Shown one piece after another: positions 1 to 64,000 of a stretch of DNA of 64,000 nucleotides. A program made the translations under genes and the position numbers. The stretch is from Zancudomyces culisetae HAW-14-8 (taxonomy: Eukaryota; Fungi; Kickxellomycota): the NCBI GenBank assembly GCA_052426225.1, contig JBNJNM010000023.1, positions 806,001 through 870,000 of the forward strand. Reading direction: 5' to 3'. Positions within the stretch are counted from its first letter, which is position 1, and each line of letters begins with the position of its first letter. The notes under the pieces were generated by a model. It searched no databases and had not been told where the DNA came from. It saw only the letters and a list, made by a program, of their open reading frames with translations.

Positions 1-400
1 TTAAACAGAATCCTTCTTGTACAATGTCTATATTTCTTACTGTTATGAATATGTTTTAAACTACTAAAAGAGCTAAAGAGACTCCTAATGAGATCTCTTT
101 GGCTTTTATATATGTAAATTGCTAATTTTAAAACTATTACTAATCTTATCCTATTAATATTTAATATATCCGCTATCTCTTCATATTATGCTTTGTGGTC
201 GTCCTCATAGTTTGACTCATTTTCCATAGTCGATTAAATACTCTTTAATTTAATTAAATATACTAATAATAATAAATTCTTTTTATGTCTTTATTTCATT
301 TTGTAATTTTTCTCTTGGATTTTTGATCTGACTATTTGCTTCATTTTATGATCAGAAATAATCTTCATATTTTTGATTGTTAATGGTTAAATATAATTCA
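1..400 (-). repeat. Diverged duplicate of the upstream region of the 662..922 small gene (another family member probably lies left of the window)
   Basis: 3-85 (aaacagaatccttcttgtacaatgtctata...ctactaaaagagctaaagagactcc) aligns with 1021-1102; 311-360 (tttgatctga...tgatcag) aligns with 1307-1355; offset ~1.0 kb. Confidence 0.75.
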
Positions 401-661
401 TTTCATTTTTAGATAATTGAATAATTTCCTTTGAATATTTATATATTCCCAAGATATCGGATTAAGTTGGGATTATACCCAGAACACACGACACAACGCT
501 TTCTTCGTGTATCCAATAATCTATACTATTCCATTAAAATACACTTAACACAAAAGTTATAAATTAACAAATTAAATATTCAATAGAAGTATCTAGATGA
601 ATGTATATGCCCGAAATAGTAGTTAGTTGTGTCTCTTTTAAAAGGCTTTAGTTTAAAAATG

Positions 662-922
662 TTAATTTAGTAATAACGTGTTTACTTTTATCCTAATGCA
701 GTGTCGGACGAGACCGGGCTTGTCACGTTCCTTGATCAGGCTTTTCATGCTAGGAAACTGTTGTTGCACATGCTCTTGGACAAAAGCAAATGGATCATGT
801 GACTCGGTACGATCCAACTCCATAGAGGTGGCTCCGGAACAGTCGCTGTCCGGAGAGTAACGACCCTCATCCTTGAACTGTTGGATGATGGCTGCACGTA
901 GTTGCTGCATGTGACCTGACAT
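662..922 (-). CDS. Small orphan protein (86 aa), member of a local family
   Basis: GC-richer ATG-initiated ORF in an AT desert; clear homolog at 5668-5890 (KDEG.YS.DSD.SGAT...DPF). Confidence 0.55.
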   Translation of the reverse strand: MSGHMQQLRAAIIQQFKDEGRYSPDSDCSGATSMELDRTESHDPFAFVQEHVQQQFPSMKSLIKERDKPGLVRHCIRIKVNTLLLN

Positions 923-1892
923 GAGATTTTAATAATTTTAAACTTTTACTATTTACTACTTTAAACTTTTAGCCGAAGCACTATTAATATTATTATATTG
1001 AAATTAAATACACTTGTACTAAACAAAATTCTTCTTGTTCAATGTCTATATACTTGTTTTTTATGTATAGTTTGAAAACTACTAAAGAGCTGAAGAACTC
1101 CTATATTGTTTTCATTTACTAAATTTGAATACTTAATATTTTGTGCTATCTGCAAAATTGATATATTCCGCATGCAATTATTTAAATCATAATGTATTTC
1201 CTCGTTCATAGTTAATAATTTCTTTACTCGTGCTTTTCTCTAATGATAGTTTATATTTACTAATAATATTAAATTCCTTTTATGGTGTTTAAAAAAAAAA
1301 TACTTTTCTCTTATTATTTTGATCTGAACATTTTCGAAGTTTGTGATCAGTATTAATTGTTATTTTTATTAGCTAAAATAATAATTAAAACGAATTTTAT
1401 TATTTGTCACTTTATAATTTTACATATATATACCCAGTTAAAAATTAATGTAAAGGTCGTAAAATGGACCAAAGGCTAATGGCTATATAATTGATGTATT
1501 TTATTTCTGTGTAATTATTGTAATATATCGTAGATGTATTAATTATCGTATATATTTTTCAGCTAATGTGATGGCTGAGTTTGGTATAGCACTGATTATG
1601 TCAGTTATACTCAGGTCTCGGATCACTTCACTAGTTATGTTTGCCTTATGAAGAATGTTTTAAATACCTTTTATTATTGATAAAATACCAATAAAACACT
1701 AAGTAAACTATATCAGTAAGGTGCTATTTTCAAATATTAAGTATTTATAAACGTATATGTAAAGTATATTCTTGTTAGAAAGGCTAAAGATGCTATTTTC
1801 GTTGTCCGCTCTCGTTATATTCGGTTTGTTATTTAGTTTACTATCTTAGATCATTTTTACTATTTATTCTGCTAGCTCTCATTGGTAGTTAT

Positions 1893-2304
1893 TGTCAAGA
1901 TCTGATGTCTGGAGAGTTATATTTATTATTATTAATGTTTATTGTATGAATGTATACAAGATACTAGATACTGAATCCAAGACAGGAAAATTGTACCCTT
2001 TTTATACTATTTTCCAGCCTTGGTTTTTGAACAAAATCACTAGAAAACTGCGGAATAGCTAAAAATGAAAGGTAAAGAAAAACGTGTTTGATTACTAATC
2101 CAATTTGATTAGTAATCAAACAAAAATCAAATATGAATGCTAATAAAATTAAACATGTGGAAATTATTACGTAAGAAAAATTAATTAATAATGTGAATTT
2201 TCGGTAATGTTCTAGAATGTTCCCCAACATTCTAGAACATTACTGCGGAATGAAATCAGATGATTCTAGAACGTTTTCGAACATTCTAGAATCAGTTCAT
2301 GACA
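1893..2304. mobile_element. Nested solo LTR, family B (412 bp)
   Basis: Termini TGTCAAGA...TCATGACA (7/8 inverted), flanks GTTAT/TTTAT (5-bp TSD, 1 mismatch); segment absent from the other family A copy. Confidence 0.6.
2210..2291. promoter_or_regulatory. Heat-shock element (nGAAn) array
   Basis: Four TTCTAGAA (2210, 2230, 2264, 2284), including perfect three-unit HSEs TTC-TA-GAA-TG-TTC and GAA-CA-TTC-TA-GAA. Confidence 0.55.
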
Positions 2305-2465
2305 TTTATTTTCTACTAAGGAATCACGATTTTTTGCTAGCAAAAAGTATGTAGCCGTTATACTACATTATTAAAGAAAAAACTATAATGATCAATATCA
2401 AAGTGGTCATAAAAGTAAAATAATGAATAAAAAATAAATGAATTAGCACTAATGAAAAAATATTA

Positions 2466-2538
2466 TGGGGACTCCGAGGATTGAACTCGGGACCGTACGA
2501 TCTTCAGTCGCACGCTCTCCCAGCTGAGCTAAGTCCCC
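2466..2538 (-). tRNA. tRNA-Phe(GAA)
   Basis: GGGGACTTAGCTCAGCTGGGAGAGCGTGCGACT-GAA-GATCGTACGGTCCCGAGTTCAATCCTCGGAGTCCCCA folds to a full cloverleaf; T-run terminator follows. Confidence 0.97.
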
Positions 2539-3039
2539 TATGTTGTCGCAATAAGCCGAATTGTAATCCAAATCCGAATAGTGTACAAGAAATTTTGTTG
2601 TACACTCATTGCGGAATGCCAATTTTTATAATTTTTATTGTCTTTAAATTTTTGTTCAAATTAATTTCGACTCAGCATGAAATAAATTCTACATGCTGAG
2701 TCCATTCAATAATGATGATTCTAGTACGAAATATGTTTTCATACTGAACATCAAATAATTTTAATGATTATGTGTTCCCACACATAATCTTAATTGCACG
2801 TATGCTGCAATTATGAAACAAAACTATTAGTATACTTAACAGCATAATAATAGTGTATAGTTAATTTATTATATTGAAAAACTAGGTTAACATTTAAGTT
2901 TTTAATCATATATATAATTGATAGAGTAGTCTATTAGGTAACTTTATCCATGTCCTACTTTACGGATTAAATAGTATAGTTAATAAACTCAATAAAACAA
3001 ACTTTAAAAGTATATACATATAATAAATAACCAAACATC

Positions 3040-3429
3040 ATGAACTATTTCTTTTATACCAAGAGTAAATCCAAGAGGGATTCTGAAACTAGCTCCAGCC
3101 TGAGCACGGCTAGTAGCATGGACCAAGAGACTGGGGTTTTAAGCCCTCGGACTCTTGGGGAGTTGACAGAAAGTGTCCGTCAACTCCAAATCCGTAGGAG
3201 CCCAGAACCAATGTCCGTGAGCAGTATCTCACCGACATTGTATAGGGGAAACAGCTCACCCGAGCACCCTATTATGCACATCACACTACGGGGTAGTGGT
3301 GCATCTTCATCAAGTGGTCATACCCGAACTGGTATGACACATGATGAACTTAATAATCATGGTTACACGAATTATGATTATTACGACAATGTCTGTTGTT
3401 GTATAATTACATGTTTAACCTCCTACTGA
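3040..3429 (+). CDS. Ser-rich orphan protein (129 aa) with C-terminal Cys cluster (VCCCIITC)
   Basis: ATG ORF, GC-richer than flanks, A-rich leader and TATA-like tract ~130 bp upstream; no recognisable domain. Confidence 0.55.
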   Translation: MNYFFYTKSKSKRDSETSSSLSTASSMDQETGVLSPRTLGELTESVRQLQIRRSPEPMSVSSISPTLYRGNSSPEHPIMHITLRGSGASSSSGHTRTGMTHDELNNHGYTNYDYYDNVCCCIITCLTSY

Positions 3430-5178
3430 GTAATATAATTACCCGGTATTATACAGGACGGTACATTTATTATTTGATATTAGGACTATAATAAATTAGG
3501 GAGAAAAAGACAATTTATTAATTAATTCAAAACTAGACTATTTAATGCTTAAAATAATACTTATTAAATTAACCAATAAAATACAAGGAAATACAGGTAT
3601 ATAATTCCACTATATAACACTGTGGGGTATGAAACCTACAACTTAATAATTCATGCTAAATCTACACATTAATATACATTGTTTAAGAACGTTTTTTATA
3701 ATTTTGGTTGTTTATGTTACTTACATTCTTATCGTTGTTTGAGAGTCAAAACGTTTTTCCCACTGGGTTTTTTCATCGTATGACTCTATATATTTACAAT
3801 TTCTCATTTTATATTAGTAGTATAATTTTATATGCTTATATTTATTTACCTTAACTTTAGTTTCTTTTATATAGCACACAAGAGAACCTCTTGTGGAAAA
3901 ACTTGTCTGTTCTTGAAATAAAATCGCTTTATCAAAATACATATAGTATATACTTAAAAATTAGGCGAACTGGAAATTTTTATAAAAATTTTAAACGTCG
4001 ATCAAAAATCTCTTGATAAAATATTAAATAATAAAACTACAGAATTCATACGACAGTTTGTTGTGTGTTGCCATGTTTAACGTCCCATTTAGTGTTTTTT
4101 ACACTAAATAACACACGGGACGGGTCATTTTACTTACCTTTTACTATATGCTGTGAATTATTATATAGTACTTTGGATTTTGCAAAAGAGGACATTTATT
4201 TAGTTAAACAAAAATTTCAATTTTATACAATAAAATCTACAAAAAATCTAACTAAAAATTACAAAACACAATTAACCAATAGAAATGTTTTACCTATTGT
4301 AGGCATACAACATGTTATGTTCACTTTCGACCCTTTTTGCTAGTAGTCGTAGTTATTCGTTATTTAGTTGGTTTATAATTTAATAGAAAAGTTAATTATC
4401 TACTTGTTTTGTTCGAAACTCTAACTAACTATTAAGACTTGTTTATTCTTTTGGTTATTATTCTTTATTTTTTATTGCTAATAAGTTGTTATTTCTAAAA
4501 GTTGTTCTTCCCAACTATAAATAAAATTTATATATAAACTATTTTTTTTCCAATCTATTTCGTTATCTCAATTTTTTTGTGTTATCAATTATTGTTTTGT
4601 AATTTCTTGGCTCATTAAAAAAACCCAAATTGTTAGGGAAAAAAGAGTCCAATTTTTCCACTAATTTTAATATAGTAATTTATCAGAATTGACTTTGTCA
4701 ATTCGTATTTTTTATAATATATAATTAATTATGCAACATTTTGTTGTAATTTTAAATTACACATAATTTCTCAGGAAATTTCCGCAACTAAACCTACAAA
4801 AAGTTCTGTTAATTGAGGGGGATTGTTACTGGAATAAGTTTTACTTTATTTAACCAGTCTACCCTACCTTTATAGCTTTTATTTAATTTAGTTTTATGTA
4901 TTTATTACTTCAATAAATGCGATAAAACTGGGTAAAATTACGCCCAATTCCTAAAATTTGGTGTGCAAAACAATTAATTTTGGTCCAAAAATTAGACTCT
5001 GATACCTTTCTGATACCCTTTGAAAATTGTGTTACGCTTCACTACCTATGTTTTTTTTTGGTTTTAGGTAGGTTTTTGCTTCAAATCACAAATTTCAATT
5101 TTATAGAGTAAAATATGGTATTTTAGAGCTAATTTATAATTTATTTAATGAATAACTTTAAAAAATAAAAAGATAAAA

Positions 5179-5441
5179 CCACCAAACTTGTGGTGGGGTT
5201 ACTAGTAATATACTAGTACCTGACTAGCTATTTTATTAGAACTTTATATAATAGAAACTTAAAATAAAACAATGAAAACTGAATATTTCACCAACATTTT
5301 GGGTGATAATTTCACCCTAGTAATCCCAGATTACTAGCTCGAACACCCGAGATAACGGTGGTTATTCGGTGTTTGAGAAGCTGTATGCTGTTCATCCAAT
5401 AGTTTAGCTTGGATAGAACTAAGCATACAACAGTCGTGTTG
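5179..5441. other. Cluster of adjacent stem-loops
   Basis: CCACCA/TGGTGG, GGGTGA/TCACCC, CTAGTAATC/GATTACTAG, CTCGAACAC/GTGTTTGAG, TGTATGCT/AGCATACA with inner ATCCAA/TTGGAT, CAACA/TGTTG. Confidence 0.5.
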
Positions 5442-5667
5442 TTTAATTAAATTTACTTTTACTGTAATTATTTTTCTTATTTATATATATTATAATATGT
5501 ATCGTACAATTATTGTTATAAAATATAAACTTAATTGAAACTATTATAAACTTAATGTAAACATCTGGAGTTGATCAATACATTTTTTTACTACTATAAA
5601 GCTTGGTTGATAGAATGGTATTTATTTCCTAATGCAAAAACTAACTCTTTAAATATTTTTCCTATTG

Positions 5668-5890
5668 TCACGCGAGTACGGACTGATACTCGCCGGTCGT
5701 CGGGTTACTCATGCGTAGGAAGGCTTGTTCAGCAAGCTCTTTAAAAGGGTCAGGCGATCCTCTGGAATTCACCTCCTTGTTGGTGGCCCCAGAGCGATCA
5801 CTGTCAGATGAGTATTCGCCTTCATCTTTTGCTTACTGAATCCACGCGGTTCTTAGTATATGGATAAGATCTAACTTATTGAGTTTGAGA
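5668..5890 (-). pseudogene. Pseudogene paralog of the 662..922 protein
   Basis: Translates ILRTAWIQ*AKDEGEYSSDSDRSGATNKEVNSRGSPDPF versus QLRAAIIQQFKDEGRYSPDSDCSGATSMELDRTESHDPF; TAA at 5833-5835, no in-frame ATG; shared upstream motif taaaagagctaa at ~6015. Confidence 0.7.
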
Positions 5891-6849
5891 TCTTAATAGT
5901 TTTTTATTTATCTAGCCATAGCATATACATATAAACTTTTATTTATCTTAAACCTAGCTTATAGTCATCAATTGTTTTTATTTATCATTATAATATTATT
6001 TTATTAAAGCTATTAAAAGAGCTAAGGAATCCTCTATAAGTCTATCTTTGTAATATATACTACTATTTAATAAATCTAATAATAGCTATATTTAATAAAT
6101 CTAATAATAGCTATATTTAATTAACTCTTGTTTCATTCTTGTTTTACCCTGTTCTTATTTGCGGTTATGTACTTACTTTAGTATTAATATTCTTTAATTT
6201 CTTAAATCAAACAATAATAAACTATTTAATAAAACATATTTATATTTTTTTCATTATATTATTTTTATGTTGTAATATCTTTTTTAAATTGACTTGTAGA
6301 TTGTTTCGTTTTAGTAATTGACTTTGTAAATCTTTAGTAGATTGTTTGTGTAGTAAATAAAACATTTAATTGAAAAATTTGAATCCCAATCTTCATTTAA
6401 TAAATCAACATATATTAGTTTATTAATAGTTTTAGAATATAAATTTTTTTTATACAACTTTTGTAAAAAAAGGATACAATTCCTTACCAATAACAATATA
6501 TTTGTCTATCTCGTTATTTAATCTAATAATTATTAGCATTATTTACTAATACCTTGTCATTATGCCTATTTAATTTAGAATTTTTTTCAATCTACCTGTT
6601 TAATTTGATAATTCCGTAATTATTGCGTACAATTGCGCTATCTAACATAGTAGGTTTTACCAGTTATTGTTAGAGGTATATTATTGACTCTTTAATTTTG
6701 TTTTTTCACATATTTCTAAACTCATAACCCGTTTAAAAACCAAGATTACTATTATAAACTATTAATTGCTTCAGTTTGAAAAACGCTATCTAGCAATCAA
6801 GATTTAACATCATTAAAATTACTATTGGCATTTTTAATTGCTTCATGTT

Positions 6850-8100
6850 CTACCCTGGGCTTGATGTAGGTCTCCTGCCATTTTTATTGGGACCGTATGC
6901 CACTCTGTTTTGCCATACTAGCATCCTGTTTCATATACATAGGTCTCTGTTGAATATGTATGCTCATATATCGGTTTCTGTACTTTCCACACCTTTGCTA
7001 ATCCGAATTTGGCCTTCATATAGGCGTGTATTCCCTTTTTGCCTGTTTCTTAACCTTTCACACTTACTTGGCGATTATTTATCCTTCACATTCTACTCAA
7101 TTTGAAGGCAGTATCTTTTCCAATGACCTTGATTTTTGCAGTAGATACACATTGGGTCACACCGTTTCCAGAATATGACTCTTATGGGCCTCTTCACTTA
7201 CATTGCACTTGTATCTGTGCATCATTCTTCATTGTTAGAAGTATCTTCATTTTTCGCTCTGACAAGAGGCTGACGAACTTCGCAAAAACTTCTGTAAGAT
7301 CAGCATTTCACATTTTGAGAGTTCCTTAAAAGGTTTTACGATAAGTTACCAGCGAATCCTATTTCTGAGAGGTTTGGATTTTTAATACTTTTTCCTTCTG
7401 ATCTTATTTCTTAATTTAAAATATTCCACTGTTTTCTGAAAAATATATTTTTCTGTTGTACGGTTTTTAGCCTTACTTATACTAGAAGGTAGTGTACATT
7501 ATATGGTCTACCTTATAGTTTAGAATACCTCCAAAGTATGTGTGTTGTGTCTGTGGATTGTGAGCTTAGCCTGGTTTTAATCTTTAACAGGTTGAGATCA
7601 TGATATTCCGAATGTAAATTCTGAGCCCTTCAACTTCACCCTTTTCGCCGGTCTTTCCCTGCTCTCTTAGCTAATCTTTTAATTGATTTTTCAGTAAACA
7701 CTTTGGGTTCGTAAAATGCTGTTTGTTTTTTTGGCAGTTTACGTCATTCTCTGAAAATGAAAAAATTTGCATGGCTCGGAACAAACAAACTGGATCCATC
7801 CTTTTGACGTGCTACCACTCCGATTTAGCTTGTTTGTTGAAATTTTTGGTACCTCCAATGTCGGTTTTACTACCATTCTCGTTTCCTTCAACATTGCTGG
7901 TTTGGTTAAAAACCATATACACAACTTTCTAATGGCTGCAATTCGATTGGTATATCCAAGAAAACGTTTTGCTCAACTTAAATCACTCGAAGTATGTGAT
8001 TGTGCTAAATTCTTTGCCAATTGTTCCTTCAAGTTTACCATTGCTAGCAGTTTGTAAATATCATGATTTTCTTTAAAAATTATACCGATTATCACTTTTT
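6850..8100 (-). pseudogene. Decayed retrotransposon gag relic
   Basis: 7149..7108 encodes CIYCKNQGHWKRYC (CX2CX4HX4C zinc knuckle) within stop-interrupted coding-like sequence; boundaries approximate. Confidence 0.6.
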
Positions 8101-8540
8101 TATCTTTATTGTAAATATTTTTCTTAATGAATTTAATAAATACGATTACAACAACTCGAGTTTATTTTTACAACATTTATTTAATTTCTTGATAGGCGTC
8201 ACTTAAGTATGAATCCACCAGTATTTCGATGTTGGTATAGGATTATTAAACTAACTGAATGATTTTGTTAATAGACAGGTCCAAAATCAAAATTCATGTT
8301 TGTCTCTAATTTATTATTTTATTAAAGAAAATTTAATAATAGTCTAAAGTTTTATACTTAATCTAATAGCAATGCGGTTAATAATAACATGAAATAAAAG
8401 CCATAAAATGATAATTACATTCATTGCCAACCTGTTGGTTGGAATAAAATATAACGAATTATGAAAGTAGTATGGCATTTTTATAATATAGACGTATATA
8501 ATGGTACAAAAATACGGCGGTATAATTTATTGAGTTGATA

Positions 8541-11500
8541 CTATTGCGTTTCGGTGGAAGTTATGACAGGTGTAACAGTATTTGGTGCACAAATAACCTT
8601 GACAAACACCTTTACAGGAATAGGTACAGACACAATGTTACTCTGTGAACCGTCAGCTGTTGGCTTTGGTGGTAAAATTACACCTACATGCAATTTTGCT
8701 GCAAGCACTGAAGATGATTTTCTAGAAACAGTAGATATGTTGGACGTTGTCTGAGTTGGTGTTGCACTTACGTTTAAAGCCATCTTTTTAGATATCGATA
8801 CCAGTCCCATTGGTGCTCCCACATCTCGTACTGGTGAATATAATGTTCCTGCAGAAGAAGTTGCTAGTGTACTGACAGTTATAGATGTTTTTATGCTTGG
8901 TACGGGTATATTCTTACTCATGCGAGCTCCAGAAGTTTCAAGACCCTGAACTGAAATACTGCTAATAGGTACAGACGTTAATGTGGTAGTTTCAGACACT
9001 CTAGTGGTTAGCTTTTCAGTAGTTTTACCTAATGCTGTTTTTTTAATCCATCCTGTTCCCCATTTTTTCCTATTAGTTTGCTTTTCTAGCAATTTTGCGT
9101 TCTTTGATCTCATAGGATCCTCCATCTTCTTTTTTTCTTGTACCTCATTATGCTCGCGCATTATATTCCTTTTTCTCTTTTCTACTCTCTTCTTCCATTC
9201 ATCGCCCCAAATTTCTCTTGAATAAACTCGAGAATAAAATGAGGTAGCAGATGGGGATGATAGTGATGACAAAGGTAGTGATGGTGGTGTTGATGATGGC
9301 ACACTAGTTGTAAATATACCTGTTACAACAAGAGCTCTTGGAATCCTCCCTACAGTTGTTTGGGCACTCTGAATATTTGTACTACTACTTGAAACATCGG
9401 TGAATGTAGGTGGTCTCGATTTTGATGTCGATCTTGCTTTTCGCCTTTCTATTTTTTTTCGCCACTCATCACCCCACTTTTGTTTTGAATGAGTACGGGA
9501 GGATGGTACAGCAACTGATGATGATTTTGGCGTTGATCTTAGCGTTGGTGTAGTTAATGATTTTGCTGATGAAAGTGGTGTGCTAGCTGCTGGTGTACTA
9601 GGTGTAACAGCTGCTCCTACCATGCGTGCCACAGCTGCTTGGATACTTTGGATTTGTGCGCTACTGCTTGAAGTACTGGTGGGTGTAGGTGATTTCGATT
9701 TTGTTGTCGATCTTGCTTTTCGCCTTTCTATTTTTTTCCGCCACTCGTCACCCCACTTTTGTTTTGAATGAGTACGAGTGGGTGTTATAGAAGCCAAATA
9801 TGTTGGTGATAAAGTCAGAGATACCGATTTCTTATATTTAGCTAAATCTGATTTAATGGCAGCTCCTATCATGCGTGCCACAGCTGCTTGAACACTTTGG
9901 ATTTGTGCGCTACTGCTTGAAGTACTGGTGGGTGTAGGTGATTTCGATTTTGAACTCAACTTTCTTTGTTTAGTTTGTTTTCGCCTTTGTTTTTTGTCAC
10001 CCCACTTTTGTTTTGAATGAGTACGGGAGGATGGTACAGCAACTGGTGATGTTGTTGGTGTTGGTTTTAACGTTGGTGTGGTCAATGATTTTGTTGATGA
10101 AAGTGGTGTGCTAGCTGCTGGTGTACTAGGCGTAACAGCTGCTCCTACCATGCGTGCCACAGCTGCTTGGACACTTTGGATTTGTGCGCTACTGCTTGAA
10201 GTACTGGTGGGTGTAGGTGATTTCGATTTTGTTGTCGATCTTGCTTTTCGCCTTTCTATTTTTTTCCGCCACTCGTCATCCCACTTTTGTTTTGAATGAG
10301 TACGAGTGGGTGTTATAGAAGCCAAATATGTTGGTGATAAAGTCAGAGATACCGATTTCTTATATTTAGCTAAATCTGATTTAATGGCAGCTCCTATCAT
10401 GCGTGCCACAGCTGCTTGAACACTTTGGATTTGTGCTCTACTGCTTGAAGTACTGGTGGGTGTAGGTGGTCTTGATGTTGCTTTCGATCTTGCCTTTTGC
10501 CTTTCTATTTTTTTTCGCCACTCATCACCCCACTTTTGTTTTGAATGAGTACGGGAGGATGGTACAGCAACTGATGATGATTTTGGCGTTGATCTTAGCG
10601 TTGGTGTGGTCAATGATTTTGCTGATGAAAGTGGTGTGCTAGCTGCTGGTGTACTAGGTGTAACAACTGCTCCTACCATGCGTGCCACAGCTGCTTGGAC
10701 GCTTTGGATTTGTGCGCTACTGCTTGAAGTACTGGTGGGTGTAGATAGTTTCGATTTTGAACTCAACTTTCTTTGTTTAGTTTGTTTTCGCCTTTGTTTT
10801 TTGTCATCCCACTTTTGTTTTGAATGAGTACGGGAGGATGGTACAGCAACTGATGATGATTTTGGCGTTGATCTTAGCGTTGGTGTAGTTAATGATTTTG
10901 CTGATGAAAGTGGTGTGCTAGCTGCTGGTGTACTAGGTGTAACAACTGCTCCTACCATGCGTGCCACAGCTGCTTGGACGCTTTGGATTTGTGCGCTACT
11001 GCTTGAAGTACTGGTGGGTGTAGATAGTTTCGATCTTGAACTCAACTTTCTTTGTTTAGTTTGTTTTCGCCTTTGTTTTTTGTCATCCCACTTTTGTTTT
11101 GAATGAGTACGGGAGGATGGTACAGCAACTGGTGATGTTGTTGGTGTTGATCTTAGCGTTGGTGTGGTCAATGATTTTGCTGATGAAAGTGGTGTGCTAG
11201 CTGCTGGTGTACTAGGCGTAACAACTGCTCCTACCATGCGTGCCACAGCTGCTCGGATAGTTGGTGATGCTACATACTTTTCAGAAGTGGTGGTCAAAGC
11301 AGGCATTGAAGAAGTAGGCATTAGTATTCGAGCTTTTGGTACACTGGTTGCAGTCCTAATATATCTTCTTTTCCTTTTTCTTCTTGGTGTCCATCTATCA
11401 TAAATATCTTCATCTTCATCTTCATCTTTGTTTTCGTTTTTTAATTTCTTTCTCCATTTTTTTTTAGAATGAGTACGGGAGGATGGTACAGCAACTGGTG

Positions 11501-14500
11501 ATGTTGTTGGTGTTGGTTTTAACGTTGGTGTGGTCAATGATTTTGCTGATGAAAGTGGTGTGCTAGCTGCTGGTGTACTAGGCGTAACAACTGCTCCTAC
11601 CATGCGTGCCACAGCTGCTTGGACGCTTTGGATTTGTGCTCTACTGCTTGAAGTACTGGTGGGTGTAGGTGATTTCGATTTTGAACTCAACTTTCTTTGT
11701 TTAGTTTGTTTTCGCCTTTGTTTTTTGTCATCCCACTTTTGTTTTGAATGAGTACGGGAGGATGGTACAGCAACTGATGATGATTTTGGCGTTGATCTTA
11801 GCGTTGGTGTAGTTAATGATTTTGCTGATGAAAGTGGTGTGCTAGCTGCTGGTGTACTAGGTGTAACAGCTGCTCCTACCATGCGTGCCACAGCTGCTTG
11901 AACACTTTGGATTTGTGCGCTACTGCTTGAAGTACTGGTGGGTGTAGGTGGTCTTGATGTTGCTTTCGATCTTGCCTTTTGCCTTTCTATTTTTTTTCGC
12001 CACTCATCACCCCACTTTTGTTTTGAATGAGTACGGGAGGATGGTACAGCAACTGATGATGATTTTGGCGTTGATCTTAGCGTTGGTGTAGTTAATGATT
12101 TTGCTGATGAAAGTGGTGTGCTAGCTGCTGGTGTACTAGGTGTAACAACTGCTCCTATCATGCGTGCCACAGCTGCTTGGACGCTTTGGATTTGTGCGCT
12201 ACTGCTTGAAGTACTGGTGGGTGTAGATAGTTTCGATTTTGAACTCAACTTTCTTTGTTTAGTTTGTTTTCGCCTTTGTTTTTTGTCATCCCACTTTTGT
12301 TTTGAATGAGTACGGGAGGATGGTACAGCAACTGGTGATGTTGTTGGTGTTGATCTTAGCGTTGGTGTGGTCAATGATTTTGCTGATAAAAGTGGTGTGC
12401 TAGCTGCTGGTGTACTAGGTGTAACAACTGCTCCTATCATGCGTGCCACAGCTGCTTGGACGCTTTGGATTTGTGCGCTACTGCTTGAAGTACTGGTGGG
12501 TGTAGATAGTTTCGATCTTGAACTCAACTTTCTTTGTTTAGTTTGTTTTCGCCTTTGTTTTTTGTCATCCCACTTTTGTTTTGAATGAGTACGGGAGGAT
12601 GGTACAGCAACTGGTGATGTTGTTGGTGTTGATCTTAGCGTTGGTGTGGTCAATGATTTTGCTGATGAAAGTGGTGTGCTAGCTGCTGGTGTACTAGGTG
12701 TAACAACTGCTCCTACCATGCGTGCCACAGCTGCTCGGATAGTTGGTGATGCTACATACTTTTCAGAAGTGGTGATCAAAGCAGGCATTGAAGAAGTAGG
12801 CATTAGTATTCGAGCTTTTGGTACACTGGTTGCAGTCCTAATATATCTTCTTTTCCTTTTTCTTCTTGGTGTCCATCTATCATAAATATCTTCATCTTCA
12901 TCTTCATCTTTGTTCTCGTTTCTTAATTTCTTTCTCCACTTTTGTTTTGAATAACTACGGGAGGATGGTACAGCAACTGGTGATGTTGTTGGTGTTGGTT
13001 TTAACGTTGGTGTGGTCAATGATTTTGCTGATGAAAGTGGTGTGCTAGCTGCTGGTGTACTAGGCGTAACAGCTGCTCCTACCATGCGTGCCACAGCTGC
13101 TTGGACGCTTTGGATTTGTGCGCTACTGCTTGAAGTACTGGTGGGTGTAGGTGATTTCGATTTTGAACTCAACTTTCTTTGTTTAGTTTGTTTTCGCCTT
13201 TGTTTTTTGTCATCCCACTTTTGTTTTGAATGAGTACGGGAGGATGGCGCAGCAACTGATGATGATTTTGGCGTTGATCTTAGCATTGGTGTGGTCAATG
13301 ATTTTGCTGATGAAAGTGGTGTGCTAGCTGCTGGTGTACTAGGCGTAACAACTGCTCCTACCATGCGTGCCACAGCTGCTCGGATAGTCGGTGATGCTAC
13401 ATACTTTTCAGAAGTGGTGGTCAAAGCAGGCATTGAAGAAGTAGGCATTAGTATTCGAGTTTTTGGTACACTGGTTGCAGTCCTAATATATCTTCTTTTC
13501 CTTTTTCTTCTTGGTGTCCATCTATCATAAATATCTTCATCTTCATCTTCATCTTTGTTCTCGTTTCTTAATTTCTTTCTCCACTTTTGTTTTGAATGAG
13601 TACGGGAGGATGGTGCAGCAACTGATGATGATTTTGGCGTTGATCTTAGCGTTGGTGTGGTCAATGATTTTGCTGATGAAAGTGGTGTGCTAGCTGCTGG
13701 TGTACTAGGCGTAACAACTGCTCCTACCATGCGTGCCACAGCTGCTCGGATAGTCGGTGATGCTACATACTTTTCAGAAGTGGTGGTCAAAGCAGGCATT
13801 GAAGAAGTAGGCATTAGTATTCGAGTTTTTGGTACACTGGTTGCAGTCCTAATATACTTTTTCTTTAATTTTTCATTGCTTTTCCATTTGGAACTTTTTA
13901 TTTTGGACAAATAACTTTGCGTTTTACTAGGTATATTTTTTGTTTTTTTATTTGAGATTGATAAAATTTTTGCATTAGTTGCGACATTAAGTTCAGTGGA
14001 TGACATTGTGCTACTTTTTAAACTTTTTGGCGCTGCAAGGTTTATTGGTGCAATCTTGTCCACTGCTGTGGTTTTTGCTACAGTAAACGCAAATGTCTTT
14101 GTCATTGAACTACTAGTTGCAGTATTTGCTTTTGGTGTTGATATCGGCTTTATAACGCGTATTACTTGTGTTTTTGTTTTACCGCCTACAACATTTATTT
14201 TGATCTTTGCCTTAAATGCATTATTACTTTTGGCCTCTTTAAACGCAGCAATCAAGCCACTAAATGCTGGATCGCTAAATAAGGCCTTTACTTTAGTTTT
14301 TCTGGATGTAGTACATTTGCTGCAACCCTTGCAAGATGTTAAACATCGTTTTGGCTTTAACTCTTTCCAGATTTTACGTTTAGAAAGATCTCGTGTTTGT
14401 GAATAGCAACTTTTAATGCACTTGTTAATGACACCATTATCTTCTTCGCTTTCAATACATTTCATTTTACATTCTATTAGAATCTTTTTTTTAGCCTGCT

Positions 14501-14945
14501 TTATACTACAGCGCTTGAACCTTCTCCTACAATTGGGTAAACGTCTTTCACTTCCTTCTGTGTATTCGTTAAAGCTGTAGGCAAGAGGACTGTAAATTTT
14601 ACTTTCACCTTTATAGTTATCATCTAACTCTAATCTAGACTGACTCAAGTCACTTATACTTTTACGTGCTCCATCTGTATCACTATTTTTATTATTATAC
14701 TTGTAGTATTTTGTTATTGATGCTTCAGGTCTGCTTCCAATTCCATTTGCAAGATTCTTATTGATACCAATATTGCATTTTGTATCTTTGTTCAAGGTAT
14801 TGTGAGATTGTCCGAAACTAGTATCTGTATAACCGATGTGCTCAGAGAGCTGCACTCCCTGTTGGTTTCGCTCGAAAATGTCTATATGTGTCCCACTAAC
14901 CGAATAAGCTACGGATATATACCATCCAAGCTTTAAGTATTTCAT
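8541..14945 (-). CDS. Secreted 2134-aa repetitive, highly basic Ser/Thr/Pro/Ala-rich protein with N-terminal 10-Cys domain
   Basis: Uninterrupted 6.4-kb ORF; signal-peptide-like N-terminus (MKYLKLGWYISVAYSVSG); Cys domain homologous to 34848..35894; in-frame tandem repeats. Confidence 0.9.
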   Translation of the reverse strand: MKYLKLGWYISVAYSVSGTHIDIFERNQQGVQLSEHIGYTDTSFGQSHNTLNKDTKCNIGINKNLANGIGSRPEASITKYYKYNNKNSDTDGARKSISDLSQSRLELDDNYKGESKIYSPLAYSFNEYTEGSERRLPNCRRRFKRCSIKQAKKKILIECKMKCIESEEDNGVINKCIKSCYSQTRDLSKRKIWKELKPKRCLTSCKGCSKCTTSRKTKVKALFSDPAFSGLIAAFKEAKSNNAFKAKIKINVVGGKTKTQVIRVIKPISTPKANTATSSSMTKTFAFTVAKTTAVDKIAPINLAAPKSLKSSTMSSTELNVATNAKILSISNKKTKNIPSKTQSYLSKIKSSKWKSNEKLKKKYIRTATSVPKTRILMPTSSMPALTTTSEKYVASPTIRAAVARMVGAVVTPSTPAASTPLSSAKSLTTPTLRSTPKSSSVAAPSSRTHSKQKWRKKLRNENKDEDEDEDIYDRWTPRRKRKRRYIRTATSVPKTRILMPTSSMPALTTTSEKYVASPTIRAAVARMVGAVVTPSTPAASTPLSSAKSLTTPMLRSTPKSSSVAAPSSRTHSKQKWDDKKQRRKQTKQRKLSSKSKSPTPTSTSSSSAQIQSVQAAVARMVGAAVTPSTPAASTPLSSAKSLTTPTLKPTPTTSPVAVPSSRSYSKQKWRKKLRNENKDEDEDEDIYDRWTPRRKRKRRYIRTATSVPKARILMPTSSMPALITTSEKYVASPTIRAAVARMVGAVVTPSTPAASTPLSSAKSLTTPTLRSTPTTSPVAVPSSRTHSKQKWDDKKQRRKQTKQRKLSSRSKLSTPTSTSSSSAQIQSVQAAVARMIGAVVTPSTPAASTPLLSAKSLTTPTLRSTPTTSPVAVPSSRTHSKQKWDDKKQRRKQTKQRKLSSKSKLSTPTSTSSSSAQIQSVQAAVARMIGAVVTPSTPAASTPLSSAKSLTTPTLRSTPKSSSVAVPSSRTHSKQKWGDEWRKKIERQKARSKATSRPPTPTSTSSSSAQIQSVQAAVARMVGAAVTPSTPAASTPLSSAKSLTTPTLRSTPKSSSVAVPSSRTHSKQKWDDKKQRRKQTKQRKLSSKSKSPTPTSTSSSRAQIQSVQAAVARMVGAVVTPSTPAASTPLSSAKSLTTPTLKPTPTTSPVAVPSSRTHSKKKWRKKLKNENKDEDEDEDIYDRWTPRRKRKRRYIRTATSVPKARILMPTSSMPALTTTSEKYVASPTIRAAVARMVGAVVTPSTPAASTPLSSAKSLTTPTLRSTPTTSPVAVPSSRTHSKQKWDDKKQRRKQTKQRKLSSRSKLSTPTSTSSSSAQIQSVQAAVARMVGAVVTPSTPAASTPLSSAKSLTTPTLRSTPKSSSVAVPSSRTHSKQKWDDKKQRRKQTKQRKLSSKSKLSTPTSTSSSSAQIQSVQAAVARMVGAVVTPSTPAASTPLSSAKSLTTPTLRSTPKSSSVAVPSSRTHSKQKWGDEWRKKIERQKARSKATSRPPTPTSTSSSRAQIQSVQAAVARMIGAAIKSDLAKYKKSVSLTLSPTYLASITPTRTHSKQKWDDEWRKKIERRKARSTTKSKSPTPTSTSSSSAQIQSVQAAVARMVGAAVTPSTPAASTPLSSTKSLTTPTLKPTPTTSPVAVPSSRTHSKQKWGDKKQRRKQTKQRKLSSKSKSPTPTSTSSSSAQIQSVQAAVARMIGAAIKSDLAKYKKSVSLTLSPTYLASITPTRTHSKQKWGDEWRKKIERRKARSTTKSKSPTPTSTSSSSAQIQSIQAAVARMVGAAVTPSTPAASTPLSSAKSLTTPTLRSTPKSSSVAVPSSRTHSKQKWGDEWRKKIERRKARSTSKSRPPTFTDVSSSSTNIQSAQTTVGRIPRALVVTGIFTTSVPSSTPPSLPLSSLSSPSATSFYSRVYSREIWGDEWKKRVEKRKRNIMREHNEVQEKKKMEDPMRSKNAKLLEKQTNRKKWGTGWIKKTALGKTTEKLTTRVSETTTLTSVPISSISVQGLETSGARMSKNIPVPSIKTSITVSTLATSSAGTLYSPVRDVGAPMGLVSISKKMALNVSATPTQTTSNISTVSRKSSSVLAAKLHVGVILPPKPTADGSQSNIVSVPIPVKVFVKVICAPNTVTPVITSTETQ
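9400..13860 (-). repeat. Coding modular tandem repeat array (279-, 366- and 249-bp units)
   Basis: Core recurs at 10078, 10606, 11164, 11530, 12367, 12646, 13012, 13291, 13657 (spacings are sums of 279, 366, 249); all units are multiples of 3. Confidence 0.95.
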
Positions 14946-17271
14946 TTTGTTGGCAGCTTCAAGATGCCACTTTTACGTTGTTTTAATAAGTGGGTGATTG
15001 CACTATTTGGGGTTCACAAAATATTTAATACATTAACACTTTTCGGAATTTTCAATTAAACGAAACCGAATATTATTTTCAAATGACTTTATGTCCAATA
15101 TATATGCGGTTTCTAATAACTTTTAGTTGAATTATAGATTTACAATCCAGAATCTCTAAACAGTCTCTAATGTTTCCTAACACATGATTTGATTATGTTT
15201 ATTGCATATTTATGGAGATTGATCTGGAAGAAAAAGTTGTCTGTCGCGAATGAATTGGCAATTTATATTATTTTATTTGACAATAATGAGCCATTATTGG
15301 AGGATAATATAAAAATTTAAATCGAGACAGTAAATATATTGAAAAGTAAAAAAATGTTATATTATTAGTTGGCCAGAAGCTTGTTTCCTCTTCCTAGCCC
15401 TTCTAGAGAAAGGAAAGTATGGGTTTATATTTTTTTTTGGAGCCGTTCATTTAAAATAACCTCACACGACCACTAAGATGGTAGTCCATTTCTAAATATC
15501 ATATACTATCACAACACAACATTGTTGCAATGATAATATTGTACCTAGACTCTCGGGCCTTTGACTGCTTGGTATTATGTCTTCCTCTTAAGTTACATTA
15601 AAAAACCATGCTTTTCCGGCGCAGCTAGGTAGGTCTGAAATTAACATAAAAATTGATGTTGGCCTGGTACTGCAAAATATCAGGCACAGAATATTCCATT
15701 TCAACTGGTTTATTTGGGGAAGAAGTTGAGTATTATCAGTATTCTGGCATTATAGAATGTTTTTAATTTAAGCGCTTATGGACTGGTTAACATTAAAAAT
15801 AGTGCTGAGTATATTTTAATAAAAAGGATACTATCTAGATTTAAATATTTTCTAACAGACTATATCCAAGGTATTACTATCGATACTTCTTTCTGCTGCG
15901 AGTCGAAATAACAAAAAAAAGTATGAAGTGTACACAAGATAATTACATTGTTGGTGGGGTTAATTTACTATCTGTTTTCTCATTTTTTGGACAACTCTGC
16001 ATATTTTTAGTAAAATATTTAATAGCCATTAGTTTGATAAAATAATTTATACTAGTTTGATTACCCATCAATTTAATGTTTTAAGGAAATGATTTCTACA
16101 ACACCAAGTTAATAATATATTAGATTGGAAGTAATACAAAGTACGTTTATTACAGTAGAATTTCAGGCCATTCTATTATAACCCACCATGTGCGTGGTCC
16201 AATTGACCATACTTATCTGTAATTAGACAGCAATAAAAGTGTGATATTTTTGTATTGAAAATATGAGACAGATGGTGCTAAAACTATACCCAATTATCGA
16301 TGTTCAAATACTAATTTAATTTGTTGTGGGACTGATATATGTTTTTTAATTCACCATATCTAGCATTACCAGTATATTTTATATAAAGTTCAGCAATTGT
16401 AGGCTCAAGTTTGAATATACAAATTATAATTAACTTAAACAACTTGATACTATATTGCCACGAATCTGACAATAATAACTAGCTATCACCATTACTTTAA
16501 AACACAAAATAAGAGATTAGGAAGAAAAAATACTCAGCAATATCAATAAAAAAAGAATATACTAGAAATACAAACAAATATATAGCTTTTATAGATATAT
16601 TTTGGTTATAGAGAATTTCTACTAAAGAGCATCGGTTTAGTACTCAAGAGAAGGGGGAGGGCTCTTATAAAATACCAAGGATTAAAGCCTAAATTAATAA
16701 AAATATCACCTAGTTCAATTCATAAAGTCCCCAACAATTCTAGAAGTGCAAACTTTTAGCTCTTTCTTGCATTAACTAATAAAGTTAGAGATTTAATTTA
16801 ACGCAAGATGTATTGCATACTGTTAATGTATTATAAATAAGATAGGGTTTATTCTTAATAAAATTATTTAAGGTATTAATCTGGTGAAGCTGGTATAGTG
16901 CGAGCTTTTAGGTTTGATTCTGACAGCCATGCTAAGATTACCGACTACTTAACCGAACCTTATTTTTAATAAAAATGCCTGCCAAATGTTATATATAAAT
17001 ATATATATATAATCATTGAGAACTAGAAAATAATAACTACAAATAAATAATATTAAATCTCACCAAGTGAATTCATCTGGAAAGTATAAAGTTTTCCTTA
17101 TTACTACATTTATTGTACCTTACATTCCACAAATCGTTTTTAATTTTCCCAATATCTCGTCTTAGACCTCGATTTTATTGTGGATATTAGTAATCGTATG
17201 AACAGTATTCTTCCCTGAATGGAACTTGCTTATATAATAAAAAGGAAGTAATAAGCATGCTAGAATAATAC

Positions 17272-17597
17272 TGTAATGTTTTGTAGATGTTATACTTTAC
17301 CCAATATTCGTTATAGCTAATGTAACGGCTGAGCTTGGTATAGCACTAATTCTGACAGATATACGCTGGCTATGCATCACTCAACCTTTTCTGCTTACCC
17401 TTTACTCTTTACTCTTTATCATGCTATCACTGTTTTAATAATGTAAAATAAAAGTAAACATGATTATTACTGTTTGTTATAACTAAGCACAATGTACATA
17501 AAGAATATATATATGGGTATTTCATGTTAATAAAAGCCAATAATTCCTATTTAAGCTTTTCATTATTGTAGACAAAGGATGTAGCCGTTATACTACA
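17272..17597. mobile_element. Solo LTR, family A, copy 2 (326 bp)
   Basis: TGTAAT...ACTACA termini, 4-bp TSD ATAC (17268-17271 / 17598-17601), homology to 1519..2367. Confidence 0.75.
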
Positions 17598-17671
17598 ATA
17601 CTAAACTGAAGCTTAAATATCAATCAAATCTGAAAAAATAAAAGTAAAATGCTTATAAAATAAAAAATATA

Positions 17672-17752
17672 TGGGACGTAAGTGACTCGAACACTTAACC
17701 TTCCGCTGACCATAGTTGGAGACGGACGCGCTACCAATTGCGCCAACACCCC
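17672..17752 (-). tRNA. tRNA-Trp(CCA) with 8-nt intron
   Basis: GGGGTGTTGGCGCAATTGGTAGCGCG TCCGT CT-CCA-A [CTATGGTC] A GCGGA AGGTT AAGTG TTCGAGT CACTT ACGTCCC A; intron at 37/38. Confidence 0.9.
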
Positions 17753-17756
17753 AGAA

Positions 17757-17826
17757 TGCGTAGACCGGGAATCGAACCCGGGTCTGCCGCGTGGCAGTGG
17801 CAATTATACCACTAAACCATCTACGC
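17757..17826 (-). tRNA. tRNA-Gly(GCC), aberrant anticodon arm (possible pseudo-tRNA)
   Basis: Acceptor GCGTAGA/TCTACGC, D and T arms intact; anticodon stem GCCAC/GCGGC has an A-C mismatch and a 6-nt loop (TGCCAC); 70 nt. Confidence 0.8.
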
Positions 17827-17833
17827 ATGTTTT

Positions 17834-18159
17834 TGTCGTATAATTAGTAGCACCTTATTGTATGAGCACTTTTTCCCAATGGGTTATTCCTCATACAACG
17901 TTTATTAGTTTATTATTAGTCTATTTATAGTATTTAAACAATCAGAGGCATACACCTACTGATTATTTAGTTAAGAATTGCAACAATATCATAAGGACAT
18001 GGTTGCAATTGTCAATCATAGCAGCTAATAGCTACACCACGTTGTAAACAACCAACGTGGAAAGTTAATCTTAGTACATTTTTCTACATATGAGTATAAA
18101 AATCATGTCAGAGAATCTAAATAAAAAATCATCAAGTAGTTTAATAAAAATTCACTACA
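17834..18159 (+). repeat. 5' LTR
   Basis: TGTCGTATAA...TTCACTACA, direct repeat of 22730..23055. Confidence 0.97.
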
Positions 18160-18322
18160 GTTTTGGCGCTCCTTAATTACTAGCAACATACTATATTTTA
18201 ACTTTAATTACAAAAAATTATACCTTACGTTTAAACCAAAAATATATAATTTAAAAAAAAAAAATAAAATAAAATAAAAAAAAAAAAAAAAACCTATAAA
18301 AACAAAAACTCTATTAAGTAAA

Positions 18323-18925
18323 ATGATTGGATCAAGAAACTTTAACATTAGCTCTCGTGAACCCACACTATTTACTGGACAACCTGACCAAAACCCGTAC
18401 ATTTGGCTAAGAAGGTATGAGCTGTTTGCCAAGTTTGAAAATTTTTCGGATACTGAAAAGCTCGAATACGTCGAGCTGTACTTTGACGAAAGACCTCTAT
18501 TCTGGTACCAACGCATCATTAAAAGTGCAACCACTTGGGATAAATTCAAAGAAGAATTTATGAGCAAGTACAACCTACAAGATACTGAGATAAATTCATG
18601 GAGAACGTTACAGTTGCTGCGACAAGGACAGCAAGAAGACCTGGATGAGTTCATTTTTAAAATTGAAAAACTATTCAAGGCTTCAAATATTACCTCTGAG
18701 GACATAAAGTTTAAATGCCTTGTCAGCTCTATACTTCCCAAATATCAGGAAATTATACTCAAAAAAAAGGATATTACTTACACTGAAGCTGTTGAATGTT
18801 CACTGGAAAAAGAAAAAGAGGATAAAAATTGCACATCGGAGATTCGAAGCAAGTTTTTGGACCAAGTACAAGCACCTAACAAGTCAGGGTTAAATAACAG
18901 TGAAGTTAATGAAGTAGAGAATTAG
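18323..18925 (+). CDS. gag: Gag capsid part (reading frame broken at ~18915-18922)
   Basis: Retrotrans_gag-like motifs (FTGQPDQNPYIWL, TWDKFKEEF, LRQGQQEDLDEF). Confidence 0.85.
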   Translation: MIGSRNFNISSREPTLFTGQPDQNPYIWLRRYELFAKFENFSDTEKLEYVELYFDERPLFWYQRIIKSATTWDKFKEEFMSKYNLQDTEINSWRTLQLLRQGQQEDLDEFIFKIEKLFKASNITSEDIKFKCLVSSILPKYQEIILKKKDITYTEAVECSLEKEKEDKNCTSEIRSKFLDQVQAPNKSGLNNSEVNEVEN

Positions 18926-21900
18926 TTAAGGAATTAATAATTAATCACCCAAATCAAAACCAAACAAAAAATAAACAACACCCCACATTTAAAAATAACC
19001 AACCAGACGTGGAGATTAAATCTCAAATAAAATCCTGCATGTACTGTAAACGAGAAGGACACACTAGCTCAGAATGCCGTTCAGCCCCGTGGAACAGAAA
19101 AAACAGAACCGATGGAAGCAATAATCACAAAGGCGTACAGTGCATTGAAGTTTACCCTACTGAAGATAAAAACCTGGAGGAAGTTGAATTGGAAATACAT
19201 GAAACAAATCACCTTGAGATGATGAGAATTGAAGATACATGGAACGAGTTAAGCACATTGGAGAAAAGAAAACTTCTTGACCTTGATAGACCTGATAAGA
19301 TAAAAATCAGACGCAGCCACGAAGAGCCTACAAACCACACCTACTATAATAGGTACCAAGGAAAACAAAATTATTCAGTAATGAGAAACTTACATAACGT
19401 TAGAGCTGATATCACAATTGGGCAGCTAATTGAAGTATGTCCAGCAGTTAGAGAAGAGCTCAACCAGGCAAGCACAAGCAAAGTGAACATTAAAACAATG
19501 GACGCCCAATCTAGAAACTCAAACTGCAAGACAATAGTTACGGTTAACGGAGTTAAGTACCAAGCTGTTGTAGATACAGGCGCAGCCTGTAGCATAATAT
19601 CTAGAGGGTTAGCGCAGTTAATGAAGATGCAAAACACTTCCACTACTAGTGAAACCATCGTAACAGCAGATGGAGCTAACCATCAAATTAAATACAAAGT
19701 AGTTGGGGCACCTATAACAATTAATGGAAAAGAATATATAGCAAACTTACTTATACTGGAGATAGATACACACTCACTGGTGCTTGGCACGGATTGGTTA
19801 AAGCTTCATGGCGCAATCATCAATATGAACACCTCTACTTTATCACTTCCAAAAGATAATACGGTAGCACACATACCATTTTCTACAGTTAAAAAATCAA
19901 ATATATTTTATCAAAACGGTGAAGAGTTTATAGGAATTGCAAAAGAAGTAAATAAAATTGAATTTAATGAGACACAGGTTCCTGAAATAATTTCTGAGGT
20001 GATTAACCGTAATTCAAAAATATTAGCCAATTCAATTGAAGAATTAACACACACAAATGCCGTCGAACATTCAATTGATACTGGCAATGCAAATCCAATA
20101 AAATCACGACCCTATAGAATTCCCAACACAATGAAAGATTTAGTGAGAGAAGAAATTAAAAAAATGAAAGAAGCGGGAATCATTGAAGAATGCTGTTCTG
20201 ACTGGTGTTCTCCGGTCGTTACAGTATGGAAAAAAAATGGTAAAATACGTATTTGCTCTGATTATCGCAAGTTAAATGCGGTAACAAAAAAAGACACCTA
20301 CCCCCTGCCAAATATTGAAGATCTGTTTGATGCACTATCGGGAGCCAAAGTCTACAGTAGTTTAGACGCACTGTCGGGCTTTTGGCAAGTGCGTATTAAA
20401 CAAGAAGACAAATTAAAAACAGCATTTTCATTTCCTGGTGAAGGCTTGTATTGCTATAATGTTATGCCTTTTGGGCTAACAAATAGCCCAGCCACATTCC
20501 AGAGACTTATGGAAAAGGTTTTGGCACCATACCTCTGGCGTTTTGTCGTTGTTTTTATTGACGATATTGTAGTATATTCTAACTCCATTCAAGAACATGC
20601 TATACACCTACAACTATTGTTTGACTTACTTTCTGATGCTAACATTAAACTTAATAGCGACAAATGCAGTTTCTGTAAAGAAAAAATAAGCTATTTAGGA
20701 CACTATATTTCTGCTAACGGATTAGAAACAGACCCAAGTAAAGTTAATACAATAAGCCAAATCAAATACCCATCCAACATAAAAGAGTTACAAAGTTTTC
20801 TTGGCATGACCGGTTACTATAGAAAATTTATTAAAGATTATGCATCAACTGCCAAACCATTAACTGAACTATTAAGAAAAAACAAAATTTGGTCTTTCGA
20901 AAAAGATTGTATTGTGGCTGTAGACATACTAAAAGATAAACTTAAAAATGCACCAACACTTAGTAGACCTTTATGGGACACACCATTTACCCTAACAACA
21001 GACGCTTCGCATCAGGGTCTAGGTGCCATACTAAGTCAATTTGTTAACAATAAAGAACTGCCAATTGCGTTCGCTTCACGGTCCCTAACAAAAGCTGAAA
21101 AAAATTATTCGGCCACCCACCTGGAGGGTCTTGGTGTAATATGGGGAGTGAAATACTTTCGAAACTATCTATGGGGAAATAAGTTTACCATTGTCACAGA
21201 CCACACTGCATTGATTAAGTTATTTTCGTCCACAGAAGCCACTGGCAGACTGGCACGATGGTCACTTATACTTCAAGAATACGAGTTTAACATAGTACAT
21301 AGAAAAGGTACAAAAAACCCTGCAGACTGTTTATCTCGGAGCGTAGATCACACAGTTGACACGGAAACCATGGAAGATTGTACTTTCGACACTGCTGCGC
21401 TATTCACACTCGAACTTAAAGAATATAACGACATACTAAACTATATAGAGCATTCGGAATTACCTTCACGCTTACCTACTGAGTACAAAGAGTGGATAAA
21501 ATCACAATCATCAAAATATATATCAAATTCTAACATTATGTACTCACATAGTAAAAAATACGGAAATAGGGAGGTACTACATAGTAAAAATGCGCTTGAA
21601 AAAATTAGAGAAATACACGATCAGAACCATTTCGGAATATCAAACACATGGGATTTAGTTAAAAAACTATATTCTGGACCTAACCTATTTAATTTAGTAA
21701 AAAAAGTGGTAAATTTTTGTGAAATCTGTCAAAAATACAACGAAAGCAGAAGAGTAAAAAATCGAATGATACCGATAATTGCCTCAGCTCCATTTGAAAT
21801 TGTGGGTATAGACACAATTGGTCCAATTAGCCCAATATCTGATTCCGGTAATCAATATATTATAACTGCAATAGATTATTACACTAAGTGGCCAATTATA

Positions 21901-22743
21901 AGAGCAGTAGACAACATTCGAACTGAAACAATAATAAATTTCCTAGTACATGATGTAGTAGCAAACTACGGTATTCCAAAAAAGTTAATATCGGATAGAG
22001 GGACTTCATTTATAAGTACAGATGCAGATGAGTTTTATAAATTTGTAGGTATAGATCATAGGCCAACCACAGCCTACCAGCCTCAATCAAACGGGCAAGT
22101 GGAGAGGTTAAATAAAACTTTAGTAAATACCTTAGCAAAAATATGTAGACGAGATCGAAAAAATTGGGACAAATATATCTGGAAAGCAGCGTTATGTCTA
22201 AGAACTATGAAACACAGAGTAACTCAAGAGACACCAGCAAAAATGTTATATGGATTTAACATTAGTACACCAATAAATTGGTCAAACATAATTAATAACG
22301 AAAACGAAGAAGAAGCTATAGTTGAACGCTTATCATTTATTAGAGACGAATTACCTACCATAAGAAACCTAGCAGTTCAAAAAATTATTAAAAATAAGCA
22401 ATATGAAAAAACAAGATATGATAAAAATATTAAGGAATATAAGTTTAAAGATGGTGAAATAGTTTTAAAATTAGTTGAAATTCAAAATTCAAAGTTCTCA
22501 GCTGCATGGGAAGGACCATATACTATTATTCGCTCACTAACTAAAGGTACATATATAATTAGAGACGATAAAGGTAATGTCGATCAAGTAAATGGAGATA
22601 GGTTAAAATATTACCATGAAAGATCGGAACTGATTCCAGAAGTTATAGCAAGCAATCTAAGAACAACATTGAGAAGATACAAGTCACAGCCATACTCTAA
22701 CCGGGACGGTCGAGATTCACGGGGGGGTCTGTCGTATAATTAG
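18913..22743 (+). CDS. pol: Gag zinc knuckle + Pol (protease, RT, RNase H, integrase)
   Basis: CMYCKREGHTSSEC; VDTGA; MPFGL, FIDD; TDAS; H..H..CEIC, GIDTIG/SDRG/VER DDE core; WEGPY motif; frame open from 18913. Confidence 0.95.
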   Translation, partial: SRELVKELIINHPNQNQTKNKQHPTFKNNQPDVEIKSQIKSCMYCKREGHTSSECRSAPWNRKNRTDGSNNHKGVQCIEVYPTEDKNLEEVELEIHETNHLEMMRIEDTWNELSTLEKRKLLDLDRPDKIKIRRSHEEPTNHTYYNRYQGKQNYSVMRNLHNVRADITIGQLIEVCPAVREELNQASTSKVNIKTMDAQSRNSNCKTIVTVNGVKYQAVVDTGAACSIISRGLAQLMKMQNTSTTSETIVTADGANHQIKYKVVGAPITINGKEYIANLLILEIDTHSLVLGTDWLKLHGAIINMNTSTLSLPKDNTVAHIPFSTVKKSNIFYQNGEEFIGIAKEVNKIEFNETQVPEIISEVINRNSKILANSIEELTHTNAVEHSIDTGNANPIKSRPYRIPNTMKDLVREEIKKMKEAGIIEECCSDWCSPVVTVWKKNGKIRICSDYRKLNAVTKKDTYPLPNIEDLFDALSGAKVYSSLDALSGFWQVRIKQEDKLKTAFSFPGEGLYCYNVMPFGLTNSPATFQRLMEKVLAPYLWRFVVVFIDDIVVYSNSIQEHAIHLQLLFDLLSDANIKLNSDKCSFCKEKISYLGHYISANGLETDPSKVNTISQIKYPSNIKELQSFLGMTGYYRKFIKDYASTAKPLTELLRKNKIWSFEKDCIVAVDILKDKLKNAPTLSRPLWDTPFTLTTDASHQGLGAILSQFVNNKELPIAFASRSLTKAEKNYSATHLEGLGVIWGVKYFRNYLWGNKFTIVTDHTALIKLFSSTEATGRLARWSLILQEYEFNIVHRKGTKNPADCLSRSVDHTVDTETMEDCTFDTAALFTLELKEYNDILNYIEHSELPSRLPTEYKEWIKSQSSKYISNSNIMYSHSKKYGNREVLHSKNALEKIREIHDQNHFGISNTWDLVKKLYSGPNLFNLVKKVVNFCEICQKYNESRRVKNRMIPIIASAPFEIVGIDTIGPISPISDSGNQYIITAIDYYTKWPIIRAVDNIRTETIINFLVHDVVANYGIPKKLISDRGTSFISTDADEFYKFVGIDHRPTTAYQPQSNGQVERLNKTLVNTLAKICRRDRKNWDKYIWKAALCLRTMKHRVTQETPAKMLYGFNISTPINWSNIINNENEEEAIVERLSFIRDELPTIRNLAVQKIIKNKQYEKTRYDKNIKEYKFKDGEIVLKLVEIQNSKFSAAWEGPYTIIRSLTKGTYIIRDDKGNVDQVNGDRLKYYHERSELIPEVIASNLRTTLRRYKSQPYSNRDGRDSRGGLSYN

Positions 22744-23055
22744 TAGCACCTTATTGTATGAGCACTTTTTCCCAATGGGTTATTCCTCATACAACGTTTA
22801 TTAGTTTATTATTAGTCTATTTATAGTATTTAAACAATCAGAGGCATACACCTACTGATTATTTAGTTAAGAATTGCAACAATATCATAAGGACATGGTT
22901 GCAATTGTCAATCATAGCAGCTAATAGCTACACCACGTTGTAAACAACCAACGTGGAAAGTTAATCTTAGTACATTTTTCTACATATGAGTATAAAAATC
23001 ATGTCAGAGAATCTAAATAAAAAATCATCAAGTAGTTTAATAAAAATTCACTACA
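22730..23055 (+). repeat. 3' LTR
   Basis: Direct repeat of 17834..18159. Confidence 0.97.
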
Positions 23056-23738
23056 TTTTTTTTTAAACTTAAAAAAAATTATATTCTATCTTTATCTTTG
23101 GTTTAATTTAAAATAATATATTTGTAGTTATTATTATGTATATTTTTTTGAAATAACCACTCTAACTAAAAACTTCAATGGTTCTAGATATCCTTAACTA
23201 TATTTCAATAAATGCAAATGAGACGCACTTGTATATTTTTACATGTAATTAAATCTGCCATTTTAGTATTTGCTAAATCCATGACATCCCCAAGCCTTTG
23301 TTTTAATATCTGTTGTTTATAAATATTATACCGAGCCTGGTTTGGATTTCCACTTAGCTATACCATTGTTTCATATTACTGATTTAAAATTCAAGTACAT
23401 CAACTTTTTAGGATTTTTTGGCAATTAAGTTGTTTGTAAAATTAGTTAAATTTATACTGAGAGTGTTTATAAGCTCAATAAATGGATGTGCTGAGTTACA
23501 AGGTTATTAGTTTTTCTTTCCCATCTGAATGGTCAGTATTTTATTATTACTACTCTTAGCTTTCAGTCATTTTATTGGTATTATTTAATATGTGTAAAAA
23601 AAAATGCATTCATACACAAATAGTAGAAAAATATTAAAACCAAATCTCTAGATAATACTAGTAAGTATCAAGTACATTATTTTCTTCAAAAGCAACCATT
23701 TGCGTTAAGGGTTGAGAGCAAACAAGTAAAGATAGGAT

Positions 23739-24543
23739 CTACTTTACGGTTAGATTTACAGATTTTATCAGAGTTATAGAATTCAAATCTTCATCCCAAT
23801 TCCTAAGAGTCTCCACTACCTTTGGGTCAGTAAGCATTGGTACTTCTATGGTTCAATATTTTTTGTTTTTAGCAAAGTTGTTACTTTTTCTTAACACTAT
23901 AGGCTTATTTGGTAGTTTATAGACATGGTTTTTAAGTGATAATATGGATATATTTTGATAATTATTACCTATACCCGAAAAAGCTGCTTCTTTTGATTCT
24001 TTTTCAACAGAGCTGATAAATAGCTCATCTTTAGGTGCCATAGGCCTGTTAGGCCGTTTTTCAGCTTTAATTTTGTTAACTTTTTCGTCATTTCTGCTCA
24101 AAAATATCTTTGTTAGTCCCAGCAATTCTTCATTCGTGTAAATTACTTTGCTTTCGTCTAGATTTTCTTTAAACCAAGCAAACTTCTGAACTATATATTT
24201 TATATTTTACTATATGTCTTAATAAATCGATGGTTGTATAAAAATGAAGTGTCTAAACAGGAATTTGGATAAAAAACTGAACAGTAAAAAAGAATTTTCA
24301 ATTCATTTTACCTTTTGGCATTGCCCGGATTAAAAATTTTTCTTTAGTATCTTCCAACTTCTCGCTTCTGCTCATTGCCCGATGTATTTGTTTGGCTTTG
24401 CGTGAATAGGGATGGGCACTTTCCTTGCCTTTTATTTTTTTCAGCGATTTCCTTTTGTTGTTTGGCTAAAGGATGTCCGGCAAGATCAATGAGTTAGATA
24501 AAAAAGTAAGTATAATAAGAGGTACACAGAGTTTACTTACCAT
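23739..24543 (-). CDS. TMA16: Translation machinery-associated protein 16 (exons 24543-24541, 24465-24312, 24190-23969, 23845-23739)
   Basis: Spliced product MPNNKRKSLKKIKGKESAHPYSRKAKQ...KFAWFK...EVPMLTD...LRNWD; HPYSRKA signature; GT-AG introns in frame. Confidence 0.85.
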
Positions 24544-25231
24544 TTTAGATTTAGTGTGGTATGATGTCTTGTAATTCTGTAGAGATACTCGATTCCTATT
24601 GAAACGTATAAAATCTTTTCATATAACAGCAATCTTTTTATTTCAAATTTATTATTGATCCAGCTTTTTATAATTTTTTTAATCATTTATTTTTTTGTTA
24701 GGAAAATTTTTTTGAGTCAAATGACAATTTTAGTAAAAGTGAGGCTAACATGAAATAAAAATATACAAACATATTAGTATCATTGGGTGTAGTCTAAATT
24801 AATTCAAGATTATCTTCACATTCCATAATCGGGACAAGTGAATATCTAAAATATGGTATGTATACATATATAAAATAAGTACAGAAGGTACGACAAGCTC
24901 TAACGTTCACCACAAGGGTTCACTTTTCCCAGAGTTTATTAAGTTTGTCTCTTACTGTAAAACTCCAATTATTGAGATGAAAGAAAGACTCTTAACCAAA
25001 TAGTATTAGTTTGATCAGATAATAAAAGTTGTGAAGTTAGAGACAGGGAGAGAGAGGCGAAATAACTTGAGAGAGAAAAAAATCAAGGATGACCATGTAG
25101 TATGTTTGGGATTATTATTAAGCGTTGGAATACCTCCTTTCTACATAGAGACAAATTGTCAGCTTCAAATTTTAGAATAGAAAGTACAAATAACCAAATT
25201 GATAAATAAACATACATCAAACGTATATAAA

Positions 25232-26518
25232 CTAAAGTTGTGACTGTGTATGCAAAGCCACACACTGATCCGAATTTGGATATTTGGGTAGATTCAAGTT
25301 GTATTCGTCAAGCATAAACCTTGGAACAAACCTTCCTCCCAAGTAATGGTATTTCCCACTGAAAAGTTTAGCACAGGGCTTTGGTGCTGTCAACGAAACA
25401 AGCATCTCTGGCTTTATTCCTTCGCTATTCAACGGACCCATGTCAACATCCCAGCCCGAGGGTACATCCACAGATACAATAGGAATGGCGGTGCCTTCAA
25501 GTGCTTTAAGTGCGGCAAGATATGGTTCTCTTATTGGTGGTTTAAACCCAAATCCGAAAAAAGCATCAATAATAAGATCTGTATTTACCAAACATTGTGA
25601 AAAGTCATCCTTCTCAACTGGAATATCACACTGCACACATTGCTTCAACAACGAATCATAAAACGCTACTTTTGATGATTTTTTGGGGTAATACAGTTTG
25701 GGTTTGTATCCAATATGTGATAGATGTCTTGCAGCAACCAGACCTTTAAAGTAAAATTAAATCCATATTTTATGCTGAGAATGTAAATTTATCACAATCA
25801 AAATATCAATAAACGCAGTGAGAAGCACATCCACATCCACACACATTATATATATATATATGTGTGTGTGTATTTAGTGCAAAAAAAGCTTTAATTATTA
25901 CCATCTCCACCATTGTTTCCTGGACCTACGCAAACTAAAACGTTGGGAAAATTTTTTGCCGAATATTCCTTAGTTATTGACTGGGCTACGCTAAAGCCCG
26001 CTATAAATAAGTAAAACCATGTTAAAAGATATAAAGTTACAACAAAACCAAGATATTTTCTTTTCTCTTTTCTTATCCCCTCCTTGATGGCACAAAGTGC
26101 AATTCAGCAATTAATACCTTCTCATGTACAAGTAAAAAAATGCTATCATTTGTGAGTGAAAAAAAAAGTAATTCCAACCTAATTCCATCAGCTGCTCTAA
26201 AACAAAGCCACATTTTTCTGACATTAAATCGGTATCAAATCTTGAGGCAGCAGCTTGCTTCAGGTACTATATTTTTATTATGAAAATTTAGTTTAAATTT
26301 CGGAATAGCATGATGATAATTTAAAAGTAAAATTGATTGTGCCTTGGGCAACAAGCTTGTGTTGTGGGTGTGTAATTTAATCCGTTAAATGATTCTTTTT
26401 TACTATATATATATATATAAATATGTATGTATGTATACATCAACCAAGTTCTCAGGGAACATGGATTTTATTGTTGCTAGAGATTCTGTTGGTTACTTAC
26501 ACTATATTTCGTTGACAT
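25232..26518 (-). CDS. NNR1: NAD(P)H-hydrate epimerase, YjeF N-terminal domain (exons 26518-26501, 26266-26179, 26000-25902, 25743-25232)
   Basis: QLMELAGLSVAQ, GPGNNGGDGLVAARHL, DAFFGFGF, SVDVPSGWDV, SLTAPK, HYLGGRFVP; first exon least certain. Confidence 0.92.
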
Positions 26519-26995
26519 TATCTTTTGTACACTTTTGTTGTTTTTTAAAAAATTGTCTGTCGATTAAGAGTATTAAAAACTAGAACTTATATAATATAAA
26601 ATCATCAAGGCTACAAAGGGATTTTTTTTCTTGCAATCAAGCATACTTCACACTTTACTCATTCATTATTTGGTTTTGTCAAAACTCAGATTTTACTAGC
26701 TCTTTATTTTGTTGAAGGAATATAAAAAATTCAAGCTTTAAAAATGCATTAAATGCATTGAAACAACACAATTTTCAATGCCAATCTGCACAATATTTTA
26801 CCTAATAAAAACTAAGGTCTAAAAAAGACGTGATCTTTTTGCGATAAAAAAAGTATGTATATCAGATTGGTGTATTCCCAGATTTAGTAGTAATGACCAT
26901 TCAGGTAGGGCAGAAAACATTAGAAAGACGAAAAAGCATTTGTGAGTTGAAGGCAGTGAGAAAGAGATGTATAGGAAGAGGGAGAGTGCCGTGTT

Positions 26996-27244
26996 CTAGA
27001 CATGGAAATTCGAGTACATGCCGTTAATCAGTGCTTGTCGCTTGATTATTTGGAGTTGCTTTTTCCAATGGGTCAAAAACTTGCTAATCTCTTCATTTTG
27101 GCTGAGATTTCTGTTGATATGGAAGTCATACTTTGCACGGTTATAAAAGTACTGTCTAAAATTCGAAGCTTGGAATTGATTTGAAGATTTTAGAATATCC
27201 CTATATAGCCTCAAAACTGCCTTTTTTGACTGAGTTTGTGACAT
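26996..27244 (-). CDS. ISD11: LYR-motif protein, Isd11/LYRM4-like
   Basis: LRLYRDIL, F..SNFRQYF, IKRQALINGMY motifs; 82 aa. Confidence 0.8.
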   Translation of the reverse strand: MSQTQSKKAVLRLYRDILKSSNQFQASNFRQYFYNRAKYDFHINRNLSQNEEISKFLTHWKKQLQIIKRQALINGMYSNFHV

Positions 27245-28139
27245 TATGTTGTACTGTTGTTTTTCGTGACCCGTTCTTGTTGTTATTATCGTCTCTTATC
27301 GCTCTTTTATTGCTCTGTATTTCTATAATTTGAGATTCTAATTTTTTCAATTTTCTTTTTTATGTTTAATCTTTAATATACATATTTCAAACCTTTTGTA
27401 GAAATAGTTAGCTTTTAACCAAATCAAACTTTTTTTTTGGCTATTATTTTCAGTATTTTTGATTAATTTTTTTTTTTGCTAATTAGTAATCGTCTAATAT
27501 GTCACAAAAACGAACAAATTAATGGACACTTTTCGAAGCTAAGCACTAACCAGCAAAAAGTCTTAATTTATACAGTGCTTGGTTGGGGAAGATACATGAA
27601 TTAATTTAAATGAGCAGCTGTTAGACAAGGTAAGTTCCTACTAAGTGCTAGGAAAGGATGTGGAAGGGAAGAGGAGAGGAGGAAGAGTAGTTGCTTAAAC
27701 CTGTGTAGTGGTTTTATTTGCATTTTTATTAGTAGATTATATAGTCAAATACAACCTTTCAAGTTCAGCCTTTTAGATTAAATATACTCGATATTTTAGC
27801 TCTTTAAAAAAACTTTTATAAATGCTAATGTGGTCTTTTAAAATTGCAGATTAATATTGTTCTAAGCTTATAATGTTAACAAGCTGTATGAGTATAGTTA
27901 TTAATGGGATATTTTCTTTTATTGTAGATGGTCACAAGTAAACTATGTTTAAAATTTATTCAGAATACAATAGTTAGTCATATAAAAACCCAATAAAATA
28001 CAATACACTTTTATCGTAATTGGAAAACATCCTCTTCGTTTAGCTATTTAAACGACAACTAGTGCAACAGATGAAAATAAGGATTGTTTTGCGCATATAA
28101 CGGTATCCCTATTATATTGGAACCAATGTATACATATAA

Positions 28140-28290
28140 ATGTATTTATTTAGTGTGTATATATTTAGTGTATATTTATTTAGTGTATATTTATTTATAT
28201 ATGTATTTATTTATATATGTATTTATTTATATATGTATTTATTTATGTATGTATTTATTTATGTATGTGTGTGCGCGTGTATATATATCA
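28140..28290. repeat. Low-complexity AT microsatellite (TATTTATATATG-like)
   Basis: Degenerate short tandem repeats. Confidence 0.8.
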
Positions 28291-29407
28291 AAATGAGAGA
28301 ACCATTCGTTCTATGAACTGAAATGGTTTACACAAAGTAAAGCACTAATATATTGATTAATACATTCGAATAAAGAGTGAGATTTTGGTGAATATTATCA
28401 TATTAATACACATATTAAGTAAATGCAATGTAATATTAAGCTTTATGACTAGGCTATTGCAAAACAAAAAATTATGGAGAATGGTCCTCGAGGTAGATTA
28501 AAAAAGTGCTTAAAGTTCATATACATTCATAAAATACACGTTTATTACACCTTTTTTTTTATGTAATAACAAACTGAATTCTCACCCGCTTCCGCTCCCC
28601 CATCTCCTCTCCCACACTCTTTCTTGATAAAAGTTGCGTTATGTGGTAACAAAAGGATATAGAACGAAAATCACAAGATTACAAAAAGAATGTTGATCTA
28701 TTTTTTTCTCCAACCAAATTGGCAAAAAAAAATAGACAAGTGGTTCCAACGATAGATGACTATTTAAATGAATTTTACTCACACAAAATATTGTTTTGAG
28801 GGGGGTGTGGGTGTGGGAAGGGGAAATGTGACTTTAAATTAAGAAAAATAACAGATTATAAAACGATAATGCTGATATATCAAGTTGTAGCATGGCTATT
28901 TTACTATTGTTGGTCGCTAGAATATATGTAATATTTTATGACTTATAAGTTTGTAGTCAAGCTTGGTAAAGAAAAAACATATTGCTTTATTACAAAGGGT
29001 GATATTAGCTGGTTTGCTCACCTTTTTAATCTTTGAGAATTAGGTAAAAAATAATGTGAAAAAAAATAGTGGACCATTTTAATACACAGGTCTAATTCTC
29101 ATTGCTACAGTAACAAGTTATTATAACAAACCTAAATAAATGGAACAATCAAACAAAGCTATTCCGTAAAAAAAAAAAATTTAGTTGAATTTTTTTCAGA
29201 AAAAAATACCGGGCAAAATTCCTGAGAAAACTATTACAAAGGTTAAAGAAAAGAAAAACTCACTCAAATGTGTAAATAAACATTTTTGTATTAGGCTTTG
29301 AATATATTAAAAAGGAAATTGAATCTACCAAAAAAAACGTCATAATTTGACAACGTAGAACAGTTTTTTTTGTGAAATGAAGAAAGGAGCGTGAAAAAAC
29401 AAGAAAT

Positions 29408-31279
29408 ATGAGCGAAGGAATAACAAAAATGATAACAGGACTTCCAACAGCAATCACAATAATATCAACATTAGTGGTGATAATTTTGACACTTGGGGGG
29501 ATAGGGCTCGTGGTAGCCTCGCATAGAATAGGAGAAAAACGAGTTAAAGCGGTGTTGGTTACAGGAAATCAACAAGTTAACGAGGATGAAATTATTGATC
29601 AACGAGAGTTTCTAAGATTGCATTTTTTAAGAAAAAATAAGGCGATCGAAACAAAGTATGGGAATAGCCGGATAGCGCTGTTCCAGAAAGAGGTGCTCAA
29701 CGGAGTTAAGAAACTGGAGAGTATGGGTGCTTTGGAGCAAATTACTCTTGGAGCGTTTTATTTACGAGAGAATAGAAAGAGCAGTAGTAGGGATACAGTG
29801 TGGCTAGAGTTTTTGAAGGCAGTGAGTCAGGGTAAGCAATGGGGCAAGTCGAAGGGAGAAGGGATACGAGAGCTATATAAAAAAGCGGTATGTAGCTGGG
29901 GGTGTACATTTGTGGACCGAGAGTTGTTGGATATGCAAAGCAGTCAGCTAGAAGTGAACACACTGATATGCGTAGATACGGGAAAGATGCTGAGAACAAC
30001 AGTACTTCGGTCGGCTATAGCACCGCTGGTGAATCCTAGCGATAAAGAGTTTGATACGGTGGTGACAGCGTTTAAGAAGCTGACGGATGTGTCGCATTGG
30101 GGATTGGGGCTGATTGGGTATTTTTCGTTTGGGCTTTTGCGAATGTTTTTGAGGTGGTTGATGGAAACAGAGCTGAATATAGTGTACAAATTGGTGGAAA
30201 ATACTATGCAAAAAAGAGGAGTTGGTAGCAAGGACTATCAATTTTATTTGGAAAACAAAAAACTATTTGAGGACGAAGTAGTGTATCGGATTATTTCATT
30301 TAATGCACAGACAGCATCGCATCTGATTACCACATTCTATGATGTTGCAACACACGATTCGATCAAGAAGAAGCTGAAGCGGGAACAAAAGGACAACTCA
30401 ATGGATCCAGAGAAATTCATGAATGTATGCGACCAGCTTGACCAGACCAGCACGCCTGGACCCAAAAAGGATGGCGATTATCCGCTAAATGTGCCAGGTG
30501 GTGGAAGACATCTGCTGCAAAAGAGCGACGTTATGCACAATAAAGTCGCAGATCTCAATATGCTGACTCTTAAAATGGTGCAGGCCATGAAGCTGCTGTC
30601 GGCATGTGTGCTAGAGTCGTATCGGCTATGTCCGCCAGTGTGTTCCAGCCTCTGGGTTCTTAACAAGACTATTACCACCAGCTCTGATGACCAAATTTTG
30701 GCTCTGTTGAAGGAACTTTCTGTCCTCAACAAGGGCGATTACTTGGGTTTCTGTTCCTCTGCTGTCTATGAAATCGAAACTGACCCTCTCCTCTCTACCT
30801 CTTCTCCTTCCCTTTCCTCTGATCCTCCTTCCTTTGACAGTTCTGACCCCAACCGTTCTTCTCCTTCCAAATCAGACTCGGCTCTTTCGCCCGATCTTCC
30901 CGACTCCGATTCTTCCTCCACCGAAAACTCCACCCTCAATTTCCACAACCCCACTTCTGACCCTGTCAACCCTTATTTTACCACCAACACCAGTCCCCGC
31001 ACCACATCTTCACCCAACGAGCCTCTTGGCTTCTCTGTCTATTCCCCTCTCAAAAACTATTCCCGAAACATTGCTTTCCATCGTGACTTGGAGGCTTTGA
31101 ACTCCAAAGACTACTCTCTCAACCTTGACTTTATCCGCACTTTTATTTCCCACTTGTTGCAGCGAGCTGACTACTCTACTTTTGAGTGGGGAAAGCCTGA
31201 AGTCAAGGATTCTTTCTTGCTCTATCCCTGTCTATATAACTCTAGTATGCTTTTTAGGCTGACTGCTAAGAAATCTTGA
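29408..31279 (+). CDS. Highly divergent cytochrome P450-like protein lacking the heme-ligand motif
   Basis: N-terminal TM anchor; I/J-helix-like FNAQTASHLITTFYDVATHDSIKKKLKREQ; K-helix LSACVLESYRLCPPV (ExxR); no FxxGxxxCxG. Confidence 0.65.
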   Translation: MSEGITKMITGLPTAITIISTLVVIILTLGGIGLVVASHRIGEKRVKAVLVTGNQQVNEDEIIDQREFLRLHFLRKNKAIETKYGNSRIALFQKEVLNGVKKLESMGALEQITLGAFYLRENRKSSSRDTVWLEFLKAVSQGKQWGKSKGEGIRELYKKAVCSWGCTFVDRELLDMQSSQLEVNTLICVDTGKMLRTTVLRSAIAPLVNPSDKEFDTVVTAFKKLTDVSHWGLGLIGYFSFGLLRMFLRWLMETELNIVYKLVENTMQKRGVGSKDYQFYLENKKLFEDEVVYRIISFNAQTASHLITTFYDVATHDSIKKKLKREQKDNSMDPEKFMNVCDQLDQTSTPGPKKDGDYPLNVPGGGRHLLQKSDVMHNKVADLNMLTLKMVQAMKLLSACVLESYRLCPPVCSSLWVLNKTITTSSDDQILALLKELSVLNKGDYLGFCSSAVYEIETDPLLSTSSPSLSSDPPSFDSSDPNRSSPSKSDSALSPDLPDSDSSSTENSTLNFHNPTSDPVNPYFTTNTSPRTTSSPNEPLGFSVYSPLKNYSRNIAFHRDLEALNSKDYSLNLDFIRTFISHLLQRADYSTFEWGKPEVKDSFLLYPCLYNSSMLFRLTAKKS

Positions 31280-32035
31280 TTTAATCTCCTCTCGTTTATC
31301 CTTTTTTTACATTTACTTATTTATTTATTCATTTATTTATCCAATTTTCTTGTTTTAGAATTTGTTTTTATTTTTTCATATGCCCACTGTTTTGTTAACT
31401 ATATTCTGTCCTTTATAAAGCCTTTGAATATCTTGAACTCTGTAACCTCTTTATTTTCTTTTATTACCATACTTTTGACCTGAAATCAATCTTCGTATGC
31501 GTGATTGATAAATAGACTATGATTTCATTTGCATTTCTTGGTTTCAAATTGGGATATTAATGCTACACTTTACTTGAGTGTAGCTATTGGTAAATAATAA
31601 TAAAAATTCTCACTTTTCCACCAATTCCTCTTCTCCTCCTTTCTCCTTCTCCTTTCCTCTTCTCCTTTCTCCTTCTCCTTTCCCCTAGCTCCTTCCCCTA
31701 ACTCCTTCCCCTAACTCCACCTGCTTTCCAAAGATAACCCCATTTACAAAATAAACATACGTTTCCTCTTTTATTTTATTAACTTTGTGTTAACAAATTA
31801 ACTTTTAATATCAATAGCTAAAAATAAAAAAGCTCTATTTTATTCAAAGCTTTACACAAATTAGACCATAAGAATAATCTTTACACATCACCTCCACTTT
31901 CTTTCCTCACACACATCACCCCCCTGATCTTTCTAATTATAGAATACTACTCGATAAATAAGACATTCACATTCTATTTCACTTTTTTATTCTTTTATTA
32001 ATATTTTAGAGAGCTAAAAAAATACATATATAAAA

Positions 32036-34598
32036 ATGTCGGACAATCCTCTATCAAAAATAACCTCGTTGAAAATACTCGATCCGATCATGGGCATAGG
32101 CAAAAACAAGTCGCCGTTGCTCACTTTCTTGCTTGGTACTGTCGCTGGAGTGATTTCATGCTACACCATTCTAAAGGCTCTAGCATTGGCCCAACGGCAG
32201 CAGAAACACAATAAGAAAACTAAAGACCTTGCAAACGAATCAAGCAGTGGCAATTCTACTCGTAGATTGCGAAACAGGCGGAGAAGCAGTAGCGGATTTG
32301 CATCTCGCTACTCAAGCTATGCAGACTACGTTAATCGAAATGTAAATGACACTAATAATGAGGCAGGCGATAGTTCCGAAGATTCTAATAGAAGAACCAG
32401 AAGAATGGGAGTGGTCTTTGAAAATTCAGGTAAGTTTATCATATATATTATCTTATCCTCTTCTTTTTTTCTTTCTTGTATCACTATTACTTTTTTTTTA
32501 TTCACTCTAATCCCCCCGCCCCGCCCCCGCCTCCCATTCCCTTTTTTTACAATTTCTTTTTTAAAAAAATAAAATAGAAAACGAAACATCAGAAAATACT
32601 CAGTTACATAATGGCAACAATTATTCATCTGAAGGGCAAGAAGAAACAAATTTACCAAGCCAATTCACAGAACTTAGTGCAAATCCAGCTCAACAAGAAT
32701 CTACCACAACTGCTGGTACAGCAACAAATGTAGAAACCGACACTCCCCAAAATTCTCAAGAACAAGGGTCTGGGCTGGAACAAGATCAACAGAACGATTC
32801 CGAAGAGGAGTACCAGATGATCCTGGGTGCATTAGATACTGTCTTTGGAAGGTTGAATGAAAGTACAACAAATATACGAGGTTCTGGTTCTGGTTCTGGT
32901 GGAGGAGGTAGTAGTGGTAGTGCATCATTGCCAGATGCACACGATGAAACGAGACGGCTCCGACGATCCAATGCAATAAGTATGAAATCCACAAACAAGA
33001 GCGGAGGTTCAGGCAAAGGTAAGGATTATGGAATCGAAGAGGATAGTACCATGCTAGAACTACTACAAACTGTAGCAGAAAACAAGAGCCGCAGACACGC
33101 AGTCGTTCACCGCGGCGTAACCTGTGACGAATGTAACACTTGTCCGCTGAGAGGTGTGCGGTATAAATGTGCACAGTGCGGTGATTTTGATTTGTGTGAA
33201 GTTTGTGAGAGTAAAAATATACATCGCCACCATATTTTTATCAAAATCAAGATTCCTACCCCGCCAATGATGAACAGTACTGTACCACTGTTGGATTGTT
33301 TCTACCCTGGTGAGCTTATTCTGCAGCATTTACAGCCACAGCGGCACGATAATGACGATGAAAATGATGATGGTAATGCTGTTGGCAGCCGTGGTGGTGG
33401 CTACAAATATGAAATGGATTATCTACTCAACAAAAACTTCAAAGATTATTTGAAAAAAATCGGCCAGAAGCAACGCAGTCTAAAGGTTCAAATCAAATTC
33501 TCACTACACGAAATATATTCTTACTACGACATGTACTGCTCTCTTGCCGGTCTGCGCACCATAGACAACAAGTACCACAACGAGTCCAACAATACTCATA
33601 GTGATGAAAGTATCATGGCTGACGGAGTCGACTACAACACGTTTTTGATATGCCTGGGCAAGTTTGGTAACAAAAACTCATACATCACCCAGCTGCTGTT
33701 TCGTTTCTATGACGACAATGACGATGGCCTGATCTCGTTTGACGAAATGATTATTGGTTTGAATCTTCTAACCCGCTCTCCACTCAACGATTCCCTCAAG
33801 GTTTCTAGAATTTTCAAACTTTTGGATTCTAGAAAAAACAACTTTGTATCCAAATCAGATATTGCCAACCTTTTGGTTTCTGTCAATCTGTACCATAACT
33901 TCCATGTCTCAGAAATGATGAACAACCTCGAAATGGGTTCCATCGTCAACTACTCCTCAATTCTCTCTGACCAGCCAAGCTCTGCCGCCTTCACTGCAAA
34001 TATTTCTCCCGATGCTCCGTCAGTTCTTGACAAAGAACTTGATGTTCTGAGACACGACATTAATCTATTGCGAAACTCCAACCCTAATCAAACCTCCGCC
34101 TCAAACACAACTTCTACCATCTCCATACTCAACTCCACCGCTGAATCCTCTGATGATACTCATAACCCCGCTACAACAAACATCGACAATGATACCGAAC
34201 TCGATCTACTATCGTCTCTAATCAACAACCCTTCGCTAATCCCTCCTCCCAGCACCCTTCCTCCCGTTTACCTTTCCTCTTCCAAAGATTCGGAAGATAT
34301 TCCGCTCTTACCTACTTCAACTCCTGAACTCACAAACAATCCAGCTACTCAACAAGTTCAAAACACTGAAACTCAGCAACAACAACAACAACGGTCACCT
34401 GACTCACAGACCTCTGACGAGCATTTGATATTAGATTATATGATTTCCGATCTTGTGAGGTCACTAGTCTCGTCTATTTTTAACTCTGCAAATCCCAAAT
34501 ACCCTGAACATGGACTAGATTACCAAGAGTTTGTAAACTTGCTCAAAGTTGATCCAAGAATTGTATTATGGTTTGAGAGTATGGGGCCTATTTTTTAA
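32036..34598 (+). CDS. ZZ zinc finger + EF-hand protein with N-terminal TM (exons 32036-32429, 32578-34598)
   Basis: VHRGVTCDECNTCPLRGVRYKCAQCGDFDLCEVCE; EF hands YDDNDDGLISFDE and LDSRKNNFVSKSD; in-frame GTAAGT...TAG intron. Confidence 0.88.
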
Positions 34599-34847
34599 CT
34601 TTTTTTTTCTTTTATATTTTATCTTTTATCCTTAAACTTCTTTTTTTTCTTTGTAATTTATTTATTTATTTATTTATTTATCTGTTTTACTTTTCTTATC
34701 CCTGTCCCATCACTACAACTCTATTTGAAAAAGTCAAAAAAGCAAAAAGAAAAAAACAAAGAAAACCAAAGAATGAATCAAATGTTGGATTGTTGTGGTA
34801 TCAAGTCATGTCTGTGTATGTGTGTGTGTGTGTATGTGTGTGTGTGT

Positions 34848-35894
34848 TTAGTCGGAACCACGACCACGGCCGCGACCATATCCACCTCCGTATCCACGAC
34901 CATATCCACGGCCATAGTCTCCACGGTCATAATCTCTACGGTATTTTCTGTATCGAGTAGTTGGCTCAGTGCTTGGTGCTGCTGGTGCTGCTGGTGTTGC
35001 TGCTGCTGCTGGTGCTGAGGATATAGCTACTGTACCTGCTGCTGCAGGGATGGATGTTGGTACTGGAGCGTTAGATGCTGGCATGGGTGCGGCTCGCATG
35101 GCCATAGCAGCCACTGGGGCTGGAGCAGCAGCAGCAGCTGGAGCAGCGGATGCCTTGGCACCACCCATACCACTTGATTTTCTCAATTTACGGTAACTGT
35201 CAAGTACACCGTTGCTCTTCAATGCAGCCAAGGCACTCTTTAGCTGGTCGAACTGAGGATCGCTGAACAACTTTGAGACTCTGGCTTTCTTTGATGCCAT
35301 ACACTTTGAACATTTTCTGCATGCTTTGAAGCACTTGTATGGTGCCAAGGCCTTTCTCATCTTCTTGCGAGTGATAGCCTTGCTCTTTTCCTTACAGGCG
35401 GTCTTGCAGCTCTTTTTGAGGGCCAAGTCGCTTATATCCTTGCATTTTGCTGCACACTTCTTGTAATAGGTTCTGCGGAATGCCTTGAGCATACAACGAC
35501 GATACTTGCGCTTGCATCTTCTTACTCCACCACGCTTACCCTTCTTCCAGGCCTCTTTAGGAGCTGATGGGGTAGATGAAGCTGAGGATGAGGGCGCAGA
35601 TGCGGTGGTAAGTGGGAGTCTGCTTACACCACCACTTACAGCTGGACCTGTCGCGGTTGCTTGCAAATTGTTGACAATTTCATTCCATTGGTTCACCTGA
35701 TCATCATTGTTGGATTCATCCATCTCCAAGTTGTCATTTTCAGCAGCATCATACCACATTCCGTTCCCTACGTACTCGCCGTGGACACCGTTCAACAAGG
35801 CTTCACCGCGTTGCTCTCCAATAGCCTGGGCTAATACTGAGAATCCGAGTGATTGCAAAGCAACTGCGTATAATCCAATAGTAATGCTCTTCAT
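34848..35894 (-). CDS. Secreted 348-aa basic protein: 10-Cys domain, Ala/Pro linker, Arg-Gly-Tyr tail
   Basis: Signal peptide; Cys spacing and LFSDP motif shared with 8541..14945; tail DYDRGDYGRGYGRGYGGGYGRGRGRGSD. Confidence 0.9.
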   Translation of the reverse strand: MKSITIGLYAVALQSLGFSVLAQAIGEQRGEALLNGVHGEYVGNGMWYDAAENDNLEMDESNNDDQVNQWNEIVNNLQATATGPAVSGGVSRLPLTTASAPSSSASSTPSAPKEAWKKGKRGGVRRCKRKYRRCMLKAFRRTYYKKCAAKCKDISDLALKKSCKTACKEKSKAITRKKMRKALAPYKCFKACRKCSKCMASKKARVSKLFSDPQFDQLKSALAALKSNGVLDSYRKLRKSSGMGGAKASAAPAAAAAPAPVAAMAMRAAPMPASNAPVPTSIPAAAGTVAISSAPAAAATPAAPAAPSTEPTTRYRKYRRDYDRGDYGRGYGRGYGGGYGRGRGRGSD

Positions 35895-37496
35895 TTTTTT
35901 TTAACTTGAAAGAAATGTTGGTTTTGATAGTTTATTCTAGTTTAACCTGTTGGTTTTTTTTCTATGGGTTTTAAGCTGTCTATGTTCTAAAGCTTTCTCT
36001 GTAACTTTCTATATGGAAAAGATACTTTTCATTTTGAAGAGATTTTGCAGCATATTTATACGCATTTCTTTTTTATACATCCGTTTGTAGTATATAAGGC
36101 TTGTGTTCTACTATTTTTTACTTTTCTCCATTACCTTCATGCTTTTCATTTTTGTCATGCAATAACTTGGTGCAGATCACTTTCTATGTATATCACTATT
36201 TTACTTGGCTATTTATTGGTAATAATTGTTGCTAGCACTATAAAGTTATATTCAACTCGAGACCTGGAATTACTCCAATTTCAAGTTTAACTGGGTAAGA
36301 AAAATAAATTTGGATTACCAAAAACAAAAAAGAATTATTCATACCAACGAATTTTGTGCTATATTAATTTGATCTAGATGTTATATTCTGCTCTTACTAA
36401 TATGCGAGCAACAAACTTGCCAATACTATATTTCTATTGGGATAATATACAAGCTGTAGCTCTAACCTTTAAACTAACTGATAACCATATTCGAGAAAAA
36501 AAACCAAAAAAAATAATACTATATAGACTTGCAGCTCCTTTTTTTCTTTGAATAAGAGTGTGATTCGAAGCATGAACTCTGGCTATTGCATATTCTGTTT
36601 GTGATATGTTGAAAAATAATCTTACATTTGATTAAAAGTTGACCAGAAGACGCACTATAGCTACATTTTAATAGTTGCAGCTCAGTATTTTAACCTTTCT
36701 GGCTTTATAATTATTCCCAATAATTTGCAGCACTGTTCCTCACTTGGTGTATGTTGAGAATTCTGTTACTGCAAGAATACTTTGTCTAGAAAATTTTACA
36801 ATTATCAGCTCTCGGCTACATAAAAATACCAATGTAGCATATTACTATAGACCATTATTTACAAATGTCACAATATTGAGGTAATATATGGACCATTTTT
36901 ATCATTTGGTGATATATTTTAACAAGTAAAAAGTAACAAAGAAAAACGAATGGTGATATTTTCTAGAGGAAAGACAGAATACCTCATAGTATTAACAGGC
37001 AACATATGGGCCACCACCCCCCCCCCCCCCCAAGGATACACCGTATGAATCCTGTCTTGTTCACAAATGAACAAAGCTAGAGTTTCGAGCTGGGAACAAT
37101 GGTCTGTTGTGACACTCTTTTTTTTAAAAATTAAAGTTAAAAAGATAAAAACAGCTCATAACATGGAATACTGAGAAACAAGAATCCTAACTTTAGCTTT
37201 TGCTGACACTTAATGAGCATAGACCCTAGCAATAGCGAAACACACTAAAGTTACTCACATCAACCAAAATAACTCTTGAAAATGATCGTGTCAACACATC
37301 CGGGCGTTACCCCTCTACAACCAGTTTATTAAAAAGTGTGCATCTCATAAGGTCATATCGGTAATGTTTTTTTTGATTTTTTTCAAGCATACTAAATACT
37401 ACTGTATTGTTTATTGGTATGGCTACATTAAAAACAACACTTTAAACTCGAAAAAAAAAGATAATATATAATTATCAAGTAACGTAAGGATAAAAA

Positions 37497-37883
37497 TTAG
37501 CCCAGCAAGTGAAGCCCAAGGAATAGCAAAGCCAGCAAAGCGTAAGTTGATTGGGCGTAGGTGGTCTTGATTCCAGAATTAAGTGGCACTGTACTTGGAT
37601 CTTTTGGGTCTGGGTCTGGATTTTTTTTAAGATTCACAGCGCAGAAAGAATTGTCAGTTGGGTTAACTTTGACTGTTGGATCTTCTGCACCACAAAAACT
37701 ACCACCTGTCTTCAACGTACAGCCTTTATTGTTACCACAGTTGAGCTCAAGTTTTGAATTTGCATTGGTAGGACCAAAAGTAAGCTCCAGTTGATCGTTG
37801 TCACCTTTTTTGTCACATCTTAAGGTGCTTTCCACGATTACCCCGCTAAAAAACAGTACCAATGCAAACAAAATGACCTTCAT
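37497..37883 (-). CDS. Small secreted Cys protein, probably GPI-anchored
   Basis: Signal peptide, C-x5-C-x8-C, Pro-rich stalk, NSG omega-like site and hydrophobic C-terminus. Confidence 0.8.
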   Translation of the reverse strand: MKVILFALVLFFSGVIVESTLRCDKKGDNDQLELTFGPTNANSKLELNCGNNKGCTLKTGGSFCGAEDPTVKVNPTDNSFCAVNLKKNPDPDPKDPSTVPLNSGIKTTYAQSTYALLALLFLGLHLLG

Positions 37884-38301
37884 TTTTGTGTTTTGTTTCT
37901 ATAAGATCACAAGGAAATAGAAATTTAACTTTAAATACTAGGTAAATGTATATTTATCAATGATATAGCGATGCGGTTATTAATAAAGCTTAGTCAAAGC
38001 GGGAGTTACCTTAGTGCTTGTTTCAATAGACAAATAGATGTTAACTTGAATTAATGTGTCAATTGCTTTGCGTTCTGGTAGAAGCTTCAAAAATATGTTG
38101 ACTTTTTTCTCTGTTCGTTCAAGATGGGGGGGGTGAATCTATCACATTTTATACTAAAAGTAAAAGTAAGCCAAAAGAGTATTTGATAAATAAGCACTAG
38201 TTAAAACTAGGAGAGTGGGGGGTATAATCCTTCATGTATCAAAAAAAGTAGTTTAGGCGAATATTTACGGACGAGTTTAGTGTAAATAGTCTTACTAAAA
38301 C

Positions 38302-38902
38302 AAAAATCCCAAACATATATGCAAGACAACACAAACATATACGCCAAATGTACTTATTTGGTAAATATTCCGCAACTCATTTCTTCTTCTCCTATTAATG
38401 TATCTGTTGGCGAGAAGTGAGAATAAATAAATAAATAAATGTCCTGCATTATTGTTTTGATTAATACCCATTTTTACCGCAACATCCAAGTACGGAATCA
38501 TAAAACTACTCAACAAGTAGCTGCAGCTCCGTTTATAACAAATATGGTAAATGTATACACTACATGACTATTTACCACCGACTATTTGCTTGCTTGAATA
38601 TTTGTGTTGGGGTAGTTTCCCTCTACCTCAATCATCAAACCCACTTATTGGGAGTCATTTCCACAAACAAAGTTCCAAAGAGGAAATAGTAACTTTTTAT
38701 ACAAGAGCGCATATTTGCTTAGTTTGCCTATTGTGGTAAAATTCCGAACATGAGATGGTTTTGATGTTCTAAGATTATGGTTTTTTCTAGTGTTGAAAGT
38801 AGAAAAGAGAAGTGTCAGTATTATATTTTTTGGGGGGGGGAGAAGGATGGGGAAAGAACAAATAAGAAAACATTTGAAAAAGAGCATATTATAGTTGAAA
38901 TA
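38302..38902. repeat. 600-bp direct repeat, copy 1
   Basis: Near-identical to 40494..41091 (a few substitutions and a G-run length difference). Confidence 0.95.
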
Positions 38903-39726
38903 TATACGCATTAGTGTTTGCTAGTGAATTGTCTAAGCAAAGATTAAGAGAAAAGAAGTTAGAATAAAAATACCAAATTCACGGATGATACATTTGCTTA
39001 AACAAAGCAATGTAAGAGAGTTAAATATTCCGTTTTATAACAGTTTATGTTGGATGATATGCTTTTTAAAAAAAGGATTCAAAAGTTCGATACTTGTTCT
39101 TATTGGTTCTCTGCCCACTTTCCTTCTCTCATTCCCCAACCCGTTCATTACCATGGGTCAAATTTAAAAAGCTAATTTAGGTATATTTACCAATTCGTTA
39201 ATATACACCACACTTGTTTAAAGATTTTTTACTTTATATCCGGTATAGAAACACACCAAACCGAACGAGTGAAATGGAATGCCAATGTCGTATATTTATG
39301 CAGTATTATTTAACAAAACGCGTTAAATGCTTAATGTATAACTTACAGATAGATACATCAAGCAAATGGAAAAATTAGCCAATGTCTAACTGAAGTTGAA
39401 TGTATTGGCAGAATCAAAAAGAAAGTTGATGAATGAAAAGATAAAAAAGTAAAACTAGATAGATAAACGCCAAAAGTGGCACCCAACCCTTAGGATATTA
39501 TAAAAATGTTTAGGCAGGGGAACTACTCACTCCCTAAGCACACTTGGAAGTCTAAACTAACAAACTTTGCACAAAAATGCTAAATCAATCCAATTTTTGG
39601 CGGTTTTTACTCGTTTTATTTTTTATTGGGACAGGAAAACGTCAACTCAAGAAAAAAACGAGATAAAACGACTATATGTGTAAATAAGAAAAAAATATGA
39701 TGATGTAAACCATCATTTATAAACTA

Positions 39727-40050
39727 TTATTTAGTATTAGAGGTTGGAGCTGGGTGGATGCGGAAGGAGTATTCTGACACAGTAACACTAGACCCGCGTT
39801 TATTCTTTGCATTTTTTTCGTCTTTAGTACAAGCATAAAAATTTCCAATAACTACACACATTTCGCCCTCCTTGCATTTAAGTGTATAATCATAAGCAGC
39901 TTTGTCTGCAACAACTTTGCCAGATTTATCAACTACTTTTTGAGTCAAGTTAATACGAGGATTTTTACCATCATTATCACTAATACACTGTCCGTTAAAC
40001 CCAAGAGCTGTTCCAAAGAGCAGTGTGGCAAGTACTGGTAAAAACTTCAT
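39727..40050 (-). CDS. Small secreted Cys protein (107 aa)
   Basis: Signal peptide; C-x5-C-x8-C spacing as in 37497..37883. Confidence 0.8.
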   Translation of the reverse strand: MKFLPVLATLLFGTALGFNGQCISDNDGKNPRINLTQKVVDKSGKVVADKAAYDYTLKCKEGEMCVVIGNFYACTKDEKNAKNKRGSSVTVSEYSFRIHPAPTSNTK

Positions 40051-40493
40051 TATGGATATATTTTCTTTTGCTTTATTTGGTCTTTATCCTAAAATTCAGT
40101 TAACGTATATATTCTAGTATCAGTGACGCCACACACATATATGTATGTCAGTTTAAATAGAGGCATATAATAAAGCTATTATATTGAGTAGAAAACGAGC
40201 CTGGATTACTTACCGACAGAATCTAACTTTCGCTGAAAAATTAATGCTGAACTCTGTTTATGTGCGTAAAAAACGGTGCTATACTATTTTTCTGCTATGG
40301 TATTGAATAGCTTTTTACTAAAGATGTGTTCTGCAAGAGATGTGAACCCACCTTCATCTTTTTATACTTTCAGGCTTCTTTTGAGTGTCAAGTATAAAAA
40401 TATATAAAACCACTTTTAATTTTATTTTTCTGTATTCAAACAGAGCAATATCGATGTTGAACCAAAAACTTGATAGAGTAGAGCCAATTAGTG

Positions 40494-41091
40494 AAAAATC
40501 CCAAACATATACGCAAGACAACACAAACATATACGCCAAATGTACTTATTTGGTAAATATTCCGCAACTCATTTCTTCTTCTCCTATTAATGTATCTGTT
40601 GGCGAGAAGTGAGAAAAAATAAATAAATAAATGTCCTGCATTATTGTTTTGATTAATACCCATTTTTACCGCAACATCCAAGTACGGAATCATAAAACTA
40701 CTCAACAAGTAGCTGCAGCTCCGTTTATAACAAATATGGTAAATGTATACACTACATGACTATTTACCACCGACTATTTGCTTGCTTGAATATTTGTGTT
40801 GGGGTAGTTTCCCTCTACCTCAATCATCAAACCCACTTATTGGGAGTCATTTCCACAAACAAAGTTCCAAAGAGGAAATAGTAACTTTTTATACAAGAGC
40901 GCATATTTGCTTAGTTTGCCTATTGTGGTAAAATTCCGAACATGAGATGGTTTTGATGTTCTAAGATTATGGTTTTTTCTAGTGTTGAAAGTAGAAAAGA
41001 AAAGTGTCAGTGTTATATTTTTGGGGGGGAGAAGGATGGGGAAAGAACAAATAAGAAAACATTTGAAAAAGAGCATATTATAGTTGAAATA
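40494..41091. repeat. 600-bp direct repeat, copy 2
   Basis: Near-identical to 38302..38902. Confidence 0.95.
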
Positions 41092-42003
41092 GGCATGCAA
41101 ATGACTAAATTAACAAAGAGGGTATGGTGATTTCACTCATTAGCGTGTGTGTATGTGTTTTTTTTGTAATACATATGTTTGATTATTTCCCATTTTTGTG
41201 CATTCGGGAAACAATAAAAAATATTTCTGTTCGACTTTTTTTTTTTGAGATGCCAGGAAGAGAGCAAAAGACAAAGCAGGCAAATGTAAGATATGTAAAA
41301 ATAACGTGCTTACACGGTTAGATATAGACCAATAACGATGGATTGTTTTATCCGTTCCATTCCTTTTGGTTGATGTTACACCAACCCACGAATAAAAAAA
41401 CTGCTGAACTACTTAAAAGTAGCCTTTTTATTTCAATATTCGCGATCCGGAAATATACCAGCGAAATGCCTTACAGAATAGTGCATATCAATGATTGTTT
41501 AAAGTCATTGAAAGGTGTGATTTTTTTTGGGAGGGGGTGCGAACAAGAAAAAAGTTGTAAATGACCCTATCACTCACCAAAAAAGTATAATGAAAAGAAG
41601 AAAATGAACATTAAAATATATTGATAGAGTTGCAAACCGCAAGTAGGATTGTATCTAGGGGGGGAAAATAGTGAAAGATAGCGAAAGGAAGTAAACCAAG
41701 ATTGGTAGTTTCTTATGATTTTGCCAATGCCTTCCCCCATACCAAGATTTAATCATTTTACTTTGATGTGAGACTTGCCCCCCTTTGCTCATGGCCTTTC
41801 ATTTGGCTTAAACCTATCTTGACCAAAGAACCGGGGAGTGTTTTTGTAAACTACATACCAGGAGCCATTTTGAGGTCAACTACGGGTTTTTCTACAAGGC
41901 GAAATAGCAGCTCAGCCGATTAAACGAAACACTGTTCCCATTGAAAGACCAATTATGAGTAGCAAAAAAAATAAAAGGAAAATTTCATAGAAAAAAAATG
42001 CAG

Positions 42004-43797
42004 CTATTCAGTGTACTGATCAAGGCTTGGGGATGAAGCGGTTCCATCCGACAGCCTGTGTGCGCTATCAGGATCAACAAAATGAGAGTAAATAAAATCA
42101 GCGTTGTCGTATAGTTCAGGGTTAATCACATTCAGCTCAAGTGCCTCGTGTTCACCGCGACCATCACTAGATCCAGCATGGTCTTCAAGGGTTGTGTATG
42201 ACGAAGCTTTCCAGAAAGGAAGCTTTGAAAACGAAGAGTAGAAAATAGCAAGAATAATGGCTAACAGGATGGCGAAGGAGAGGAACAGAATAATTCCGTT
42301 GGAAACTACAGACGTTTTGGTAGGTATGGTACGAGGAGAAGTAATGTATTTTGCGATGTTCGAGGAATCGAGCGAGGCAAATTTGGACAGCAAAAGCAGC
42401 ATTTCTAAGGGCTTATCGACGCCAACCATATGACTTGCGTTGTAAATTATGGAATAAGTGAGGTTTCGTTCGGAGTGATACGTGCCTATGGGGTTTTTTT
42501 CAGGTCCTGCAAGCCATAGGGGATAGTCCTTCAATGAAAATGTGGAAGAATCCATTGTAGGTTTGCTATCTGGAAGAGAAAATCCTGTGTCACCGTTCCA
42601 TGTTAAGTTTCCAATAGTCCATTCATGAGCTAGTACATTGCATATCAAATCCTGATCACCAGCAAACAGGAGCACTGGGTATGCTTCAAGCACTTCTGGT
42701 ATAAGCCCTATCGCTGAATTACTAGTCTGATCCTTTGAAAGAGCCTCAGAGACACCATTGTTGCACTCGCTCCAATCTACATGATCGCTGGTATTTAAAT
42801 TCAGTGCCGTCTGGACTTGTGGATCCTTTACGTACTTGTACATGCGGTTTATTGCGGGCGGCCAATCCATTCCACATTCTGGCTTTTGAGAAATAAGCCG
42901 AACGTCATAAACGTTGTAGCACTTTTTCTCACCAACTTTGTTATCGTATTGCAGAACATTTAATATCGACTCACATATATCCGAAGTAACTGGACCCTTC
43001 GAAGAACCGTACTGTTTGGTGCAATCATTTGTTAGTCGCTGTATTTCCATTAATGATTCCTTTACCACGAGATCCTTTTGTTGTATAAAAGTATGGTATG
43101 ACTCGTACGTTCTTTTGGAGTCCATCCATCCATTTCCAATCATGATCCCTTTAACATTGATTTCTTGTGTTTCTTTTAAGCTACGTGCTAGATAGAGTAG
43201 ATACGTCCCTGCCATACTCTCTCCACTAAATACAACCTCGCGTCCTTTATATTCCGCAAATACCCTAAAAAACTCTCGCAAGAATCTCAACAAGTTGGTA
43301 TTTGCCTCTTCGTATGTCCTTGCGTAGTCTACTTTCCCCCCAGCCCCACCTCGGCTATATCCCGTTCCTATTGGTTGATCTATGTACAGCACATCGATCT
43401 GGTCTGTAAAACTGTGTTCTCTCTTTACTAAATTTCCCATCAGATCAAACTCAAATGGTCCGTTTTCCAAAAATAAACCATCCAAACTCGTACACCCCGG
43501 TCCTCCGTTCAGCCACACCACGAGCTTATCCTTGTTTTTGGTATTTGTAGTGTTTCTAGCCAGCCAAAAAAATAAATTATTACTCTCTCCCTCTTCGCCC
43601 AATTTTCCTGCATAGCTCTCGATTTCCAAAAGTCTTTGGTCTGCTATTCTTGGAAGTGCACTTACTTTGTACTTTTCAATTAGCTCATTCGTCGAATCAT
43701 CTCTTCTGGTTGGTTGTGTTGTCCCCTTGACCAACTGAAAATCAAGCCCCAAGAGAAAATAAAACAAGATTGTTACTATCGACTTTAGCCTGTTCAT
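42004..43797 (-). CDS. KEX1: Serine carboxypeptidase S10, Kex1-like
   Basis: WLNGGPGCTS, GESMAG, GDQDLICN, NASHMV; signal peptide, C-terminal TM and acidic tail. Confidence 0.85.
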   Translation of the reverse strand: MNRLKSIVTILFYFLLGLDFQLVKGTTQPTRRDDSTNELIEKYKVSALPRIADQRLLEIESYAGKLGEEGESNNLFFWLARNTTNTKNKDKLVVWLNGGPGCTSLDGLFLENGPFEFDLMGNLVKREHSFTDQIDVLYIDQPIGTGYSRGGAGGKVDYARTYEEANTNLLRFLREFFRVFAEYKGREVVFSGESMAGTYLLYLARSLKETQEINVKGIMIGNGWMDSKRTYESYHTFIQQKDLVVKESLMEIQRLTNDCTKQYGSSKGPVTSDICESILNVLQYDNKVGEKKCYNVYDVRLISQKPECGMDWPPAINRMYKYVKDPQVQTALNLNTSDHVDWSECNNGVSEALSKDQTSNSAIGLIPEVLEAYPVLLFAGDQDLICNVLAHEWTIGNLTWNGDTGFSLPDSKPTMDSSTFSLKDYPLWLAGPEKNPIGTYHSERNLTYSIIYNASHMVGVDKPLEMLLLLSKFASLDSSNIAKYITSPRTIPTKTSVVSNGIILFLSFAILLAIILAIFYSSFSKLPFWKASSYTTLEDHAGSSDGRGEHEALELNVINPELYDNADFIYSHFVDPDSAHRLSDGTASSPSLDQYTE

Positions 43798-44833
43798 CCT
43801 TGCTTTTTTCCCCCCTCTGATCAGATTATTTCTGTTATTTTTGTTGTTATTTATGATATTGTAATTTCCACTATCGCAATTTCATCTTTTATTGTAGGCC
43901 CTTTTTTTTAAAAAAAAAAAGTTCAATTTCTATAGTCTTGATGTTGAAGAATATGGGTGTCTCTTATCGCACAAATCTATTACACCTATCTTGTTGAAAT
44001 CACAAAATCTAATCAACCTGTATATCATTCACCGAAATCTCTCAAAATTATTGCAAGGGCCCATTATTTGCAAATGTTTAGATGTAACAAAAAATAAAAA
44101 TAAAAATAAAATAAACCACAAAACCGTCCAAATAAACAGCAATACCCGCAAATAAACCGATTATTTCTGCGATTTTGGATATACAAAACGTAAAAATGTA
44201 GCCCAATAGGAAATAAGTATTAACAAATTTCAGATTTCATACTCCATTGCTATCTTCGCCTCTACCCTTGCCATCCCCCCCCCCCTCCTGCCGTCGTACA
44301 TTGGTTTATGTGGGGAACTTCCCTTACTACATTCTGACTTTGAACTCAGCATACATGCAAAATAACTATATTGTACCTAGTATAAGCGTTTTCTTTTCTT
44401 TCTATCGCAATTTTATCTGGCCACTACATATAACCCAAAGCAAAACTTATCTTTTTATGATTTTGTGTTTGCAGCCAGGCTCGCAAAATCTGCCTGCCAT
44501 TCGGAATTGCCAAATCAAAACTGGAAATGTGTCTATGGCATCTATGTCGCTTCCATTGTTCAATCCGGTGAATAAATTCACAAATTTCATTCGTTTATTC
44601 GCCAGAAATATTTTACACGTATTACCTCCAATTCATTAACCACAACCACTATCCTCCCCCATTTTTGTGTATGTAATTATTTGTTTATTTTACAATGAAA
44701 GACAATACAAGGTCTTTAATAAAATTCTGTATTTATCCAAGATAGTTTTTTTTCCAGAGTGAATAAAAAAAGTACAACTTGAAATTGAAATAGCTAGAAT
44801 ACTAAAAGCCCTTAGGAAAGGAAAGCGGACAAA

Positions 44834-45490
44834 ATGAAGATCAAACAGCTGCTGCTATCAACTATATTCTTAACCTCAACCTATTCACTATACTTTAAGC
44901 TACCAGCCCTCCCACAAAACAAACTCACGAGAAAATGTATATCACAATGGATCCCAAAAGATTTACCAGTTAAAGTGCAAATTTCAAACGAGCAGAAGCA
45001 ACCCGGACAGACTCTATCGGTGACAATCAAAGATGACAGTCCGAATTCCAATCAGTATGCGGCACAATCAGGCATTTTGAAACAAAATTTTGAATTTGTT
45101 ACCCAATCCCATGCCAACGTCATGGTATGCTTTGAAAATCTGTTGACTGACAACAACGTAGCAAATTCCCAACAGCATTCTGACTATTATAGCGAAGTCT
45201 ATTTAAAGATGGAGTCGGGTGCAAGTTCAGTAGACTTTCTCAAGATGCAATTAGATTCCAAACTCAATCCTATTGAAGTTGAAATGCGTAGACTCGAATC
45301 TAATCTCGAGGATGTACAGGAAAGTCTGGCCTACCTCAAGATTCGTGAAGGAAGGCTGCGAGATATGAGCGAAATTGTAAATTCCCGCGTCAGTACCTTT
45401 AGCATTCTTACCTTGTTGATCTTGATTTCCATCACCGTTTCGCAGGTCTTTTACTTGAGGAGATTTTTCAAAGCCAAGAAGCTCATCTAA
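44834..45490 (+). CDS. ERV25: p24-delta cargo receptor (emp24/gp25L family)
   Basis: Signal peptide, GOLD-domain Cys pair, KLNPIEVEMRRLE coiled coil, TM, RRFFKAKKLI tail. Confidence 0.9.
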   Translation: MKIKQLLLSTIFLTSTYSLYFKLPALPQNKLTRKCISQWIPKDLPVKVQISNEQKQPGQTLSVTIKDDSPNSNQYAAQSGILKQNFEFVTQSHANVMVCFENLLTDNNVANSQQHSDYYSEVYLKMESGASSVDFLKMQLDSKLNPIEVEMRRLESNLEDVQESLAYLKIREGRLRDMSEIVNSRVSTFSILTLLILISITVSQVFYLRRFFKAKKLI

Positions 45491-45949
45491 CGCGCTTTTT
45501 ACAATATCTCATTTTTTCTGCTTTGTTTTCCATCTATTCTCGCACTTATTTTCTGTTGCATGATATATTATTTTTGTTTTAAATAAATGTGCGCTCACTA
45601 TATGAAGACGGCATAAGCTCAAAACATATGTTATAAAGTTTTACGCGGTCTTTAATATTGGCCACACAACCACTTTACAATATAGTAAAATTTTATAGAA
45701 AAGTAGGTTCTGGGCTGGCTTTGGTCATTATCAACTCCAGGCGATTATCATACTGGCCTTTCCGTAACACTGTTTTGTGTCATCACTTTTAAAATTACTC
45801 TGGTATTAATCCTATCAAGACAAGGCGATCTCAAGTAAACCAAAGTGAAATATTATATACTGGTAAAAACACAAAAGATGGGTTTATTTAATACCAGTCA
45901 CATGATATACCATTAATTCACTGAAACTAAACATATAACAAAATTCACT

Positions 45950-46441
45950 CTATGGTTTTATGTATTGATTATATAATCGGGAAAGTCTCAGTAGATCACC
46001 CGGATTTAGCTCGACACCTTCCTCTTTCATAACCTGTTGAACTCTAGCGGCCTGTGCCTTAAAGTCGGAATCGGCAATCATTTTCATCAGCTTCCAACTT
46101 GAAATGTTTCCGCTCATATTTTTTGGATCGCTTGTGTCAATGTATCCTTTCTTTTCCATCAGCGAGATAGTTTCTCTAAAAACCTCTAGAATTTTTGCAT
46201 TTGTCAGAATCTTTTGCGCCACAGGATCAGTAAATACATTTTCGTTGTCGTTATTCTCTGTTCCCGTTGCATATGTCCTTGTAGTTGTTGTAGGGGACAA
46301 CTGATTCTGCTGTAGCAACATTCCCTTTTTAACGGTTAAAAACAAACTTCTACCTCCATACCTCGCATAACTGTGCGTGGAGAACCCCCTTCTGATTAGA
46401 AAGAGTTTCGCGTACCTTACAGTGCAACTTAATCGATTCAT
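45950..46441 (-). CDS. Hypothetical protein with mitochondrial-presequence-like N-terminus
   Basis: 163-aa ORF, Arg-rich acid-free N-terminus, helical C-terminal part. Confidence 0.65.
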   Translation of the reverse strand: MNRLSCTVRYAKLFLIRRGFSTHSYARYGGRSLFLTVKKGMLLQQNQLSPTTTTRTYATGTENNDNENVFTDPVAQKILTNAKILEVFRETISLMEKKGYIDTSDPKNMSGNISSWKLMKMIADSDFKAQAARVQQVMKEEGVELNPGDLLRLSRLYNQYIKP

Positions 46442-46843
46442 TGTATCTTGTTTTTAGAAGTTTATTTTTTAGGAACAGAAAATGGTCAAAATCCTTTCTG
46501 TCTATCAACCATACTTTTTTATAGGTGAAAAAAGTGGGTTATTTTATTTTGTTTTTGCTTTTTTTTGGCTAACCAGGTTCCAATCCTCAATACTAATGCA
46601 CAAACTTGATATGGGTGTTACATAAAAACAATGTTGTGTTTGTAAAAATACGTGAATAATATGATGCACACCTACACTATTCGCCAAGAAATGTCTTTTA
46701 GCTAATACACTGAATCATTTAATTTGGATATCTGTCACAAATCTGATTTATTCTAGCGTTGTGGTTCTTTTGAAAAATCAGCAAAAATGAGGATAACGAA
46801 AAAAATGCAACAAATGCAAAAAATAACAAAAAATAATACATAA

Positions 46844-48400
46844 TCACATGTTGTGTTCCGCCTTATATACAGCCCAAGCATGGGTTAGCACAGAAAAGAC
46901 ATTTTTTGCCAAAACAATACGTCTGGTATCTACATCCATCGAAAGCTTATCTGGATGAATTTGTGCCAAAGTCCTGGTGTAAACCTTCTTTACTGATTTG
47001 GAATCCAGCAAGTCGGAAAGGTTTATGGGCTCAATCCACTTATACACAACATGTATGGATGTCAATAGCGCCAAGAGATTATTTTCTTTGTCTAGTCTCC
47101 ATCTATCAACGATAACAAGCACCTCATCTTCGTGTTTTTGAAGTACAGACACTTTATTTTCAGTACCGTTTTTGGGTTTTGAAGGCATTCTTCCAACGTT
47201 TGTAGTATTGAACGGTTTCTTTGCCTCTAAATGCAGATTTTTCTTTTTACCTTTACCCTTTGGTTTACATCTTTCAATACCTGCTCTTGCTTTACTAAAT
47301 GTTCCCTGGTCGATCTTCATCTCCAATACCTTTTTATAGTCATCTAGTGCAAACTCGTAGTTCTCCTTGCCTTCCCAAATCTCGGCTCTCCTTAGATACG
47401 CCTTCATTAATTGGTTTTCACCAATACCTCCGTTTCCAGAACTTTCTATATGTAGATTTATGACTTTTTCACTGTCACGCAAAGAGTGTTCAAAATCTCC
47501 CATTTTTAAATAGCTTTGAGCTCTATTGTTATACATGATTGCTTTTAGGCTTTTTACTTCAGGGTTTCGATCTATAATGGCTAGCAACTCGGAATACACC
47601 TTGCTAGCCTCCTCGTACTGTCCTAGTCTGTATAATGCATTCGCTTTACGCTTCTCTTCCTCAATACGCGCTTCAACCTCAACAACACCTAGTAGTTCTG
47701 ATGTATCTTCATCCATACTATTTCCAGTGTTCCTAAAGTTCATACCAGTTCCCATACCTCCATTCTGAAATATATCTGCATCAAATAAACTCTTTCCCTC
47801 CTGTATCCCTGGCCCTCCAGGCGAGCCGTCAAAACCCATGCGATTGACTGTCTTATCCCCAGCAGGTTTGTTTAGATTAGGAGCCACAAACTCGAAATTC
47901 CCACTTTGATTCTTGATACCAACGTCCCTATTGTAGTTACTAGTCCCAGGATTTGTATTCTTTATAGTTGATTGAAATAAATCAAAATTCCAAACATCTT
48001 TTTTCTCCTTTGGACTTTCTTTCTTTTCACTATTTTTGACTACCGCTGGAAAAGTAACAAATTCACTAAACAAATCTGAATGTTCCTTTTCTTTGTTCCG
48101 AAAGGTTTTTTTAGGAGGGTTTTTTCTATTTTCATCCGTTCCTAGTCCTTCCGAGACGCTCGAATGCGCAGTTTTATGGCTCCTGTCGCGCCCCAAATCA
48201 AATAAATCCAACTCCTCGAATAGACTTATATTACCCACATTTGCACTCCCAGCTTTCAAGCTTGTTTGGTTGTTTTTAGTATTTAATGGTTCCCTGTGTG
48301 AAATACCAAAAGAATTCCTTGCTGTTGGTATTTGAGCTAGCACATTGGCGCCGTTTTCTTGTTTGCTTTCGCCTGATAGTAGATCTATTTTCCTATTCAT
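46844..48400 (-). CDS. SWA2: Auxilin-like clathrin-uncoating factor (TPR + C-terminal J domain)
   Basis: Three TPRs, KENNLLALLTSI, IHPDKL, F..L..AW. Confidence 0.85.
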   Translation of the reverse strand: MNRKIDLLSGESKQENGANVLAQIPTARNSFGISHREPLNTKNNQTSLKAGSANVGNISLFEELDLFDLGRDRSHKTAHSSVSEGLGTDENRKNPPKKTFRNKEKEHSDLFSEFVTFPAVVKNSEKKESPKEKKDVWNFDLFQSTIKNTNPGTSNYNRDVGIKNQSGNFEFVAPNLNKPAGDKTVNRMGFDGSPGGPGIQEGKSLFDADIFQNGGMGTGMNFRNTGNSMDEDTSELLGVVEVEARIEEEKRKANALYRLGQYEEASKVYSELLAIIDRNPEVKSLKAIMYNNRAQSYLKMGDFEHSLRDSEKVINLHIESSGNGGIGENQLMKAYLRRAEIWEGKENYEFALDDYKKVLEMKIDQGTFSKARAGIERCKPKGKGKKKNLHLEAKKPFNTTNVGRMPSKPKNGTENKVSVLQKHEDEVLVIVDRWRLDKENNLLALLTSIHVVYKWIEPINLSDLLDSKSVKKVYTRTLAQIHPDKLSMDVDTRRIVLAKNVFSVLTHAWAVYKAEHNM

Positions 48401-49298
48401 TATACCCTTGTTTTTTTTTGTTTTTTTGTTTTATTTCATTTATACATCTACATCAAGCATATGGCGGCATATACTCTATATAAAAAATAGATATGTTTTT
48501 CTATAGGATATTAGAATTGAAAATTGGATATACTTTTAATGAAGCTGCTTCGAAAAGTATTTTTATATGATATTATTAAGCGATTTCGAAGTACAGCTGG
48601 CCAGTTTAATTAAGTTTAATAAATTTTGTGTCTAAATTTACACCATTTTCGAATTTGAAATCCAGTGAATTTTGATCAAATAGAAGCTCATATACTAGCA
48701 ATTCACATTGCAAACTGAAATCCGACCTTTGGGAAGGCAAAAATGACATTGCCAAATAGAAATTTTCTCAGCATGCTAGACGCTCAGAACAAAAAAAAAG
48801 TGCAAGTTCATACTTATATATGTACAAAGAGCATAGAGCATAGCGCATAGAGCATATTTATTACTAGTATTGCTTGCTCGCTTTTGTAGTTTTACTCTAC
48901 AAGAAAATTCAAACATCGGTTTTGAAACTCACATCAAGGTTTAGCTCTTTTTTTTTTTTTTCAGTTTTACTTGCTTAGCGACTTTGGGCATCCTCAGTAA
49001 GCAACTTTTCCCCAGAAAGACGTTTTCATAAACTTTCAAAAAGCTTTAGCGGCAAAAACATCATAGTTGAAGTCTTAAAGTGATATTGCGCACCAGTTGA
49101 CAAAAATAGAGCCAGCTGCTTCAAGAGTGTAGTTCCTATATTATTTTTTATTTATATATATACCTATTTCGGTTTATACAATCAAATTATTTAACAGAAT
49201 GCTAACTGAAATACTAACTTCAAGAAGTAAGCAATATTAAGCGAATATTTAAAATATGTTGAAGTATAACTTGACTAAACTTGTAAAGGGTTTTTTTT

Positions 49299-49757
49299 CT
49301 AGTAAAGTGGGTATGCCTCAATAACCAGAGAGCCGTATGTATTATTGAAACTTGATTGGTAAGTGTTCATAGTATTCATCAAGTTGAACATTGTGCCAAC
49401 TTCAGGTTTCCAAGCATCTTTTGGAACTTCTGCAATCTTTGTAAATTGACTGGAAACGTGGAGATACCATGTTGTGTTGGTAGCTAGATCTTTGTACGTT
49501 GAGAACTGCGGATGTGGATATTTGTTTGCATAATTAGTTGAAGGGGGTACCATACTTTGTAGCTTGCTTCCGACCGCGGCTGGAATGGTTTTGAAGTTCT
49601 TTCCAAACGCTCTGGACATCATTATTGTACATGGGTATCCCGCAACCTGGCATTTTTCAGTTCCACAGTTTACCCATGCATTTTTGTTGTTACCACATGT
49701 ATAAGATGAGGCTAAACCTAAAAAAAGGGCAGCGGTTGAGATTATGGTCGGTTTCAT
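49299..49757 (-). CDS. Small secreted protein with N-terminal 4-Cys module
   Basis: Signal peptide MKPTIISTAALFLGLASS; 152 aa; no recognised family. Confidence 0.75.
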   Translation of the reverse strand: MKPTIISTAALFLGLASSYTCGNNKNAWVNCGTEKCQVAGYPCTIMMSRAFGKNFKTIPAAVGSKLQSMVPPSTNYANKYPHPQFSTYKDLATNTTWYLHVSSQFTKIAEVPKDAWKPEVGTMFNLMNTMNTYQSSFNNTYGSLVIEAYPLY

Positions 49758-51477
49758 GTTTTTTCTTTGTTATATTTTCCTATTTGAACTGGTTTATTTT
49801 TACACTGATCGCTTTGAGAAAAACTAATATAACAATTAATAGGTGAGATGGAAAATATTTTACTTTTGGTTTATAATTAGATTGCGATTTGTGGTGTTTA
49901 TAAACATATCTTTTATGTTAAAAGCATGATACGAATGTTCCTTGTAGTATCCATCCTTTTTTATTCAGATAATACGGCAGAAAAGAGCCGGGGTTAGACC
50001 ATATGCGTATAACTGGAAATGCCGTGTAGCTTGTATAGCTACGCAACTAATGGAAGTGAGCTAAAATGTATTTATGCAAATGCTACACGTATTTTCCACA
50101 AGAATCGGTGTTGCAGAAAAGCGCAAAAGCCACTTTTTTTTTATTGCAGTTTATTGGCGCAGTGTGAGTAGGTTTTAAATGCTCAAATCCGGAATTATCA
50201 CAACAGTACATGATCTATGTACAATGCATGTATTTTTTTTTTTATTTAAGCTAGGTTACACACATTTCTTGCCAGTTTTTTGTATTGTGGATTAACGAGT
50301 TGAGTATGTTACTAGAACAACGAATATTCCATTTATATGCCCTTTACTAAGAATGAATTAGAATCTTTCTGGAACTATCCTCCTCCCACTCCCTTCACGG
50401 CGAGCCTACTTACAAAAGCCTTGGGGATGCATTAGTTTTTTTTTTGTTTTTTTTATACAAATTATCACGGATTCTGTTGTGTTATTTCTTTTTATTATTC
50501 CAAAATTATTGACAAGGAATTAATTGATTTAATCAACTGCACAGTTTTGGATAAGGTCAATCATTAAGAAACGTCCACTAGAGCATTAATGGATTTTATT
50601 TTTGCAAAGCGGGTTTATTAAATAGGTGCTGCATAGCACTAACAAAAAAGGAATCCTGCATAGTATCTATCTAACCAATCGCTCCCCCTTCCTCTAGGGA
50701 ATTCATATACACTGGAAGTTCAGTTCACAAAGGTTGATTACACTCTGAGTTGTCCTAAGATAATCTTTTTTTTTTGTTGGGTACATTTACCGAAGATATT
50801 CATTTAAACTGCCAATACTCTATCCAAGGATCTAGTTGTATCCAGCTCGACTAAAAATAATACTTATATTTCTTTCTCCTCCAAGGAGCCTCTTGTTAGC
50901 AATTTATCAGCTTTTCTATTCTCTAACTCCATGACATTCGCTTTCATGTACTAAAATTTAATCTTGCTAGTTTTAATCTAGTTTTGTAGACATTTGTAAT
51001 ACAACTCCAGTTAGTAACATAGTTTTGAGAAAACAAAATACTCCGTTATAATATGAATCGAAAGAACCCTAATATAAAATATATACACCCCTTACCCCCT
51101 TACCCCCTTACCCCCTCTCCCCCCCCCCCCGCCTCGTTCTCCTTAGTCGGCATTACTGCTTTATATGTCAATTTTATTACTTAATTGAGAAAATTCTGCT
51201 ATGTTAAAAGATAAACGCTACTATAAATTTAAACTTAAATGTTAATGTTAAAATAACAAAAAATATATAACAAGAGCATAGACAATCTAAAAAATTTCAA
51301 CTCCGAGTTTAGGCCCTTATCTAACGAGGTTATCTAATGCACTAAGTTAATGAGTTCATGGAAATGCTGTACTAGCGGTCATTGTCACTAAAAAAAATAA
51401 AGAACACTCATGTAGTGCGAGATACTCTTGTTATTTATAATGAAAGTTGGCCCCAGTGGTAAAAAAATGGCCTTTCT

Positions 51478-53365
51478 TTATATCACAGGACTGAATTTAT
51501 TGGGCGTCGGGCTTTTTTGTTGTAGCTTTCCACGAGAATCAAACATTCCAGTACGCAAGCTACCGTCGGCCTGCTTCTCCATACTAGCACTGGGCTCTTT
51601 GTAAACAGTTGTGCTTAGTGATTTATATCCATCAATGCTCCCCACTTTTCCTTTTTCTTTTCCTGAAGAGAATGGATCGCTAGATACGTTTTCGTTTATT
51701 TCTTTAGATATAATCTCGTAAGAATCATTCTCATCTTCAAACATAGTAGACCCTCTAGATGACAGATTTTTAGGACTAACTCTGTTATGGAATGATTCGG
51801 AAAGCTCAGTAATTTTTTTTGTCGTGTGACAATCATAATCAACTCTTGTTTTATTTTCGTCGTACGAATTTGAGGTCTTTTCAGATGCATCACTACTTTT
51901 TCGAGACCCCTGTTCCTCTTTGCTACTCTCACCAGTTTCACCGTCGTTTTTTGCTGATTGCTCATCAATACCAGTTCCAGTGGGCAATACACCCTGCGTA
52001 GTTGCAGAAATGCTCGACCTAACTCCCAGTGGGTTTTTGGAGTAACTCAAACGAATTCCGCCATTTATTGAGGTTGAAAGAAGGTAACCATCGTAATCAA
52101 TCAATGCGTTTGCTGCACAATCGACATCTTGGAACTCTACAAAGCACATAGGCCCGGTTTTTGGCTTTGTGCGGAAACACATTCTTTTATATCCCTTTGC
52201 AGATTGAAACAGTTGGCGCAGCTCCTCCTCCCTAGTATTTACAGGCAAGTTTCCCACATAAAGCGTATTACATGGTGGATTTTGATCGTTAAAATTAGTG
52301 CTTCGGGTCGTTGCCGTTCTTGCGAGTCCAGGTGCTGGTGGCAGGGGTGCGTTTTGAAGCGGCGCAGTTATAGGTACAGAGACACTTGGCTGCATTCCAA
52401 CTGGATTTAGATTGTTTGTGATTATACTCAGAGAATCAAAGCGAGATCTAAACGAACCAAGGTCCATGTTGCTATTTCTATTTAGTAACGCGTTGTCTAA
52501 AGTTCCACGACGCTCGGATTGAGTCTTCGCCAACCCAATTCCACCTTGTCTAAGTGAATCGTAGTACATTGGATCCTGGCCACCAATAGGAACCTCTCCG
52601 AATCCACCCTGTAGCATTTGGCCTTCTCCCGTTAAACGATTTTGGTTTAATGTGTCGTTTAGTGTACTAGAAGCGTTTCTCCCGCGAAACAACGGGTTGG
52701 AACTGATCACGTTTTCTGAAAAATCAAACGCTCTCCCGCTGGAATAGGGCATATTGAAGGGGTGCGCCGAAGAAAAGCCACTGGTGTTCACTCCATTGAA
52801 CCCCCTCATTGCTCTCGCAGAATACGGGAATGCACTGCCATACTCCAAGCCCAGTTGGCCTATGCTTCCAGAACCCGATCCTTTCTTTGTGTGTAAATTT
52901 TTCTTGGCCATTTCTGCCTTAATTACACAATTTGATTCATTGTCGATTTTTCTACCTGTCAGGATGTCCCTTGCTTCAAGTGCTTCAACTCTGGAGCGGA
53001 ACTTTGCAAATCCAATCTATTTAAAACAAATACATTATTACTATCAATATCCATTTTTACCTCTATCTCCATCTCTATTCAAGACCACTCTTTCAAACAT
53101 AAACACTTTAATATAACCCTTTTTTGGAATTATCTCCCCCCCCCCCCCTACGTCTTTCCTTTTTTATTTAATAAATCAAAAAACTTACTATCTGTTTTTT
53201 GCCACCAGTGACTGAATCTTTCTCTGTCTCCTCTTGTGAGGGAAACTTCAATGTTGCTGCTTCAAACCCGGGCGAGAATATAAACATGTTTTGGAACTCT
53301 CTTTCTCTAATGTCTTCCGGGAACCCAACAACAAAAATGGTGGTAATTTCCTCGTTTGGATTCAT
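51478..53365 (-). CDS. Two-RRM RNA-binding protein, Whi3/Scw1 family (exons ~53365-53189, 53016-51478)
   Basis: [20 protein letters not shown]...IGFAKF...[10 protein letters not shown] and [15 protein letters not shown]...GPMCFVEF...[16 protein letters not shown]; start uncertain. Confidence 0.88.
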
Positions 53366-55834
53366 CGTTTCTTTACACTTTTTTTTTGAGTACAATATAT
53401 CAGCTGAAATATTATAAATTTTTCCAATACCTGAAATACAAAAATTAGGTATCAGTTCTTTTGAGTGTCTAATAAGAGTTGCTCTTTAGGAATTTTTTTC
53501 CGTTCGACGTTCAACAGTGTTGCGATTGCGTGCTAGTCAGAATACTTTAGCTTTTTGTCGTTCTTAGATACACAGGTTTGATTTTAATGATTTCCAGGAT
53601 ACTATGGCTATTAAAAATACACTATGATTCTATTATATACCTCTATGTTCTATGTTCTTTTTTTCTATTGTTAAATAGCACTCAAGCTAAATTCAACACG
53701 GTAAATTATGAGAATAAGGTTGCAAATTATGTGTTTACAGGTGGTCGATGTATGACTTTGTTTTATAATTTTGGTTTGGTGCTTGGGAATATCGATAGCT
53801 GCTTTTGCCTAGCTGTATTAAAAAGAAGAGATGTAATCTTGCTTTTATATGAGACTAAATGTTTCGTTCCTAATGGTGAGTCTAAACTGATATTTTTCTA
53901 CTCTTCTTCTTGGTAGGGACTTTAACACCTCGATTGTCTTTTGAGTCTTATACAGCGTAACTCCTAAGAATTGAGGCCTTTCTGGGTATGAATATTGTGT
54001 GTATAATAACCTATTTAAGTGCAAAATCGTTGCAATAGTTTGATATTTTTTTAGTTTGAAAAAAAAGCGTATTTTTCTTGTTGCGTTTGTAAGAGTTAAG
54101 GATGTCTATCACAATATGCTTTGCTAATTGGCGGTCTAGGGGTGAATGGATATATATACATATAAATATACACGTATAGCTCAGAAAAGTAATAACTGTA
54201 TTTCTATAAGTACTTCTCAACACATGTAAAGAGAGTTTGGCGCAATGTAAGATATTTATAGTTTTTTTCTAAAAATATATGTCTGTAAACTCGCACATCC
54301 ATTTACAACTATATTTTTGCATTTACTTTTCAAATACCAAGCTTATAATATCACGCGTGTAATATTTTTTTTCCTGACGTTTAATTGGTTTTTTTGCTTT
54401 ATGTTTTTCTAAAAATTGGCAAATGAACTTAGTGCTATCCACACTAGCCGATCAATGTTACACGTTGATAGCTGTATTACAAAGGACATCTATTTTTTTC
54501 TTCTTTTTAATCTAATAAGTGCTGGAGCTTCGCTGGAGTACATGGTTTATGGGCGTCCATACGAATTTCAATTATTACCCGAAAGATCTCGACTAAAATT
54601 GATTAAACCCAAGCTTTTTACCACACTTTTCTTTATAAATTAAACTCGCTTTAGAAGCGTTTATTAGTTATTTGTTTATGCTCCGTAAGTCAAGCTTGAG
54701 TCTTTTTCCAGTTATATTCCAGATACAACGATTTGATTAATAATTTTTTATGCACATAAGTATTTTGGCTTTGCGTGTTCTCAACAATATGTGCTCCCAC
54801 ACCTCCTCCCCCTCCTATGCCGTTATTTTCAATTTCTTGAGTAAAAACTCACAAACCACATTGTAATATTTAATACTGCACCATTTTGCTTTTTTTTTGC
54901 TGTTATTTTTTGTGGGCCTAAAGATGGTGGATAAAAAAGTGCAGAGCAGTATTAGCTTTACCAAAATGTGATAAAATTAAGAGAACTGCGCTCCGCATTT
55001 CCCTGGCCGCTCATGATACATTTTTTAATTGATTTGCTGCCGAACCTGTCTAAAAAAAAATAAAAGACTATCATTTTTGATACCTACTGGTGGCATAAAT
55101 TTTACGCAAATTGGAAGTAAAATAACATCCATGATCCTAAAAATACGATCCAATAGAGAGGCGGGTGATAGGCGTATATGCGCTAACCAACGTGTTTTTG
55201 TAGAATATCCACCAAATAGCAATGAAACCTTAAAAACATGGCCACCAATACCACATATTCAAGATAAATGAAGTTGTAGTGTTTGTACGTGGCCAGGACG
55301 GGATAAATGGCATTGCCTATTTTTTTATTTTTTTATTGTAGCACACACATATCAAAGCCACTGTGATACGTGTTTATTCAACCGAGACATTTATGTTGCT
55401 GTTGTTCTCTTGGAACACCTTTGTTCCCCTACTGATTAAAATGTATGTTTGCTCTAAAAATATAAAAATAAAAACTACACACAAGCTTTCCCATTGCAGT
55501 AATTGAAGCAGTGTGGTCACAAATGACTTTGTTAAACAACCCAGCAAGGTTTGTGAGTAGCAAAACCCCATCCCGGCTACCTACCAATTAATTACACCTA
55601 TGCACCACAACGATCTGAGTGTGTGTGGTGTATAGTTTTAAAATATCGAAATGGTTTTGTTTTATTTTATTTTTTTGGGGCACCTGGGTAAGCGCATGAT
55701 CTCGGTATAGATGAGGAAGCAAGTGATTATGATTAGAATGCTAAAGCCGCAATTTGATAAATTAAAAAAAAATAGAAGAAAAAGGTTTGCCTAAGGATGT
55801 CTAAAAAAAATTAACAAAACCTGGTATATAAAAT

Positions 55835-57199
55835 TTATAAAACTCTGTCCATTCTTCTAAAAACACTTAATACTGCGGATACAACCTCTTCAACTTGCAT
55901 GCTAGCTACATCTGATTCGGAAACGTCCGTGTATATTGGTGAATCACGAACGTAGGGCCAATGACCATATATATTGAGTAACTCCTCCGCACGCATAAAC
56001 GCATGATCCCTTGTTTCCATATCAAGATGGTTCAATGGGTTTTCCAAAACATTTCCCGCACAAGCCGCACATACTAGGCATACCCTCCGCAATAAAGCAA
56101 ACAAGTTATTTGTCTCGTTCGGATAATATTTTGAGTGTTCAACAGTAATAATCTTCAAGCGACCAGTTAGATTTGACAAGTTGATAGTTGATGAAGCCAT
56201 AGACGTGCTGTTCAGCTGTTGAGAGACTCCGCTACCTGCAGATCGATTTAATAATGCAGCTGAGCGTGGAAGGTTGAGTGTATCGAAAACGCGCAAAATG
56301 ATTTCATTTTTTGCTTTGTAATCTTGTACGGGATGTGTTGCCATGTCAAAAAACACAAAATTCTTTTTCTCGGTACGTAGTATCCCCTTGTCTACTAATC
56401 CTTTTGAAAGTCTTTCGCGTACTTGCTTGAGTTGGAACCCTGCCTTTGAAATGCTCCATGTTTCGCCTATTTGTATTTTAAGCCCTACCATTCTATCCTA
56501 TTCTTCACATTTGTGGTATTCATCTTCCGAAAACCGGAAAAAGGCTTTTTCTAAAAATAGAATAAAATAAATGGGTTACCACTTAGCAAATCTACCCATG
56601 AGCTCACACTCCTAATCTTATCCGTATTTTTCAGCACTTTGAGTGTTTCATCTAGTAGCACCTCCCCTGTAGGTGCAGCAGAAATAACTTCAATCAATCT
56701 ATCTGCCACATCTACTACTCCTGTATATGCATCCTTTTTTATCCTTATTCTCTTTCTAAGTGCCAATTCGATAATCATACAGCCACGCAGAACATATGAT
56801 AAACTATCATTCCAAAATGACAAATACCCCTAAAAAAACAAAAATATACGTCAAACCTGGGTTTCTTGTAGCCTTTATTTTATGTTATGATTAATGTTAA
56901 ATTAGTACCAAAATGCTTTTTTTAAAAATTCACAATTGGTTCTCAAAAAAAACGGATAATACTAATGTAGAGCAAAGATACTTTACCTCACTATCCTTTA
57001 TACCTAAAAGGATCAATTCCTCAAGTAAAGACAACTTGGGACAGTCAATGGTTTTTGTTGAATTAAACGTCCCCTTCCCTTGGGCCTCAGGTGTGTTGTT
57101 AACACTGGACCGTTGCCTCAATGTGCCAGATCCAAGATCATCATCGTTTTGTTTTGCGCCAGCCACTTTCCTTCGTGTAATGCCAACGTTCTGCGACAT
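55835..57199 (-). CDS. VPS74: Golgi phosphoprotein 3 / Vps74 (exons 57199-56987, 56829-56580, 56466-55835)
   Basis: [73 protein letters not shown]. Confidence 0.93.
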
Positions 57200-57999
57200 T
57201 CTTTTTGTTTTTATTATACTATAAAATCACCAGTTTTTTAGATGGAGGCAAATGTTGGTATTTCAATTCTGCAATTATCCACACTCTTTTCCTTTGAGAA
57301 AATTAAATGAATATATTGTGTTTTGGTTTTGTGAATTGAATTGGCGAAACCCCCATTTGAAAATTAACTGAAATGTTACCATTCCACTTCAACTAACGAA
57401 TAGAGCAACAGGATTTAGATTGGGAAATAGAATAACTGACTGTTCCTAGGCCACTCTCGTGTAGAATGCTCTTAATTTCAAAAAATAAATTCAGCAACAT
57501 CAATTTAACAGCAGAAATTAATTAAAAGTTTTTTTTTTATTCTCTTTCTCGCATAACTTATCTTTCTAAAAAAAATATACGTAGTTTCCGAGAAATAGAA
57601 TTGAATGTATGGACATTTGGTCGTGCTCTTTTAGCAAAGAAATATTTTCATTTGCATGGAAAACGTGGGTGCTAAAAGTGGAAGTATTTTTATAACAGAG
57701 AATATATCATCCACTTTAAACGAACGCTTTTGTTACAAAGATATATTGGTTTTATTGAGCTAGCATAAAATTGTCCCTACTACTAAACGTTCATAAAGAA
57801 AAATAAAAGTACAAACCTCATGACAGCTTCAGTCATGAATAAATCAATGTAACTGTCTTTTTTCTTACATATACAGGACAATGATTGCATCATTCCTAGG
57901 TATACTCCACATTATCACAGAGTTTTTTTCTGTCTTGGTTCATTCCGGGAACACAAAAAAATTGAACAAGGGTATAGACGAGTAAAATAACTGTCTTTA

Positions 58000-58045
58000 A
58001 CCAAACCAAACCAAACTAAACTAAACTAAACTAAACTAAACTAAA
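58000..58045. repeat. (AAACC/AAACT)n microsatellite
   Basis: Direct reading. Confidence 0.85.
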
Positions 58046-58362
58046 CAGTGGTTTGAGTAGGTACCGAACGACATCGAAACTAGTACAGTTTTCCCTTGTC
58101 AGAGGTATAATTGATTTATCTAGTTTGAAGTGGATCCACAAGACAAAACAATAGATACTTGGTTTATTTTTGTTATTAGCCGTGTACAAACTGACCATGT
58201 GTGTATTTACTCCTCACATTTCTCTACCTTTTCCCTTTTTCCTCGCTGTTTGTAAATCAAGAAATAGTAAATTCAATAAATTTATAATATATATCCGTCC
58301 TGAAAATATGGACATAAAACAGAGCTGGTACCACAGACTAAAACCTCAAAGGAGAGAAAACT

Positions 58363-58440
58363 GAAATTTAAATTGAAATTGAAATTGAAATTGAAATTGG
58401 AGTTGGAAGTGGAAGTGGAACTGGAATTAGAATTAGAATT
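58363..58440. repeat. Drifting hexamer microsatellite (GAAATT > GGAAGT > AGAATT)
   Basis: Direct reading. Confidence 0.8.
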
Positions 58441-59829
58441 CAAGTTTGTGTAGTATTCAACTGTATTGTAGAGCCCAAATCTACACATACTGGTATTTGT
58501 AAATAGTAGACATGCATACTATCAAATAGACTATTGTGTGTAGCTATATTGACATCTATAAACATAAGCAACCTTGTACATACACCATAATATTTAGTGC
58601 ATCAAGGCATTTTGCGATACTTCTTGAAAATCTAGTATAATAATGACTAAAACCTAGAAGGTTAAAGCTTTTAATGTGGTATTAGAGCTATCACTACTGG
58701 GAACACAACTTTTCGTTTGGTTAGCAATTTTTTCTATTCATACTTCTAGTTTTATTTAACCAACTCCTTCAACTTATCTTTAATACTAATAATAAACTAC
58801 AAAGTACTTTGAATGAGAACTTTATAATTTCTGTTATCTTGTGCAGTTGATTTTTGAATGAAATAGAATATATAACGGGTATTCTGTGATTGTGGCTGTG
58901 TGATTATCACTTGTTCATTGTGCAAATTAAATAACGATGCAATTGTTTGGGAAGATATGGAGTAGACAAAGTCGATTGAAATATAGTGCATTGTATAATT
59001 CAATTGTAAAAATAAAAACAAAAAGAAAGGAAAAGGGCGCTATTCAATCTCTTTCGCTTATTACCCGAAACAAATAAAACCCCCCCCCAAAAAAATCTTG
59101 GTCTGCAGCCACGATGAGATGTTCGTGTAACAATGCAAGGGTATCGGTTGTTGAGCAATTAGGGTTTGATTTAATGGAATGCAATCTTGCCACTAGTCCT
59201 TGCTTTAGTGGACATGTAGGGGCGTTCGTAAAAGTTTAAAAAAAAATGTCTCCGCCATATTATTAGTGAATATTAAGCAATATCAGTTTAATATACCAAT
59301 TTAATTTCCAAGCCAGAGATGATAAAGTTAAAAGTTCATGATAGTAATAGCATCTCCGCTTTAATAAAGGTCAGCCTTTAAATTGTACTAAGTTAGGGTT
59401 TAGCGGAGTTCACGGTACCAACAAATTAGTCCTGTACTTGGAAAAGTATGCTATTGAACACCAGAAATAGAGTTTGGACGTGTGGTGGCAACCAGCGTAC
59501 TTAAAATCAATTGTGTCTATTCTGACCATTATAAATTTTTCTTCATTATTCACACTATCAAGGTCCAAAAATTCTCATAGGATTAGCATCACTTTTATGT
59601 TTATGACTCCTTTTTTAAAAAAAAACGTAATAAATATGTGAAAAATGCGCTACTCTGTTATTTTTAAATAATGTAAATATACATATTGAAAATATCATAA
59701 AAGTAAAAATCATAACTACATCACTCAGTATTAGGACATCCAAGTATTCGAACTAATTATATCCTATTCAAACGACACAGCGTAATTGCAGCTGAAATCC
59801 ATGAACCAAGAGAATTATATTTCATCAAA

Positions 59830-61970
59830 ATGTTAAAAAACAAACCGTCTTCGGCCTTAAACGAAATAACAAGTAAGAGAACAACATTACAATTATACTG
59901 CAAGTATAGAGTATCTTATATAATAGTGAATGTTATCTATACATAGTTGGCAACAGAGGTGTCTTTATACTTCTCACTCTGCTTCAGGTGTATTTGTATT
60001 CACACAACATGATCAAATTTCGAAAAGGAAACGTCGTTAAAAATTTGTACTTTTGTACGTTTCTTCCGCTGAATATAAACTTTGCACTAATTTTTTTCTT
60101 CATGTCACCAACACTGTTGATGATACTAAGAGCAACTATTTTGGATCCAATATGCAGATTGCTGAAGATAATGAAAGCGTCAAAGTCGTACTGGTGGTGG
60201 AGATCCATAAGATTCGAAAACACTGTAGGCCTTCACATATTTACAGCGCTTTGGCTACTATTTTGGGCTTACATTCATGGCATGCTGGCTCTGGTGTATT
60301 TTTACCTTAATGTGTTTACTGGTGAGCCAAGAGGGAAAAAACAAAAAAGGTTTTCTATTTATAATGATCACAGTCCTCAAGTACTTGATCTTATTCCATC
60401 GAATAAAGGCAAAAAAAACGTAATATTTCTACTATCAAAGGCAAACCTATACATGTTTATTACCGGATTTGTTTTGCTGGGCTTATTCACAATAATAAGT
60501 GTATTAGCATTACGTAAGTTATTTATATATTATAATTAAAAAGAAAACCTAACGTTTATTACCAATGACATACATATATCACATTATCCATAAACACATC
60601 ATACTTATCGTGCTTATATGTTATCTCAAAAACTAGCCAAGATCAGAAAACGATTTTTTGAACTGTTCTACTACACGCATCATTTGTTCATTCCAGCAAT
60701 ATTTTTGTACTATCTTCATGCAGGAAAGATAGACATTTATTGGGGTATTACAATTGGTATATACATTGCTGATAGAGTATACAGAACGATCATGAAAAGA
60801 AGACTAAACAATCCTACGCTTATTGTGAAAAGGTGGGCTCCAAATACTCTTGAGATAAGGATTCCGGCGAGAATGGGATTCTATAAACTAATCTCTTACC
60901 CGAGATTGAGTATTGCACAGTACCTTTATCTAAACTGCCCATCACTCTCGTTTCTACAGTGGCATCCATTTGATACGACTTTTGCGCCTGGGGATACTCA
61001 TGCTAGCGTGTTTATCTCTTGTAGACAAGGATGGACACAAAAACTATACAAAAAAATATTTAACGACGACACTCTCTCGTCAGTTGGCTCGTATGCAAAG
61101 CTTGAAGTTTTAAGGTCACCAAGCGCTAATGAGTTTTCTGGAGCATCATTTTTAAATAACAACAATAATAATGATACATCTGTCATAAAAAAAAATCCTG
61201 AGAATGATGCTTATCACATTCAGAATTTTGAAAAGGGGACCAACCCATCAAATACTGAAAAACCATCAATTCAAGACCACACCGAGCGCAATCAACGATT
61301 CAATAATTTTGAAGTCATAACCGCCAAGACTAACAACCTGACACTACTAATCAGTACCACATACAAGTCGCCGCTCTACTATGTTATAGAAAATCAGATT
61401 GGTGCATTTATTGTCGGCGGCACTGGTGTAGCTGTTGCACTCTCCATTGGAAAAATGTTCATTCGAAATTTGGCAAAACGATATTGGGACTTAAAACTGG
61501 AAAAAGTATACATTTTTTGGATTTGCAGTAACCAGCAGATGTTCAATATTATAGAGGTAAAAAACTATTAATTATTATTTCTTTCTAGTTATAAAGCAAA
61601 TTCTAACTGGCCAAAAATCGATTAGGAAATGTGCGAGGAAGTAGTACAAAAAAACATGCAAGACAAGGTCGAAATAGTCCTTTACAAGACTGCAGAACCT
61701 ATTGGCGCAGAGGGCATCGAATGGGTAAATAAATTGCAAACCTTGGCTCCACAAGGAGTGACGTGGATTTCTATTAGGAATGGAAGGCCTGATATATCTG
61801 AGGTGTACCAGTATTTGGTCGAAAGTAACATTTCTAAAACCGTTGGGGTAGCGGCGGTGGGACCTAAAAAACTTATTAGAACCGCCAGAAGAGCATCCGT
61901 ATACTACAACCGAAGTAAAAGCGCCAAAGGCAAAATCAATTTCTATCAAGGTAATTATTTCTTTATCTAA
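59830..61970 (+). CDS. Ferric reductase / NADPH oxidase family flavocytochrome (exons 59830-59872, 59947-60513, 60637-61556, 61626-61970)
   Basis: Heme His pairs H-x13-H and FELFYYTHHLF...LH, QYLYLNCPSLSFLQWHPF (FAD), VGGTGV (NADPH), AVGP; in-frame GT-AG introns. Confidence 0.85.
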
Positions 61971-62537
61971 ATACTCGATCCATATTTTTATCCAACCAAC
62001 CTTTTTAACTTGACTATCACTTGACTGTTAAAATTAATAGAATTCTACTAGGGTCCTGAGTATTAAGAGTCCAAAATAAACATAACAATCAGCATATTTA
62101 ATAACAAGAATGATTCAATACACTTTTTCTAATAACTAACTTATTTTTATTTATAACACTGATGTTGTACATTCTATCAACATCTTTGTTCGTACATAGT
62201 TTTCAATAGCACTTTTCCTGTCAAATAAAGAAGATATGAATAGCTAAATATTTTGATATATAAAGTCCGTTTAGAACTACGAGTTAAATGTGTAGCTCTG
62301 GAATGACCAGCTAACTCAGCAGCGGTTAGCCCTTCTTTTTTTTTTCTCTCTCCGTTCTCAGAAGCGGATCTTTCAGTTTGCCACTACTTAGATCAAGATT
62401 TATGGTTTGCTCGTTGACATTGTTGCTCTACAAAAATAGTACCCAGACTTTGCAATGGGTTTAAAAAGTGCACTTATATTGAACCAGACGTTACTATTGC
62501 TTTGTGACCCTCTTTCAAAAAAGGATAGTTGTGGTTT

Positions 62538-63842
62538 CTAAGCAATAAACGAAAAGGTGGTAAAAAGAAAACAAACAACAGCCATACCAATACCCAAACC
62601 AGAATAAACTACAGACTCTGAAATCACAGAGATAGGGGATTCATCAACACTATTGTACAGAGAAGTGGATAGTAGAAAACCCCACAAAATACAACAGTAA
62701 CCACACGTCCTGAACAAGTTAATACTCGACACATAACAAGGATGAGTCCTTATATTAAAACAAACCATTGAAATGATGGTAGCCATGGAAAATAGACTCT
62801 GAAATGGTGAGTAGTCCCTGGACAACAGCAAGTAGATTATTGACATCACCAAACCTACAAACAAATTTGCAAATGTTAAAGGTATATCTTACGGCTAGAG
62901 ATATATATGTAAACAAATATGTAAACAAATATGTCGAGTTATCTATGTTGGTCGTGGAAAATAATAATGCGGTTTTCAAGCACTCGATTGAATTGAGTGG
63001 AATTGGTAACAAATTTACTGTATAACAAATATGTACATACACACATAAAACTTACTTTGGTTTTTCAAGAAAGCTACTCCAAAAGATTTGAATTGGATTT
63101 CGCCTTTTCGTGGTAAATACTCATAGCAGCAGCTGAATATCGTGAATATTATGTAGAATACGGTGTATGCAAGTAAACTAACAACTAAAAGTGACAAGTT
63201 GTTTTCGACCGCACAATTTAGAACGCCTATTCGGAACCTCGAAGGATCAATAGGACTTCCGTGCCGTTTTTCAAGCAGAATATTGGTATTGCATGATATC
63301 GAGCTCAAATATATCACAAGTGTCGGGAGGTAGAGCAAATTAACAACCGGAACCAAAAAGTAAATTAAAAAGAGTAGTCGTTTTCGAAGCATATATATGA
63401 GCACTAGTGTTAGTACCAGTGCTCCGTGTATTGAAAGGCATCCATACATAAGAACCAAGTATACTTTACTTGTGATAAGGCTCAAAAAACGGTTGAGTCC
63501 ACCTTCATCAAAACTACCGTACACATCAATTATTTGACGAACAGGATACCAGCATAAAAGCAGTACTTCCATTAGTATAACCAATACCTGCACTACGTTA
63601 AGGATGTTCAAATCAAACTTCTTGTATTGAGTGTTGTAAATTTTGAGGTGTAGCAGCGCATTCCTGGTAAAATACATTCGTCGTTTAAAGTATATCCTCT
63701 GTCTAAACATGACCAGTAAATTCAAATTTATAATGTAAACCAATGCTCCTTGCTGTAAAAGCCCTCCAAACATTATTGCAACCCCTGCAACTATCCCAAA
63801 AGTAAATACCAAGCTGAATATGTCTATCGTTACATATTCCAT
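62538..63842 (-). CDS. Multi-pass membrane protein of unknown function (exons ~63842-63056 and ~62887-62538; 3' end uncertain)
   Basis: Two hydrophobic ORFs joinable by a GTAAGT...AAG intron; many TM-like segments. Confidence 0.55.
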
Positions 63843-64000
63843 ATTTTTCTGTTTGTTCTCACCCTTTTTCAGAAACTTATACAGATTAAAATAACCGAGA
63901 AATATGTTGAGTTGAAATTTTAAATTGTCTACAAATAAAAGCAGCTCGTCAGCTAAGATGTGCTCTTGCTGCTCAACTCTGTCTATCTTTGCTTCACATA

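Follow-up and report, generated by a model that had tools for sequence, protein, structure and literature searches.

Sequence comparisons support a new, previously undescribed and lineage-specific family of secreted proteins in Zancudomyces culisetae, with two members encoded in the 64,000-nucleotide stretch of DNA that we analyzed (the window; Table 1). The host suggested in the preliminary description of the window, a Harpellales gut fungus, agrees with the organism: Z. culisetae belongs to Harpellales and lives in the mosquito gut. The common element of the family is a Cys-rich head domain, predicted from structure models to be a disulfide-stapled, all-helical module with a hairpin core of the alpha-hairpinin type. 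We tentatively favor, as a reading that falls a little short of probable, that the head is a lineage-specific module of secreted wall, matrix or adhesive proteins.

A family of eleven genes in one genome

The preliminary description had reported the 2134-aa and 348-aa open reading frames and placed the head domains within them, and we found both the frames and the placement of the heads to agree with ours. As had been claimed, the translations of the two heads share the Cys spacing C-x6-C-x12-C-x3-C-x11/12-C-x3-C-x20-C-x3-C-x2-C-x2-C followed by K.KV..LFSDP.F, and their similarity (34% identity over 87 aa, BLASTP E 8e-13) is far beyond chance. An NCBI entry for a partial Z. culisetae protein, OMH80342.1, corresponds to the first 865 aa of the 2134-aa protein.

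Table 1. Positions of the two family members and their parts in the window
Feature	Positions	Strand	Basis or remark
2134-aa family member, gene, single ORF including stop codon	8541..14945	-	ORF list and translation
2134-aa protein, putative signal peptide, residues 1-18	14892..14945	-	heuristic; hydrophobic core weak (KD 1.08)
2134-aa protein, pro-like region, residues 19-135, ending in Arg-Arg 4 residues ahead of the first Cys	14541..14891	-	
2134-aa protein, Cys-ladder head domain, residues 139-251, 10 Cys, net charge +23	14193..14531	-	profile E 5e-45
2134-aa protein, tail, 1883 aa, repetitive, Ser/Thr/Lys/Ala/Pro, net charge +256	8544..14192	-	
348-aa family member, gene, single ORF including stop codon	34848..35894	-	ORF list and translation
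348-aa protein, putative signal peptide, residues 1-24, A-Q-A cleavage motif	35823..35894	-	heuristic; KD 2.2
348-aa protein, acidic/polar pro-like region, ending in GKRGGVRR immediately ahead of the first Cys	35517..35822	-	
348-aa protein, Cys-ladder head domain, residues 127-238, 10 Cys, net charge +31, pI 10.3	35181..35516	-	
348-aa protein, tail, Ala/Pro/Gly-rich, with C-terminal Tyr-Gly-Arg repeats	34851..35180	-	repeats in the last ~35 residues, 34851-34955

A profile search of the Z. culisetae genome returned exactly 11 copies, all at E <= 5e-45, with no further match between that value and E = 1. The copies fall into five subtypes: seven small genes (240-254 aa) and single proteins of 348, 528, 1300 and 2134 aa. 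The family had been described from the two window proteins, and both belong to it, but the genome holds 11 genes and the commonest form is almost tail-less. All 11 share one layout, in which a signal-peptide-like N-terminus is followed by a poorly conserved pro-like region, one head of 110-125 aa and a subtype-specific low-complexity tail. By heuristic criteria, the N-termini carry the hydrophobic stretch and the small residues at -3/-1 expected of the signal peptides claimed earlier, most weakly in the 2134-aa protein. The N-terminus of the 1300-aa paralogue resembles the putative signal peptide of the 2134-aa protein.

Among 1.84 billion representative proteins, an exhaustive profile search found just two proteins, both from Z. 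culisetae, and a word-based protein search likewise gave two Z. culisetae proteins and no others. Three of the five subtypes had no entry in this library, and gene annotation may pass over members of the family in other species too. Pfam had no match to the full proteins or to the head domains, the sub-threshold rows being TIL (E 0.02), DUF1087 and Vicilin_N (E 0.84), and sequence searches detected no homologue of the Tyr-rich tail. The proposal of a new secreted family is thus upheld.

The dN/dS of the seven small copies was 0.1-0.3 over the signal, pro and domain regions; on this sequence evidence, they are real genes under purifying selection. Among their sequence types (L002; L003; L004/L005; L006-L008), the shared unit consists of the gene with ~400 bp upstream and 170-250 bp downstream, and the recent duplicates, L004/L005 and L006-L008, have longer stretches in common. 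We considered the small copies as cargo of a mobile element and rejected the idea, given the short shared unit and flanks that, where examined, contained no transposon ORFs.

The head domain and its predicted fold

In the 10-Cys members, comprising three subtypes, the alignment placed the motif CX3C-Xn-CX3C (n = 11-12) at the core of the head, and in the 12-Cys members, the small and 1300-aa proteins, the core motif was exactly CX3CX3C-x10-CX3CX3C. Around the core lie an N-terminal helix extension containing two Cys, the C-x3-C-x2-C-x2-C stretch and a segment that is conserved but free of Cys, LFSDP.F... A facultative pair of Cys (alignment columns 25 and 55) occurs as a pair in the small and 1300-aa members and is missing as a pair from the other three subtypes, which is the expectation for a third disulfide rung and supports the ladder. 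In the phylogeny of the five subtypes, long branches obscure the order of branching, and the pair may have arisen or disappeared in one step or in two. The net charge of the head is +22 to +31 in four subtypes and just +9 in the 528-aa member, so that the earlier characterization of the head as cationic fits the former but not the latter.

AlphaFold modeled the head of the 348-aa protein as all-helical, with six helices (pLDDT 85.5), and placed the CX3C motifs with high confidence on two adjacent helices of a helix-loop-helix core. A second model, of a 12-Cys member, again had a confident hairpin core, while the C-x3-C-x2-C-x2-C stretch was of low confidence. The models thus form the alpha-hairpinin-type hairpin that had been anticipated from the paired CX3C motifs. 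In a Foldseek search against the PDB, the top match was the alpha-hairpinin Nigellin-1.1 (TM 0.73 by target, rmsd 1.1 over 32 aa), at a nonsignificant E of 4.9, and no row reached E <= 0.001. In other fold searches, VIA-align returned generic helical hairpins alone (Z <= 6.4), the ESM Atlas shape search gave TM < 0.5 throughout and the ESM Atlas feature search had no usable match. The rows of a profile-based sequence search of the PDB were weak, the best being a 49-aa chain titled "Vicilin" (6o3q, E 0.19), which we infer from its length and the literature (PMC12497738) to be a vicilin-buried peptide of the alpha-hairpinin type.

Alpha-hairpinins have 4C and 6C motifs, and CX3CX3C-x10-CX3CX3C is the commonest six-Cys motif reported for those of plants (PMC11591084). 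The fungal head shares with plant alpha-hairpinins such as Nigellin-1.1, vicilin-buried peptides and MBP-1 the CX3C-Xn-CX3C arrangement (matching the 6C motif exactly in the 12-Cys members), the predicted helix-loop-helix, the basic composition and the secreted precursor (PMC11591084, PMC7191063). It differs from them in that sequence similarity is nonsignificant, as seen for 6o3q and Vicilin_N, and in size: the 110-125-aa domain built around the hairpin has another four invariant Cys and a C-terminal part that is conserved but free of Cys. The hairpin is not excised as a peptide of 30-50 aa, and the domain is fused to long repetitive tails. The likeness is most likely convergence. Our searches turned up no alpha-hairpinin-type Cys ladder reported from a fungus, and none reported to form the core of a larger domain that carries polymer tails.

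Tails, processing sites and neighboring genes

The tails differ completely between subtypes. In the 1300-aa member, the tail consists of 17% Tyr, 11% Lys, 14% Pro and 26% Ser+Thr and contains 45 KYY, with repeats that include Lys and Pro, while the 348-aa protein ends in YGR/GYG repeats and the small members have tails of 23-37 aa without repeats. The tail of the 2134-aa protein contains 15 AAVARM-containing units at a spacing of 83/93/122 aa, with basic cassettes between them that hold 25 KR/RR sites in all; there are 18 such sites in the 1300-aa tail, one in the 348-aa tail and none in the 528-aa tail. The A.AxM tail motif of the preliminary description amounts to low-complexity similarity, with 15 occurrences in the 2134-aa protein, looser ones elsewhere and no demonstrable meaning.

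A dibasic site ahead of the head, claimed for the two window proteins, is present in both and also in all seven small paralogues; the paralogues of 528 aa and 1300 aa lack one. The charge of the pro-region is -4 to -6, and the genome contains one kexin gene. By heuristic inspection, the 348-, 1300- and 2134-aa proteins do not end in a hydrophobic stretch like that of GPI signals (the 528-aa protein is doubtful), which argues against these three being classical wall-anchored adhesins. Fungal GPI-anchored adhesins such as Als, Flo and Epa similarly place a folded domain at the N-terminus, ahead of a long, repetitive stalk rich in Ser/Thr; apart from the anchor signal, the difference lies in the head, which is unrelated to the PA14, Ig-like and Flo11 folds.

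The genome has nine tyrosinase matches, and all four that were examined carry signal peptides. One gene for a secreted tyrosinase is located 1.7 kb upstream of, and on the same strand as, the 528-aa member, and we estimated the chance of a tyrosinase adjoining a family member at ~0.02; a GH81 glucanase gene adjoins the 1300-aa member. A Tyr-rich secreted candidate substrate and a secreted phenol oxidase are thus both encoded, which holds for two of the five subtypes (1300-aa and 348-aa). Tyrosinase expansion was rejected, as the number in Z. culisetae is ordinary for the phylum (PMC10079182), and so was peroxidase-based Tyr cross-linking, as the genome has no match to An_peroxidase or peroxidase.

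Possible roles of the family

The modular build, a single head joined to unrelated tails, counts for a role in secreted wall, matrix or adhesive proteins, and the Tyr/Lys/Pro-rich tail of the 1300-aa member, the Tyr-Gly-Arg tail of the 348-aa protein and the secreted tyrosinases are circumstantial evidence for a material or adhesive. The head, presumably very stable and usually strongly cationic, would anchor or assemble extracellular polymers on anionic surfaces or on one another, and the tails, of Tyr/Lys/Pro-rich, polycationic Ser/Thr-rich and Tyr-Gly-Arg types, would form the bulk matrix of a material whose possible sites are the holdfast, the spore appendage and the walls of spores or hyphae. 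Secreted tyrosinases could cross-link the tails by quinone tanning or through cysteinyl-DOPA links, and kexin may cut off the pro-region in the subtypes with dibasic sites. In mussel-type glues, dopaquinone made by tyrosinase bonds to Cys thiols (PMC6282983); Harpellales spores give off glue in the gut, and a fasciclin protein is the sole molecular candidate for the attachment material named in the PMC papers searched (PMC5954228). Several observations count against this reading: the seven small genes, with their tails of 23-37 aa, are hard to call matrix polymers, the tail of the 528-aa member, whose gene is the one near a tyrosinase, contains 1% Tyr, and we found no upstream sequence motif common to the five subtypes. 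Furthermore, the resemblance of the tails to mussel proteins and extensin is compositional.

Composition is also the basis of the likeness to the mussel foot proteins mfp-1, mfp-3 and the Cys-rich mfp-6 and to trematode eggshell proteins. Like these quinone-tanned materials, the family combines secreted, cationic Tyr/Lys/Pro- or Tyr/Gly/Arg-rich repeats with Cys-rich parts and secreted tyrosinases; unlike the mussel proteins, to which it has no homology, it has Tyr-rich tails in just two of five subtypes and a head with no mussel counterpart. Spidroins, in which conserved helical terminal domains flank divergent repeats, provide an analogy for one conserved, nonrepetitive helical terminal domain across paralogues with unrelated repetitive regions. 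Their fold is unrelated, however, and the family has a disulfide-rich head and no C-terminal domain.

A narrower form of the wall, matrix or adhesive reading, which we consider unlikely, is that the head is the assembly switch of a fungal underwater glue and that the family supplies the proteins behind the holdfast or spore appendage of Harpellales. The cationic, disulfide-laddered head would keep the repetitive tails, Tyr-rich or polycationic, in solution inside storage vesicles; upon spore extrusion in the insect hindgut, with pH or ions as the trigger, it would dock the tails on the cuticle and present thiols or quinone targets to tyrosinase cross-linking.

The main rival, possible but clearly less probable than the wall, matrix or adhesive reading, is that the family provides antimicrobial or defense peptides. 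Kexin would free the cationic alpha-hairpinin-like head from an anionic or polar propiece to act on gut bacteria or other competitors, the active forms being the seven small genes and the 348-aa protein, with the long-tailed members tethered or put to unrelated uses. The precursors have a suitable layout, with a signal peptide, a polar or acidic pro-region, RR or RRVRR directly ahead of the first Cys and a strongly cationic head (+23 to +31); plant antimicrobial peptides of the alpha-hairpinin group have the same core Cys motif and type of fold (PMC7191063, PMC11591084), a kexin gene is present and the small genes exist as seven near-identical copies. That the most numerous form is nearly tail-less fits a glue no better than it fits an antimicrobial or a free ligand, and the shift of the mosquito microbiota upon colonization by Z. 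culisetae (PMC7393158) is indirectly consistent with such activity. Nevertheless, at 110-125 aa the head has three times the length of an alpha-hairpinin, its hairpin lacks flanking processing sites, the charge of the pro-region fails to balance the head, and the dN/dS of 0.3-0.4 in the head gives no sign of diversifying selection. Two subtypes have no dibasic site ahead of the head, one is barely cationic, and tails of 1100-1900 aa are left unexplained.

Also unlikely is the possibility that the large members are polyproteins like the fungal KEX2-processed repeat proteins (KEPs), cut at the basic cassettes into many Ser/Thr/Pro-rich peptides of ~80-120 aa that would coat the hyphal or spore surface, with the head serving as leader or chaperone. 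By definition, KEPs are secreted and contain three or more repeats with KEX2 sites between them, and the peptides of Ustilago Rep1 structure the hyphal wall (PMC6339444); the signal peptide, the AAVARM units of the 2134-aa tail with the dibasic sites between them, the kexin gene and a possible wall-structuring role agree with this model. The units of 83-122 aa compare with 37 aa in Rep1, however, the basic cassettes are long and varied, unlike single KR sites, and repeats occur in the large members only, the 528-aa (no KR/RR), 348-aa (one) and small tails offering none for processing. We know of no KEP with a folded Cys-rich N-terminal domain, and the model leaves no role for a head kept under purifying selection; it also overlaps with the wall, matrix or adhesive reading and does not exclude it.

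Two further alternatives appear very improbable. A ShKT-type toxin or host-directed effector, with the head blocking channels or modulating host gut cells, is suggested by the automatic UniRef name of the small member OMH84230.1 ("ShKT domain-containing protein") and by the last Cys of the head, which show what we take to be the C-x3-C-x2-C spacing of ShK. The Pfam ShK model, though, matched none of seven members tested even at E <= 10, nor the full proteins at E <= 1, the six-Cys ShKT-like window is confined to the 12-Cys members (the 10-Cys members miss one needed Cys), the predicted fold has long helical hairpins in place of the compact ShK fold, and no toxin was among the fold-search matches. 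Least probable is a vanabin-type metal binder, a Lys/Arg-rich disulfide-laddered helical protein binding metal ions: the Cys- and Lys-rich helical composition is similar and Foldseek gave a weak match to Vanabin2 (E 8.8, 30% identity over 59 columns), but the match is nonsignificant (probability 0.11, TM 0.25-0.32), Pfam vanabin is unmatched at E <= 10 and the biological context gives no support.

The family offers eleven candidate genes with a predicted fold, adhesive-like modular tails and candidate cross-linking enzymes. Were the antimicrobial explanation true, the small copies would represent a new class of fungal antimicrobial proteins in the gut of a disease vector. Either reading bears on host colonization by a common mosquito symbiont.

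A Cys-rich head domain and its paralogues

The preliminary description had placed a common domain in two secreted proteins of the window, and a BLASTP match between the 2134- and 348-aa proteins (34% identity over 87 residues, E 8e-13) established that the domain is real and lies where it had been put. The pattern C-x6-C-x12-C-x3-C-x11/12-C-x3-C-x20-C-x3-C-x2-C-x2-C was read in both translations, followed downstream by a stretch of basic residues and by the LFSDP.F motif. Arg-Arg stands shortly before the first Cys in both proteins, as expected of the proposed dibasic site, and a heuristic assessment found both N-termini to start with a hydrophobic stretch compatible with the proposed signal peptide, more weakly so in the 2134-aa protein.

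We searched the Zancudomyces culisetae genome (27.1 Mb, 25 contigs) with the domain, then again using a profile built from it, and found exactly 11 family loci, all at E <= 5e-45; the profile search gave no further, weaker match up to E = 1. The original observation is thus confirmed and widened from two proteins to an 11-gene family. All members are single ORFs and fall into five subtypes with domain identities of only 27–49% between them: a small subtype of seven genes (240–254 aa), spread over five contigs, and one gene each of 348, 528, 1300 and 2134 aa.

Among the small genes, the duplicated unit shared between sequence types comprises the gene with about 400 bp upstream and 170–250 bp downstream, while the three most recent copies have more than 3.3 kb in common; no transposon ORFs were found in the flanks examined. 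Pairwise dN/dS was 0.1–0.3 overall (0.06–0.25 in the pro-region and 0.3–0.4 in the domain), and the small genes are therefore under purifying, not diversifying, selection. OMH78692.1, an annotated 183-aa small-type member from the older Z. culisetae assembly, lacks most of the Cys domain, its sequence passing from the RR site straight to the final C-x2-C-x2-C; it seems to be either an artefact of the short-read assembly or its gene models, or a deleted copy. A PacBio HiFi assembly of the species has been described (PMC12611240).

The proposal of a new family held under profile searches. Neither the full proteins nor their domains matched a Pfam family; below threshold, TIL (E 0.02) and Vicilin_N (E 0.84) alone appeared. 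When a library of 1.84 billion representative proteins was searched exhaustively with an HMMER profile, two matches were returned, both from Z. culisetae. Among the proteins of this species, OMH84230.1 has 94% identity to one paralogue, and OMH80342.1, a partial protein, matches residues 1–865 of the 2134-aa protein. Exact look-up of both window proteins in the library found no entry, and the 348-, 528- and 1300-aa subtypes also appear absent from it, as no separate cluster was matched. The lack of a match in other Harpellales proteomes is weak evidence of absence, because annotation easily misses such genes. One small member carries the UniRef label "ShKT domain-containing protein"; Pfam ShK did not match it at E <= 10. 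The family represents a new domain built on a known structural principle, so far seen in Z. culisetae only.

The window also contains a Ty3/gypsy element that looks intact and immediately adjoins a pair of abutting tRNA genes, which score as tRNAs in Rfam but have irregular anticodon loops according to ARAGORN. Two small ORFs each lie downstream of one of two near-identical duplicated blocks (region 37497–41100). A serine carboxypeptidase S10 gene is located 6 kb from the 348-aa gene; its product might trim C-terminal basic residues left by kexin cleavage.

Coordinates of family members and neighboring features (L011, L015 and L016 are genome stretches containing the 1300-aa member, the 528-aa member and its adjoining tyrosinase, respectively)
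Feature	Location	Strand	Basis or content
2134-aa family member, long ORF	window 8541-14945	-	translation
Shared Cys domain, 2134-aa protein	window ~14193-14531	-	BLASTP and Cys pattern
Ty3/gypsy element	within window 17671-23059 (region including the tRNA genes)		
Two tRNA genes	window 17671-17827		Rfam, ARAGORN
gag-like ORF of element	window 18323-18925		
pol ORF of element	window 19009-22743		1244 aa: protease, RT, RNase H, integrase
623-aa ORF	window 29408-31279	+	no Pfam match at E <= 0.001
348-aa family member, long ORF	window 34848-35894	-	translation
Shared Cys domain, 348-aa protein	window ~35181-35516	-	BLASTP and Cys pattern
Small ORF, 128 aa	window 37497-37883	-	signal-peptide-like N-terminal hydrophobic stretch
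Duplicated block	window 38295-38911		
Small ORF, 107 aa	window 39727-40050	-	signal-peptide-like N-terminal hydrophobic stretch
Duplicated block	window 40436-41100		
Serine carboxypeptidase S10 gene	window 42004-43797	-	
528-aa family member	L015:7588-9174 (contig 23, near 76 kb)	-	ORF
Tyrosinase, secreted type	L016:1897-2997 (contig 23, 78896-79996)	-	366 aa, signal peptide
1300-aa family member	L011:988-4890 (contig 8, ~1.637-1.641 Mb)	-	
GH81 endo-glucanase gene	L011:6215-8335	-	adjoins 1300-aa member

Predicted fold of the head

Given the domain of the 348-aa protein and a seven-sequence alignment, AlphaFold produced a confident all-helical model (pLDDT 85.5; helices 3–31, 39–54, 58–81, 86–91, 95–109 and 116–123). 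The suggestion that paired CX3C motifs staple a helical hairpin agrees with this model, in which helix 1 carries one motif at its end and helix 2 the other, in a helix-loop-helix. A Foldseek search against the PDB ranked Nigellin-1.1, an alpha-hairpinin from plants, first (TM 0.73 by target; rmsd 1.1 across 32 residues), a nonsignificant match at E 4.9; a wide structural search gave generic helical hairpins only (Z <= 6.4), and a shape search of the ESM Atlas no match above TM 0.5. Among PDB sequences, the best profile match was 6o3q (E 0.19), a 49-aa chain titled "Vicilin" that is, by its length and PMC12497738, probably an alpha-hairpinin-type vicilin-buried peptide.

In the small and 1300-aa members, an extra Cys precedes the first CX3C by four residues, and another follows the second by four. 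The resulting C-x3-C-x3-C-x10-C-x3-C-x3-C is identical to the commonest six-Cys motif among plant alpha-hairpinins (PMC11591084). The two extra Cys (alignment columns 25 and 55) are either both present or both absent, as expected from a third disulfide rung, and the head is predicted to form an alpha-hairpinin-like disulfide ladder. From helical periodicity, C9 and C16 of helix 1 would point away from helix 2 and so should pair with the C-x3-C-x2-C-x2-C stretch, which would leave two Cys of the stretch with no obvious partner within the monomer. When an entire small protein was modelled, the hairpin core was again confident, and the pro-region and tail were predicted to be disordered; the four-Cys stretch had low confidence, which makes any pairing proposed for six of the ten Cys tentative.

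Tails and neighboring enzymes

Heads are strongly basic in four subtypes (net charge +22 to +31, pI ~10) and only +9 in the 528-aa member, and the tails are mutually unrelated across subtypes. Small-gene tails are Ala/Pro-rich and 23–37 residues long; that of the 348-aa protein is Ala/Pro/Gly-rich and ends in Tyr-Gly-Arg repeats. The tail of the 1300-aa protein is an array of 1096 aa in which Tyr makes up 17%, Lys 11%, Pro 14% and Ser+Thr 26%; it contains the repeats KYYKSKYYESKYY, PTPEKYTTP and PKYRAPKYY (DNA periods 63/171/234/405; 45 KYY, 17 PTPEKYTTP and 14 SKYYESKYY). The 2134-aa protein has an 1883-aa Ser/Thr/Lys-rich array of net charge +256, with 15 AAVARM units spaced by 83/93/122 aa and 25 KR/RR sites. 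The 528-aa tail, in the member adjoining a tyrosinase, is Thr/Pro/Val/Ser-rich with just 1% Tyr. No GPI-like C-terminus was found in the 348-, 1300- and 2134-aa proteins, and that of the 528-aa member is doubtful. In composition, the Tyr/Lys/Pro- and Tyr/Gly/Arg-rich sequences are like mussel foot proteins 1 and 3 and like the motifs through which plant extensins are cross-linked; the likeness goes no further than composition, since a search of the protein library gave no homologue of the Tyr-rich tail.

The genome has nine tyrosinase matches, with signal peptides in all four examined, a number unremarkable given that tyrosinases are common in Zoopagomycota (PMC10079182). One is encoded on the same strand as the 528-aa member, 1.7 kb upstream of it; with 11 genes and 9 loci in 27 Mb, we estimate the chance of a family gene–tyrosinase pair within 3 kb at ~0.02. 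The genome contains one kexin gene and no peroxidase match, and no upstream k-mer common to the five subtypes was found.

Possible functions

The combination of one conserved, nonrepetitive and probably very stable head with repetitive tails that are unrelated between paralogues is how modular extracellular materials are built. Our tentative reading, to which we give somewhat less than an even chance, is that secreted polymers of wall, matrix or adhesive type use the head as a module for binding or assembly, with the Tyr-rich tails as tyrosinase substrates. Tyr- and Cys-rich parts would then be joined through the tyrosinase–dopaquinone–thiol chemistry described earlier (PMC6282983). Against this counts the commonest subtype, the seven small genes, being nearly without a tail.

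The main rival, which we consider rather unlikely, has the small and 348-aa forms acting as antimicrobial or free-ligand proteins, consistent with their precursor layout, dibasic site, strong positive charge and alpha-hairpinin-type core (PMC7191063), and with the altered microbiota of hosts carrying the fungus (PMC7393158). The large tails could also be kexin-processed polyproteins (PMC6339444), which is compatible both with an antimicrobial role and with a module of extracellular polymers.

Glue is released by Harpellales spores in the gut, and the paper that notes this proposes a fasciclin protein as its sole adhesion candidate (PMC5954228). For the family found here, a putative adhesive or holdfast function, as first suggested for the two window proteins, is plausible.
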